Shown here in pieces: positions 1 through 64,000 of a stretch of 64,000 nt of DNA. Origin of the DNA: Kudoa neothunni. Taxonomy: Eukaryota; Animalia; Cnidaria. The translations under genes were made by a program, and so were the position numbers. Position 1 is the stretch's first letter, and each line of letters opens with the position of its first letter. The notes below the pieces were generated by a model. The model searched no databases and was not told the origin of the DNA. It saw only the letters and a list, made by a program, of their open reading frames with translations. The stretch is taken from the NCBI GenBank assembly GCA_964304625.1, contig OZ199838.1:11805608-11869607 (forward strand), given 5' to 3'.

Positions 1-1584
1 AAAGGTGCGCAATGCACATTCTGCGCATATGTGAAATGTAAAACTTAATTTTTTTCAAATAATTGTTATAAAAGTATATTTCTAGATAAATTTTACAATT
101 TTAGATATTCTGTCCTTCACTGGATAGGAATCAGTCAATCCATTAGGGTTTTAAGTTAAAATGTTCAGTGTGTTTCTGAGACAGCATTCTTCAGTGTCTC
201 CGCGTTAAATACGTACGTGACGTGGTCATTTTCATTGTGACCGGCATCATATTGAGAATTTTCATTTTAAATAGATGGATTGTTCTTATAATAATAAAAA
301 CCAGATTCTATAACTTCACATGTTATCCATGGTCTAACCACCTTTTTGGATTTATTAGAACATTAAAAATTCGAAATAAAGATAAATTTGATAATCTATC
401 TTGTGTATCTAGAACGGTATTCCTTCGGAAATAATTTTCGATAAATTTTTCGTTAAAATCTGATTTTGTAAATTAAATCATAAACAGATTTAGATTAACC
501 AAGGATTGATTGGATAATAACAAGCAAAAGATTATAATACGTAAGAACCATGATATATACGGGCGCGTGCGTGTTTACAACGAAGTTGTTATTTTACGTT
601 TAATTTAATTTTGAACTTTGTGATTTCATCTTGTATTATTGTTTATATTTATATTCATTTTTATTTATTAACCATGATGCAATTAGATAATATTACAGTT
701 GAAGAACATAACAAATTATTTTTATCAAAAACGGTTTTAATAATGTTAATTTTTAATTATTACGCAAAAACATGATAATTAAGTCCAAAAAAATGAAATT
801 TGTTTCAATTTATTATTCTCTTTTTAATATTTATCATTTAAAATTGTAGGCATGTTTTCAGAATTTAAAAACAATTTTAATTACATTATTATAATTTTTA
901 AATTTTTACACTTAAACATCATTTTTAATAATCAATAATGATGTTTTAGTTTATAAATTTTTCTTGGGACCTCTCAAGCCAAATTTAAAAGGTATTTAAT
1001 TAATAATAGAAGATATTTACCATCGGATTTTTTAAACCGTTGTTTCCCACATAATAACAGTACAAATTTATACGTCATTTATAACAAAAAAATATGACAC
1101 CTATAACAAATTTATTAAAATAATGTTTAACATAATTATTTAACTTTTTCGCAATTACTTATTTTCATCTTAATGACCAACAAATATATTTACAGTATAT
1201 TGTCCTAATATACCATTTCCTCTTTATTTGTTTATTACATCATTTTTATATTTTATGTAAGGTCTAACGAAGTAGTTAATCTATCCGAACCATTATATAC
1301 GTTTCTCGCAAATTTTAGAGAATAGATATTATAGTTGATTATTAATCAATAATTATTGATTTTAATTGATTCATTCAATCGGAAGAAAACAAAATTTTAT
1401 TATATTGTTATTACTGATTGTTGTTAGTTAGATTCTTCCAAGATTCTATCGGATCATGTGTATATTATTTATTATCGATTTTTACTTATTTATTAAGTCA
1501 ACAGTTTTATATAAAAAATATTTAAATGACTTCCTCATTGTTATCATTATCCATTTGTCGTAGTTACATTATTCTCATTAAATA

Positions 1585-2297
1585 CTAGCTGGAACTGCCC
1601 AGCGTTGCTTGGGGAAGATTTCACCTAGAGGCATTTTTTAATAGCATTCAAAAAATATATTGAAATCTCGAATTAACCCATAGAAACAAAATAACTAAAA
1701 ATTTTTAATCAACTTACTATAACGATTTGGATTATGTAATTTAAATTATTATAATTTCTGTGAAGGAAAGTATCAATCCCGGCGTCCATTTAAAAATTCC
1801 GTGGCTCGGTAACTGGGTGCACCACTAACTTTTTAGGAGATAAAAAAATAGAAAAAATAAAAGAGATAGAAGAAAACATGAAAATTAATCGATATTGTTA
1901 AAATTAGCATTGTTTAACTCGGCATAAACATACATGCGCTTTTATCATAAACAACCACAAATTGCGTCGATTTCAACATAAACAATTTAAATAATTTGGT
2001 GAAATAAAAGTACAACTATCCGCATTGAATTTAATCACATAAAGTAAAACTTAGCGGACAATTTAATGAAACCTATGAACGCAGTATTTCCATTATAACG
2101 CTTCAATCAACGTAACTTTAACGTTCTCCACGAATTCGTTATTTATAAAACATATATAGATTTTTTACCACATTTAAAACCATTAATAGAACTTATAAAA
2201 TATACTTATCAAGTCATATACGTTAAAACTCCGCAAATAAGGAGTGTGTTTAAATAGACACCCAAATAGAAACTCCAACCTTATATATAAAGATAGA
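1585..2297 (-). mobile_element. Non-autonomous Helitron-like element
   Basis: On the minus strand it starts A|TCTATCTTTATATATAAG (2297) and ends with the hairpin CCCAAGCAACGCTGGG followed by CTAG|T (1585). It sits between A and T with no TSD, matching Helitron termini. Confidence 0.65.
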
Positions 2298-4469
2298 TAG
2301 AAGCAGTTAATGAACATATGATGGAGCATATAAAGAGGATAGTTGACTTCAACCTACCATAACCATGAAATAAGCAAGTGCTAATCCTATCGTTGAACTC
2401 ATTTAATCCGAAAAACAAACTTTAAATCGACAAAATCACTATTTCATAAATACTTTTTGGAAACTTTCGTAGTCCGACAACAATTAAACGATTTTTTTAA
2501 ATATCACAAATTTATAAAAATTTTCTATATGGCTCTCTATAAGGAAAAAATTATCCGCACATGCGTACTTAGGGGCATACACACACAAACAAATATACCG
2601 ACGGTCCTCTTTTATATATATAAAGGATAATAAAAATACTTTCTGCATTGCTTCTTAAAATTTTTTAAATTTAATCAGCGACTAAAATTCCTCTTTAATG
2701 GAGAAATGAATTCCGTATGTTTATTAGCTATTTTATGCAAAACATTAGAGTTAATTTAGCCCTAAAACAATCTAATAATGAAAGCAGACAAAACGTGTTA
2801 ACATTATAGTTATTTGATTTATGTACAATGGCCACACGTATAGTTTAAAATCAACGAAGCTACTCAGATTTAAAGAACAACATGCAATCCTATAATAAAA
2901 CCAAGATATTAATAAATTTATGCACGTGGATAAAGTTTATAATTATAAAATATTCCTGTTTTTCTGCACTGACTATTAGTTCAATTTTTGTTGTTGAATG
3001 AATTAATCCTAAATCACTTTTATTAATAGAAAAATAGAAAAACGTTGACATCAACGTTTAAGTTCGTTCTACTTCTTTAAAATAAAAACCACAAAATAAT
3101 GACAATACACTTCGAATTTATGATATTGTTAAATTTAATGAGGATTGAATTTTAGTGCGTCATATTCATTTTCTAGAATTTTTAAAAACTTTTTTTAAAA
3201 ATAAATAATTTAAAATGTTTTCTTAATAGCTTAACAGATTTACAATATGGAACTGCATCTTATAAAACGATAAAATAATGACACAAAACGAAAAGTGCGC
3301 AATATGCAACTATGCAATAACCGTTGTTGACTATAATAAACTAAATGTGAATAAGTTTTATTATGAGAATAACATTGAAAACCTAATGTTCCACATTTTG
3401 ACTAAATTTCATTTATTCACTCAAAAAAGACTAATTCAAGAAAGAATATAAAAGTTTGATAAATTATAATATTCATAAATTAATATTTGATATTTTCCCT
3501 TGCACTCGATTATTTCAATCAGTGGAAATACAACTTATGTCGCATCATGTCAAATGCGATTATATTCTCAAATCTTTAAAATATGCGTTATTTTCCCTGC
3601 ACTCGAGCATTTCAACCCATCAGAATTACAATTTAAATTGCATCATGCTAGGTGCTATTCGATTCTCAAATTTTTAGAATAATTAGATAATTCATCCATA
3701 TTACAAACAGCTAATATGGGATTGTTTACAAATATTGGGATTAGCACGTGAAAGCCGACCAAACACGGATAAAACTGAAGATTATATTTTTAAAATATTC
3801 CCAACTAAATCACCTTGAGACCTTATTATTTTATACTGTGTAAAATAGATGAAGCCATATAATTTGTTAATGATAGATTTTAATACAATTATTTACAACA
3901 GTTTCAAAAATCAGCAAAAATGTTGCAAAACCATCTTCATGTGAATTTCGCGATGTTCTCAAAAAGATCAACTCTAATGCATTTTGTACAATAACTTGTG
4001 TCACTCTATTTCAAAAAATAATAGAGACGCTCTAATTCAATTAATGTAACCAATTTTATTACATTTATTATTTTACGCGTCAATTTTATGCTATCTAATT
4101 GTATCTACTAGGATTTTATCCAATAAATTTTATCCGGCGCATGTGCATTAATACCTACCCCATATAAAATAACACATATAACCTCTATGTAACGCAATTA
4201 TCTATTGTCATATTATCGTATTTATTTTATTATATTAATTACTTAAAAAATATTACCTACTATTGCTTAAAGGCACATTTTAAAGTTATTCCGCTTAGGA
4301 ATATTTTATTAGCAACGAAAAAACATTCTTGTCACTCTAAATTAACTAAATAAAATCGAGTAAATCATATCTACTTACTTAACTACAAAATAACCACATT
4401 TAAAATAGACGGCGTTTAAAAAAGACCACGTGGATAATAAGCTTGTTGGGAGAAGTACATTACAACCGT

Positions 4470-5134
4470 ATGAAGGAGCAAATCAATAATGACGAAATAT
4501 GTGAGAACCTTCATCGGTTTAAGGTGCTTTTCAATCTCACATATGGATATAAATTGCAGCAACTGTTAACGAATCTATTCATGCGTATAGAGTATGATAA
4601 TGAAGTTGAGAGAGGACGATTCGAAAATCAAAATGAAACTAGACCAATGTATCCCAACAAAATCTTTTAAAGGAGCTGTTGACATTAGTCAGAATTGTCG
4701 AGATTTTTATAATGAGGTTTCATATTCCAAGAGGTTGTGAGTGAAGTGTTTGATTGGAATATTTCGAATAGCTTGTATCGTTGTTTAAAACAAGAAATCA
4801 ATTAATTGAGGGATGTCTACAGCACACACAGGAAAGATATAACCAGCTCAAAAAAGACGATATCAGTGATCCGGTGGTTTCAAAAAATGTAATCAACTCC
4901 CACCTCTCATCAACCGCATTTTTCTACTACTTTCATTGACACCATAATTAATTTAATCTAATAAATTCAAACTAATTTTATTTATTGAATTTATTTAGTT
5001 GATGTATTATAAGAGAGAAATTGGTGTGGAGAAAATTGTTCAGGAGCAAGCTTTACAGGTGATATAAAATTAGTTCTTAAATTAATTTTGGAAAATTTTA
5101 GGCATTAAAGGATGTTTGTGGAGAGCATATTTAG
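4470..5134 (+). CDS. MIX23: MIX23/CCDC58-like mitochondrial intermembrane-space protein, 5 exons
   Basis: Spliced product ICENLHRFK|SMIMKLREDDSKIKMKLDQCIPTKSFKGAVDISQNCRDFYNE|LVSLFKTRNQLIEGCLQHT...|LMYYKREIGVEKIVQEQALQ|ALKDVCGEHI* follows the CCDC58 pattern (VPTASF..IDASQTC..RDRVIKNC..ELNVEEVV..ERC). Introns are GT-AG. Confidence 0.8.
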
Positions 5135-5620
5135 ATTTTTAATTATAAAAACGTATTTTTTTCTCGGCTTCTATGTCTTGATATTGTGATTTCCTTCTTT
5201 TTAATTGTAATCTATACGCGTTCGTTGAAAAGTGACAATATCAGCAGCATCATAAGGGACGCATTGGTAACTAAATATCAGTTGTTAAGACATTGAGCTG
5301 CTTAGCATTGGTACCTTGGATCTACCTGCATTTAAATATTATCATAAATTTAATAAATAATAAAATATTTCACTTCGAACAATAGAAATGAGATTAAAAT
5401 TATTTGGCGCTAATCCTATTCTGATATGTCATTGAAATTAGATTATAAATGAAAACTACGAAACTGTTCACAAAGATAGACACTTATGTATAGAGACTCA
5501 AACAAGAATTTATTTTTTAAGTTTTTAAATACATTAGTTGAAGTAAACGTGGATTACAATAGTTAACACTTAATGAAAAGTGCCATGCGTGTGATATTTT
5601 TGACGCATGTAATTATTGGT

Positions 5621-6811
5621 ATGACGGAAGATTCCAATTTGTTATCACTAGCAAACACAATAAAGTTGTTGTCATCGACTCAGGATGGTCGAAAAAATAT
5701 GATCAAAGTTTTTTCGCGCACCATTTATTTTTTCACTCATAATTGTTAACAGCAACCAAATTTAATGAACGGAATAACCACACTATTAAAATGTAATAAT
5801 GAATCAGTGCTTTTGACGGTGCTTCAAGTAATAACAATCTGCGTCAAACGATATGACTATATTGATTTCAATGCAACAATTATAGTCCATCAAAACATTG
5901 ATGCAATCGGTTGAATGTGCGGACGAGTTGAAACGGAATAGCGCCCTCAAGGTTCAGTGTTATAATCTAAAAGAGAAAGTTGCCAAGGCACCACATAATA
6001 ACGAACTATTCACTACATGTTTGGAAGTTGTGGAGATATTTTCCGCTCCACAATCGACGTAAACTCTTTTCTAACGACCAGAATGTGATTTGGTTGTTTG
6101 ATAGAGTGGAACCGGATCGAAATAATTCCCAGAAAATTGATACAAAAAGATTTATCAACAATATCAACAGAAGAGCCAAACAATTGCTACTTCAAGTTAC
6201 TTTTTTTACAATGTGTGCTTGTGTAGGGGTTTCATTTTTATAAAAATGCCACCAACCAGCACTCGTACAAACTCTAACACATTTTTAAATTCAAATTTAG
6301 ATAGAATACACAGATGAACAACAAAAAAACTCAATCAACCAAATTCTAATGAAGTATAAAGGCATCATAAGTTTCACTTGGGACAAAAATAGCCAACGAG
6401 TTATATTACGTGTGAATCCTAAATTCAAGCTGGAATTGTTGGCCTACAAATTAGTGACTGAAACTCAAGTGAAAGATGTCTATAAAATATGTAGAAATAT
6501 CACTCAACAAGAAGTTGATTCCTTAAGAAGCTAATGGTGATTGTATTAATTTTTAGGTATTGGTTCCTATTGACATACCTCGAGGTGAAGTAGTTGATCT
6601 GCGAGAAACTGGCTATTTTCCTGATAACTATGATGGATTGGAAGGACGTGCCGACGATGACTATGATGCGATCAATAACTATGACAATTATGTACCCTCG
6701 TTTGATGATGCCAAACTTCCACTTGCTACTGGAAACGAACTCAATCCTGAGGGTGGTAGTAATTGGTTTTCTAACGTTGGGACATTTCTATCGAGAAAAT
6801 TGTTTTGGTGA
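5621..6811 (+). CDS. ARMC1: Armadillo repeat-containing protein 1, multi-exon
   Basis: Contains NRRAKQLLLQI and KYKGIISFTWDKNSQRVILRV (HMA-like region). The C-terminus NPEGGSNWFSNVGTFLSRKLFW* matches the ARMC1 end [22 protein letters not shown]. Confidence 0.9.
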
Positions 6812-7019
6812 TGGCGCTCATCGACTTCTACTGCATCCCTCTCTATTGGACCTCGTCCATTAAACTGTTACTATTATTTTATAGCTATATTTTTTTTCTC
6901 TGACAAATTTTTTTTACAAAAAAACAAAAATCAACCATTAAGTCAAAGTTAGTAAATTAAATCAATAAATTGGATCGATAATCGTATTAATAAACATTAT
7001 GGAGCTCATAAATTGAGTT

Positions 7020-7884
7020 TTATTTCTTTTTGCAACAATTAAGAAGTGACGTTTGTTTCTTCTTTCGTCTGTTTGAGGTAGGCGAGGGCGATCTGTAGCT
7101 TTTGGAGTTTTCTATTTGGTCGTATTTGGGGTGTTTTACATGGGAGAAACGGCGGCGTGTATGCGTAGGAGGTGAGTCGTTCATCACGTAGAATGTTGCT
7201 TCGTTAGGATCCCTGTATGTTTTTGGTTGATTGTACGCTATAAAAATTAATAATAAAAGAAACTTATTTTAGTGTGAATATAGTACATTTTTGTTGTTGA
7301 GAATAGGTGTATTTATTGGAAGTGTGCTTGATTGTTACCCCACCACTGCCATCCACATTTTGAGGGGTTAAATCAATAATTATTCTCTCTGATGGAATAA
7401 CATTGGGATGAATGTCTGTAGGTTCAATGTCGTGATCTATTATCTCATCGGTTTGATCAATCTCGCCGTCCCCTTCGGCAGGGTAGACTTGCGAAGATAT
7501 ATTAGTGTATTGTGGCCGAGATTCCATATTGTAATAGGAATCGTTGTTGTCGCCTGTTGGGTATCGTTCACAGTTAAATTGATGATAAAATGGGCATTGG
7601 TTTGAGTTTTCACCTGCCAAACACAATTTTGAAGAATAATGTTCTAGGTTTTCCAATTTCGTTTTTATCTCTTCCAAGTTAGCATACGACCTCCTAAACA
7701 ACTCATTCATATTATCCAGTTGTTGTTTGGTGTTTGGTTCGTGACTGTCATCAATTTGTACCACCTCCTCATATTCCTCCTATTTTTAAAATTTCCAATC
7801 ATACACACTCACTTATAATACAAAATTTGATACTGTACGATATTTGGATTCAGGAATTTTTGACCTATGACGATTTCCTCTCAT
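7020..7884 (-). CDS. Hypothetical protein, 3 exons, with an N-terminal coiled coil and a C-terminal polybasic-CC tail
   Basis: ATG at 7884; GT-AG introns at about 7833-7779 and 7286-7239; includes ORF 7264-7764; ends RRKKKQTSLLNCCKKK*. Confidence 0.6.
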
Positions 7885-8566
7885 AGGCTCGCTGTGAAAT
7901 AGTAGTCAAAATGAAAGTTCGTCAACAAATTAACCCTCCTATAATTCTGTAGTCCTGTAATCCTGTAACTCTGTAATGTGTTCCCAATGTTTTATTTGTT
8001 TCAGTAGAATAATACGTGAGAAAAATAGAATCAATAAATATTTTTATTATTGTTAAATAAATAGATCCACTTGTCACCCACGATCTCTCAAGGGGTTTAT
8101 ACATAATTGATGCTACAAACATGAATAATGAGTTTAACATGTAGAAATAACTGTTTTAGTTCAAATCAGCGGTCTAAACTCCATAGCTAATTAGTGGTTG
8201 TTAGATATTACAAATATAACAAAGTGGATATGGAACCACTCTGAATATTGAAAATATTTGGAGAATATTAATTTTTATTATATTTTGTTACTAAGAGCTC
8301 TTTATCTATAAATTATATTTTATGAATGATTAATTAATTAATCACTTGGTTATTCCTTATTCTAATTTGTCTAAAATTTTATCATGATTGATCATATTTT
8401 ACAGACTAATGTCGAAATATACGCTATAATCTGTCACTATTGTTAACTTTGGGTATATATTTTGGACCCTGATTTGAATAATTTATCTATTTTTTGAAAA
8501 TTTATCTCTGCACTTCGTTTAAATAAAATTAACTGTTATTTTATGTAAAATTTTAAGAATATTTAG

Positions 8567-11500
8567 GTCTTACCATATGGATCAAATTTGTACTATTGAA
8601 AATTTGAATAATGGAAATAAAAACACGCCAACTTGTTTGGATTCAATAGCAATGAAGGTGCCAAATTGCTATTGAATCACCGATGAATGGATCCTCTATG
8701 GTAATGTGGGTTAATTCAATCAATTTAAGTTCGGTTCTTCTGTATTTTATGCCCTCTAATAGCTATGCTAATTTTTATCAATATTTTTATTATATTAACC
8801 AACAGTTTTGCTGAAACCTCTGAATGTACGTAGTGAATTGTTTTTTGTGATCCATATGGCTGACTTTGTATTCAGATGACAAACACTACAGAAAGAGTAA
8901 CGATATGACCAACGCTAGAACGAGTGACAATGGATATGACCAGCCAACTCAAAACAAACAACAACTACATTACAATGATAGCTACATCGATGAGGTTCTT
9001 CGCCAGCTTCATAAAATTGAATATCTTGCATCTCGCAGCCCCACCCCCATCCAATGGAAGGAGAAAATTCTTGGGGACGTTGTGGATAGCAATAACGAAA
9101 TTTTCGCTTCTCAAGAATTTCTACCTGATCAGCCTTCCAGCCCAAAACCAAAAAGTATTCAAATCAATAATTCCACAAAAATATTTTAGTTTTTTAATAA
9201 ATTATTAGCGATGTAATTTAATAGTGAAATAATGCAATAATTTTAGGTAAAAGTTCCGATTTATCTTTAGAAATGGAGGATGCTTGTGGCTATTCGACAA
9301 TCAATTACACCCTTAGCCAATCTAATCTGCTGAAAGAAGGTTTTAGATTAGAAAAATTTCTTGAACTGAACTCGTGTAGGTATTTATGAAATCGTTATCG
9401 ATGACAACCCTTACATATGCGGCTTCATGTTCACCCCTAATGGAAATGATTTCTCCATCTCCTCCTATATTTTCAATGTATGCTACTCCTCAGATGCAAT
9501 CAACTGGACATTTGTAAACTCTAACGTCTTCTCCGATCCATTAGTAATTAGTTGGGGAAATGCTCGAATTTTTACAAAACATTTTAATTTGTAGAATTTC
9601 ATGTGGACCAATGGTGGAGTGTACCCCAATAAGGTGGTTATCGCGCCAAAAACCAATGTGAAACGAGTGCGACTTCTAATCAAACCTGATCGAAATGATA
9701 ACTACAAATTTCTAACTTCAACATTGACTGTCACTCTACTCAAAGATATCAAAAACAAATCTCTCTCTATCATCACTACTCCCCAACCCATATCTACCAG
9801 GGATGATGGCGTCGAGCAAGTAAATGAGCACGATTTTGGCGATATTGGAAGTGATAACGATTTCGCCACCTACACACCAAACTATCATTGTATATTTCCG
9901 AATAAGAAATTTAGTTGAAGATAATAAAACTATTTTAGACTTTGAAGTCGATGTCAAAGATGAAAACAGAGCCAACATACAACATCCCGCAGATGGCAGA
10001 CTGATCCATTTGGATGCTGAAGATTACGATATTGAGGAACCAAACAATGTGGTTATTGATCGAAGTATTATGGACAGCAATGGATTCCTGAAGAAACATG
10101 CCACTATCAAAGACGAACATTGGTCCTGCAGACATGTCATCAAACTAGCCAATCATGGCGACCGAGTGGAACTTCAAGCCTCCAAAATGACTTTTGTTCC
10201 GAAACTAAAAATTACTGTGATGGCTTTTATCAAAGTTGATCAGTTGGAGGACGTCAACCCCATATTTTCAGTTGTTGGTCTACATCCAGATCCATTTTTT
10301 AACCAGCTCAATCTTGATATACTTAAGGATGGGTCAATACGTTGGAAATACGTCAAACAAAGTGGTGAGGTTGGATACGAAGCACAAACTGGTAATTAAA
10401 TTCTATTTACCTTTTTATTTATTAATTTTTATTCAATTTTCTATTTTAAATTATTAAAATTTGATATAAAAAGACTCGTTCAATTCATTCTGTAATAGAA
10501 TCCAATATTATTACTCCTAATGCATGGAATCACATCGTGGTCACTTACAAAATTGTAAATTTCACCAACAATGGCATAGCTTCCATCTATGTGAATGGCA
10601 CATTGAAAGCCAAATATCATGGAAGCGGCTACATTCCCAAAGACTGGGAAGGACTTACCATGATGGGAGCCGATCAGCACGATCACCAGTTGTTTGGATC
10701 GATCGATGAATTTGTGGTCTTTGATCGAATACTGAGTGATGATGAGATAAAAGCCGAATCGGAAAAATGTGTTTCAGATCGTTATTGTAATAAAACTCTT
10801 TACCTTAACTTGTAAGATGTTGCAAAATATATAAAATGATAATAGATTCAGGAGGTAACGTATGGAGTAAAAGTGGAACTATCATGAGTCCTCATTATCC
10901 TAGCCTCTACAATAAATCTGTGTCGTCCAACTGGAAAATAACTGGCAAACCTAACGAGATTATTGAAGTCAAAGTAGAGGAGTTCGTCGTGGGGGACAAT
11001 AGCGATGATGAGTCGTGTCAAAGAACAACTTTGATCATAAAAGAAACCAATTCTGGACAAATTATCGATAAAGTCTGCAAGCTGAAAGAACCTCAAACAT
11101 ACATATCCAAAACCAATAGTGTAACCATTCTCTTTGAGACGAGTGGGGAGAAAAACGGCATCAAATATAAAATTCATTTCAAAATGGGTAATTTATTTTC
11201 TTTTATTTATTTATGCATGTTTGTTTTGTTGTTTATTTACTCGCACATATATTGTGTATATTGAGACTAGAAACTGTAATTTTTTTATTGAATCAATTCT
11301 AATTAATTTATAGTCAACAATACAATCACTAAAAGAAGCATTACAATGAACAAAAAATCTTGTACATATGAAAAGATCTACAGAAATATGCGTGTAAAAA
11401 TTCCATCTAAACTAAATTTTGTTGGACCATTGGTTTACCACCCCTCAGAAACTCCAGTTTTTGAATGTGCAAACATGTAACTGCTGTTTGATAGTTTGGA

Positions 11501-14073
11501 CTGACAATTTATTTTTAAACAAGGGTATGCCAATCCGACTCTAACTATAATACTGCATATGCCGTTGGAGGAAATTGTTATGGAGTGGATTGTGGAGTGG
11601 ATCGCCGATCCTGCATTGTAACAACCACCAATCAACCATCCGAACCTTCAAACGAATATGTTGTCATAATAAAAAGTAATTCTTTTCCGCATGATCCAAT
11701 CATTACAACTTATTCTAAGAAATAACAGAACAATAACTAGCCCGATTGTGTTCTAGTAGAGTAGTAGATAGGAATGTATACTCAAAATCCGTCGGTTGTA
11801 AAATAGATCTTATATGTGAATTATTGCTGTTCCTGTTGAATAAATTATCACATCAAACCCTAAGAATCAATTATCACCTGATATATTGCTTCCTTGGGGT
11901 TGCTTATGAACAAACTATTTTATAATTTTGTACAATTATCATTTTTTTGAGTTTCTATTTTTCTATTTCTTTTCTTATCGAATAAAAGATATTAATATTT
12001 TTTAGATTACTTTTTCTAAAATTAATTTCTATTAAGGTAACAACTATAATCCAAAAAATGACTTTCAATGCGATTTCGAAAAGCCTTTTGAAGGAGTTAT
12101 TTTTTCTCCATCTGTAATAGACAGTCTAGTCACAATCAATAGAGAAACTTTGCATTACAGCAATGATACGAATGACTGCAAACTTCAATTTTGCCAAAAG
12201 TTAGACAGCAACATTGAAAACACCATTATTCTAGCTGTTGACGGTAGTTGTCACCTTATAAAGTGTAATAACTTAGCTAGTTGCCAAATACGACCTTATT
12301 TGGGACAAAAACATAATACCTCTCTTATACTCTCCAGACCTCTATTATTTGATCATTGGAGAAATAATTTTTATTGTATGATCTTTATCATTATTTAATT
12401 TTAATTTAATACACATATAGTTCCACAGTCGTTGGGAAACATGCTTTCGAAACGATTTCATACGTTTTTTAAAAATTCTACAGAATTACGTAGAGTGCAT
12501 TTTGACCAACTCTCATCTCATGTTCAATTCGAATTTCTTTATGCCACAACGAATATCAATGACTGCAAATTCTATTGTGTCATTGTCGGAAGTAATGTGT
12601 GTGAAGCATTATTTTTCTTTAAAAACCTATGCTTCGCTATCAAATGTAAGGATGCAATTGACGGATGTGGAAACATTCGTCCTGATACTGCCACGTTCGA
12701 AAATCTTCTCATTCCTACATCTTTATTTACAGCAGGTTTTTATAATTTTAATTGGTCCTTTTAAACAAAAAATATTTTAAAATTTTTTCCATATAGTTAT
12801 TGATTATGGGGTTAACTGTGACTCTGTTAAAATCCATAAAATTATACATAACGCAAGACTTGTAAATGGTTTGGATGCAGGAAAATTTGTTAATCATGGC
12901 AAATATTCTACAATCCGGAAGTGTATTCAGTCTGTTTGCGACTTTCAGTCACAATCCAATCTTGTTTATTATATTGATCAACTTTGTATCGGTGTGGAAT
13001 GCTACAATGATACTACTTGCACATATGAGACATTCGATGCAACTCCTCACACAGTAGGGGTCATCAATTCTACCCTTGTACTTTTAAACCTAACCACAAA
13101 TCATCAAAACTCCATTGTATCGGTATCAGGTAAATCAATGAATGTGATTAGATGGAGATGATTACATTTAGAGATACAAGTAGGTGAAAACCCTCCCAAA
13201 AAATGTTATAGTCATAACTCATTCGTTGGGACCCTACTACAAAATCAATCAAAACGTTTATTATATTTTACAACAAATTAGTTAATTAATTTTATTAAGT
13301 CATTGCAAACAATCAAGGTGCTTCATTCAGCATACTTCAATGTGTTTCCAAATGCTGCTTTCTAAATAACTGTGACATCGCCTACTTGGAGGGGGATGTA
13401 TGTTTCGTTCAAATTTGTAATGAACCAATTGACTGTCTTCTTTCCAAAACTGACAACATTCTTTCTACTATTACCTACATAACTAGAAATCCATTTGATG
13501 AAGGTGATTTATAATGAAATTCTTAGATTATCGTTTGTTTCATAGTTCCTGAACTGGAAATAGGAACTCCATGTAAACCAATATCTAGGAGCAATTTTAT
13601 TATAGCAAGTCATCTTCATCAGTCGAATCCAAAGAATTTCCGGAAATTTCTAGCTATAACGAAGTAAAATTCAACAAATAACTATTCAAATATTCTTAAG
13701 TTTTACATAGAATAAAACATTAATTTTTTTTTTTAGTAATATCACACATTGTTATGAACTATGTTGCAAATTAGAACCTTGTGATACCATTTTTTACATT
13801 AGTCAATCTTGCTGGGGCTATTTCTGTGATGATATGAAGGAATGTACCGCAGAGAATGATTCCAAGGGAACTATTGTTGGCAGGGTTGTTCCTTACATAA
13901 GAACTTCCTCACCTAGATTACATTCAAGTATCTTTTGCAATTGTTTATTTTTCTTAATTATAATTATAGAAACCATTATTGTGGCAATAAGTACACTTTC
14001 GATGGCCACTATTATAGTGCTTGGGTTGGGAAGATGCTTTTATGTTAAATTATATAAAAATCCAAAAATTTAA
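8567..14073 (+). CDS. Large multi-exon single-pass membrane protein: discoidin-like region, LamG/ConA, CUB, about 6 MANEC/PAN-like Cys modules, C-terminal TM (5' end uncertain)
   Basis: LamG-type WNHIVVTY..IYVNG..FGSIDEFVVFDRILSDDEI (10520-10760). CUB SGTIMSPHYPSLY..WKITGKPNEIIEVKVEEF (10850-11185). Repeated C-x3-C...C-x-[GA]-[VI]-x-C modules (11315-13900). TM TIIVAISTLSMATIIVLGLG followed by a short basic tail. Confidence 0.7.
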
Positions 14074-15040
14074 ATTGTAAATAAAATATACTCATTTATT
14101 ATATTTGTATTATTTTATATACTTTTTATAAATATCTAATATGTGAATTATTTTTAGTTCCATCAAATCAATTGTGTATAGATTATAATTAACAATACAT
14201 TTAAACAGTATTTATATAAAAATAAATTTTTTTTCCATATTTAAAAGTGTAAAATATTATTTAATTTTAGAATCTAATGACAAAAAGTTAGTTCCAGACG
14301 ATCAACTCGTCACTAAAATTTAAACTTTCTTCTTGCAGCCATTTAGTCGGGGCCTGAGAAAATTTAATCGTCTTTATATTAGTCATAAAATACAGGTGTG
14401 TGGAAGAGAAATAATTTTTTCTAATTTTGGAAAATTCATATTTTATAAAGATATAACTAAATTTAAAAAATTTTTAATGACCTATTCTAAAGAAAATTTA
14501 GTGTGATATTCTATTAATTGGTTAAGATGTATAAAATTCACCAAGGACAGAAAGATTATACTTCTGAGATATGCTACCTGTCTGTCCAGAGTCAGGATTG
14601 TTTATACCTGTTTCTAGGCAACCTGTATCAAAATTGATCATCTAACAATTCACAATAAATAAATATATTCTGGTTTCCGCAACAGTTGACAATAGTTGAT
14701 AAGTTCGACTAAACCAACAATAATATCTGAAATAAAAAATGTTGATTGGAAACAAAAGTAATAAATTTTTGATTATATAGTAACCCCCAGTGAGTAAATA
14801 ATGTTGTTCTTGTAGACAAAACTGGTACAGTGAACTTTTTAGCATGATTGTGTCGCTCGAATGTTAAAATGGTTTGTTAGCAGAATATTTAAAATTGAAT
14901 TGACCAGATAATTAGAAATTTTCTCCATCAAACCCAAAGGATCGAGTAATTAAGAAATGTAACGCGTCAACTCAGCGTCTGTAACTTGTCAACACACTTA
15001 TTCACGCGTTGTTTTGGTGTGTGGCAATAGTTCATATAAA

Positions 15041-16745
15041 ATGCTTCAAACGACACTTGCAGTAATATTATTTATTATTCCACTCATAAGAAGTGAAGGA
15101 ATTTTGGACGATTTAAATGCGGAAACAGTAAAAATAACCACCTGCGATGCAAAAGAATGTCCAGAAAAACAAGCTGGAGAACAGCTGTCCAATGGACCAC
15201 TAAAAAAACTTGATCCCGTGAAAGTAAATGCTCATAAAACAAAACTCCTCTTACGGATATTAAAATGACTAAAAGACAAAATGAGAACCTTTTTTTAGAT
15301 CGGCCATGAAAGAAAAATTGAAATAACTCCAAATGTAGAAAGGACTCTTGAAACTGTAGCCCTCAGTCCAATAATATTTAGTAGATAGATGTCCAATTAT
15401 AAATAAATAATTTTAATGTTTTCAACTAGAAATGGATAACTTCCTAAACGATGAAGAGTGTGATCGTATAATGAAGCTTGCAGAAGAATTTGGATTGCAC
15501 AGCAGTGATCTTCACATGGATAGGAAATCGATAGAAAATAGAGACTATAGAAAGTCATCTACTTCTAAGGGTTCTGAGATGAGTTATTGGGATCTTAATC
15601 AGGACGGCAGAATCAGTGTTCCTGAAGAAGTAATTTCGATTAGTTGACATTTTTTAAGTGTTCCTAACTAAAGATAAAACAAGTTGCTATCAAGGAGCAC
15701 TTGCTCTATATCAGTGACGAAGAGGTTGGCAAAATGTAGTCTAATTATACTTGAATTGATTATTAATGTTATTTTAGGTTAAAAAAATTTGAAGTACCTG
15801 TAGAAATAGACGCAAACACTACTTATATTTCACCACAAGGTTTGAGTACATTCAACGCAGCTGGTATGGCCCAATATCTTCACGATACTCGCATGAGTCA
15901 TCCTCATCATCGGGACAGAACAAGTGACCAAGTTTGGCTAAGTGCTTATGGAACAAATGACACATTACTCCATGGAATTTATGCCAAGTTAGATGGTTAA
16001 AAAATTAAAGGTTTTATTAAATCAAACCTTAGACTACAAAAAGTAACTCAACTCCCCAAAGATATTGTAGATGCTTCTGAACCTTTCCAGGTATTCAGAA
16101 AATCAACGAATAATTCCAGTTATCTATTTCCTTTAATAATTTCAGGTGGTAAGATACGGTGAAAGAGGACATTATTACGCACACTATGACTCACAATCCA
16201 GGAAAGAATTCCAGGAATTGCAATGTTGCCAATATATTGATGATATGCCCACCGGCTCGTCATGCAGAATTTGCAGGTAGAAAAATACAACATTCCTATC
16301 AATAGTTAAAACCATTATTAATAATCTTACTCTAAATAGATATCTGACTGCTCTTTATTTCCTGAATGATCCAGTGGAAGGCGGTGAAACTGCCTTTCCA
16401 GTAGCTGATCAAAAAAATTTTGATGAAAAGGTACCTACCTATTTCTCTTCGCTATAACACTTAGAGTTGAATTACAAAATGTAGGAATTCAGAGAGAGAA
16501 AAAACGGTGATATGTACAATCTCAGCAAATTCTGCCATAGAGCTAACATTGTTGTAAAACCCAAGAAGGGTACAATGGTTCTATGGTACAATCATTTCAC
16601 CACTGATGATGGCTTCCTTGGCGAATTAGACGAAGCTTCATTGCATGGTGGATGTGATGTCATCCAAGGAGAGAAATGGATAGCCACCACTTGGATTCCA
16701 GCTCCTGAAAGGGACTCGCCCAAACCCAAATATGGTCATCAATAA
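15041..16745 (+). CDS. P4HTM: Transmembrane-type prolyl 4-hydroxylase with EF-hand, 9 exons
   Basis: KIGHERKIEI..TVALSPIIFKMDNFLNDEEC; EF-hand DLNQDGRIS; catalytic HYD, LHGGC and EKW; YLTALYFLNDPVEGGETAFPVAD. All introns are GT-AG and keep frame. Confidence 0.92.
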
Positions 16746-17458
16746 TAAGTTTGCGTCCTTCTTTAGGCTATTATGGACTATCACTTTAATAGTATTTGCT
16801 AAAATAGTATCTATTTGAAATATTGTCAAATTTACTTACTTCTGTCTCCTCCATTTGATTATTAAATCTAACACAATGTAAATGATTAGATCGTGCGATC
16901 CAGTTGCATACGTTCGCTACGTTATTAATTTATTTAAGAGGTAGAATCGTATTCAAGTCAAACACATTTTTATTTATATAAAGCAGTATTATATAACCTC
17001 TTTGAGTAGGAATGCTGGTTTTTGACGACGGTTAAACTAATTAATAGCTTTTGTCAGACATCTCAAGAAAGCGTCGTTTCCATCGAAACTCCCTAGGTAG
17101 ATTGATTACTGCTTTAACTTAGTAGCACACATAAAACTATATAACAAATGATCTACATCGAAATCCCTTTTTACGTGCGAAAGTAATTACATGCCCCAAA
17201 ATTGCCACCATGATTAAACAGAATCTATATTTTAGATTTAGTTAGTCTATATTAATTATAGCCCTCAAATAATACGCCAAATTTTGGATAATTAGTTGAT
17301 ATAAATCCTTCTTTAATTCAAATTTATTTCCTAACTTATTTTTAAGAAACATTATCAAATTTGGAAACTGATTCATTATTGCTTTAATGCAATTAAATTG
17401 TTCAAAAAAGTCCACATACAATAACAACGTAAAAAATAACGAGATTAAACGTCAACAA

Positions 17459-18110
17459 CTATTTTGGAAGTAATAAAGATATCACCAGCGGGACCAAGAA
17501 CAGATACCAATATTTAAGATAGAAGGGACGATTATCTTCCATACTTTTCTGTTCGTTAGCTCTTTTAAGTACTTCTGTGTAATTTTTCAATCTTATTGGA
17601 GGAAGGTGTTCAGGAACGTCAGTTTTGGTGTCAAAATTCATTCGACCTACAATAACGAATAAAAACTGAAATTTGCATTTTAATGCTTTCATTACTTCTT
17701 GATGATAATTTTAAAGCATTCGTTTTTGGCATTAAAGATAACGCAATCAGAGTGGTGGGATTGTGTGTGGTTGAAAAATAGCCGACGAATGATAACTGGA
17801 ATCTGGCATTTTTTAGGTGGCTGATTTCTATGCAAGATGAATAATGATTCTTAGGTGTGTTTGCTGACTGGCATTCAACACAATAGAATCCATTTCCCAT
17901 CTTTGAAATTTTCTTGTAGTTTTTTTCAGAGATATCAATTATCTTATCTTTAAGCAGTGGTAGTGCGCCATCCTCTTGAATTATTCGCATACTACCAAGG
18001 TTTTCGGCGGTTTTCCAATTGTCAATAGAATATGTACACGAAAGCAAATCGATATGATTGCTATAAATACCACTTAACAATAGCAGTACGAGTCCCCAGG
18101 CCCAAATCAT
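17459..18110 (-). CDS. EMC10: ER membrane protein complex subunit 10-like, 2 exons
   Basis: Signal peptide; intron at about 17695-17647 joins the two ORFs. The C-terminal EQKSMEDNRPFYLKYWYLFLVPLVISL matches the EMC10 KSFFAKYWMYIIP motif. Confidence 0.75.
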
Positions 18111-20386
18111 TATCTCGCTATTGCGTGCGCAAGAATATTTAATCGTTTAACAACTTTAGGTTATCTCAAAATGTTACATTTAAATAATATCGAAAATTTT
18201 TTTTTGATCCAATATAGAAAAATTTCACTGTTATCTAAAGATTTATTTAGTAATTTTTGATTTTTTGATTTTTAATTATATGAAATATATTATTGGTGTT
18301 GGAAAACATTGACGTTTAAGATTTTTTGGGTCTAAGAAAGAAAGTACTTATATCTAGAATTAGCGCAAGCTCGAGTGAAGATTCATAAAAATTATAGCTA
18401 TATTCTATTTCTTCTCGAAAGCATGGATCGATGGAAAGAAAAATGATTTTGATTTTATAGAGCAAATACGTTTAATAATGTTTCATTTTTATTAAATATG
18501 TAAATCTACTAATTTTGGTTCATATTAATAGACTGTCGCTAATCGCGCGTAGAAATATAACCTTAATATCATACGTACGCGAGACATCCGTTTTTAAACC
18601 CTACATCTTCTACTTAAGTGTTAAGTTGCAATAAATTTTTTTAAATTGTTTTAAGAATAATGATTCAATTTAAAGGGAAATCGTTGCGGATGTTCATAAT
18701 TTGTATAAATACAATATGGTGAAATATCTAGAACAAAATTATAATATTTTTAAACTTAATGTTTGTATGTATTAATTTATTTAAAATGATTGATAATTAA
18801 GAAATAAATGGTTTGAGAAAAAAAATTTTTAGCTTAAAAGAATCATTTTTTACTTCACTTGTAAAATTAAACTTTCACATTGCAACGAACCTTTATTGCA
18901 ATATAACCCAAAACTTTAATTTAGTTAATAATTTCTTTAACATTTATTTGTGTTAAAAAAATTAATAATAGAACAAATAATGATAATAACTCATGATTCC
19001 CTTTAAAATAATTTTTTGAGCGAAATTTTGGTATTTTTTAGAATATTTGATAAATTTCCGTCGTGTACATTAATAAATAATATCGAAAATTTCAGTCCTC
19101 TATAAAACACTTAAATTATTGAAATCTCATTTTAAATTATCTAATAAAATTTGAAGGATTCAATAAAGTTAGTTAGCTTTGGGGAATTTTTTTACTTTAC
19201 GGTCAGGAAAATAGCGATTTAAATAAGACATCCTCATTTAGAAATACGCGGGAGTTCATGCCGACTCAAAATAAACTTTGAATAAAAATAATAATTTTAT
19301 TAGGGGTTTTAATGCAATTTATTTATATGAAAGTGATTATTAGTATGGTAAATAATATTAAGGTGACATTAAGTATAACGGATTCTAAGAAATTGAATCT
19401 GTAAATAGTTTGCTAATAAGAGTTCCTAAGACTACAAAATTTCATTGCACATGCTTACATTTTAGAATGAAATTTTACCGTGCTAATGTAAGTAATAATT
19501 AAATTCCTAACATCAAATTTATTCTTTTTTGTAATGGGGTATACTAATACACAGATATGATTTTTTTATGTACGGACGAAACAAATTTTCATTTTTTTGA
19601 TAAGCTTCCTTTTTATTTTAAATAGAAAGAATTACAATTTTAAAGTTTACTGAGAAATTCGACGAATTATTCCTAAATATACTAAATATTTTGTTGGTAT
19701 ATTATTCAATAAATAAGTAAACGTTTTTTCAACGTAAAGTACAAAAATATCTTACGAAAAATCAGTAATTATTATACATATCTTAATAACCTCAAAAAAT
19801 TTGATATATTTAGTCATGGTACTTTAGAAAATATTTCGTATAAGAATAATTAATAAAATTTTCCGATCCAATTTCGACATTATTTTGTTATTTTATATGC
19901 TAGTATTTTTTGAAAGAATTTTAAGTGAGGTCGAAAGATTTTGTATACAGATCAGAATCATCCTGGAATGATAAACACTAAATGTTCAAGTGTCTAATTA
20001 AGTTTTTCCCTTTAAAATTACACCACTCACATTAATTAGTAATTATTAAATAAGTCCGTCTTCATCAGTATAAATTTTAGTCATATTTTAACAATTTAGA
20101 TGAAATATATCTTAAAGCGTGTATATTCTGTTTCTAAATTCAACTCGCTGGAAAATATGATGTATTACGAAAAAGAATAAATTTATTTTATATTAAATGT
20201 ATTGTATTGACTCACAATAAAATTTTACATAATTCTGATTCCTTTGTGGGATCAATATTTCAACAAAATGGGCAAAAAACTTGAATCAGATTCAAAAAAT
20301 TAATTTACTATGAAGAATAATAATAAATTCACTAAAAACTAAGAAGTTGTGAAAATGGTTATCTTGCTTATGGAAAGCTGGCAGGC

Positions 20387-23283
20387 TTATTTCGTAATTT
20401 GAGCTACGGCGTAAATAGGAGCCTTCTTCTTTCTTTTGGACAGTCCGAAAAGCAAAAGGGCAATCAATCCAATAAGACACAATAATCCAAGCCTAAAATG
20501 ATTATTACGCGCTATTGAAAATTACTTTTTATAAATAGTTACATCGAAAACAAGATTGTTTTGTTCCTTAAATAATAATATTAGTCAAATATATGATCAA
20601 ACATTTTAAATACTTTGATTTAGAAGCACTCGCATTGTCTGATTGATCTTCTGGCACTATCGGGAAAAGATAATTATTGCCCGATAACTACAATCCAATT
20701 TACCCTCTTCTGGTACAGCAGCAACTGGATTAGCAACAGCTGTATTAGTAGCAACTGGTTTAGTGTCACCTGAGACAGTACCAACGGGTATAGAACCGAT
20801 TGGTACATCATCATCATCATCATCATTAGTTGGCATATGATTCACGGTTGCACCTCCAGCTGGAACAGTTTGTATAACTTTGTGTTGACCCGGATTTTGA
20901 CCATCGGCTATTTTACCCTAAAATTTATTAGATTGATTGCATTGTTACGTATTCGAGCAAGTAAATAATTAATTATTAAAAGTGAAATTTTACATTGAAA
21001 TCTTGGGCGTGAACGTTGGACACAGGTGGAGCATATTCTATTAATTATTTGATAAAAGTAAAAATTTATAACAACAATGGATTATTACTGTTGGATTTTG
21101 GATTTTGTACAACAAAAATATTTGAATCATGATTGGGATCCATAATGATGACGTTACCGTCGGCAAATATTTTTCTTTTGTGTGCTCTCACATTCGATAT
21201 ATCATATAAGTTGGTTTCATCCATTGTCAGTTGGATAGGTCTACGATTCGATTCCAATTCAAATGAAGGATCGGTATATTTCCTCATTCTATCAACTTCA
21301 TAGTCAACTTCGATATTGGGATCGTTATTAGTAGCAATATTGATGTTAATGTATTGATCAGAATTTGGCTTTTTGAGAAAGGTCTTGGCCACACCGAAAT
21401 GTCTCGGGCGTACAATGAATCGGGTAATTTTAGGGACAGCTTTGTTGTCAATAATAAAACCATCGTCGCATTTCACACTGCAATGTGTGGTGTAATCGCA
21501 TTGAGCAGCCAGCTTAAGACGTGTTCCTTCCTTGTTCGACGAATACAATGTGTAATCGCAGTAAGTGTCTGGTCTATTCTCTCTAGGAAGTTGAACCTTG
21601 ATTTGATCTCCGGTTAATTGGGTAAGCACAACCGGATAATCTTCCAAACGACTCTCTATAATGCATAAATAATTAAAATCTATCATTATTTAATTCGTAT
21701 ATACTGGTTTTCACTTGAAACACTTTCTCTGAGTAATGCGAAAATGGCACAACTTTTATCGAATAAAGATGATATTGCTTGAGACCAATTACCTCAAATG
21801 TTGAACTACATGTATTCACACATCTGTCACTGTGAAGACATCTTCCAGGATGATAAACACCCGTATTATCATTCTGAATAAAAACCATACAGTAGGTTTG
21901 GTGGGCTAAAGCATCCGTTGATGGGGTAATAACCACGGAGTTGAGTCCAGGGTGTGCAATTAACTTGAGTAGTTCAGCTTCAACCGTTTTAAATGACACA
22001 CTCGATTCGCAAGTCGAATTTCTAACTACAACTAATCTATATCGGGTATTTGGTTTTAGGTTTAACAGCCTTTTAGATGCACATTGAGTATCACATGATT
22101 GTTTCCCATCTTCGCCACATATGTGACTCATCTCATAACCGGGATATTCCTCATAATAAAGCTTCATTTGGCAGTGGTGACCTTCTTCAGCTAAAAGATC
22201 TAAGCGAACCAAAACTGAATTGTGGGTTATATCTTCCAATTCAACAATATTTTTCCCGACTAAATACAACAATAATCTAATAAATCGAACCTTAAAAACT
22301 ACTAATGAAGCAATTTTCGTAGTGAGAACTCATGTATTTGGTCTTTATTTTTAGAGTATAAGAAGGTGATGATCCTGTGGTGAGTGTCATAGTCACGTTG
22401 TTGCATGGGGTGAAGCATTTGGTTGGTTGAGTACTCGAACCACAATTTTGGATCCACGTACCACTAGAAGTTCCTTCACATACTTGAAACTCACACATTT
22501 CCTTTGGTTTAGCATTCGAGAATTCCACTTTTAATGCAGTGGTAGAGCTCCCTTTTTTCATACTTAAGGAAAATTGCTTAGCGCCTTGATCTTTGACCAA
22601 ATGAGTTTTTTTGGTATAGACATACAGAGGAGCCTGTTCTTCGCCACAGAAGAGTTTGACACGATCTTTTGTGGAAATAAATTCGGTTGAAATGGTTCCA
22701 AATCGGTGGCATTCAACATGATTTGACATGAATTTGATTGGGATATTGTTTTCCTTGATTTGACAAACGGTGTTGCCGGTGCATAGTTTAATGGTTTCGA
22801 ACACAATTTTATCCTCTTGAAAGGATGCTTTTGCGTAGAGGGGTTTTTCAAAAACTAATTAAAATCAGAAACATTTCAACTTTACAAAAATATCACTATT
22901 TTTGAGCGTCAGATAAATGTCGGAAGTAGAGGTACTACCACTGATTTTAACATAATAGGTGTCTTTGGGATCTGGGGGTATAAAGCTGTAGACTCCAACG
23001 CAACTGACCTGTGCTTCCTCTTGATTATCAGCAATGATAGGTTGATAGGAAAGAGTGTCGTTATGGAAGGTTAAAAGACTAATTGTGCATTTTTCTGTGG
23101 GATCTCCATTCAAGCTCAAATGAACGGTGTCTTTAGTAGTTGTAGGAGATCGCTCAATTTTGTATTTGGTTGCATAAACTATGGAATATATGAGTTAATT
23201 ATAACTGACAAAGATGATTCCACAATCTCACCTGATTTGTAAATCAGTTGAAAAGTCAACAGAGCGAAAAACACCAACCCCAT
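20387..23283 (-). CDS. Cys-bridged FN3-like repeat surface protein, type C (signal peptide, ~6 modules, Ala/Pro/Asp-rich stalk, TM, basic tail)
   Basis: Signal exon MGLVFFALLTFQLIYKS with a phase-1 intron. Modules carry C-x(12-16)-C-x(4-9)-C-x3-C and FN3-type LKPNTRY / LKQYHLY. Ends LGLLCLIGLIALLLFGLSKRKKKAPIYAVAQITK*. Confidence 0.75.
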
Positions 23284-25229
23284 TGTTATCGTGTAGTTGA
23301 CCAAAGGCAGACAAAAATTAACGAGTTAATACTATAATAATTAAATAGAATTGATATTTTCGGCAATTATTGATAATTTCCAGATAGTATCTATTCATAC
23401 TAATAATTTTTCCATAATGCTATAGTAGCGAACAAAAAAACTAACAACTACCTAAGTTCAAATATAACGAGAAGTATCAATAAAAAATAAAGACATGAGT
23501 CTATCTATTTAATATTGTTTACGTCCATAATTAATGAAATTAGTGGATTGTCATTCATATTGAATATTTGAATCGATATTATCGGGTATGAATGTATACA
23601 ACAAGAGATTCACTCTTAATCAATCTATTGAAATAAAACTCTTTTTGATACATTAATGTAATCTTCTTCCAGCCATCTCTACCTTCATTTAAAGTTCCCA
23701 AATAAAGTATATTAATAAAAACTTGGTATATTCTACCAAATGTAATGAACGTATGGGAGTTTTGATAAAATGAATTTCAGAAATTCTATATTTTTAATCG
23801 ATGTAAGTTATACAATTTTAACAAACACTACTTTTAAATTTTTCGAAAAATTTTATCCATTAACAAAAATAAGATCACATTAATATTTTGCCATTAGAAG
23901 TTGATAAATATGGTTGTCTCTAGTCCCCTGACAACTATAAATAAAATCTAATATATTATAAATTAATATCTTCAGCTCATATTATTCTAATTTATTATAA
24001 AGTAAATAAATATAATTTATTACAAAAACAACTACCAATTAAGTTAGTTATGTGTTTATCGACCTACAAAATTAATCCCTTGTGTGTAATTTTGATTATA
24101 ATTGATTATTTGAGTCCCCGAAGAGCTTGGTTATATACCAGAATTGATTACCTATACCAGATGTAAACAAATCAAATTTATAAGTAGATTATAAACACAC
24201 GTTGCAAATATTGAAAATTGAAAGTTGCGCGAGCGTACATTCATTTTAAGATTAAAGTTGTATGGATCAATAATTACAGTCTTAAGTTAATCCAAAAATC
24301 GGATTCACTCCATATTCAGTGTGGTTTAATAATCATTCGGCAATAGCAACGTTGCGGTTATTCTTACGAAAAAATTTAATCCTAAATGGACCAAAGCATG
24401 CGCGACCGCCATTTTTAATCCCACATTCTCTAATAAATATATGATATTCATAGTAAATTTTTAAAGCTGCAATTTTAACGTCCATAATAATGCATACATA
24501 TTTTATCATTACAATGGAAATTTACACTGTATTTTAAAATATGAAACGTGAAATTTTCAGCTAAATATCATAGCTATATTTCATTTTTATTATCTTATCT
24601 CTACTTTTCTCGCAGAAATAATTCAATGCGGAGGCTATTCGCATGCCAAATTTTTAACTTAAACAGCAAGTGCGCCCGAGCAATGACAATTTTTAATCCC
24701 AACGAGTCGTACTCACAAACTGTATAGAGATCTAATTTTCTAGAATCCGCTATATTTAATTATTCCTGATTTATCGCTTCAATCAATAGTCAGAATTAAT
24801 TAAATATAATCAAAACTAATGACACCTGAAAATTATCTATCGTTCCAATAGCCACTTTCTCTTTTAAACAATTTAAAACGATAAAGTACAGGCTCTATAA
24901 CTCTAATTTTAATTTTGGTAATAAAAATCTGGGGATGAAATAAATAAACAGAATCAGATTTATCCGAATGAATTATAAAGGTACTAAAACCTTCAATATT
25001 TCGAAGAAATATCCACCGTATACAGTCTAATTTAAAACGAAAATAAAATTCACTATTCCATTAATTTAATTTAGTTCTCATGTTCTCTGTGCTATTATAA
25101 ATTAAACGCGGTTTTTACTATTTTACGCAAGCGCTGAATTAATTACTCCTCCAACAATATTACATTAGCTGTGCAAAGAGCCACTTTCAAAATGCAAAAT
25201 ATTAAAAAATAGGCCTAATTATAATGAAT

Positions 25230-25303
25230 AGCCCCGGGCGGGGTTCGAACCCCCCAGCCATAGTGTAAAAGGCGGTGATGCCGTAGCGCTCTGCTGATCG
25301 CTC
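25230..25303 (-). pseudogene. tRNA-derived sequence (tRNA pseudogene or SINE head)
   Basis: GC-rich 74 nt in an AT-rich background, with a T-arm/B-box GGGGTTCGAACCCC and 3' CCGGGGCT. Acceptor and anticodon stems do not pair properly. Confidence 0.5.
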
Positions 25304-26161
25304 ATACATTAGCTTTGGTCACATACCTCACAGGACCGACCATTACATACTTGAATATTATGGCTCATGAAGATAACAAGTTCTTTATTTTAAATGGGGA
25401 TATCAAATTCTGTTTTAGCGAAGCTTACCGAAGCAATATTGATGTTATCCGAAATATATTTATTGAAGGTTAATTAATTTATTTATTTTTAATTCACTCC
25501 CAATTCTTCAAACGAAAATCATTTCAATATACCTATTATTTATCAACAGAATTATAGAATAAACGTAAGCAAATAACGCCGTATTTTTAACATAAAAATC
25601 AGCCTAGATGTGTATCCTCTATATTGGGCGCCTAATTATTTTCAACAGAAAATTTAACATATAAAGCGCCAAAACATATTTTATTTTTACACGTCACAAA
25701 AGCTCTATAAACTACGTTAACATTGAGAATCATACCAAAATTTGTCATGGCTAAAAACATTCCAACCCCACCCAATAATTATGCTAATCAAAAATAAATA
25801 AAAAAGAAAAACTGAAATTCATCATCTCCCAATAAAATCAAGACTTCGCCTGTATTATAATCACTATCGTAATTAATCAATTAATTTGTTGAGAAACTAA
25901 GTCCAGAAATATCTCCTCAAACGTTAATCTGAGGCAACAATCACAAATATCAAATGATTGGATACATTAAAAATGATTTTTATCAATAAATTTGTTCATT
26001 AACCAAACAATTTGACTGTAATCAAATTCAAACAACTATACGAATGATGACGGTTAGAGACGAATCATTGCAGATTAATCTCTAGGTTGAATCACACAGA
26101 AGCGCCACTAGCAACCTGTGAAATTCACTATTAACTCTGCGATCCTCCTGGAATAGTTGCG

Positions 26162-26970
26162 ATGAACAAAAGGGTTCCCTTTTTTATGGATAAAACCATA
26201 TCGGATCCATGGTTTGATGAATTGGACGATAATACAAATAACCGCCTTAATGAGCAACCGCTAACTGATTGGTATCCTACCACAACAAATCAGCCGGAGT
26301 TCTCAGATAAAGTCACCGTAAACAACTCCAAATACTATAATCTACCATGCGATTGTGGACTCGTTGATAATATCGCTATGTATCAAAAACTTCGGACCCA
26401 CATTTACTATGATACACACACCCAGAATTTTTACAAATCGGACATCAATTCTACAGCAATTTTGCCTGATGGACTTCCTTACATGGGTTGTCCTAGACAC
26501 AGCCAATACTTTTCAGACGTGATACGTTGCCATGTGAACGTTGTTGGATTTGGTGAAGGTGTTCATCAGAAGATATTTCTATTTGACGCTACTTCACAGC
26601 ATAACTATGCGATTCCGAAGCCTAATACAAATTATCCCACCTTTGACGAGGGTATTATTTGTGATAAATTGTTTTGGTGATTTTAATTTTCGTGAGGTAG
26701 AGAGTGAAGCAATGGATAAAAAACGAAAAGTTCTATACAACTTGGCTACCACTAAACCTACTCGTCTAGAATCAGACATCTACCAACCAGTCCAGTGGGA
26801 GCTAACAAACATTTCCCCAATTGTGCAGCTTATCATAATGAAAAGGCTGACTGCACATGTAAGGAATATCTTGCAGCTGTACGTCAGAAATATATCAGAG
26901 CAAATTCTGCCGTTGCTGATGTGTTAGCCGATCATGGCATAGATATTGTTGTGACACCTGAAGGAATTCA
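26162..26970 (+). CDS. Hypothetical Cys/His-containing exons, possibly an N-terminal extension of the NUP35-like locus
   Basis: 172-aa ORF 26162-26680 plus an exon at about 26770-26970 (CAAYHNEKADCTC..LADHGID) with plausible GT/AG ends. No family recognised. Confidence 0.4.
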
Positions 26971-27048
26971 GTAAGATTAACCAACCATTATTCAAAAATG
27001 TACTATTGCAGTTTTTTTGGTGATGACGTTAATTTTTGATTTCATTAG

Positions 27049-28254
27049 GGTGAATACGTTGGCACAAGATTGGCTAGAGCACCTTGGGTCAGAAGGTCTA
27101 CGCGTAAATGTACTAGTTCCTCAAAACACAATAGCTCTTTGTTGGGTCATCGTGATAAGCTCAATAAACCACAAAATAGTCCCCATGTGGAATTATATTA
27201 TAGAAGCCCTAACCGAACGATTGTTGATGCGAATAATTCTCGTTGTTCTAACTCACTGTCTTTATTGGATAATGAAGACGGCATCGAGTACAAAATTTTA
27301 GCATATTGATTCGAATCTCACGTTAATGTCCTTTAGTTCTTTATATCGCAGTGATCATGATTCTCCAAACGAACAGTAACGTTCAATGAATCCCTCAATA
27401 GGATCTACCCCGATAAAGTACCCCAGCAGAATACTGCCGCCAAAAATGCCACATTCACAGTGTTGACTAGACCGAAAAAGCATCATGTTGAACATGTATT
27501 TATCAGATTTGATTGTTTTCACTTACCGATTTTATTTTTTTTATCTATATATAGGATGAGTTTTTGCCAAGCACTTTCTCCAATAGAAATAAGTCCCAAA
27601 ATATTGATGGTTCACGATTGTCCTCGTTGTCACTATTAAAGTGTGATTCGTTTGTTTGGATGTTGTCGTTTTGTGTTGCTGAAATTATTTGTTTATTTGT
27701 TAGATGTGGCTTGCCTGAGGACGACCTTCAACGATGGGTTACTGTTATTGGTTTCCAACCAAGATTCACCGGTCATGTTGTACGTTTCATGAGCTCTTTT
27801 GGCCCTATTATCAAAATCAAAGTAGTCTATTGTGTGGAGTGTTCTATTTTATTGTTCTATTCGGTTAGTCATCCAAAACTTGCAACTATCTCCATTTAAT
27901 GTTTAGTAAGTCAGCTACGCAGATATTGTAATTGAAATCTTTTCAGGTTTTCTCATTAGAATCACTAATGCGATCCAATTTTAGGCAATACAGAAAGGCA
28001 CCTTCAAATTAGATAATTCGATAATTATTAGTATAAAACCATGCACTAACACTGTAAATTCTATGACAATAGCTAGACATAACTCTTTCTGTTTATAGTT
28101 CATACCAAACGAACAAGTTCATTGTTACGATAGTGAGAGAGATCGCAACAACAGTTTCCAATCCGTATTCAATGTCTCCAACTACGTATCTTGGTTCACG
28201 TCGGCTTTTTCAAAGTCGTGGATTATGTTGATGGTTTCATCAACGAACCATAAT
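27049..28254 (+). CDS. NUP35: NUP35/Nup53-like nucleoporin (MPPN-type RRM), with apparent 1-nt frame disruptions
   Basis: DDLQRWVTVIGFQP..FGPIIK|SSKTCNYLHLMF..|AIQKGTFKLDNSIIISIKPCTN parallels WVTVFGF..GNWMHIRY..IMIGVKPC. C-terminal amphipathic GFFKVVDYVDGF. Confidence 0.6.
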
Positions 28255-31200
28255 CGTTCACTGCTCGATTACTCTTATATATGCTAGCATTGTTCAACAC
28301 ATTGTTTAATTTCCTGTAGTATATTAACGATTGTTTTGTTACTGCGTGTATTGCAAACATTTATCTGAGTTGTTCTAAATAACAATCTTATTTATATGCC
28401 TGGGATTTACCGATTTCATGAATTTTTTGGATAAAATATCTACTCCAGAGATTGTCAACGGTTTTTTCCAATTTACTCTCTCAGTCTAATGAAGAATCCA
28501 AATTTGCCCCCTTAATTTGGAGGCCACATTCATATATATTTTAAGGTTTTCGATCGATTCAGCTATGGCAGAGGTTATTTGTCATGATAAACTCTGATCC
28601 GAAAAGGGATGTGTGTTTGCATAATGACAATGTGTTTCCCCATCAACTCTTACTCACAAGCCGTACAGGTTTAATTTTTTAGATTTTGCTAGATCAAATT
28701 AATTTTTGTCCATTCATTAGATTCATTAGCACCTAAGACCTAGAAATAATTAAAAATAGTCTAAACTAATGACACCTATATATTATTTACCATGAAAAAT
28801 AATCATTTTAAATATTATTATTATTATTACTATAAGGCAACATCACTAAAAGATAACGAGCCTTAACAGAAAGAGTCTGATTATAGTTCTATAAATAATT
28901 GTCACATACTAATTCCTAAGGACATTTAAAAAATTTCTGCCTAATTCTCATTGATTTTAATATCCATGAATAATATGATTCCTTAGAAATCCTGAAGTAC
29001 ATCGCAAACCCACAATGCAAAAATTTCCCCTATCTAATTTTTATACCACTTAATCTATTCCTGCCAATTAAATTTTACTCCCAAGAGGTCAATGTACCTC
29101 CGGTTGACAACCCCTGATTTACAGCAAAAGCAATAGCCATTTTAATTATTTTATCCATTTAAAGTTTACGTATTGTTTTCGGCACGCTTCAATAGAAACG
29201 TTTCTTCTAATTAATTTTCTAACAGTAAATTTTTATTATAATATGCTAATAACCAATATTTCAGATATTTTAAACAATACGAATGAAAAATTTTATACTT
29301 TTTAAATTCTTAAAAATACATAATATTTAACTATCGTTAACACAAGGAACCATCATTCAACTAAGACAATAATAATAAGGTAAGCTAGTTCGTTCGTATA
29401 TAACCGGTTAATATTATACAGAGAGATTTTCACAGATAGCGGTATCTCAGACTGATCGTAAATACCTCATCGGTACGTAAAAGATTATTTCAGAAACCCA
29501 CATACAATCATCCAGTCCCAGCAGCGATCGAGAAGTTTCCCGCGCACTTTACCTGTTTTAAAAATTTATATGAAAACATGTCTAATTAAACAAAAAATAC
29601 TTTCATATTTTTAACTTTTTTATGATATAAATTTAATTACTTTAAATAAAAAAAATAATGATTTCCAAAAAATTAAATACGGGTTTTTAAGAGAAAAAAT
29701 AAATAAACGATTATAATTGTATATGAAGTTGAAATAGTGATTAATTTGAAATTATTAATAAAATAATAAAGAATTGAGGTGTTAAAAGCGAGCTACCTAA
29801 TTCCAAATATGTTCCAATCTACTGTATTTTTGGTTATTTAAGATAATTACAAGCAAATGATGCCTAAAACAACTAGCAAACTGATCGACTAAATTAAAAA
29901 ACATCAGGGAAACTATTGTAATTATTGGCATAAGTTATGTGAAAACGTATATTATTTAAATTCATTTTTGAATTTTATTTATCCATCACTAAGTCTTAAT
30001 TTCGTATTGTCGTTATCCTTTTTTTATGTTCGATCTATAACCAATCATATGACCTTAGTTGTATTATTAAAAATTGATATTCTTTTAATAATTGTAATTA
30101 TTTATTTCTAAAAAAACTAAGGTTGATTAAAAATGGCTTTTAAATACAATAAAAGTTTAGTTATTGTTATAGAAAACTTAGAAAATTTTTGAATCAACCT
30201 ATAATAAAATATGGATTTTGCCCAATTATAGTCATACACGTGGCACAACGGATTCTGAATGCACTGAATACGATCACCATTTTGAGGAAACTAGTTCTGA
30301 ATTTAATAATTGTATAATTGAAAACCCATATCGGATTAACATCATTCCGATAATGAAATTTATTTTTCCAGCGAAACAATTTAAGCAATGAAATTTAAGA
30401 GGGGAGAAAATTTTCCAACGTAAAATCCCCTTCAAAAATAATACATAAAAAAATTGCGATATTCTATTTTCTGCGTTCTTAAATTTTTGAACAATAAAAT
30501 GTTAGATTTTCTTTTTGAATATATAAATACATATATGAAGAATGAGTTACAAGAGCAAAGTTAGATTACAACAAAATGACCGAATGAAGTATATTGGTTG
30601 TTGCTTGCTTATAAGAATAATGAGAAGGAATAATATGGATGTGCACAAATTATTGATGTTTACAATATCGAGTTGAATGAATTTATAGGTACGTATGTAA
30701 TTTTTAAAAAGTCCTATTAGATAAGTTAGTCCTCGAATGCGAGCTAAATGTTGAGTGATATTTATGGTACAACCGTGTATACAACCTTATTGTTAAAATC
30801 AATCTCACCATGAAGATCTTGGCAGTCTGATTGTAATCGGGAATTTAAAATATTCCTTCGTCACGTATAAATTATGTATTATTTAAAACAATTGCTTAGA
30901 AATTTTTCTGTTTCTAAAAGATGCAAATTTTCGGCGAGTCACAATCTACGTCACGTGTTTGAATAAGAGAGTAATTTCTTATTATTTATAATATTATATT
31001 TTAATAATATTAGTTTCTCTGTTATATCAAACGCTCCTATTTTAAAATATAATGTGAACTGCCTAATTACTATTTAGGGTTGTCAACAAAATAGTGTGGA
31101 ACGCCATTTTTTATGTATCGAAGCTTAAATGTCTTTAGAGATGACACACAACAAATTTTAATAGTAAATTGTAATTATTAAGCTACGAAAATATATAAGA

Positions 31201-32448
31201 TATAAAATTTAATCTTGGATGTGTTTACAAGAGAACATTGAATAATTCCGGTGGGTATGAGCGTTAAAAATATTTAATTCATTGTAACGCAAGTGTAACC
31301 CAGTTAACTTAATTATATCAAGATAATGAGTGGTTTTATGGAATTTTTTAAAATTTCAGTAATTTAAACTGTTTTTAAAATTATAATTTTTATATTTTGA
31401 ATAAAAAAGTTGCCATAATTGATTGTAACAATTTTTAAGTAAGACCTGTTTCTAAAGGTTTGCTTTTATACTTTAATAATTAATATCGTTTTATTAAACA
31501 GAAAAACTATTTATATAATTTAAATTTTCAGCGATAAATAAAGTCTTTATCTTCTTTGCGCATGCTCGAAAATTGGGAATTCAGTAAAGAAATGTGCTGA
31601 AAAACAATTAATTCCTTTTCTAGAAAGTTTTGGAATTTTAAATAATTCTAGCACTCAAAAATATCCACAATAATGCTTGCTTAAAGTTTAAAAAAATTTC
31701 TGTAAACAAATTACGAAGAATTATAAACAAATCCCCTAAAATGCAAAATATAGGATGAGTAACATTAGTTAATTACTATATTCTTTAAGTTAAGGAGATG
31801 CTTAAAGAACAATTTATTATTTAATTTGATTTGATTTTTTAATTATTTTTCATTAACTAAATTAGCTTTTCGAAAATATTTATTTTTGGTGATATTATGA
31901 CAATTCTAACACATAAAATGATTAAACTAAGTAAATGAATGCAAATAAAGTATTTTCAAATCACAAATATTCATTAGAAAAAATTTATAACGATTAAAAA
32001 ATACATTTCAAATGAAGCTTTAATTAAATCTGCTTGTTTTTTATCCTACAATGTAAAAAGTGGAACGCCTAATAAATTAATGATCAATTCAACCTTTCAG
32101 AAAATCATTACCTCCCGTTATGTATAATAACAAGTGATACTTAGAGCGGGATTAAAGATAAAAAGTAATTTATTATACACAAAATAATAATTATCACCCA
32201 ATTAAAAAATTATCAAATGAATAAATTGCGCATGTATTTTAATCTAGGATATAAAGCTCAAAGAATATTTTTTAAATTATAACAAAATTTTATGAAACAG
32301 TTAATAAATAGAATAAAAAATTGATTAACAGAATAACGATTTATAGTGAAATATAACGAGTATTCTGTTCGCGCAACGTAACAATCGTATGTTACGTGTT
32401 TACGCTAGGTTGTGCTGACAGGAATATAGTTGATGATTCGTTGGTGCT

Positions 32449-33652
32449 ATGTTCAACCGTTTATTTGCAGCTTTTCTAAGAAATCATCGCGAGGATTATC
32501 CGGGCGAACGTAGTGGCCATAAGGCCACCAGAGCTGGGCCGTATATTATAATTTTTGGAGGATACAACAATATTGAGAACCATCGTGTATACACTGAGCT
32601 ATGGTTCTATCATATTTATTTCAAGAAATGGCATCGATTCTTGTTTCCTTCCAATTTCACCAAAGCAACTCTTTCTTCGTCGGTTCTGTTCCACAATGGA
32701 AATATCTACATATTTGGTGGTACTGGCTTTCCATTCGCTCAAGAATGTACCAACTACATCACAGTGTTTGATATTGAAAAACACTCGTGGCATATTACCG
32801 GTGATGAATCGATAAGCGCTCATCAACCAAGCAAAAAATATTGTCAGTCGATGGTGTTCTATCAAAACAAATTGTACGTGTTCGGTGGAACAACTGGATT
32901 TGTTGAAAATAATGACCTTAATATTTTTGATTTGACACTAAAGAAATGGATTCCAGTTGAACCAGCCCCCAGTGGGTTAGAACCTCTCAGATGTTTTCGA
33001 CATGAAGCAGTAGTTTTCAACCACAAGTAATTCGATACATCAAACAATTAAAAGATCTTATCAACCTTTAGAATGTATGTGATCGGTGGAGCGGTTGTTT
33101 CGAGCGACCGTTTGTACTCATTTGTAAATATCAGGTCGTTCGATTTGATAACACATGTGTGGGAAGAATCTCCCACCAACGGTGACAAACAGTTCAACTA
33201 CCCAATCAGTCGTACGTGTTTTGCTGTCGCTCAACAAAGTGAATTTCTTTTTGTGAGTGGAGGTAAAGGGGTTGATGGCAATGTTTTCGATGATATTTGG
33301 AAACTAAATCTGCTCACCATGACCTGGTCCAAGTTGCGTGTGGTAAACTTTCCACCAACCAGATTATTAATGTCTTTTGATTGTTGTTTAGAATTTGTTA
33401 TGCCCTGTGTATTTTCATTCAATGGTTTATGGATCTGATGATCGACTCTACATATTTGGAGGTATCAAAAATGACTACAATACACGTTCCAATGCACTCC
33501 AAGTGATAACCCACCAAGTTCAACGGTTGATGCATATTGCTGCGGATGTGGTGGGCTCAAACACACAATTTGAAGCGTTTGTGTCCAAACACACATTAAC
33601 TCATTTTAGACCATGCCAACCGTATGAGCTTTGTTTCCAAAAGGTTATCTAA
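32449..33652 (+). CDS. KLHDC10: Kelch domain-containing protein 10 (CRL2 substrate receptor), 3 exons
   Basis: PGERSGH..FGGYN..ELW, FGGTGFPF, LYVFGGTTG, RHE, PVYFHS and a C-terminal BC-box-like QRLMHIA. Introns at about 33027-33071 and 33344-33391. Confidence 0.85.
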
Positions 33653-34804
33653 TTTTGTATCCAAAAGTTTGTGTTGTTATTCGAATGATTTTATTATTTG
33701 TGTATAGCGATGATAGTTTTGTAGTGTGTTTGGAATTGTTAGCTTTAATTTAAGCTTTAATTATTCACGCTTTTTTCCATAAGTATCTTACGAAATATTT
33801 GGAGTTTGTGTCTGCATCGGTTAGGTGAAAAAAAATAATTACAAAAAAATGCATTATTAATTTTTAAGCGTTATTTTAACTCATTGTTTCCAGTGTGGAA
33901 TGGAACATGAAAATTTCTGAGCGTTCGATTTACAATATCCAATGAATAATTTGCAAATTTTGTAGCTTAGTTTCAGCTCACAGGGTTCAACAATCTTTAT
34001 TTCAGTTGAATTTATTCGAATTACTTAAGGCCTAAATTTTTCACTACAAGAAGAGTATTGTTGTAAATATAGAGACTCTGATAATTCATTCATTAAAAAG
34101 TCATTTTTATATGATAGAAGTATTTTTTTATCATATTGAAGTGCGTTAGTTATGTTTATATTTGTTTTACTATATAAACTCTTCTTATTTTTGCGTCAAA
34201 CAGTATCCACGTGATTCTTATTCTTAATTTTTTCCATTTAACGAATTGAATATGTATAATTTTGTTAAATATAACATTTTTTCAATACAATTATGTTAGT
34301 TTTAGTTTATATATTTTTTCGACAAGTTTATGTTTATTTTAGAAAACTAATTGAAACAATAATGGCAGTAATAACGGATTAATATTTATAAAAACATTTT
34401 TATGTAGTTAACATCTTTTGAATATACAAAATTTAAGTTAAAAAAAATCCTTATAATATTTATTTTATAATTACATTATTATACAACCAGATTTTTGTAT
34501 TTAGATATAAATAGCGTTTATTATCTACGTCAAATAGATGTCTGCTAAATTATTTGATTATTTGTATCAAAAATTTAAAGTATTGTTTTTTTAGGATTGT
34601 GTTAAAAATCAATTTTTATTCCCTTATTCTTAATAAATTAGAACTTTATAATGAATTAAACTAAAATCAAAATATATTAGAACATTTAATGGATGTTTTC
34701 CATATGTTACTTTACGATGATATTGAAAATTGTTAAATTGTAGAATAATGGCCGTAATCCAAAGCAGCGACAACGGACCACATCATTTAATCGATCGAGT
34801 AAAG

Positions 34805-35324
34805 CAATGTTTCACTATGTGGGCGCGACAAAACTTTTGTGTGACGCGGTTAATAGTGAAATAATTGGTCAACCTGGCGTACTTTGAAGTCAATATCGCT
34901 TATTTATAAATGACAATTAATATAATAGAAACTACAAAAAAACAATGAATAATTATACGGAAATTAATACTAAAATTTAAAGTGTCTTTCATCAGAATAG
35001 AATCATACAACCCCTTTTTGATTTAACCAAATATAATATTAATTAATTTCCGATATTGACTATTTATTTTCAGTTTATAAGCTCCTTATAAACAAAATTC
35101 TTTCCTAATGAAGATTGGATTATCCCGAGTTTCACTTGATGCTGTTTTTGACACAATGAAGAACTAAGTATATTAACTCTTAAGGTCTATCGATAAATTG
35201 AGTTTTGTTTCCGAAAAAATTTCAATATGATAGAGAGCTTTATTCAAAATTATGAACCATTTAAGTTAAGAAATTAATCGTTTGAAAAAGGCGGGCGCGA
35301 GAGAAAAAAGTTTGGGAAACACTG
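34805..35324 (+). mobile_element. Non-autonomous hAT (Buster-type) MITE
   Basis: Ends CAATGTTTC... and ...TTTGGGAAACACTG, with subterminal GGGCGCGA at both ends. Perfect 8-bp TSD GAGTAAAG (34797-34804, 35325-35332) with central TA. Confidence 0.8.
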
Positions 35325-36254
35325 GAGTAAAGCATGATTTATTTACCCTAAATATGAGTTTGACAATTATGATTTTGATGGATTGTCCAAATTTCTCCTC
35401 GGCGATTACCTGCCATTAATTCTGTGTCTATAAGAATTATATATTTTCTGCAAGCATTAGGTGTTAAATTATATCAAATTCATAACGTTAATATCAAAAA
35501 TAATTTTAATGGATGAAATGCAGAGAATCCTAATGAAAATTTTTCAACAAAGTTCGTACTAATTTGTTTTAAACAATTCAGGATTAATGTCCGAACTAAT
35601 TATAATCTTTTATCGGAAAATGTGACCACTACTCTACATTTTAACCATTTGATTATATTAATATTACGATGAAGAATACAAAATTTTCAGCAAGATAACA
35701 TGGAGTCAATCAGGGTAATAAGGTAGGATGTGTCACCTAAAAAACACCCTACTGCGCGTCGTTTTTTTCGTCGATTCTTTCACGAATGTTCATAATAGAA
35801 TAAAAGGATACCAAGGAGAAGTATTCAGCTAATTATGATAACATCTAATTTTGGTGCAAATCCCGAATATAACGCCGGCGACACGCGTGAAATCTTCGTT
35901 AAGTTTCCAATAACCAATGAAAACCCACCTTATTGTGCATACATTGACATCTACATTTATTATACACCTTAATAACATTTTTTTGGAACGAAATGTTTGA
36001 TTTAAATAACAATATATAAAATATTTAAGTGAGTGGTCTACTCAATTTTCGTATAATTCTAGATTAAATTTCAAATATATTAAAAGATGAAGTTTCCGTA
36101 AACCATAACAAATTAGTTTGAGCCAATGCATTGTTTATTTCAATAAAATTCTATAAATGTGTAATTTTGCGCACGCTCATTATCTGAATATTGCGCACTA
36201 CTTTGAACCTTGAACTCCCCCGTTCGGTGTGCGATATCCAGAGACGACTGTATA

Positions 36255-36322
36255 CAGTAAATTCTTGCTATTTTGTAACTTTCCTTTGTCCAAAAAATTG
36301 ACGCAATATCGATAATCTACTG
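36255..36322. mobile_element. Very small pogo/Tc1-mariner-type MITE
   Basis: TA|CAGTAAATTCTTGCTATT ... AATATCGATAATCTACTG|TA: imperfect 18-bp TIRs flanked by TA. Confidence 0.5.
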
Positions 36323-38368
36323 TAGCGGTCAACAAAGTACGGCCCGCAGTGTCCCCTCACATTCGAATGCGTATGCGCATATGAAATTATGTTGACTTAC
36401 TTAAAGACTATCACTACATTGTTTTAGTAGATGAGTATTGATTATAAATTTCATTTAATTACTATAAAGTTTTTATTTTATCTTAATTGAAACAAAAGAG
36501 AAAATCGAGAAAATACATGTTTCAAGGTTTTTTTGATTCGTATGCTTCTAATAATTTAGAATTCTTAATTATTTAAACTTATAAACTAAATTGATTAGTT
36601 CTAATTTTTAATCTAGTTGAGTTTAATTGATTTGTTACTAGAAATTTAAAATGATGGGACAATAATCACCGTTTGTTAGATATTTTCTAGCATCATATAC
36701 AGCATTTTATAAAATTATATACTTATCTTCAAATTTTGGTTAATAAAGAAATAATGAAAAAATTTAAAGCTCGACAAATGAATACCTTATTAGCATTTAT
36801 ACAATTTAAGTATGATCGAATAAATAAACTATGAATTTTATACCTGAAAAAATTGTAATTCTAAATTACAACTACAAATATAGTTAACTTTGCGATTTTT
36901 GTGAATTATACAGTAGACAACGGAAGGTTCGTAATCCCATTGTGGGTCTCAAAACTGAAATATACTAAATCCTGCCACGGGAATTAGTTAACTGTTTCAC
37001 ATTCACATTTAAATACAAATTCATTATTTTGTTATATTTATATTATTTTCGTCTCATCTTTATAACTGCTTTTCAGCAAAAAATTTTTAATCCGGCCTTG
37101 AGGCTTGTAAAAATCGAAAATAATTAAGTTTGGGAAGATTAAATTCGCTTCAACAATATTCAGTGCGCTTTCATTTCTAAATTTTGGTAAAAATTTAGCG
37201 TCAATGATTGAATTCCTGATTTTCAATGCCTCAAAGGGGTTGCAAAATTTCAGTTACCTGCTGAAGCCTTTGTTAGTCATCTTAAGGACTGGATTAAGAT
37301 TCGACAGCAAGATTATATGAATAATGATATTGCAAGAATAACCTATTCAATATTGTATTTAATAAAATATAGCTCCAATGGAAATAAGCAAATATAAATA
37401 AATTTGGTAACGTTAAAATTCAACGATCACCAACGAATATCACTCTCGTAATCATTCTTAGTTCCTTATACTCTTTAAATTATTCAAATTATTTTGTCTT
37501 ATGTCATTTTGTTAAATTATTGATAGATACATTAACAACAAAGTTGATGTTTACGCCCCGTGAACTGAGTTTTTCCGCGATTTTCCACAGTAGCGATTAA
37601 ACCCGATCCCGTGGGGATATAATATTACAACCAAATGATTAGTGGGGCGTATAAATGCACTGTTAAGCCATCGAAAAAGTTTATTATTGCAATATATAGA
37701 ACGCAATTATATGATAATATTCTTCTTTTATTGAAAACGTCAGAATTTCGGAATAGAAATCAATAATTCCAATATCAAAAGTCACTAATTAAATAAAGCT
37801 AATTAACATTTATTTGATAATAAACATAGTTTTGGTTACAGATGATGGATGCAGTCAAGGTATCTTGTTAATTATTGAATAATTGGGATTAGGACAGTCA
37901 CAAAAATGTTATCTATATGTCACAATTATAGAAATGCAATTCTTTTGATGATTGTTTTGTGTTAAGGGAATCGAATAATTTCAACATAAATTTAAAGCGT
38001 ATATCAACTTAATTGGGCTGATATACAGAACAGAAATTAATAAGTATATAATCACATAAGATCTAGTTGAAAGATGTAATGTATTAGGATTAATCTTATT
38101 TTAATAATAATATTTAACCTCAATTTAGGAAATTTTCTAATTAAACAACAACAATGTACATCTCGCAATTAATATTAAAAATAAATAATACTACCGTATC
38201 AGCTAATAATACAAAATATACTGAAAATACGCAAATTGATCTGTGCCGATTATTTTATCCCCGACGAAGCATCATTTCAACGGGTGGCATTCGGCTGAAC
38301 TAGACAATAAAATCCAACTATAATCTATTTTCAAAAGTTTTTTTTCTTGAAAAATATTTCTTATTTAC

Positions 38369-40591
38369 ATGCTTCAGCAGATAATCACCATATTCGTATC
38401 ATTTTCTCTATCAGCTATAATGTGGATGATATCGTTGAGTTCAACATTGTTTTTGGCCTCATACTACAAATATTCCAACGGATACACACAACCGTTTTCT
38501 CTATTCTATCATTTGCTTAAGACTTTGCCTAGAGATTTATGGTAATTGATATGATTGATGAAATGTGAATTTGAGTTGGATGGTTGATTTGTCTTAGGTT
38601 TGTGTACATCATATTTTGCTGGAACTTGCAGTTGTTCTATCGAAAAATAAGAAATCTATCGATTATTGATGATCTTCGTTCGAACGTCAACAAAACACCA
38701 CATAAAGAAGCTCTTGTTGGTTTGAACGGTACCACCTACACTTTTCAACAGTTGGAGGATTATTCGAACCAGGTTTCAAATTTTATTCTCTCCAAAGGAC
38801 ACATTAATGAAAAATCTATTGTGCTTATTATGGAAAATTGCCCCGAGTACATTGCGTTATGGCTTGGAATTGCGAAGTGTGGTATTATCACCTCACTTCA
38901 AAATTACAATCTCACTGGAGAGCAGCTGATTAATTGTCTCAACTCATCCCAAGCCAACACAATTATCGTTTCCAACAAATACTATCAACATTCGTTGGCT
39001 GATCTGGATTTGAATGATTTCGTGGTGCATATTTATGATGTGCCTTCCACCGAAAATAAATCATCAACTCCAGCCGCCCTTTCTACTATCAATAACCAAA
39101 TATTGGAACAATCGACTCAACCTATTGTTTACACCGAAGGTGGTCCTGTAAAAAAACCTTCGTTTGATGGTACATACAATAAAATTTCGATCATTAGCCT
39201 CTAATATATTTTCTCCCAATTAAAAATCTAGATATTCTTTTCTACATCTATACATCGGGAACCACAGGCCTTCCAAAGCCAGTCAAAGTGTCCCATAGAA
39301 AGTAGATCTATGTTCAACTGCTTACGCTGAAATTTGACTATTTAGAGCATATGTATTCGCTTCGAGTGGGGCTTTTCTCAGCACGACCTCAAAGGATGTC
39401 ATTTACACCTTTCTTCCACTCTACCATATCAGCAGTGGTGTTGTGTGCGTGATGCAATGCTTCCTATTTGGCGCCACTATGGTTATTCGAGAAAAGTTTT
39501 CCGCTTCCAACCTTGTCAAAGACTGTATCAAATATCATGCTACTGTATGGTGGTTGTTTTTGTGAGTGCGAATTTGCTTTAACTATCATACAGGGATTCA
39601 ATTATGTTGGTGAGGTGTGTCGCTATCTGATGAATATACCGGTGCAGAAGGAGGAAAAAGATCTTAGACTGAGAATTGTTTTCGGTAATGGTCTTCGAGA
39701 GAATATTTGGAACGATTTTGCTGCTCGTTATCATATCGATCTTATTGGAGAATTCTATGGTAGCACCGAAGGCAATGTAGCTTTTATGAATGCAAGCAAT
39801 AAAACTGGTGCATGTGGTTTCCTACCAATATGGACCAAGCCATTTATTCCTTACTGTATTGTAAAATGTGATCTATCGACTGGCGAAATTATCAAAGATA
39901 AGAACGGTCATTGTATCCAATGCGATATTGGAGAGCCCGGACACATTATTGGACAAATCACAAAGTGTATGTGTGTTGATTTCTCTATCTCTCCATTATC
40001 TGAATGTATTTTTTTATTTTAGTAATCACCCTATCCAATGTGGACGGCTACACCTGCGAAAAAGCAACAAACGCCAAGCTTATTAGAAATGCATTTAGAG
40101 ATGGCGATGTTTATTTCATCACTGGAGACATTATGCGCCAAGATGAAGAGGGATATTTCTATTTTATGGATCGTGTGGGAGATACGTTCCGCTGGAAGGG
40201 AGAAAACGTGTCCACTCAGGAACTCGAGAATATCATTATCAAAAAATTGAACAATCAGGATGTTGTTGTGTATGGGGTGGAAGTACCGGGCAAAGAAGGC
40301 AAGGCTGGAATGCTCACCTTGGTTGATCAAAACCAGAATATCTCATTGTCTCGTGTGTATGATGCTGTACGCGATATGCCAGTATACCAACAACCATTGT
40401 TTGTACGAATTTCGTCTCAACATCACATCACTACCACTTTCAAATTCAACAAAGTCAACCTCAAAAAAGAAGGTTTCAATCCTCATTTGGTGACGGACAA
40501 ACTTTTCTACCTGGATCAACAAAATAAAACCTATCTACCACTAACCAAAGAAATCTATGATGATATTACTAATGGCGGGATCAATTTTTGA
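38369..40591 (+). CDS. Long-chain fatty acid transport protein / very-long-chain acyl-CoA synthetase (FATP/SLC27), 6 exons
   Basis: N-terminal TM and KTLPRDL; AMP-binding YIYTSGTTGLPK (~39243); FLPLYH; YVGEVCRYL; GNGLR; EFYGSTEGN; FATP signature YFYFMDRVGDTFRWKGENVST. Confidence 0.93.
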
Positions 40592-42153
40592 GTCTTATTC
40601 ACTAGTTTCTGTGATGTAAAACGATCTAACTCCGAGTGATTTTTTCTCTGTTTCATTGTCATACTGACCTTTGACCGAACCTATTTGTCCTTGTATTGAT
40701 AAAATCTATACTTTAGTCATGTTACATTTGTGATGATTTCCATCTTATTTGCTTCGAGCTGATGCGTGCATATGCTGAAACTGACTAAATATTATTATTG
40801 GATTAATCGTATTCAGATTTTCTTCCATCTTTCAATTAAGTCCCAATTTAAAAATGAACCGATTTAAGGTTTTATGTCTAGAAAATTACAATTAATTATT
40901 AATGTTATGATATGTCTGTGAAACTATATTAAATAATTTATCCTTAAGCAGTAGTATAAGATGCAAATCTTCAGTAATGTATTAAGTCTCGATATTGAGT
41001 AATTTAAAGTTTATCTTCTATAAATTTATTTAAGTGCGTCTTTTGTCAGTAGTTATCCAAAATAATCGACAATAAATATTTTAATGAAAAAATGTGATAC
41101 ATTTTATAAAAAAATCGATTTCATCAGAAATTTTCGTATTTGCACGCATATAACCAAAATAATGAGAATGAGTAATAATAATAATAACGAGCTGCAAGAG
41201 TGTTCAAGTTAAAAAATCAACAATCTTTCTGACGCGCTAGGAGAATCATTGCAGAAAATTGAAGAATCATGTATTTAAGGGATCATTACGAAACGAATCC
41301 AAATTTTTAAATTAAATTGATGAGGATTTAGGATTATTTCATCTGCTGATTGTTTCGGATATTACAAAAAACGCTCCGTTTTCTCGTAAGGAACCTAAAT
41401 AAAGACATTAAATTAGAATAAAACATTTACATATAGTAATATTATTTTTATTTTCTCTGTGCCGAAATAAAATATATTTCATTATTGTAAGTCAATGTTG
41501 ACGAACAAATTTGACAAAATGACGAAATAGCTTGGAAACTCCGATATTACTCTATAGATAATTTTAGGTCCATTGATAAAACCAATGCAAAGAGTTTATA
41601 TTTTTTATGGCCGATGAAAATAGAAATAACTTCGAGTTATCCCAAAATTAATTCAATAATAAATGTTTTTGATCAAAAATATTTTTTTTAAAATAACCTC
41701 TCAAAATTCTTTCTTTTTAAAATTGATAAATTATACACAGATTTATTGAGTAATCATAAGTTTAAACGATTATTTTCTTCTCTATTTTTTATCACAACTT
41801 TGTGTCCCTATTTGAGTGTTAGCGCCACGTGACCATTCATAGGGAGTTATTTCGCAAATTGCATATAATCAAAGTATGTATCTTTAACAAATTAAAAAGT
41901 CTCATTTTAAATCTCTAACTTTTTAGATGAGTACGCGAAAATTTAAGTGTAAAATTATTTCCAATAAATATGATTTTTGTACTAAATAATTTGATATGAC
42001 ATAAATTTTAATTGAAAAAAGTTAAAATAAAATTAAGTAGAGAATTTTCATTAACAATGAATAAAGGATTTTAAAAAAATTCTTCTCAAACTGACTCGCG
42101 CATCGTGTGTTAATTCTCATATTTTTCGCGTGCATTCCAATTTGTTTATCTTA

Positions 42154-44059
42154 ATGTTGCTTTTAAAACATTTTTCGAGAAGAATACATTATGATTATGT
42201 GATTTGCGGAGGTGGATCGAGCGGTTTGGCGTTGGCAAATAGAATAGGTTTTTTATCAACATTCAAATTCTAACCTTTTTTAAGCTGTTAGCAATTATCT
42301 GAAAGAAAAAAAAGTGTTGGTTATTGACAAAGGAAAGGGATTAGATCTTAATGTGAAACATTCCTTTCCCGAAACAATTAATCGAGTGTTTTTAACTAAC
42401 CCTAGATCAGTTGAACTTTTTAAAAGTATGTCTCTTTATTTATTTATCTGTCTATCGTTCCTTTATTTCTCCGATATAATAGCGATCGGGATATGGGATG
42501 AGCTCGAAAAAACTGCTTCAAACCCTATTCGAAGAATAGAAGTTGTTTTTTATATGTAAAGTTGCAACTGAATGTATTCTGAAACCAGATTTGGGACGAA
42601 TATACTGGAAATCTTGATTTTAACCCTCTTGATAAAAGCTCAAACTTATGTTACATGATTGACAACGCTGTTCTTCAGATCATACTCTACAAAAAATTTT
42701 TATCATTTGTCTCAAAAAAAGCACATTCTCACAAACTTAAAACTCATATAACCTATTTGAAATCATTCACAGTATTGTGATTGTTATGTTTTTACGACTG
42801 TAAAGACTTTAAGGGGGATAAGAACCATTTGGAAATCGGTCTTTCAGATGGCTCATTTGTAACAGCAAACTTGCTTGTATGTTTTGTGACAATGCTTGAT
42901 GAACCTTTAATATCTCTATAGATTGGTTGTGATGGTGCTAATTCTAAAGTGAGAGAATTCGCACAAATCGATACCTTAACACATGATTACAACATTACTG
43001 ATCATGTTGGAACCATCAAATATATTCCAGTAATTGTTGGCGCTCTTTTTTGACTTTTTTATCGTTTCATTAGAATGACGATGGGTTCATAACGTTCAAG
43101 AAAATCACCAAAAATGGATTTGTTGCCTTCCTTACGGTATTGAATTTTGTCGATTGTAATTTTATCTTTGTTTCTTGTGATAGCTAAGTCCTGGAGTTGC
43201 TTCGTTGTCTTGGTGTGTTAATAATCCATTTGGTGCTGAACTTAGCACGATGGATGATAAAGAATTCATAGACGAGCTCAATAAAATTTTAGTAAATCTT
43301 TGTTAATTATTGAAGGTGTTTGATTTATTTGGCTATTTGAAGGCCAGAAAATCAGATATCCCACCTATTCTAAGTTCATGCAGGAATATGTTTGATAATT
43401 TGTGGATGGGATTGAAACCTGGTAGGTCTTAAGACTTTTATTGTTACACTTGCTGATTTAAATTGCTTAGGAATGCATGGGTCACATATGAGCGATTTTA
43501 ATTATAGACCGATAAAAGTTGATTCCATTATTGCCGGTTCCAGGTTGTCGTACCCACTCAGATTGATTCTTGCAAAAACTTTTGTGAAGAATAATATTGT
43601 TCTCGTTGGGTAATAGAGTCATCAACAAATTATATAAATCTAAAAATTGGATAGCGATGCAGCTCATCGTCTAAACCCCATAACTGGACAAGGTTTGAAC
43701 CTGGGACTTCGAGATGTTGAAGAACTTGTTACTATTCTTGAAAAAACTCAACTTAAAGGATACAATAATTGTTAATTTAATCCATTTCCAATTCCAACTA
43801 CTGCTAATATTCAAACTATAGATTGTCCTTCACTTCTTCAAAACTATAACAACTACAGACGACTTGAAACTTTGATGCACGCTGGATTTGGAACTGCAAC
43901 CAATTATCTTTTCGCTAACGATATCAAATTAGTTGGCTTGTTTCGCTCATTTGGTCTAAATGTTGCCAACATATTACCCTTTAAAGTGATTGCTATTTAC
44001 CAATGCTCCTTACATTAATTTTCATTTAGGATTCAATTGTGAACAAATGTATTGGATAA
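42154..44059 (+). CDS. COQ6: COQ6/UbiH-family FAD monooxygenase, copy 1 (intact, 13 exons)
   Basis: YDYVICGGGSSG, NRVFLTNPRS, IWDE, LLIGCDGANSKVR, YPL, LVGDAAHRLNPITGQGLNLGLRDV. All introns are GT-AG and in frame. Confidence 0.85.
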
Positions 44060-44379
44060 ATTATTTATAATTTTAAATTTTTCGCATAACGAAATTTCTC
44101 GTTTATTACAACTGAACCGTCATATGATTCACTAATTTTTTACTTAAGTTAACCCTTCATTTTTACATCTATTTTATCCATGTAATTTTATGTAAGTTAA
44201 AGAAACCTTAGAAATATATTTAGTAGTATTTAACAGTCTAATATCCTTAATTTTCGTATATCTTAGATTTACCATATTAATTTAATTTAAACGAAAGCTT
44301 AACAACAGGTATCGTTAATGTTATGGCATATTTTGAACATGCAATTTTCAATTAAAATCAATTTAAACCGTCGAATTGG

Positions 44380-45285
44380 AAGAAAATAGCCGGTTTTTAT
44401 TTGTTATAACCGAACAAAATCAATATTCGTCAAAGGAAAGCGTTTGAATGTGGGAAGGAAACAACGTGAATTGATTAATTACTTGGTGGAATGGAACACT
44501 TACGAAGCTATTGGGGATTTCCCGGTTTGTAAATATTGCATAGGACTTAACGAATTTTCCGATATACGATCTGATAGCCTTAATATGCCTAACTTTTCAT
44601 TAAATTTTTTAACTAATGCTCTTACTCCGTTATGTGATTTCTCAAAATTAATACAACAAACGACAATTTTACATCATGGATCTTTGATCCGATAAAGGAT
44701 GACTTTCTAAGTAATGGAGATCATTTGGTCGAAAATTGCAAAGGTATTATTGGCTTTGTTCCATTTAAATCTTGAAACAATTTTATATTTAAATTTGAAA
44801 ATTTGTGTGATGCCACAAACGAAAAAATTGATCGATAAATGCTCAGAAATTTTGATTATCTTTATTACTTTTTAGAAGGTGAAAAGAAGATTGAGGTTAA
44901 TAACAAATACTACATGTTATGTAAAATGATAAAAGATTCAACTCAACCCTCAAAGATTGATTCCTGAAATAAAGTGTGGAATGCTTGTCCCACTCTTTAG
45001 AGACTTTATCAAGATATATTGATGCTACCAGTTTCCTCTATTAATGTTGAAAGCAGTTTCTCAAGATTGCAAAATATATTTGGAAAAAAAGGATCAATCT
45101 TTTTGATGGGAGCCTGGCAGTGCTCTAAATACTCGATTTTAATGGTCCATTATAACTAAACTTAAAGTTATTGGATCTATTTTTTTGTTAATTATGATTT
45201 TTTTTCCAAAATAAAAGCCGATAAAAATCGAATTAAATTTTTTTTATTTCGGTCAATAAAAACCGTCGAAAATCACCAACCCTAG
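44380..45285 (+). mobile_element. Degenerate hAT transposon remnant
   Basis: Fragment ILMLPVSSINVESSFSRL (~45017-45070) resembles the hAT C-terminal dimerisation motif. Right end ...CACCAACCCTA with subterminal AAAA(C/G)CG repeats. Left end not found. Confidence 0.5.
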
Positions 45286-46804
45286 TTATAAGTAGGCGTC
45301 ATAATTTTAAACGATTATGTTTAAAAAATTCGACGTTATTTTAAAAACTGCCGCATGCGTAACAAAAAAGTTTTTTTACCAAGCTCGGGGTTGTGGAAAA
45401 AATATTAATATAACTTTTTTATAAAATTTTCCTCTGGAATATAATATTTAACTCATTCGCTCAAACGTTAGGTTTAATTTATAACTTTGGATAAAATGCT
45501 TCAATTTCGGAAAACTTCTTTCCATCGCTATAGGTGATAGCGGTATAAGCACCAAATCTTGGCCTACCCTAGGCACTATGAAATACTTTGATTTGTTTAT
45601 TCTTTAAATCCGAGATCTATCATTTTATCATTTCTATGGAGTGAAAGTTTCAACAACTCTTGTTGAGGAATTCTCGATGATCGACGTTAACCAATGTTGA
45701 TATATTTTTTAGGTCATTTCCTCATTTAAACCTGTTTATTCAGGCTATATAATTGTAAATCCGTTTTCCCTTGTTGCCCATAAATAGACGCAAAATAATC
45801 AAAGAACTCTCTCGATTTTAACCGAAAAATTTAAAAATACTTAAAAAATTAGACGGTTTTCGATTTAAATCGATTTTAGTCGTTTTAAATCGTCAATTGT
45901 TTTTAAAAGTTTCGACGTTTATTATACGAGAAAATTCGAAATCTTCCAATAAAATTGAAAGGGGTAGTAACCGAAGAGAGAATGATATTTTCTTGATGAA
46001 TGGATAGACATAGAGAAGATGGAAAATGAATTAGTCTGTAAATATTGTAAAGTGGAATTATCTCTACTTCAAAATTGAACTTACAAGGAAATAAAATCAA
46101 AGAAACATTCTTCGTTAAAAATGCGTTTCGAGACACTTCTCTGCCAGTTAATTTTTAATGATTTAAAAAATGGCAACATTGTGAGAAATTTGGTCTCTGT
46201 TATTGTTCTCGCCATCTTCTCCTATGGTTATTCGATAAGAAAACTTTTTTGTGGTGATACCGTTCCAAATTTTTATAATTTAAATGCTCAAACTAGGGCA
46301 CATGTGCCTAGTTTGAACTAACCAAAATAAACGTCGAAAACTACGATCTCTAGCTATAAATTATAGAACAGCTTTAGTTATAGCATTAGATTTAATTTAT
46401 ATCATTAGATTTTACTATCCTGCCCTGTTATGAATATTTTTCTGGAGCAATCTTCCTAATCACGCACGCACGCATGCGCACATGAAATTGATATTTTCCG
46501 GAATTATGTGTTTTTGAATAAGTAATTGAGTTTAATTCCTTTATATCATATTAAATAACATAATAATTAATTTTAAGAACACGATTATTTAGCTCTTGGG
46601 CCACATGTGCAAATGCGTCTTACGAAGCAAGATTATTTTTTCATCATGTTATTCATATTATTACTAAGTTAATGATTCCTAATAATTGTAAAAAATGTAA
46701 CGTTAATAATGATACCATAAAAATATTGTTACCGATGTAGTAATTATAAAAAACAAATTTAACCCCTTTATAAGAATAAGCGCACGCATCCCAGAATACG
46801 CAAA

Positions 46805-48839
46805 ATGAATTTGATTAAAAAATTTTGTAGAAATATTCATTATGACTACGTGATTTGTGGCGGAGCGTCAACAGGACTTGGCCTGGCCAATAAAATAGGC
46901 ATTATTGGATCACCCACATGATTAATTTGATAACTGTCATTAGCACAAAGTCAATATTTGAAAAATAAAAGATTACTTTTGATCGAAAAAAGTGATGGAA
47001 TTGATTTTAATAAAAAGCACAACTTTCCCCGAACTGTTAATCGAGTGCTGTGCACAAATCCAAAAACAGTAGATCTATTTAAAGGTAACGTTTGAAGTAC
47101 ACACGCCTTTATTAGTTTTAATTTTGAATCATTATAAAGAGCTCAATATATGGGATGAACTTTCGAAATGCGCTGTCCATCCCAGTAAACGTATTGAAGT
47201 AATAAAATTCACAGTGATATTAGTAGTTCGGTAAATGCGAACATTTATAGATTTGGGACGAATACACTGGTCTCCTTGAATTTAAGCCCATAACAAACGA
47301 TTATTATCTTTGTTACATGATCGACAATGCTGTCCTTCAAACCTTGTTGTATAAGAAATTTTTGGGTTACGTGTCCGCGAAAAGGCACGACCTAATGTTA
47401 AACACTAGCATCGATTCAGTTCAGCGCTTTAAGGTACAAATTTGATTTTAAACATGAAATTTAATAGCATGTTTATAAAAATAAAAAGATGCTTTAAAAC
47501 TATAAAATTTCTCATCTATTTTAATTGTTTAAATATTAAATATAGGAAAATAATGTGGATCGTATCGAGTTAAGGTTAAGTGACGATTCTACTGTTACTA
47601 CGGATTTGTTGGTGGGTGTTCATATGACTATTAGATTGAATAAAAAATTACTTAGATTGGTTGTGATGGTGCTATGTCTCGAGTGAGAGAATTGGCTGAA
47701 ATTCCCACCTGGACACATGATTACAACATGAGTTTGCATGTTGGTACCGCCAAGCATTCAAATGTAATTGGGCTATATAATTTTTATTGACATTTACTTA
47801 TTTTTAAGGATGTCAATGGAGATTATTACATTTAAAAAATTTACATCCAATGGATACGTAGCATTTCTACCTGTAATTCAACAATTTATTTAAACAATCT
47901 GACGCATTGAACAAAAATTTTTTAAACATTATTAACGATTTTCTAAATAAATGCTACTGTATATAGCTGGGGTCCGGTTAATACATCATATGCTTGGTGT
48001 GTAAATGATCCAGAAGGGGATCGATTGGATCTTTTGGATAGTGTGGCATTGACTAATGTGATGAATGAATATTTGGTATGGATTATTTTGTCAAGGCTTA
48101 CTTTACTTGACGGTAGGCGAGAAAATGTGAAATGTCGTCAATCTATTCTAAAGGCAAATCATTTTTGGACAATGTTATCATGGGATTAAAACCTGGTGCG
48201 GATATTTTCATTTCAGCAAATAAATAATTAATTACATTTAGGAAAACATGCCTCACTGTTAAGTGATTTCAATTATCGACCTCTTTTTATTGAATCTATT
48301 GACCAAAATTCGCGTTATTCCTTCCCATTGAGACTTATATTGGCTAAGCAATATGTTAAAAATAATATAATTTTGGTTGGGTAAGTATATATATATATAT
48401 ATAGTTTTTGCTGATGATTTGATATTATTAAAAATAAGAGATGCCGCTCATCGTATCAATCCAATTACGGCGCAAGGATTAAATCATGGTTACAAAGATG
48501 TTGTACAACTCACCAAACTCTTAGAAGATACTCATTTACTTGGTTTCAATAACTGTAGCTTTATTCGTATAAAACAACGACACTTATCTAACTTATATTA
48601 CTTAAGACAATGCAAAGTTTTTAAAAAAATATGATAGAAGAAGAAAGCTCGACGTGGCTTTGCATGTGGGATTCGGATCTATCACCAACTATGCATATGC
48701 AAACGACATAAAATCATTGACGTTTGTTAGGTCGTTTTTCCTACATGCTGCTAACAAATTCCCATACAAAGTAACTTTATGATGTATTGTTTAGTCAGCT
48801 GTATTTTAGAATTCAATTGTTCACAAAATTACATGCTAA
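46805..48839 (+). CDS. COQ6: COQ6-like monooxygenase, copy 2 (diverged; two apparent +1 frameshifts, possibly a pseudogene)
   Basis: Same intron positions as copy 1 (first intron has a GC donor). Motifs YDYVICGGASTG, IGCDGAMSRVR and GDAAHRINPITAQGLNHG. Extra G at ~47821 and within 47967-47972. Confidence 0.75.
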
Positions 48840-49073
48840 ATTATCGCCTTGGTTATTTTCTCCACCCTTTGAAATTGAAAGTTTTAATAATGTAGATTGA
48901 TAACTCGATTATGAATATATTTATTATTGAAATAATTATACATCTATTGTGGGAATAATAATTTTTTCATCTTATGGATAAAATCACCTATTTTTAAAGC
49001 AATAATTTTGTTGCAACGGGTAAGAAACAATTTTTTTTGAAAACGAAGAAAATATTAATTTTAAAGTAAAAGT

Positions 49074-51397
49074 TTATTTGCTGCTTTTGATTGATAGCAC
49101 CGTTATCACTATTATGATAGCCAAGATAAACAGACTAGCTAGGACCCTATAACAACGTTATCTACCACCATGATTAATAACAGACTATTTACATCCACCA
49201 GTTGTCTTCGATCCATGTTCTAAATTGATAATTAAATATACGATATTATATTTAACGTAACACTTACGATTTTGCGGGAGCTAAAAATATAATATTAATA
49301 AACAATAGAATAAGAATGTTTAATGGTATTCCAAACATAAACAGAAAATTAATCGGCAACATGTCATTAAATTTATTGTTTGGAAAATTATAATGAGAGT
49401 AATTTAGAAAAGTTACAAGTGAGAAAAAATTTGGTTGGAAGACTGTAGAATTGAGCTTCAGCCACCACTGTATATGAAGTTGATTCACTCAACCCATAAA
49501 TAAACAAGTATGATCCACAGGAATACGAACAATCTTCTTTGCTCTCACAGCGCGCAACAATCAGATCAGCCTTGGTCCTGGGATCGGTTTTGTAAATTTT
49601 GAAATTGCACACCGTAGAAATTTCGGAATGTTGCAGATTGAATGCTAGACGTAGTTTTGTGCCATCGATCCACAGCGAGGAACTTTTTAAGGTTTCATAT
49701 TGAGACACTTAATTTTTTGTTATTTAGAATTTGAAATGAGTTTATGGATAAATATGTTAATAGATAATTACATGTAGTTGCAGCTATGTCGATGCTACTG
49801 GGTGCGTAATAATTCAATGGCTCTAGTACAATCGTGTATTTGGTTTTTGGAGTCAAAACTCCCATAAAAAATCCGTTAGAACAGAGATTAACACAAGGAA
49901 AACCAAATGAACATTGAATATTATCTAGAAACGCTTCAGTGCCTGTTTTCTTGACTTTAAGTTGACATAATGCATCCTTTATTTGAGAGTCAACTTTTAT
50001 ATTCAATTGTGCATATTGTTTGGATGGATGTATCGTATAGTCAAGTTTTGGTAGTCCCACTAAGGTTAGATGTCGATTAATTATAACGAAACTAATTAAT
50101 CACCTGTTTCGAATGATGTATATGAAAACTGGTTTTCGGTGTGTTCAACTTCAACTATGTACTTGGTTTTTGGTAGAAGATTTTCCAGTTTTAAGTCAAC
50201 ACAGGTGTTGGTGCATTTTTGCTTACCATCTTTTCCGCAAATTCTCTTTCGCCCGCTCTTCGGGTAGCCAAAATGATAGAGAGTTACTTCACATCGAGTA
50301 TTATCATCCACCTTCAACGATGACATATTCAATGTAACGGAACTTTGAGTTATTGCCGTAACCTCAATGATATTCTTATCAGCTTTATTCAGATTAATGA
50401 TTTAGAATTACTAATTTCAATTACAGTTTAGTTCTACTATGTAGGGATCCTTATCATGGCGTGTGTTTATTGATACTGTGAAAATACCATTTGCTGGACT
50501 TATTTTCATCTTGACGTGTGTACATGGTCTGAAACATTTGTTCGGAGTTGAAGTTGAATTAATAAAGCAATCTTCAACATAGTTAGAGGTAGATTTCCCT
50601 CCTTGTTTTATTTTAAATTGACATATATCGTCAGGTTTAGGATCGTGAAAATGAATAACTAGACTATCTGTTACACCGGAAGTTTTATTTAGAGAAATGG
50701 CAAATTTTCTAGGTCCTTCTGGAATCATCAACTCCGTGTTGGCGTAGTCGAAGAATACGTTCGCCTCAGACGTTCCACAGAATAACTCTAGGGGAAAATT
50801 CGACGGTCGTCTATACGTAGCCGATAGCTCGTAGTATCTCCCACAGTTAACATTAGCAGGAATACTATCCAAAACTATATGTTTATGTCTGATTTGGCAT
50901 GTTGTTGAAAACTGGCAATTTTTCTTCACTTTAAAGTAGACATTGTCTTCTATCAATTTGGGAACCACATTTGGTGGCTTGGGAAAGTCTATTTTATAAT
51001 ATTAAACTCTTATAGAAACAGAATTATATTACTGTTTTCTACATAAATATAATGTGTTGACTTTTTTGATTTAATTGACATGTAGTATGATGTTTGAGCT
51101 TTGTTAGTTTTAACCGATACTTCATCACGACAATCCACCGTACAAAATGGTAAAATTCCACATCGTACGTCTTCATATTGAGCTACGTTATCGGTTACAC
51201 TAAGTAACTTTATCGTGCATGATGTTTTTGCCGTCCCTCTCAATCTCAAGTAAATTGTGTCACTCCCAGCAATTCGTTCTACCATATACTGATGCAGACA
51301 AACTAAGAATAAGGTAGCTAAACTACGATTTAATTCAGTTATATGTACCTTGTTTGACACAAAACAATGACCATATCAACCACAACCATAGCTCCAT
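49074..51397 (-). CDS. Cys-bridged FN3-like repeat surface protein, type A copy 1 (intact)
   Basis: Signal exon MELWLWLIWSLFCVKQ; six modules (e.g. CEVTLY..ICGKDGKQKCTNTC..LLPKTKY); 13-nt micro-exon 49268-49280; TM end TWIEDNWWILFILAIIIVITVLSIKSSK*. Confidence 0.78.
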
Positions 51398-54250
51398 CGT
51401 ATTTTTTATTTAATATAAAGGGATAAAAATTCAAAGGTCTAGGATTAGATTAATACAGACTAAAGATCCTATAGATTGTAAATTTCCGGATCAATATTTA
51501 CGAAGAAGTATTATATCCATTTATTGTCGAATGATTATTTCATCGAATTCATGAAACGGTATATAATACAATTGATTGTCGGTTAGTTGGACATGAGATC
51601 TAATTTTTGGATAGCATGCAAATAATGTTTATTTTTATGTTAACTAACATTTATGTATTTAATCGAATATAACTGAAATATCATTGAACAGAATCAAAGC
51701 TTTTTTTACTTTTTTTTCTGCGAATAAAGATATATAGGGATATTTTAATATTGATTGAATATACACCGTAAATAAATATTTTTTACATTTTAAATAATAT
51801 TGAATGATAATCAATATAAATATAACGATAAACGTGACCTGCATTTTTTATATAATTATAAGTTATTAGGCAAATAAAAATTTATTTTATATAGGCTTAG
51901 ATAAAACGTGATAAATAAATCTGAATAAAATTTAATAATAAATAATAATTATCATTTCATTGAAAGTAAAATAATTATTTCGTTCAGTAGAAAGAGGAAA
52001 GCCGCTTAGTCACCAGCTCTAGTTGCTACAAAAGCCACTCCTCCAATAACCACAGCCAAAGCACCCAACACTGCGAGGATGCTAAATAAAAGAATTATGA
52101 AATTTTTAACCATATTTCACATCAAAATTACATCCACCAGTTCTTCTTCATCCAACCACTATATATAAAAAATAAATAGTTAAAATTCGTAATTTATATA
52201 ATAATTATTATTACCCAGTCCCTTGTTCTATACAAAATTATATAACAATATATAGATAACCTAATAATTTACTTCCAACTTCAATCTCTTCAATAAGTGC
52301 TGCAGATTGTCCATCGTCAGATAACAACTGATAACTGTAATTTATATCTATATCCTCAAATACAACGGAGCTTGCACAATCAATATCTTGATCAGTTGGT
52401 TTTCCTATCTTCTCAAATAAGAATTTATCCTCGGGATCTTTGGGATTGACGGCGTAGATAACCACATTACATAAATTCCCTGACTGAGTTTTGTCTGGTA
52501 TGATGGTTAATCTCCTTTCGTAACCATCAAAAATGATGTCTGGTTTTACTTTATCATTATTTTTTCCTAAAAATAACGTTATAACGTTTTCAAATCAAGA
52601 TTTAATCACTTAGCAGTCGCGACACTTGATAAACTGTGTAATCAATGTGACCAGCATGAACCAACTCGATATTTATGGTTACATTCACTGGCAAATCCAC
52701 CACTTCGAATCTGTGAGAACATAAACCCCAACATGGTTTTCCATCAGAACAGGTGGCTATTGTTTTTTTAAATCTTCTGGATCTCTTGTATCTCACGTAA
52801 CATGTCATTTTTGGAAGATACGACTCATATTCACTCCCTGCTCCTGGGATCATGAGCATTGTATCACCGAAAAAGAATGTTTGTGTCTCGCTGAATTGTA
52901 TTGTTTCTAATCATACTAAGTATTTATAATATAATATATGTATACTTGTGGCGAAAAACGAATTAACAGCATATTCAGCACTATTTTTTTCTGCTCCAAT
53001 TTTCATCTCAAGAATGTATGCTGTGTTGGGAGTCAAAAGCTTTAGCGGTGTCTTATTGTCACATGCTTCAGGGCAAGCTTCATTTCTCTCTTCCCCACAT
53101 ATCGCAGTCATTGGTAGACCGGGAAGTTTCGCGTGTACCAATGATGGAAAACACTTAGGTGAATTCTCAAGGTTTGATACTTGAAAACTAGCTGAGGTTG
53201 CTGTGATATCAGATATAGCAACAGTATTTTTTGTATCTATAAAATTCTGTAATTTATTATTTCGTTAAGGTTATACCTTTAACTTTATATTCTGCATATC
53301 CACGTCTAGTTCCAATTTTGACTGTATAATGATCTGCAGCAGCATTTTGATTAGCCAAGTTTAAAGTAGTAGCTCCACCACAGTACTTGAAACATTTATC
53401 ACTTTCGCCATTTCCAGCCTGACTACATTTTTCCGCGTATGTGCTAACACTATTACTCTTTATTTGGAAATTGCAGATCTCATTGTTCAAATATGGATTA
53501 TGCATTTGTAATGAGAAATCTGTGTGTGGAGAGGTGGATTGAGAAGAAGTAAAAGGAACATATTGGTATTTGTTATCTTTATTGTAGAAAGACTTGTTAG
53601 CGTAAAACATGACTTTAGCTTGATTAGCCCCACAGTAAGAATAATAGGCATTGGACATTGAGTATCGAATTGGTATAGTAATGTTATGTAGATTACAGCT
53701 GTTATTTTCTACTTTAGCCAAAGTTCTATCATGTTTTGTACTTTTAACTCGGCATTTATAGTTGTCAGTGCAGAAATTGTTAACTCCGAATTGCGCTTCT
53801 TCTTCACTCAATGTTACATTAGTTTCAGGAAGTCTGGGCATATCTATTGAAAAATGAGCTGAAAATTATAAGTATTATTGCTGTTTACCTGCCGGAATCG
53901 CTAATATATTTATTTTTCTTCCTTCAACAATTCTGAAATAGTGCATCAACCGTCCACTATTGACATTAATCACAACTATCTGATTACATTTCGTTTCGCA
54001 CACAGGTAGAATATTTGCTTCAGTGGTTGCTCCAGATATTTTGCATATTGTCTCATTAAATTTTGCTCTAACTCCATTTCTAAATAAATGGTCTATTTTA
54101 CAATCTTCGTTTTCGTCTCCTTTCAGATAAATTGTAATTTCGTCCATGTATGTTGAGATTTCTTGATCAACTATAGGTATATCGTCTGGATTTATTGTAG
54201 TTTCGGGAGGAGGGGTAGTGGTAATAGTTTCGGTAGCATCAATCGAGATG
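50610..54250. repeat. First copy of the tandemly duplicated A-B segment (second copy ~57908-63925, interrupted by the hAT)
   Basis: Direct sequence match at offset +7305 (A part) and +9664 (B part). ORFs 52238-52465 and 61902-62129 are identical, as are 52602-52859 and 62266-62523. Confidence 0.95.
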
Positions 54251-54673
54251 TCATTATCAGTTGGCGCGGAATCTTCATTTTCAGAATCATCGTCAGCTCC
54301 AGAATCATCTCCATTTTCAGAATCAACTTCAGTTTGAGAATTATCACCAGTTCTAGTACTATCTTCAATAACAGGATTAACATCACCAGAGTCACTTTCA
54401 GCATCAGGACTATCGGATTTCATAAATATCGGATGAATATTCGACATTAAAAGCCGGCTACTTTGAGCAGCAGTAACATCGGTATTGGGAGCTTCTTCTG
54501 CTGCTGGTTTTTCCACTACTGATGGAGGTGGTGGTGGTGGGCGTTTAATTTGTTGAACGAAATATTTGTGACAACGTGCTAAATATGAATAACAGAATTA
54601 AAAAATGACAGAAAAGCAATATATTACTAGTTGTGAGAGCTGTTAAAAATAAAAACAATATTGACAGCCTCAT
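52006..54673 (-). CDS. Cys-bridged FN3-like repeat surface protein, type B copy 1 (acidic/Pro/Thr-rich N-terminal region)
   Basis: Signal exon MRLSILFLFLTALTT; D/E/S-rich region; modules with LLTPNTAY; 13-nt micro-exon 52215-52227; TM end GWMKKNWWIILAVLGALAVVIGGVAFVATRAGD*. Confidence 0.78.
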
Positions 54674-54817
54674 TTTATTAATTCTTCGTTATTAATCATT
54701 CATCGGAGTTATTGAAGTCACTAAAATTACGTCGCCAATAAACGATAATAGTCTATAAGAATTAGTTAATTAATACTCAGTATATGCTTCCGAAGATGCT
54801 TTCTTACTTTTTTTAAT

Positions 54818-57800
54818 GGCAGTGTCTATTTTGCCGGACGCGCTTTTTCTCTTAAAATAATAATTCAATCGCTACAATTTTTTCCAAAAAATATCTTTTA
54901 TAAATGCAGAATATAAATTTAGTTTCATTTATCTTTTAATTAATAATTAGGTATCAAAATACATCGAGGATATTTTAAACTCATTCATAAGTATCATTAT
55001 AAATGACATTAAATTTTTTATAAATCTGTATTATTTACATAATTAATTTAATTTTATGTGTAACAGAATCATAAACGAGTAAAATACCCTCTAGCGTGCG
55101 GTTGTAACTTTGATAGTCGCGAGTAGAATCACTATGGAAGGAGAGTCTGATCAAACACTACTAATTCAGGATATTACATCAGGCCCTAAGGTCGGAAATG
55201 CATTTACAAACTTTGAAAAGGCTAAAAAAATCATGGATAAGTACTCAAAGCGGAACAACCTTTGTTACTGGGTCCGAGACTCTAGAAAAATCTCAACTGC
55301 CCTAAAAAAATTTGATAGAGACATGAACTCTGATCTTGTTTATTATGAAGCCACTTTTTGTTGTGTTCATGGTGGTAAAAATGTAATTATCTATATAAAA
55401 ATTGATGTAATTAATTTGAATTCAGATACAATCTAAAAGTTCTGGAAAGAGAAAAATCAACAGCCATAAAAGTGGTTGCAATTTCTTCATTACACTGCGA
55501 GTTCCTAAAAACATGAATATGTTAGTTATTAGAAAATTGGATCATACTCACAGCTGCAACAGAAATGAGCATTTTAGGAATTTTTTACCAATGAATAGAA
55601 AATTAGATGAAGAAAGCAAGAATCTTATAAAAAATGTTCATTTTTATGATGGAAATTTAAAAAGAGTACAAGTAGAAATCATGAACCAATCACAAAAAAA
55701 GGTTTCGTTGAAGCAAATCCATAATTATATTCAAACACTAAAAAAATGTTTCGTTGGATATTTCGGAATTGTTTAATTCAATAAAAAAATTCTTACCCAA
55801 ATGCAACTATCGAAATATTGCACAATAACTCCAATGAAATGACTGGAATATTTTTCCAAGACCTTTATATGAAAAATGTTATTAAAAAATTCCCCGAATT
55901 AGTATTTATGGATGCTACTTATAAATTAATCAATAATCGTATCCCATTGTATATAAGTCTGTTTATCGATTCTTTTGAGCAAAGCCAAATAGGAGCTATT
56001 GCTCTTTTATCTGAGGAGAGTACCGTGACTGTTACCTGGTTATGTCAATCTCTACTTAAACATAACGAGGAAATGTCAACCAAAACAGTTTGTTTCATTA
56101 CGGATAAAGACATAATTGAAAGAAACTCTATGAGATCTGTATTTCCTAACGTAAGTACAAACTTATGCCTGTACCGTGTCTTAAGAACATTTGGTAGAGA
56201 AATCTCTACTTTAAGAATGAGAATAAACAAAGCTGAAAGAAAAGCTGCCTTAGAGTTGATTCAAAAGCTTTGTTATACCGATGATCCAAAAATTTATGAA
56301 AATTACCATGAATTGTTAAATAAGACATGTAACAAAAAATCATTAGTTATTATAATAAATCTTGGGATCCAATCAAATATGAATGGTGCCCGGCATACAT
56401 GAACCTAAAGGGTACTTTTTAAATGAAACCAATAATCGATTAGAATGCATAAATTCCAAAGTTAAACAAATCTTAAAAAAATTATCAACAATTGAAGTCT
56501 TTTTCAGCGATCTACTTATTTATTTATCAAGTATGAGGACTGAGCGTGAGAGTAAAGCAGTTAAAGAGTTTACAACCCAAAATGTTGAGAAATTAAATTC
56601 GGACATTAACGGACGATATAAAACATTGTTACCTTCATATGCGTATAATATTATGCAGAATGAAATAAATAATTATATCGAACCCTATACCAATCCTGAT
56701 CCCAATAGTTGTACATGTTATTTCTACGTAAGTATGGAGTTGCCATGTAGGCATATTATTTACGCTAGAAAAATAATGAACATGAATTTATATGACGAGA
56801 AAATTTGTAATAAGAGGTGGCACAAAGAATATTACCTGTCATTTATTCAAATGACCAAAAATTTATATCTTCAAAATCCTTCGTGTTGTGTGCAACCAAG
56901 TATTACAGAAATTTAGAGTCAGTGACCTGTTCCGAATTCTGCTTTTAAGCGATACAGGGAGCTAGAAATTCTTTGTAAGAAAATAGCTTCGCTAGGGTCT
57001 GAAAAAACAGGGAGTCAATATGATTCATTAAAAAAGATTTTAGGTGAATTAATCTCTCTTATTTCCAATGGGGATTCTCTGGATAAGGTGACTATTTTTT
57101 CCACTATTCATATATCAACTTAATTTAGTTCAAGTTAATGTCTGAATCTGTCATCATAAACAATCAAGAGATTTCAATCCCAACATGTAATTAATGATAT
57201 TGTCTTTAGTAGAATTTTTATTTCGTGTTTAGTTACTGAGGAATCACGATTAGAGAATGAGGATATACTAGAAGCAGTTAATGATAATGCTCCATCATCA
57301 ATAATTGATATGGAGATCCCGAATATTGTAGATGATACCACAACTAAAAATCCATCTTTGAAGGGTGTGTATCTTTTGTCCATTTTGCTAAATTCATAAA
57401 ATTATAGGAATTAAGCTGCCAACAGTAGTGAAATTGAGAGGTAGACCAAAAGGTGTATTTCAAACAGTTATTGGTTTAAGAAAAAAAAGAAAATTATAAT
57501 TATGATAATAATAAACACCAGTATCGATATATAGTATTCAAATATAGTTTTACGTGGATGTTAAACAGTCCCAATTATTTGGCGTTGCATTACAAGATAA
57601 TTTCAAACATTTATTATTTAAAAGCAGTATACTCAACATTTTATTAAATTTTAGTAGTGTATCAATCATCTGTTAAAAACATTTACCTAATTATAAAAAT
57701 TTTAAATACGAATTGGCCAAATAGTTTTACTTTACTGTATTTTCATTTGGATATTATGGATACAAATTAGCTATGTTAAAATTCGTCACTGAATTAATGA

Positions 57801-57907
57801 AACTAAATTTATATTCTGCATTTATAAAAGATATTTTTTGGAAAAAATTGTAGCGATTGAATTATTATTTTAAGAGAAAAAGCGCGTCCGGCAAAATAGA
57901 CACTGCC
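54818..57907 (+). mobile_element. Mutator-like element (MULE), full length
   Basis: 112-bp TIRs GGCAGTGTCTATTTTGCCGGACGCGC... (54818-54929 and 57796-57907); 9-bp TSD TTTTTTAAT (54809-54817, 57908-57916). Confidence 0.95.
55134..57499 (+). pseudogene. MULE transposase (ZSWIM3-like; DDE, SWIM finger, AT-hook), intron-containing and frameshifted
   Basis: FMDATYK, FITDKD, ETNNRLE; SWIM CTC..LPCRH; C-terminal KLRGRPKG. Frame breaks near 55750-55820 and 56340. The CxxH motif reads CLYR. Confidence 0.8.
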
Positions 57908-58702
57908 TTTTTTAATTTTAAATTGGCATATATCATCAAGGTTAGGATCGTGAAAATGAATAACTAGACTATTAGGTTTATCGGAAGTTTTATGAAGGGA
58001 AATGGCAAATTTCCTAGGTCCTTCTGGAATCATCAACTCCGTGTTGGCGTAGTCGAAGAATACGTTTGCCTCAGACGTTCCACAATATAACTCTAGGAGA
58101 AAATTTGACGGTCGTCGATATGTAGCCGATAACTCGTAGTATCTCCCACAGTTAACATTAGCAGGAATACTATCCAAAACTATATGTTTATGTCTGATTT
58201 GGCATGTTGTTGAAAACTGACAGTTTTTCTTCACTTTAAAGTAGACATTGTCTTCTATCAATTTGGGAACCACATTTGGTGGCTTGGGAAAGTCTATTTT
58301 ATAATATTAAACTCTTATAGAAACAGAATTATATTACTGTTTTCTACATAAATATAATGTGTTGACTTTTTTGATTTAATTAACATGTAGTATGATGTTT
58401 GAGCTTTGTTAGTTTTAACCAATACTTAATCACGACAATCCACCGTACAAAATGGTAAAATTCCACATCGTACGTCTTCATATTGAGCTACGTTATCGGT
58501 TACACTAAGCAACTTTATTGTGCATGACGTTTTTGCCGTCCCTCTCAATCTCAAGTAAATTGTGTCACTCCCAGCAATTCGTTCTACCATATACTGATGC
58601 AGACAAACTAAGAATAAGGTAGCTAAACTACGATTTAATTCAGTTATATGTACCTTGTTTGACACAAAACAATGACCATATCAACCACAACCATAGCTCC
58701 AT
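57908..58702 (-). pseudogene. Type A surface-protein gene copy 2, 5' fragment
   Basis: Matches A1 at offset +7305; GAA>TAA nonsense at 58426-58428; cut by the MULE in module 3. Confidence 0.85.
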
Positions 58703-58783
58703 CGTATTTTTTTTATTTAATATAAAGGGATAAAAATTCAAAAGCCTAGGATTAGATTAATACAGACTAAAGATCCTATAGAT

Positions 58784-61073
58784 CAGTGGCTCTTAACCTG
58801 GGTTCGATGAAAAAATTCCTAATATTAGATCACATTTAGGATTAATATTCTTTATAATTTTAATATTTTAAATAAACCTTCTATTGGTTGTCTTTATAAT
58901 CCTGATTAGGAGCTCAATTAAAAAGATAATAATGATCACTTAAAAAATTATGGATAATTTAGCTAAAATTATTATTTGAGCATTTGAAATTCTTTTCGAT
59001 TTATCTGATTAGTACAATCACGTGTAACTGGTTACAGAGTTTACTTCGCGTCAGTGTTATTTACTTGCTAATTTTGTGAGGGTTACTGGAAATAAACATT
59101 GGCACTTTGAATGTTTAACCAAAAAAGAAAGTGATCAATTGATTTTGTACAGTTCGGTTTTACCTATGTAACGGAACTTAATTGTATTCAACGACCTCTT
59201 TGCATGATATGCAACTCGAAGTTAAGTAATTCTAGTTTGGTACCGGCGAAACTAAAAGAGCATTTTACAATTGTCCATGGAGACTCTGCATATAGGAATA
59301 TGACTCTTTCCGAACTTGGAGCAAAGAGAGTAAGATATGACGTAAGATCTACTTTGCAAAATTTTTGATTTGTTAATATCGATAAGCCTATCTTAACAGT
59401 AACATATGAAGTTTCATATCGCATTGGAAAACAAGGTGAACCTCACAATATTAGTGAAACGCTCGTTAAAGCTGTCGCGTTGAAGATGGCAAATATTTTA
59501 TTGGGAAGTATTGCAGAAAAAAAATTAGCACAAATTCCTTTGTCAAATGATACCGTTAAGAAAAGAATTGATGATATGATTAAAGATATTTTGGATCAAT
59601 TATTTTCTGATCTAATTTCATGTAAAGCAAAGTTTAGTATACAATTTGAAGAAACTGCTGATATATCAAACCTAAGTCAACTGGTTTCGTTTGTTAGATA
59701 TTTGAAAAATGGTGTTATTGTTGAATATTTTCTTTTTTGCAAACCTTTAACAACAACTGCCAAGGCAGTGGATGTTAAGAAAGTTGTCGATGAGTTTTTC
59801 AAAGACAATGGGCTTTCATGGAATATGGTTTCTTCTTTTTGCACTGATAGTGCCCAAGCTATGCTGGAGCGTAACTCTGGTTTTTGTGCTCTTGTGAAAG
59901 CAGATGCACCTCATATTATTGTTATGCATTGCATTTTACATTGATATGCATTAGCAACAAAGAATATGTCTCCAAGGTTGGCAGAAGTGTTGAAAATCGT
60001 GATAGATTGTGTAAATTTTGTGAGACGTAATGCTTTGAACCATCGAATTTTTAAATATTGCTGCAAAGAAATGGATTCTGAGTTTGAATTACTTTTGTTT
60101 TATTAAAATGTGAGGTGGCTGTCTCGAGGGAAGTATTAAACCGCGTTTTCACTCTGCGAAAGGAAATGGGTATATTTTTGCTGGAATGTAACCATTGCCA
60201 TGCACAATGTTTCAATAATTTGGAATTTAATCTTCTTTTGGTATACATGGCTGATATTTTTGATTCCATAAACTGTTTGAACCTGCAGATGAAAGTAAAT
60301 GGAGTCAAAATCATTGAGGCAGAGATGCATCTTAGTGCATTCCAAATAAAATAATCTTTATACAAACGAAGAATAATGGTCGACAATTATGCAAACTTTC
60401 CACGTTTAGACGATATTTGTAATATTAATGGCGACGGTAACAACGAATTGATCATTTTACCTTTTGCATTAAGGGAAATAATTACTGCAAATTTAAAAGA
60501 ACTTTCTAACTCACTCGATGGCTATTTCCCTTCTAAAAATTCATTCCCCGGCTGGGTGAGGCAGCCATTTAGCTGAGGATGCCAATAATAAATATCTTGA
60601 TGAGCTAATCGAACTTCAACACAACACAATTCAAAAACAACTTTTCGAAAAAGTTTCACCATCAATCTTTTGGATAAATCAAATTGAGAAATATCCTGCA
60701 ATTTCGATGAAAGCATGGAAGTTTTTATTCCTTTCGTAATAACTTATCTTTGCGAACAATCATTTTCAAGATTGGTCACCATGAAAACTAAATTAAGAAA
60801 TAAGCTTTTCTGTGAAAACGATATGCGAATTGCTCTCTCCAGCATTTTGCCTCGTATTGTGGATTTGGTTGCAAAAAAACAAGAACAAAAATCGCACTAA
60901 TTGGATTTATATTAATTTTATTTATACGTTTTGCAATTTTTATGATGTGCAAAATAATGATTAAATTGTAATTCATTTTATTTAAAATTTAAAAAATTTT
61001 ATGTTTGAGGTTCGACGAGGCGTGCTATAGGGTAATAGTGGTTCGGCGACTCTCAAAATGTTGAGAACCACTG
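58784..61073 (+). mobile_element. hAT transposon, Buster/Charlie (ZBED5/SCAND3/FAM200-like) type, with decayed transposase
   Basis: TIRs CAGTGGCTCTTAAC / GTTGAGAACCACTG; 8-bp TSD CTATAGAT (58776-58783, 61074-61081). Transposase motifs IPLSNDTVKKRI, FCTDSAQAM, HCILH, TYLCEQSFS and KQEQKSH, with stops and frameshifts. Confidence 0.95.
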
Positions 61074-61669
61074 CTATAGATTGTAAATTTCCGGATCAAT
61101 ATTTACGAAGGAGTATTATATCCATTTATTGTCGAATGATTATCTCATCGAATTCATAAAACGGTATATAATACAATTGACGAACGATTAGTTCGGCATG
61201 AGATCTAATTTTTGGATAGCATGCAAACGGTGTTTATTTTTTTGTTAACTAACATTTTATATATTTAATTAAATATAACTAAAATATCATTGGATCGAAT
61301 AAAAGCTTTTTTAATATTTTTTATATAATTAAGAATATATAAGGATTCTCATAATATTGATTGCATATATATCGAAAATAAATTCGAAATTTTTATGAAT
61401 AACCATGTTAAAAATTTTTGGAAAACAAGTAAATAAATATTTTTTACATTTCGAATAATGATTAATTAATAAAAACATAAATATAACGATAAACGTGATC
61501 AGCATGATTTTTTATATAATCATAATTCATCTGGCAAATAAAAATTTATTTTATATAGGCTTAGATAAAACGTGATAAATAAATCTGAATAAAATTTAAT
61601 AATAAATAATAATTATCATTTCATTGAAAGTAAAATAATTATTTCGTTCAGTAGAAAGAGGAAAGCCGC

Positions 61670-64000
61670 TTAGTCACCAGCTCTAGTTGCTACAAAAGCC
61701 ACTCCTCCAATAACCACAGCCAAAGCACCCAACACTGCGAGGATGCTAAATAAAAGAATTATGAAATTTTTAACCATATTTCACATCAAAATTACATCCA
61801 CCAGTTCTTCTTCATCCAACCACTATATATAAAAAATAAATAGTTAAAATTCGTAATTTATATAATAATTATTATTACCCAGTCCCTTGTTCTATACAAA
61901 ATTATATAACAATATATAGATAACCTAATAACTTACTTCCAACTTCAATCTCTTCAATAAGTGCTGCAGATTGTCCATCGTCAGATAACAACTGATAACT
62001 GTAATTTATATCTATATCCTCAAATACAACGGAGCTTGCACAATCAATATCTTGATCAGTTGGTTTTCCTATCTTCTCAAATAAGAATTTATCCTCGGGA
62101 TCTTTGGGATTGACGGCGTAGATAACCACATTACATAAATTCCCTGACTGAGTTTTGTCTGGTATGATGGTTAATCTCCTTTCGTAACCATCAAAAATGA
62201 TGTCTGGTTTTACTTTATCATTATTTTTTCCTAAAAATAACGTTATAACGTTTTCAAATCAAGATTTAATCACTTAGCAGTCGCGACACTTGATAAACTG
62301 TGTAATCAATGTGACCAGCATGAACCAACTCGATATTTATGGTTACATTCACTGGCAAATCCACCACTTCGAATCTGTGAGAACATAAACCCCAACATGG
62401 TTTTCCATCAGAACAGGTGGCTATTGTTTTTTTAAATCTTCTGGATCTCTTGTATCTCACGTAACATGTCATTTTTGGAAGATACGACTCATATTCACTC
62501 CCTGCTCCTGGGATCATGAGCATTGTATCACCGAAAAAGAATGTTTGTGTCTCGCTGAATTGTATTGTTTCTAATCATACTAAGTATTTATAATATAATA
62601 TATGTATACTTGTGGCGAAAAACGAATTAACAGCATATTCAGCACTATTTTTTTCTGCTCCAATTTTCATCTCAAGAATGTATGCTGTGTTGGGAGTCAA
62701 AAGCTTTAGCGGTGTCTTATTGTCACATGCTTCAGGGCAAGCTTCATTTCTCTCTTCCCCACATATCGCAGTCATTGGTAAACCAGGTAGATTCGCGTGT
62801 ACCAATGATGGAAAACACTTTGGTGTATTCTCAAGGTTTGATACTTGAAAACTAGCTGAGGTTGTTGTGATGTCAGATAACGTAACAGTATTTTTTGTAT
62901 CTATAAAATATCGTAATTTATAATTTAGTTAAGCTTATACCTTTAATTTTATATTCTGCATATCCATGTCTAGTTCCAATTTTGACGGTATAATCAGCAT
63001 TAAGAGCACTATCTTGCCCATCCACGACCAATGTGGTGGCTCCACCACAGTACTTGAAACATTTGTCATTGACAGTACTTCCAGTCTGACTACATTTATC
63101 CTTAAAATCATTGCCAGTATCTTTAATTTTGAAATTGCATATCTCATTGTTCAAATATGGATTATGCATTTGTAATGAGAAATCTGTGTGTGGAGAGGTG
63201 GATTGAGAAGAAGTAAAAGGAACATATTGGTATTTGTTATCTTTATTGTAGAAAGACTTGTTAGCGTAAAACATGACTTTAGCTTGATTAGCCCCACAGT
63301 AAGAATAATAGGCATTGGACATTGAGTATCGAATTGGTATAGTAATGTTATGTAGATTACAGCTGTTATTTTCTACTTTAGCCAAAGTTCTATCATGTTT
63401 TGTACTTTTAACTCGGCATTTATAGTTGTCAGTGCAGAAATTGTTAACTCCGAATTGCGCCTCTTCTTCACTTAATGTTACATTAGTTTCCGGAAGTCTT
63501 GGCATATCTATTAAAGAATAAGCTTAAAATTATAGGTAATACTATTATTTACCTGCTGGAATCGCTAATATATTAATTTTTCTTCCTTCGACAATTCTGA
63601 AATAGTGCATCAATCGCCCACTATTGACATTAATCACAACTATCTGATTACATTTCGTTTCGCACACAGGTAGAATGTTTGCTTCAGTGGTTGCTCCAGA
63701 TATTTTGCATATTGTCTCATTAAATTTTGCTCTAACTCCATTTCTAAATAAATGGTCTATTTTACAATCTTCATTTTCGTCTCCTTTCAGATAAATTGTA
63801 ACTTCGTCCATGTATGTTGAGATTTCTTGATCAACTATAGGTATATCGTCTGGATTTATTGTAGTTTCGGGAGGAGGGGTAGTGGTAATAGTTTCGGTAG
63901 CATCAATCGAGATGTCACTATCAGTTGAAATGTCACTATCAGTTGAATTGTCACCCTCAGTTTCAGAATCATCTTTAATTTCTGGATTATCTTCAACCTC
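61670..64000 (-). CDS. Cys-bridged FN3-like repeat surface protein, type B copy 2 (5' end beyond the window)
   Basis: Matches B1 at offset +9664 with the same exon structure; no disruption seen within the window. Confidence 0.8.

Follow-up and report, generated by a model that had tools for sequence, protein, structure and literature searches.

The question raised by this locus is what kind of proteins are encoded by a cluster of related minus-strand genes in a 64,000-nucleotide stretch of the Kudoa neothunni genome, hereafter the window, and whether they can be placed in any family already described. A sequence-only reading had proposed that five minus-strand loci encode type-I surface proteins built from four-cysteine modules of fibronectin type III (FN3) kind, and had assigned them to a lineage-specific, expanding family of a parasite. 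All five loci (C, A1, B1, the A2 fragment and B2) were found among the open reading frames (ORFs) where that reading had put them; three were complete, one was truncated and one, B2, was cut by the end of the window. As to the parasite source, the genome matches K. neothunni, a myxozoan which infects tuna muscle and is a relative of jellyfish.

Gene C runs on the minus strand from an ATG at 23283 to a stop at 20387 and encodes about 843 aa in the ab initio model. Based on ORFs and this model, its signal exon (23232-23283) is followed by the exon of module 1 (M1, about 22897-23178), by exon 3 (about 22303-22854), which combines a non-FN3 half with M3, by a fused M4+M5 exon (about 21705-22259) and by the M6 exon (about 21073-21679), after which acidic and Thr/Pro-rich stalk exons lead to an exon encoding the predicted membrane helix and a KRKKK tail (20387-20511). 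The module HMM matched in gene C with E values of 3e-17 to 6e-4, and two splice-site pairs read directly gave introns of 53 nt and, depending on donor choice, 31-42 nt. Genes A1 (ATG 51397 to stop 49074) and B1 (ATG 54673 to stop 52006), both on the minus strand, were delineated from ORFs, the module HMM, an ab initio model and hydropathy. A1 comprises a signal exon (51349-51397), M1 (51013-51317), exon 3 (50420-50988), M4 with LLPKTKY (50099-50382), M5 with LTPKTKY (49698-50091), M6 (49391-49707), micro-exons and, at 49074-49146, an exon for the membrane helix and a tail of 6 aa. Splice junctions of A1 that lie 3' of M6 are uncertain. B1 comprises a signal exon (54610-54673), an acidic low-complexity region together with M1 (53878-54578), exon 3 (53260-53858), M4 with LTPNTAY (52914-53236), M5 (52605-52886), a two-cysteine M6-like exon (52241-52566) and a membrane-helix exon extending to 52006 with a 5-aa tail. 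The A2 fragment (57812-58680, minus strand) retains part of M1 (58429-58680) and, of exon 3, roughly the first 135 residues (57812-58306), beyond which it is no longer homologous to A1; A2 is a truncated copy. Gene B2 (61900-64000, minus strand) has its 5' end beyond the window and includes M1 (63548-64000), exon 3 (62921-63523), M4 (62578-62928), M5 (62269-62574) and an M6-like exon (61902-62129).

The signal exon with a phase-1 intron and the membrane helix with a tiny cytoplasmic tail that had been read in the complete genes were both recovered, the former from ab initio gene models (which also supply the 3' juxtamembrane splice junctions) and the signal peptide and membrane helix from hydropathy. 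The signal-like hydrophobic first exons measure 52, 49 and 64 nt in C, A1 and B1, respectively, which places the first intron in phase 1, and in these models module borders largely coincide with phase-1 introns. Introns are of the GT-AG type, with ab initio lengths of 25-121 nt overall. The C-terminal hydrophobic helix of C, A1 and B1 reached a Kyte-Doolittle 19-residue mean of 2.5-3.1 and is followed by tails of 5-17 residues that are unlike each other. Joined gene models served for lengths, intron phases, hydropathy and motif counts, and all searches and folding runs used single exons or modules. The family products are predicted to be type-I single-pass membrane proteins with a signal peptide and a short tail, and are good candidates for the outer surface of the parasite.

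The cysteine motif was present in most modules as claimed, while the spacings first given were too narrow, C1-C2 running from 12 to 19 residues and C2-C3 from 4 to 12 in the window. The wider pattern C-x(8-22)-C-x(3-14)-C-x3-C matched 18 times in the 3,923 aa of the locus ORFs and 0 times in the 20,167 aa of all other window ORFs of at least 50 aa. The FN3-like motifs LKPNTRY, LLPKTKY, LTPKTKY and LTPNTAY were likewise found in the ORFs. An iterated HMM joined M1, M3, M4, M5 and M6 from each of the three genes as one module type, and the claim that A, B and C are diverged and yet keep their cysteines held up well, the identity of exon 3 among them being 17-29% with all eight exon-3 cysteines invariant over 24 paralogues. 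Among 162 distinct modules, 127 carried all four cysteines and 34 carried C1 and C4 only, while C2 without C3 or C3 without C2 was seen in none (0/162); the Fisher test on this co-loss treated the modules as unrelated and ignored their kinship. Because C2 and C3 are present or absent jointly, we infer from this co-variation that the disulfides pair C1 with C4 and C2 with C3.

The count of about six modules per gene had to be revised. In the exon corresponding to the former module 2 and M3, residues 91-177 aligned to the module profile (hhalign probability 96.7%, E 3e-10), and the first half of this 183-aa exon, which has the cysteine pattern C-x5-C-x17-C-x21-C, gave no match to that profile. 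Since the former module 2 falls outside the module profile, each gene contains five FN3-like modules and one different, beta-rich domain. A CUB identity for this first half was considered and rejected, as there was no Pfam PF00431 match in 24 paralogues at E <=1 and comparison with a genuine Kudoa CUB domain encoded in the window gave an hhalign probability of 0.1%. A 58-column match (profile positions 26-84) to the centre of sea-star cubilin-like CUB repeats was found with a probability of 92% and stands as a partial resemblance, and a feature search of the ESM Atlas with the same half gave no usable match.

The FN3-like fold proposed for the modules was borne out by structure prediction. The AlphaFold (AF2) model of C module 4, for which the input alignment consisted of paralogous modules alone, had a pLDDT of 90.1 and a pTM of 0.81, and it superposed on solved FN3 domains by VIA-align with a best Z of 10.8 and an rmsd of 1.8 A over 79 residues, the best 50 entries being FN3 domains without exception (50/50). 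Foldseek against the PDB gave TM values of 0.6-0.69 to FN3 domains of tenascin, fibronectin and Dscam, the ESM Atlas gave 0.70-0.76 to fn3 clusters, and M3 within the exon-3 model gave a Z of 7.5 and an rmsd of 2.4-3.0 A. At the sequence level, the module profile matched fibronectin among PDB entries (E 7e-5) by way of the motif of the E-F strands, and PF00041 (fn3) matched weakly in 13 of 60 modules (best E 0.0016), with none of the 60 at the Pfam gathering threshold. The L-x-P-x-T-x-Y tyrosine-corner motif was full in 32 of the 162 modules and its Tyr was present in 93, and the strand-B Trp was not conserved, with Trp in at most 4 of 162 modules in any single column. The ten window exons gave nothing significant in Pfam, in which no model matched the family at its cut-off, and Rfam searched with the whole window also gave nothing. 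Word-indexed protein searches with the module alignment and with the fused M4+M5 exon of C came back empty, a result that carries no information given the length window of that index. The predicted models therefore support membership of the modules in the FN3 superfamily at fold level. No full-length match to a described family was found, and the earlier view that no named family can be assigned stood, no Pfam cut-off having been reached and a literature search having returned no paper that links myxozoans with such a family.

In comparison to canonical FN3 domains (PF00041), the Kudoa modules share the seven-strand beta-sandwich and the tandem, predicted extracellular arrangement. They differ in falling under the Pfam cut-off, in lacking the conserved strand-B Trp, and in carrying an invariant C1-C4 pair and usually a C2-C3 pair too. 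The class I cytokine-receptor homology module, an FN3 pair with four conserved cysteines in its first domain, is alike in being an FN3-fold ectodomain with four cysteines and two disulfides (putative in Kudoa), and the two-domain exon-3 model did give a weak Foldseek match to cytokine receptors (E about 1e-3, TM 0.3). Membership in that class was rejected, as no WSxWS was found in 162 modules or three gene models; moreover, the Kudoa tails of 5-17 residues are without box motifs, and the Kudoa cysteines lie at C, C'-E and pre-E positions, while the cytokine-receptor pattern sits elsewhere.

Among surface families of other parasites, the SRS/SAG1-related proteins of Toxoplasma and the 6-Cys s48/45 proteins of Plasmodium also form large or tandem families of disulfide-bonded beta-sandwich modules. 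The analogy is functional alone: the Toxoplasma and Plasmodium proteins carry a GPI anchor or fold differently, whereas the Kudoa proteins have a predicted membrane helix and their parasite is a cnidarian animal, and our searches gave no sequence or fold match to Toxoplasma SRS or Plasmodium 6-Cys, the top matches all being FN3. Within the myxozoans, VSP-like and RIFIN/STEVOR-like variant surface families of 18-27 genes, which are CXXC-rich (>10% Cys) or RIFIN-like, have been proposed for immune evasion in Sphaerospora molnari, in a preprint in which the words fibronectin and FN3 are absent (10.64898/2026.02.11.705288). Both species have lineage-specific expanded families of membrane proteins with abundant MULE elements nearby, and the Kudoa family differs from those of S. 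molnari in its Cys content of 2.9-3.8%, in its C-x3-C within an FN3 fold and in comprising hundreds of genes. With this Cys content, 0-1 CXXC per protein and three differing tails, the Kudoa proteins are also unlike Giardia-type VSPs.

A genome-wide HMM count had been suggested as a check on family size. The module profile, run over the 40-Mb genome, identified at least 1,064 first-look candidate modules in tandem arrays on all three chromosomes, the arrays being spread along the chromosomes and not limited to their ends. When 150 candidates were scored, all 150 matched at E <=4e-12 and 148 were without a stop codon. At about five modules per gene, 1,064 candidates would extrapolate to roughly 200 genes, or a few percent of the gene set in the genome paper (5,316 predicted genes). 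That paper describes an assembly of 40.2 Mb in three chromosomes plus a mitochondrial contig, with 30% GC, 49-bp introns, 45.6% repeats, (TAAACC)n at one chromosome end and very few RNA reads mapping to the parasite, and nowhere in its text do fibronectin, surface, expanded or orphan occur as words. Since the annotation used protein hints, which favour conserved genes, an orphan family could be missed. In the same genome COX1 is highly divergent with 8 TGA codons, and HSP70 reaches a best identity of about 78%, which it shows with a wide range of animals.

A signature-exon profile searched against 1.84 billion proteins returned 20 matches, of which about 16 were exon-sized fragments, and the six fragments that were traced belonged to a single metagenome and two sequencing runs. 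These 20 matches, set beside the candidate modules counted in one genome, support the proposal of a lineage-specific, expanding family; the genes are best explained as members of an undescribed and very large multigene family of K. neothunni. Distant relatives, whose SNF5 exon is only 44% identical, also have collinear A-type and B-type genes, in which the order of the modules is kept. Such conservation of A and B types is explained by fixed functions no less readily than by a freely varying coat.

The window also records how neighbouring copies may have arisen and changed. Two duplication units can be recognized, A1-B1 (unit 1) and A2-B2 (unit 2), and between them lie plus-strand MULE/ZSWIM-type transposase ORFs (55110-56916; Pfam MULE 1e-15, ZSWIM1-3 RNaseH-like 1.3e-24, ZSWIM3_N 1.7e-12, SWIM 3.5e-4). 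A plus-strand remnant at 59480-60900, between the A2 fragment and B2, is weakly assigned as a hAT-like transposase, its Pfam DUF4371 match (E 0.0014) being under the cut-off. All differences between B1 and B2 fall in one 360-bp block in module 3, located on the minus strand by sliding identity at 53101-53460 in B1 and about 62765-63124 in B2; it spans the part of module 3 from C1 to the F strand, the next intron and the first approximately 50 codons of M4, and its flanks, with their introns, show 100% identity over 1.2 kb. Within the block dN was 0.23, dS 0.52 and dN/dS 0.44 (one pair, NG86), a value not above 1, in comparison to 0 to 0.05 for the conserved parts, the latter indicating that purifying selection acts on the module framework. 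A dS of 0.52 together with this ratio points to mosaic homogenisation and does not demonstrate positive selection. The four B copies of the local array shared 82-94% identity in the block, against at most 75% for any match elsewhere in the genome, by which a recent import from a distant paralogue was ruled out. The cysteine co-variation, the five-module architecture, the genome-wide module count, the B1/B2 mosaic and the A and B types in relatives are new observations of this analysis.

The explanation which we find the most probable overall, and in which we place fair confidence, is that of an FN3-module surface family which grew in tandem, in which module 3 was spared by conversion, and which serves contact with the host or between parasites. 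The product would be a type-I membrane glycoprotein. Behind a cleavable signal peptide it would carry five divergent modules of FN3 fold, with an unrelated beta-rich domain inserted ahead of module 3, and it would end in a low-complexity stalk, a single membrane helix and a tail too short for signalling. In each module an invariant C1-C4 disulfide would connect the start of strand C to a point just before strand E, and in most modules a C2-C3 disulfide would close the C'-E loop. The family would have grown by tandem duplication, with gene conversion homogenising neighbouring copies except in module 3, whose disulfide-framed C-C'-E segment stays different from copy to copy. Most likely, the proteins form a rigid, protease-resistant array on the outer membrane of the parasite; this array would mediate contact with the tissue of the host or among parasite cells, module 3 being its variable binding or exposed face. 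Against such a coat speaks the growth of Kudoa plasmodia within muscle fibres, a site at which the need for a coat exposed to antibody is less obvious. The gene anatomy, the fold, the cysteine co-variation, the family size, the confinement to this lineage and the mosaic pattern are results of the analysis, and the disulfide chemistry, the surface location and the function are inferred.

Another reading, unlikely in our judgment, is that the proteins serve cell adhesion or recognition among the parasites themselves, comparable to the FN3-bearing Dscam, and do not face the host. The fold resembles FN3 domains of sDscam, NCAM2, contactin and Robo, though a shared fold shows no function. The conserved A, B and C types, the architecture fixed across species and the purifying selection on the framework agree with such a role, and myxozoans develop cell within cell and build their spores from several cell types. 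A repertoire of over 1,000 modules, in which variable patches are specific to single copies, goes far beyond the known adhesion needs of an organism with so few cell types.

The alternative of protozoan-style antigenic variation, in which 200 or more genes would be expressed one or a few per cell with switching, and new variants would come from segmental gene conversion sparing or targeting the disulfide-framed C-C'-E face of module 3, is quite doubtful. A very large and mostly intact repertoire in tandem arrays (1,064 candidates; 148/150 without a stop) is what variant antigens would call for, near-identical copies do differ in one sharply bounded block, the predicted surface proteins have tiny tails, and other gene families have led to a proposal of antigenic variation in a second myxozoan (10.64898/2026.02.11.705288). 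Against it stand the dN/dS of 0.44 rather than above 1, the failure to find a donor for the block elsewhere in the genome (at most 75% identity outside the local array), arrays distributed along chromosomes instead of being confined to their ends, and an A and B architecture kept in distant species. If true, this would be the first antigenic-variation system to be described from a metazoan parasite and the first on an FN3 fold. That most copies are non-functional, being decaying duplicates or repeat-borne ORFs that are not expressed, is very improbable, for despite a genome with 45.6% repeats, MULE and hAT-like elements inside the array, a truncated A2 and the very few parasite RNA reads mapped in the genome paper, stop codons are missing from 148 of the 150 best module matches, the cysteines stay invariant where identity is down to 17-29%, C, A1 and B1 keep a predicted signal peptide and membrane helix as well as splice sites, dN/dS is well under 1, and the architecture is conserved in distant species.

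If the FN3-module surface family is what these genes encode, it would bear on several practical problems. Natural FN3 domains with a defined, putative disulfide pair may be of interest for FN3 scaffold engineering. Fisheries and aquaculture suffer major losses from myxozoans, and in tuna Kudoa is the cause of post-harvest "jelly meat"; to our knowledge, almost nothing is known of myxozoan surface molecules. The family may provide candidate antigens for diagnosis or vaccines, and it would offer a concrete gene set for testing the suspected antigen variation of myxozoans.

The long exon-like open reading frames (ORFs) on the minus strand of the window, which has a GC content of approximately 31% and gave no match in an Rfam search over its whole length, fall into five loci. 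Gene C (20387-23283, minus strand) begins with a hydrophobic first exon of 17 residues and a 53-nt GT-AG intron whose splice sites were read directly, followed by four large exons, a hydrophobic helix, and KRKKK with 12 further residues. Genes A1 (49074-51397) and B1 (52006-54673), both on the minus strand, follow the same plan; the same strand carries a truncated copy, A2 (57812-58680), and, from 61900 to the window end, B2, whose 5' end is missing. A dynamic-programming splice model, in which the 3' juxtamembrane junctions are ab initio and uncertain, gave phase 1 for the first intron in each of A1, B1 and C and for most of the introns that follow. Kyte-Doolittle values in a 19-residue window were 2.5 to 3.1 for the terminal helices in comparison to at most 1.3 for ectodomain exons, with one ectodomain-exon value of 1.96 arising from read-through intron sequence, and each gene model carries 4 to 8 N-x-S/T sites. 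ORFs, splice model and hydropathy agree with the sequence-only reading of five minus-strand loci, the complete ones with a signal-like first exon, a phase-1 intron and a terminal helix. All database searches and fold predictions used single exons or modules.

The four-cysteine motif, proposed as a mark of the family, separated these loci from the rest of the window: C-x(8-22)-C-x(3-14)-C-x3-C occurred 18 times in 3,923 aa of ORFs within the five loci and not once in 20,167 aa of remaining window ORFs of at least 50 aa. A module HMM, iterated locally over ORFs of 60 paralogous loci, recognised a single module type in M1, M3, M4, M5 and M6 of genes A1, B1 and C, with E-values from 3e-17 to 6e-4. 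For exon 3, an exon of 183 aa, 24 aligned paralogues showed identities of 17 to 29% with all eight cysteines invariant, and its second half alone aligned with the module profile (hhalign 96.7%, E 3e-10), four cysteines in register. The first half has a different cysteine pattern (C-x5-C-x17-C-x21-C), was modelled with moderate confidence only, and had no match in Pfam. The suggestion of about six like modules per gene therefore held for M1 and M3 to M6, which are of one type, but not for the first half of exon 3, which differs and is unmatched by the module profile. Over 58 columns this half resembles the mid-portion of cubilin-like CUB repeats of sea stars, the match to Patiria and Acanthaster covering the central C...CG..P part (summed E 7e-34 over 15 stretches; hhalign 92%); the CUB-like part (50700-50968, minus strand; positions 26-84 of the exon-3 alignment) is present in all 24 paralogues. 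A CUB identity was supported neither by the Pfam CUB model nor by the window's own CUB domain, a canonical exon at 10836-11261 on the plus strand (Pfam E 3.4e-15) in a multi-exon gene upstream of the family, which served as a negative control.

To place the module fold, module 4 of gene C (window 21970-22257) was folded together with 59 paralogous modules, giving a model of seven to eight strands with pLDDT 90.1 and pTM 0.81. VIA-align of this model against 48,161 PDB representatives returned FN3 domains for all of the top 50, the best being fibronectin EDB (Z 10.8, rmsd 1.8 A, 79 residues), and Foldseek and ESM Atlas concurred. The module profile matched fibronectin, titin, Dscam, tenascin and neogenin among PDB sequences via the E-F segment (best E 7e-5), and PF00041 gave sub-threshold matches in 13 of the 60 modules. 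The modules are therefore FN3 superfamily members of very high divergence. Both the FN3-like fold and the absence of a fitting named family had been anticipated; PF00041 reached its threshold in 0 of 60 modules, and no curated family captured them.

Among 162 distinct modules aligned to the HMM, four cysteines were found in 127, C1 and C4 alone in 34, and none in the four HMM columns in one, while C2 without C3 or C3 without C2 was never seen (Fisher p = 3e-34, relatedness among modules uncorrected). C3 and C4 are always 3 residues apart, with spacings of 14 to 19 for C1-C2 and 5 to 8 for C2-C3. These counts imply that C1 probably always pairs with C4 and that a bond between C2 and C3 is optional. 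In the predicted secondary structure C1 lies at the start of strand C, C2 after C', and C3 and C4 before strand E, so that the first bond would link both sheets and the second would shut the C'-E loop.

The genome searched comprises 40,260,978 bases in four contigs; the published K. neothunni assembly is 40.2 Mb with an N50 of 12.0 Mb, three chromosomes and a circular mitochondrion, 30.41% GC, a median intron of 49 bp, and a single chromosome end with a (TAAACC)n telomere (Weber, Paulini and Blaxter, G3 2025, PMC12239612). The same paper reports that hardly any RNA reads came from the parasite. The sole (TAAACC)n array of the assembly, at contig C2:12,039,536-12,040,069, fits that single telomere. 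Mitochondrial COX1 (C4:2716-3945, minus strand, within C4:1216-5445) is very divergent and has 8 in-frame TGA codons; TGA is therefore a sense codon in this mitochondrion. Exon 3 was found in at least 129 places, the M4+M5 exon of gene C in 76 places at E <= 1e-5, and the module profile gave 1,064 first-look candidates in arrays on all three chromosomes. All 150 candidates scored had E <= 4e-12 and 148 were stop-free, which supports the expansion that had been proposed; the B subfamily has 16 to 17 members at the DNA level.

Against 1.84 billion representative proteins, the exon 3 profile had 20 hits: CUB matches, one bacterial protein, one zinc-finger-like by name, and otherwise nameless exon-sized ORFs. 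Six exon-sized hits were traced, their sources being one metagenome and two sequencing runs. An A-type gene lies on contig L061 and a B-type gene on contig L070, which is from a different sequencing run, both with the module order of the window at 24 to 44% identity; a fragment from the metagenome, L063, shares 64% identity with B. These sources agree with the view that the family is lineage-specific, and a literature search found no paper linking myxozoans to an FN3 family. A housekeeping SNF5 exon of the L061 organism is only 44% identical to that of K. neothunni; this organism, to which the SNF5 distance applies, is therefore a distant relative, and the A type originated before that split. 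In one relative (L069 67-1068, plus strand; Logan SRR33849685), M1 and exon 3 form one 333-aa ORF without the intervening intron, unlike the K. neothunni genome, reflecting either a lost or an in-frame intron.

Within the window, A1-B1 and A2-B2 form two tandem units with a spacing of 9,664 bp. Ordinary genes on the plus strand lie between C and this array: a Kelch-repeat protein gene (32449-33652; Pfam E 1.9e-26) and a gene that may encode an acyl-CoA synthetase or a transporter of fatty acids (38584-40591), the one ORF of it compared with Pfam, 40004-40588, having no hit at E <= 0.01. A MULE/ZSWIM-type transposase (55110-56916, plus strand) sits between the two units, and unit 2 contains, next to the A2 fragment, a remnant with weak hAT-like (DUF4371) similarity (59480-60900, plus strand); transposons may have had a part in shaping the array or in disrupting A2. 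B1 matches B2 at 100% identity from 51901 to approximately 53100, introns included, and over 53458-53757, while between these stretches identity drops to 55 to 90% per 60-nt window. This variable block has dN 0.23 and dS 0.52 (ratio 0.44) in comparison to a flank dS of 0 to 0.06, and its 26 amino-acid substitutions lie in module 3, from C1 up to the F strand, with very little change in strands A, B, F and G; divergence of A1 and A2 starts in the same module. The block occurs in four B copies of one array with identical flanks (53101-53460, approximately 62765-63124, and contig C1:11881362-11881738 and C1:11887141-11887518 of the whole genome, G000), at 82 to 94% identity among these and at most 75% elsewhere in the genome. 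In the simplest reading, gene conversion would homogenise neighbouring copies and spare the variable block; the B1/B2 difference is a mosaic pattern and not proof of positive selection.

We conclude, at the level of sequence, that the family proteins are probably type-I membrane glycoproteins, whose ectodomain would be a chain of disulfide-stapled FN3 modules with module 3 as its variable face, and whose predicted location is most likely the parasite surface. The function that we prefer is that of a host-facing coat or adhesin; as alternatives, the proteins may mediate adhesion between parasite cells or form a repertoire of antigens that switch.

Follow-up and report, generated by a model that had tools for sequence, protein, structure and literature searches.

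A recurrent island of divergence between gene-converted tandem paralogues of a predicted membrane-protein family in Kudoa neothunni

Two tandem paralogues, B1 and B2, lie on the minus strand of a 64,000-nucleotide stretch of the Kudoa neothunni genome (the window) and are identical over long tracts, introns included, on both sides of a 360-bp block in which they differ heavily. We read this block as a peak of divergence that persists under concerted evolution, in which selection removes the conversions that would equalise the module-3 loops of neighbouring copies and a mismatch barrier reinforces the effect; we assign this reading a probability of about 0.65. Interlocus conversion would homogenise the neighbours while leaving the block long uncrossed, and each copy would keep its own putative binding surface. 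The reinforcement would come from heteroduplex that cannot extend through 25–50% mismatch. Such a process would amount to ordinary germ-line concerted evolution with a protected peak, and it would involve no programmed switching or hypermutation device. Two results are new here: silent sites and an intron indicate that the island is old, and islands lie at the same module in other, independent pairs of neighbours.

The window (C1:11805608–11869607) has a GC content of 31% and short GT–AG introns, and the genome searched for further copies comprises 40.26 Mb on 4 contigs. The published K. neothunni assembly was obtained from Thunnus albacares with HiFi and Arima data; its three chromosomes total 40.2 Mb, its median intron is 49 bp and its GC content is low (PMC12239612). 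The array runs in the order A1 (49695–51360), B1, a MULE (54818–57907, flanked by 115-bp terminal inverted repeats), a truncated A2 that the MULE abuts (57902–58665), hAT-like remnants forming a 2.3-kb insertion, and B2, followed beyond the window by B3, a frameshifted pseudogene adjoining a 200-N gap, and by B4, the fourth B copy. Gene B1 (52009..54673, minus strand) consists of a signal-peptide exon, exons 2–6 and a TM exon. The signal-peptide exon (ATG at 54673, minus strand), a hydrophobic N-terminal exon, and the TM exon (ORF 52009–52116, minus strand) were recognised by inspection. Among the other exons, likewise on the minus strand, exon 2 encodes an acidic low-complexity region followed by module 1, exon 3 (53843–53277) encodes modules 2 and 3, and exons 4, 5 and 6 encode one module each. 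Intron 3 (53237..53276, minus strand; 40 nt, GT..AG, phase 1) lies within the island. Gene B2 (61673..64000, minus strand) has the same exon set as B1, with exon 2 passing the window end to the window-equivalent position 64291.

B1 fits the architecture of a Kudoa superfamily with an N-terminal signal peptide, several Cys-containing beta-sandwich modules in tandem and a single TM helix close to the C-terminus. For exon 3, the superfamily gave at least 48 protein matches, spread over three chromosomes, and the B subfamily has ~16 copies, also on three chromosomes (17 DNA matches, 70–84% nucleotide identity). As predicted from these features, the B1/B2 family is a large, lineage-specific family of type I membrane proteins with Cys-containing FN3/Ig-like modules and a predicted surface location.

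B1 and B2 were compared in ungapped and MAFFT alignments, which revealed two homogenised tracts. Tract 1 (51869..53116, minus strand, aligned to 61533–62780) contains the remainder of exon 4, then exons 5 and 6 and the TM exon with their introns and the 3' end. Over its 1248 bp the copies show 1 difference; this lies at 52268, the donor position +5 of the intron after exon 6. Tract 2 (53477..53796, minus strand, aligned to 63141–63460) covers the N-terminal portion of module 3 together with the bulk of module 2, is shared with B3, and shows 0 differences in 320 bp. The preliminary description had reported two essentially identical tracts with one intronic difference and had quoted the B1 and B2 peptides of the block, all of which proved correct. 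Its statement that the copies are otherwise near-identical did not hold, since outside the perfect tracts they are 5–13% different (87% identity over 51469–51868 and ~95% over 53797–54263), with a difference of 22% in intron 2. The identical flanks are the anomaly, and the perfect tracts are as striking as the block itself.

Between the two tracts lies the divergence island (53117..53476 in B1 and 62781..63140 in B2, both minus strand), with 73 differing columns that include two 3-bp indels, both in frame. The heavy divergence described earlier was confirmed, but the block turned out to be composite and not a single in-frame coding stretch. It consists of the 200 nt at the 3' end of exon 3 (53277..53476, minus strand), which encode the C-terminal two thirds of module 3 and differ by 25%; of intron 3, which differs by 15%; and of the first 40 codons of exon 4 (53117..53236, minus strand; 120 nt), which encode the start of module 4 and differ by 9% (11 differences, ~5 replacements). 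Hyper-divergence is confined to 53330–53476, where identity in the ungapped alignment falls to ~40–50%. The 3' end of exon 3 holds hypervariable loops 1–3 and a small FG turn, set between invariant Cys and framework residues. The cysteines had been described as kept, and Cys139, Cys150 and Cys154 are indeed invariant in 24 family members; Cys123 is also invariant.

Site patterns were scored on an alignment of the four tandem copies B1–B4. B1 equals B2 over 51870–53116; over 53117–53127, B1 equals B3 and B2 equals B4; B2 is unique over 53157–53219; over 53246–53437, B1 is unique, B2 and B3 are identical and B4 is close to them; all four copies differ over 53438–53476; B1, B2 and B3 are equal over 53477–53796; and B1 is again unique over 53797–53911. 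A GENECONV-like permutation of the four copies (247 polymorphic columns, 2000 shuffles) returned p<0.0005 each for B1=B2 runs of 71 and 39 sites, p=0.0025 for a B1=B2 run of 25 sites at 53482–53665, and p<0.0005 for B2=B3 runs of 52 and 32 sites. The B1=B2 runs are therefore not due to chance. These results show that neighbouring copies swap sequence by interlocus gene conversion, and that most of B1 and B2 was recently made identical, introns included. Segmental gene conversion, proposed in the preliminary description, is strongly supported for the identical flanks, while the block is what conversion has left behind. Conversion of the block itself was found only between B2 and the pseudogene B3, which are 100% identical over the part equivalent to 53239–53437; the B1 block is unique.

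The B2/B3 identity indicates that blocks are transferable, and L011, a copy on another chromosome, is 93–98% identical to B1 just beside the island. Both points would suit import of the block as a cassette that ectopic conversion over a short tract had copied from another family member, in the manner of the archive-based VSG, var and vlsE-like systems. We consider such an import very unlikely: the genome holds no donor above 84% identity for the B1 block (best match 84% in the array, 74% outside it), and in the block tree each gene still pairs with its neighbour, the two being mutual nearest relatives at 75–79% identity. Neither an expression site nor an archive organisation nor boundary repeats were seen, and the boundaries of the island vary between pairs.

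To date the block, silent and replacement changes were counted in independent neighbour pairs. For B1/B2, the framework codons of the block gave pS 0.43 and pN 0.02, and module 2 gave pS 0.08. Summed over three independent pairs, pS was 0.31 in the block framework versus 0.03 in module 2, with a framework dN/dS of 0.10. The silent sites and intron of the block are thus ~ten-fold more diverged than those of the flanks, and within the block, intron 3 and silent sites are as diverged as replacement sites. Because silent sites and intron 3 have diverged along with the protein sequence, the block is old and not newly or rapidly diversified. In the loops, dN/dS was 1.06–1.09 over the three independent pairs (Fisher p=0.76), and over 78 pairs of 13 intact copies it was 0.80, versus 0.10–0.14 in the framework, the loop values being affected by uncertain loop alignments and silent sites near saturation. 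Loop dN/dS was thus not significantly above 1, and these counts do not demonstrate positive selection. The diversifying selection suggested earlier was not borne out by these counts, with loop dN/dS ~1 and silent sites and intron equally diverged. The framework of the island is under purifying selection, and the amino-acid differences lie in the module-3 loops; the block is an old segment whose scaffold is constrained and whose loops are either relaxed or diversified.

These data bear directly on a scenario in which B1 and B2 are recent duplicates, with the block alone then coming under rapid diversifying selection or being a target of hypermutation. The 100% identical flanks, introns included, and the clustering of amino-acid changes in the inter-Cys loops are what it would predict. 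It is nevertheless barely credible given the strong divergence of in-block silent sites (pS 0.31–0.43) and of intron 3 (15–42%) across the pairs, and the 5–13% difference between B1 and B2 outside the perfect tracts. The block substitutions also have an unbiased spectrum, with transitions ~ transversions and every base type affected. A truly young pair is available for comparison in L043/L044, which is 100% identical over 3.5 kb and has no island. A diversity-generating retroelement or similar hypermutation was likewise not indicated, as no second near-identical copy of the block was found in the genome and no base bias was seen. The combination of near-identical duplicates and one hypervariable block is here read as concerted evolution round an old segment, not as recent hyper-diversification.

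Among the sequencing runs searched, the locus turned up in short Logan contigs of a single sample, possibly the assembly's own, and in no RNA run. The exact B1 block is present in these contigs (53273–53394, 0 mismatches), which also link the shared right flank to a B1-type block as well as to a B2-type block. The block itself does not look like a misassembly, judged from the assembly and these short single-sample contigs, and the misassembly envisaged in the preliminary description as a possible source of the block is not what these contigs suggest. One B1-type contig is identical to B1 over 53365–53506 save in loop 3, where it has an extra codon and four substitutions, and this loop-3 variant is absent from the assembly at ≤2 mismatches. 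It may represent another allele, another parasite genotype or a copy that was not assembled; coming from one short read contig, it gives no more than a faint hint that the loop is polymorphic. An apparent loose end at 53476 in the read contigs was set aside because it merged two contigs.

The missing variant would also fit an assembly artefact in which B1 and B2 are two haplotypes of one gene placed in tandem, the block then representing allelic hyper-polymorphism; the source paper likewise reports low coverage and haplotypic duplication that needed purging (PMC12239612). We regard this as highly improbable. No gap separates B1 from B2 in the window, and the two units differ structurally, with the MULE and its truncated neighbour A2 and the hAT-like insertion between them. 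Their non-converted parts differ by 5–13%, both block types occur in the read contigs, and four B copies exist in the array among the ~16 of the subfamily.

The same pattern was found in other neighbour pairs. L012/L014 (C1, 14.27 Mb) are identical everywhere but in the B1-equivalent interval 53064–53539, and L013/L016 (C1, 11.02 Mb) are identical but for the B1-equivalent 53214–53582. In both of these pairs intron 3 is 35–42% different, and intron 2, 370 bp away, differs by 0–2.4%. A further island lies within module 3 of L040/L042 (C1, 6.04 Mb), a pair from a subfamily with a protein identity of only ~25%; it has 39 differences in 225 bp versus 5 in ~1900 bp of flank (island pS 0.35, dN/dS 0.32). 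In L038/L043 the divergence is broad, with no clean island, and this pair was left out of the count. Under random placement, the co-location of four islands has p~0.02 and that of three p=0.12, which is of modest significance. As in the Innan/Teshima model, supported conversion tracts are present (permutation on the four copies, p<0.0005), and a local divergence peak that includes silent sites and has low-divergence flanks was found in four pairs.

A purely neutral model, with relaxed loops and mismatch-limited conversion, fits most of the data. In its strict form, unconstrained loops drift fast until ~200 bp have passed the mismatch tolerance and block conversion, so that the divergence, including that of the hitch-hiking intron 3, is clock-like. 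Conversion rate is known to drop with divergence (PMC3924837). A loop dN/dS of ~1 is as neutrality expects, and the shift of the island boundaries by 50–150 bp between pairs indicates that there is no fixed signal. Identity within pairs also follows conservation between clusters, with a Spearman coefficient of 0.56. Against this, windows at ~53971, 52878 and 53028 vary between clusters just as much as the island does, yet are 97–100% identical within all three pairs, so equally variable sequence elsewhere was fully homogenised. The island moreover recurs at the same module in the subfamily that is only 25% identical, and the in-frame indels and intact Cys framework indicate that the loops are still selected to stay part of a folded domain. 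On balance we consider a purely neutral origin rather unlikely, though it deserves to be taken seriously.

That the island keeps returning at one module speaks for the module-3 loops being protected in some way. The proposal that one predicted exposed domain is kept different between neighbours gains indirect support, since four independent pairs carry the island at the same position. Across the whole family, the module-3 loops are hypervariable. A stronger version holds that these loops may form the specificity surface of a receptor or antigen family, and that balancing or diversifying selection may keep this surface different from one neighbour to the next and perhaps also from allele to allele. 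We put this forward tentatively, as the less probable outcome. If it is true, each Kudoa genome would have a repertoire of binding or antigenic types that is protected while the scaffold is homogenised, a cnidarian-parasite counterpart of protocadherin-like or allorecognition-like diversity, and the contig with a second B1-type loop 3 would be the first sign of hyper-polymorphism among alleles.

Myxozoans are economically important fish parasites whose host-interaction molecules are almost unknown. The recurrent sharp island points to the module-3 loops as the part whose diversity matters most, and makes them a concrete target for population sequencing, antibody and binding studies.

Structures were predicted, and protein searches run, exon by exon rather than on the spliced full-length protein. 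The exon 3 model contains two beta-sandwiches, with a pLDDT of 63.6 overall and 70–83 in module 3. Its best Foldseek matches are tandem FN3 pairs, for example the gp130 cytokine-binding region and sDscam FNIII (E ~1e-4). Module 3 modelled alone with AF2 gave a pLDDT of 80 and a pTM of 0.70, and matched FN3/Ig-like domains weakly in Foldseek (TM ~0.5, E 0.004–0.05). The hypervariable residues of exon 3 are 129–137, 142–147, 161–171 and 180–183, with 98–107 in addition family-wide. Mapping of the variable residues on a predicted structure, suggested in the preliminary description, placed every hypervariable segment between predicted strands of the module 3 model, loop 2 being its least confident part. 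By strand order, the loops would correspond to the FN3 BC, CC', EF and FG positions. The predicted resemblance to FN3 is at the fold level only: Pfam fn3 (PF00041) gave no hit at E≤1 in the nine exon products, to which no Pfam family could be assigned, and the sub-threshold Pfam matches among these products were the Fn3-like DUF5581 and Pur_ac_phosph_N.

A 'peak of divergence' in converting duplicates has been described as the signature of sites where a difference is maintained, with opsins, RH genes and protocadherins as examples (PMC3924837); theory and precedents are also given in PMC3728101. Exon 5 of the human red and green opsins and the RHD/RHCE pair (PMC3924837) resemble the Kudoa array in that tandem paralogues are homogenised, introns included, and a short island stays diverged. 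They differ in that a few tuning residues are concerned there, whereas whole beta-sandwich loops are concerned in Kudoa, where a large family shows the island in several independent pairs and dN/dS is not >1. The clustered protocadherins are similar as tandem cell-surface receptor paralogues in which conversion spares diverse ectodomain parts. In their variable exons, as Noonan et al. reportedly found in 2004, conversion homogenises the membrane-proximal parts while the specificity-determining parts of the ectodomain stay diverse. Protocadherins are, however, built of cadherin repeats and share constant exons by splicing, whereas the Kudoa genes are FN3-like and each complete, and no homology between the Kudoa family and protocadherins was detected.

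The comparisons with variant antigens and with Alr, drawn in the preliminary description, remain analogies. Like VSG, var and Giardia VSP, the Kudoa genes would form a large, lineage-specific parasite family of single-pass, Cys-containing proteins with variable exposed loops and recombination among copies. They show no sequence or Pfam relation to these families, and conversion in Kudoa mostly homogenises rather than diversifies. No donor archive was seen, a silent donor cassette near-identical to the B1 block being absent from the array and from the rest of the genome, and no switching apparatus or antigen-switching machinery was seen at the locus. In another myxozoan, Sphaerospora molnari, VSP-like and RIFIN/STEVOR-like genes have been reported (bioRxiv 10.64898/2026.02.11.705288). 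The Hydractinia Alr complex is similar in being cnidarian and in encoding paralogous single-pass receptors, one extracellular domain of which is hypervariable. It differs in that allelic variability has been shown there in populations, while the Kudoa variation is between paralogues; no relation to Alr was found, the Foldseek matches being to FN3/Ig-like domains in general.

No paper describing this Kudoa family was found in the literature, and the genome paper (PMC12239612) contains neither 'gene famil' nor 'surface'. A profile search of PDB sequences returned nothing meaningful, and the best score in an ESM Atlas feature search, 0.79, was under the useful range. A word-indexed protein search with exon 3 gave a single match, a 64%-identical fragment from an ENA metagenome. 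A profile search of 1.84 billion representatives gave 17 hits, mostly short unnamed fragments, among which were starfish 'cubilin-like' repeats that match just part of module 2.

Comparison of B1 and B2, the tandem FN3-like surface-protein paralogues, with copies elsewhere in the genome revealed a local pattern at the edge of the diverged module-3 island. L011, a copy located on a different chromosome (G000:C2:2.903 Mb), is 93–98% identical to B1–B3 across the N-terminal portion of module 3 (window 53477-53620), and only 65–87% identical to them outside this portion. Because the high identity is confined in this way, the alignment suggests inter-chromosomal conversion beside the island. Two further copies on that chromosome, L043 and L044 (G000:C2:8.182 and 8.197 Mb), are separated by 15.6 kb and are 100% identical across the full 3.5 kb compared, which points to a segmental duplication that happened very recently or to a duplication left over from the assembly.

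Within the array, B3 (L002/L051, window-equivalent 74669-76714), which adjoins a 200-N scaffold gap, is a pseudogene whose exons 3, 4 and 5 all carry frameshifts. Despite this state, B3 matches B2 at 100% identity across the module-3 block.

Read contigs (X2) from one sample contain a B1-type variant of loop 3 (window 53330-53364), which differs from B1 over ~30 nt by two amino acid changes, two silent changes and one extra codon, followed by 140 nt identical to B1. The assembly contains no match to this variant when up to 2 mismatches are allowed; it may come from a second allele or from another genotype.

Intron 2 (window 53844-53888) contains two candidate acceptors, both in-frame, giving an intron of 30 nt or 45 nt and an exon start at 53858 or 53843, respectively. 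Which of the two is used determines whether five residues are present where modules 1 and 2 meet. A profile of exon 3, which encodes modules 2 and 3, matched 8–14 repeated stretches in the starfish 'cubilin-like' proteins P0003 and P0005 (E values of 7e-25 and 5e-13). These matches are limited to module 2 (profile positions 31-88), and the similarity possibly reflects a distant relation to the echinoderm repeats or a common Cys pattern.

Between B1 and the truncated copy A2 lies a MULE-type DNA transposon (window 54818-57907), bounded by terminal inverted repeats of 115 bp with 99% identity to each other (54818-54932 and 57793-57907) and enclosing plus-strand ORFs with ZSWIM3_N, ZSWIM1-3 RNaseH-like/MULE and SWIM domains. 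The break point of A2 (57902-57906) adjoins the right end of the MULE. Relative to the B1 unit, the B2 unit carries a 2.3-kb insertion (window 58784-61073) containing broken ORFs (59204-60900) with a weak match to DUF4371 (hAT-family-like).
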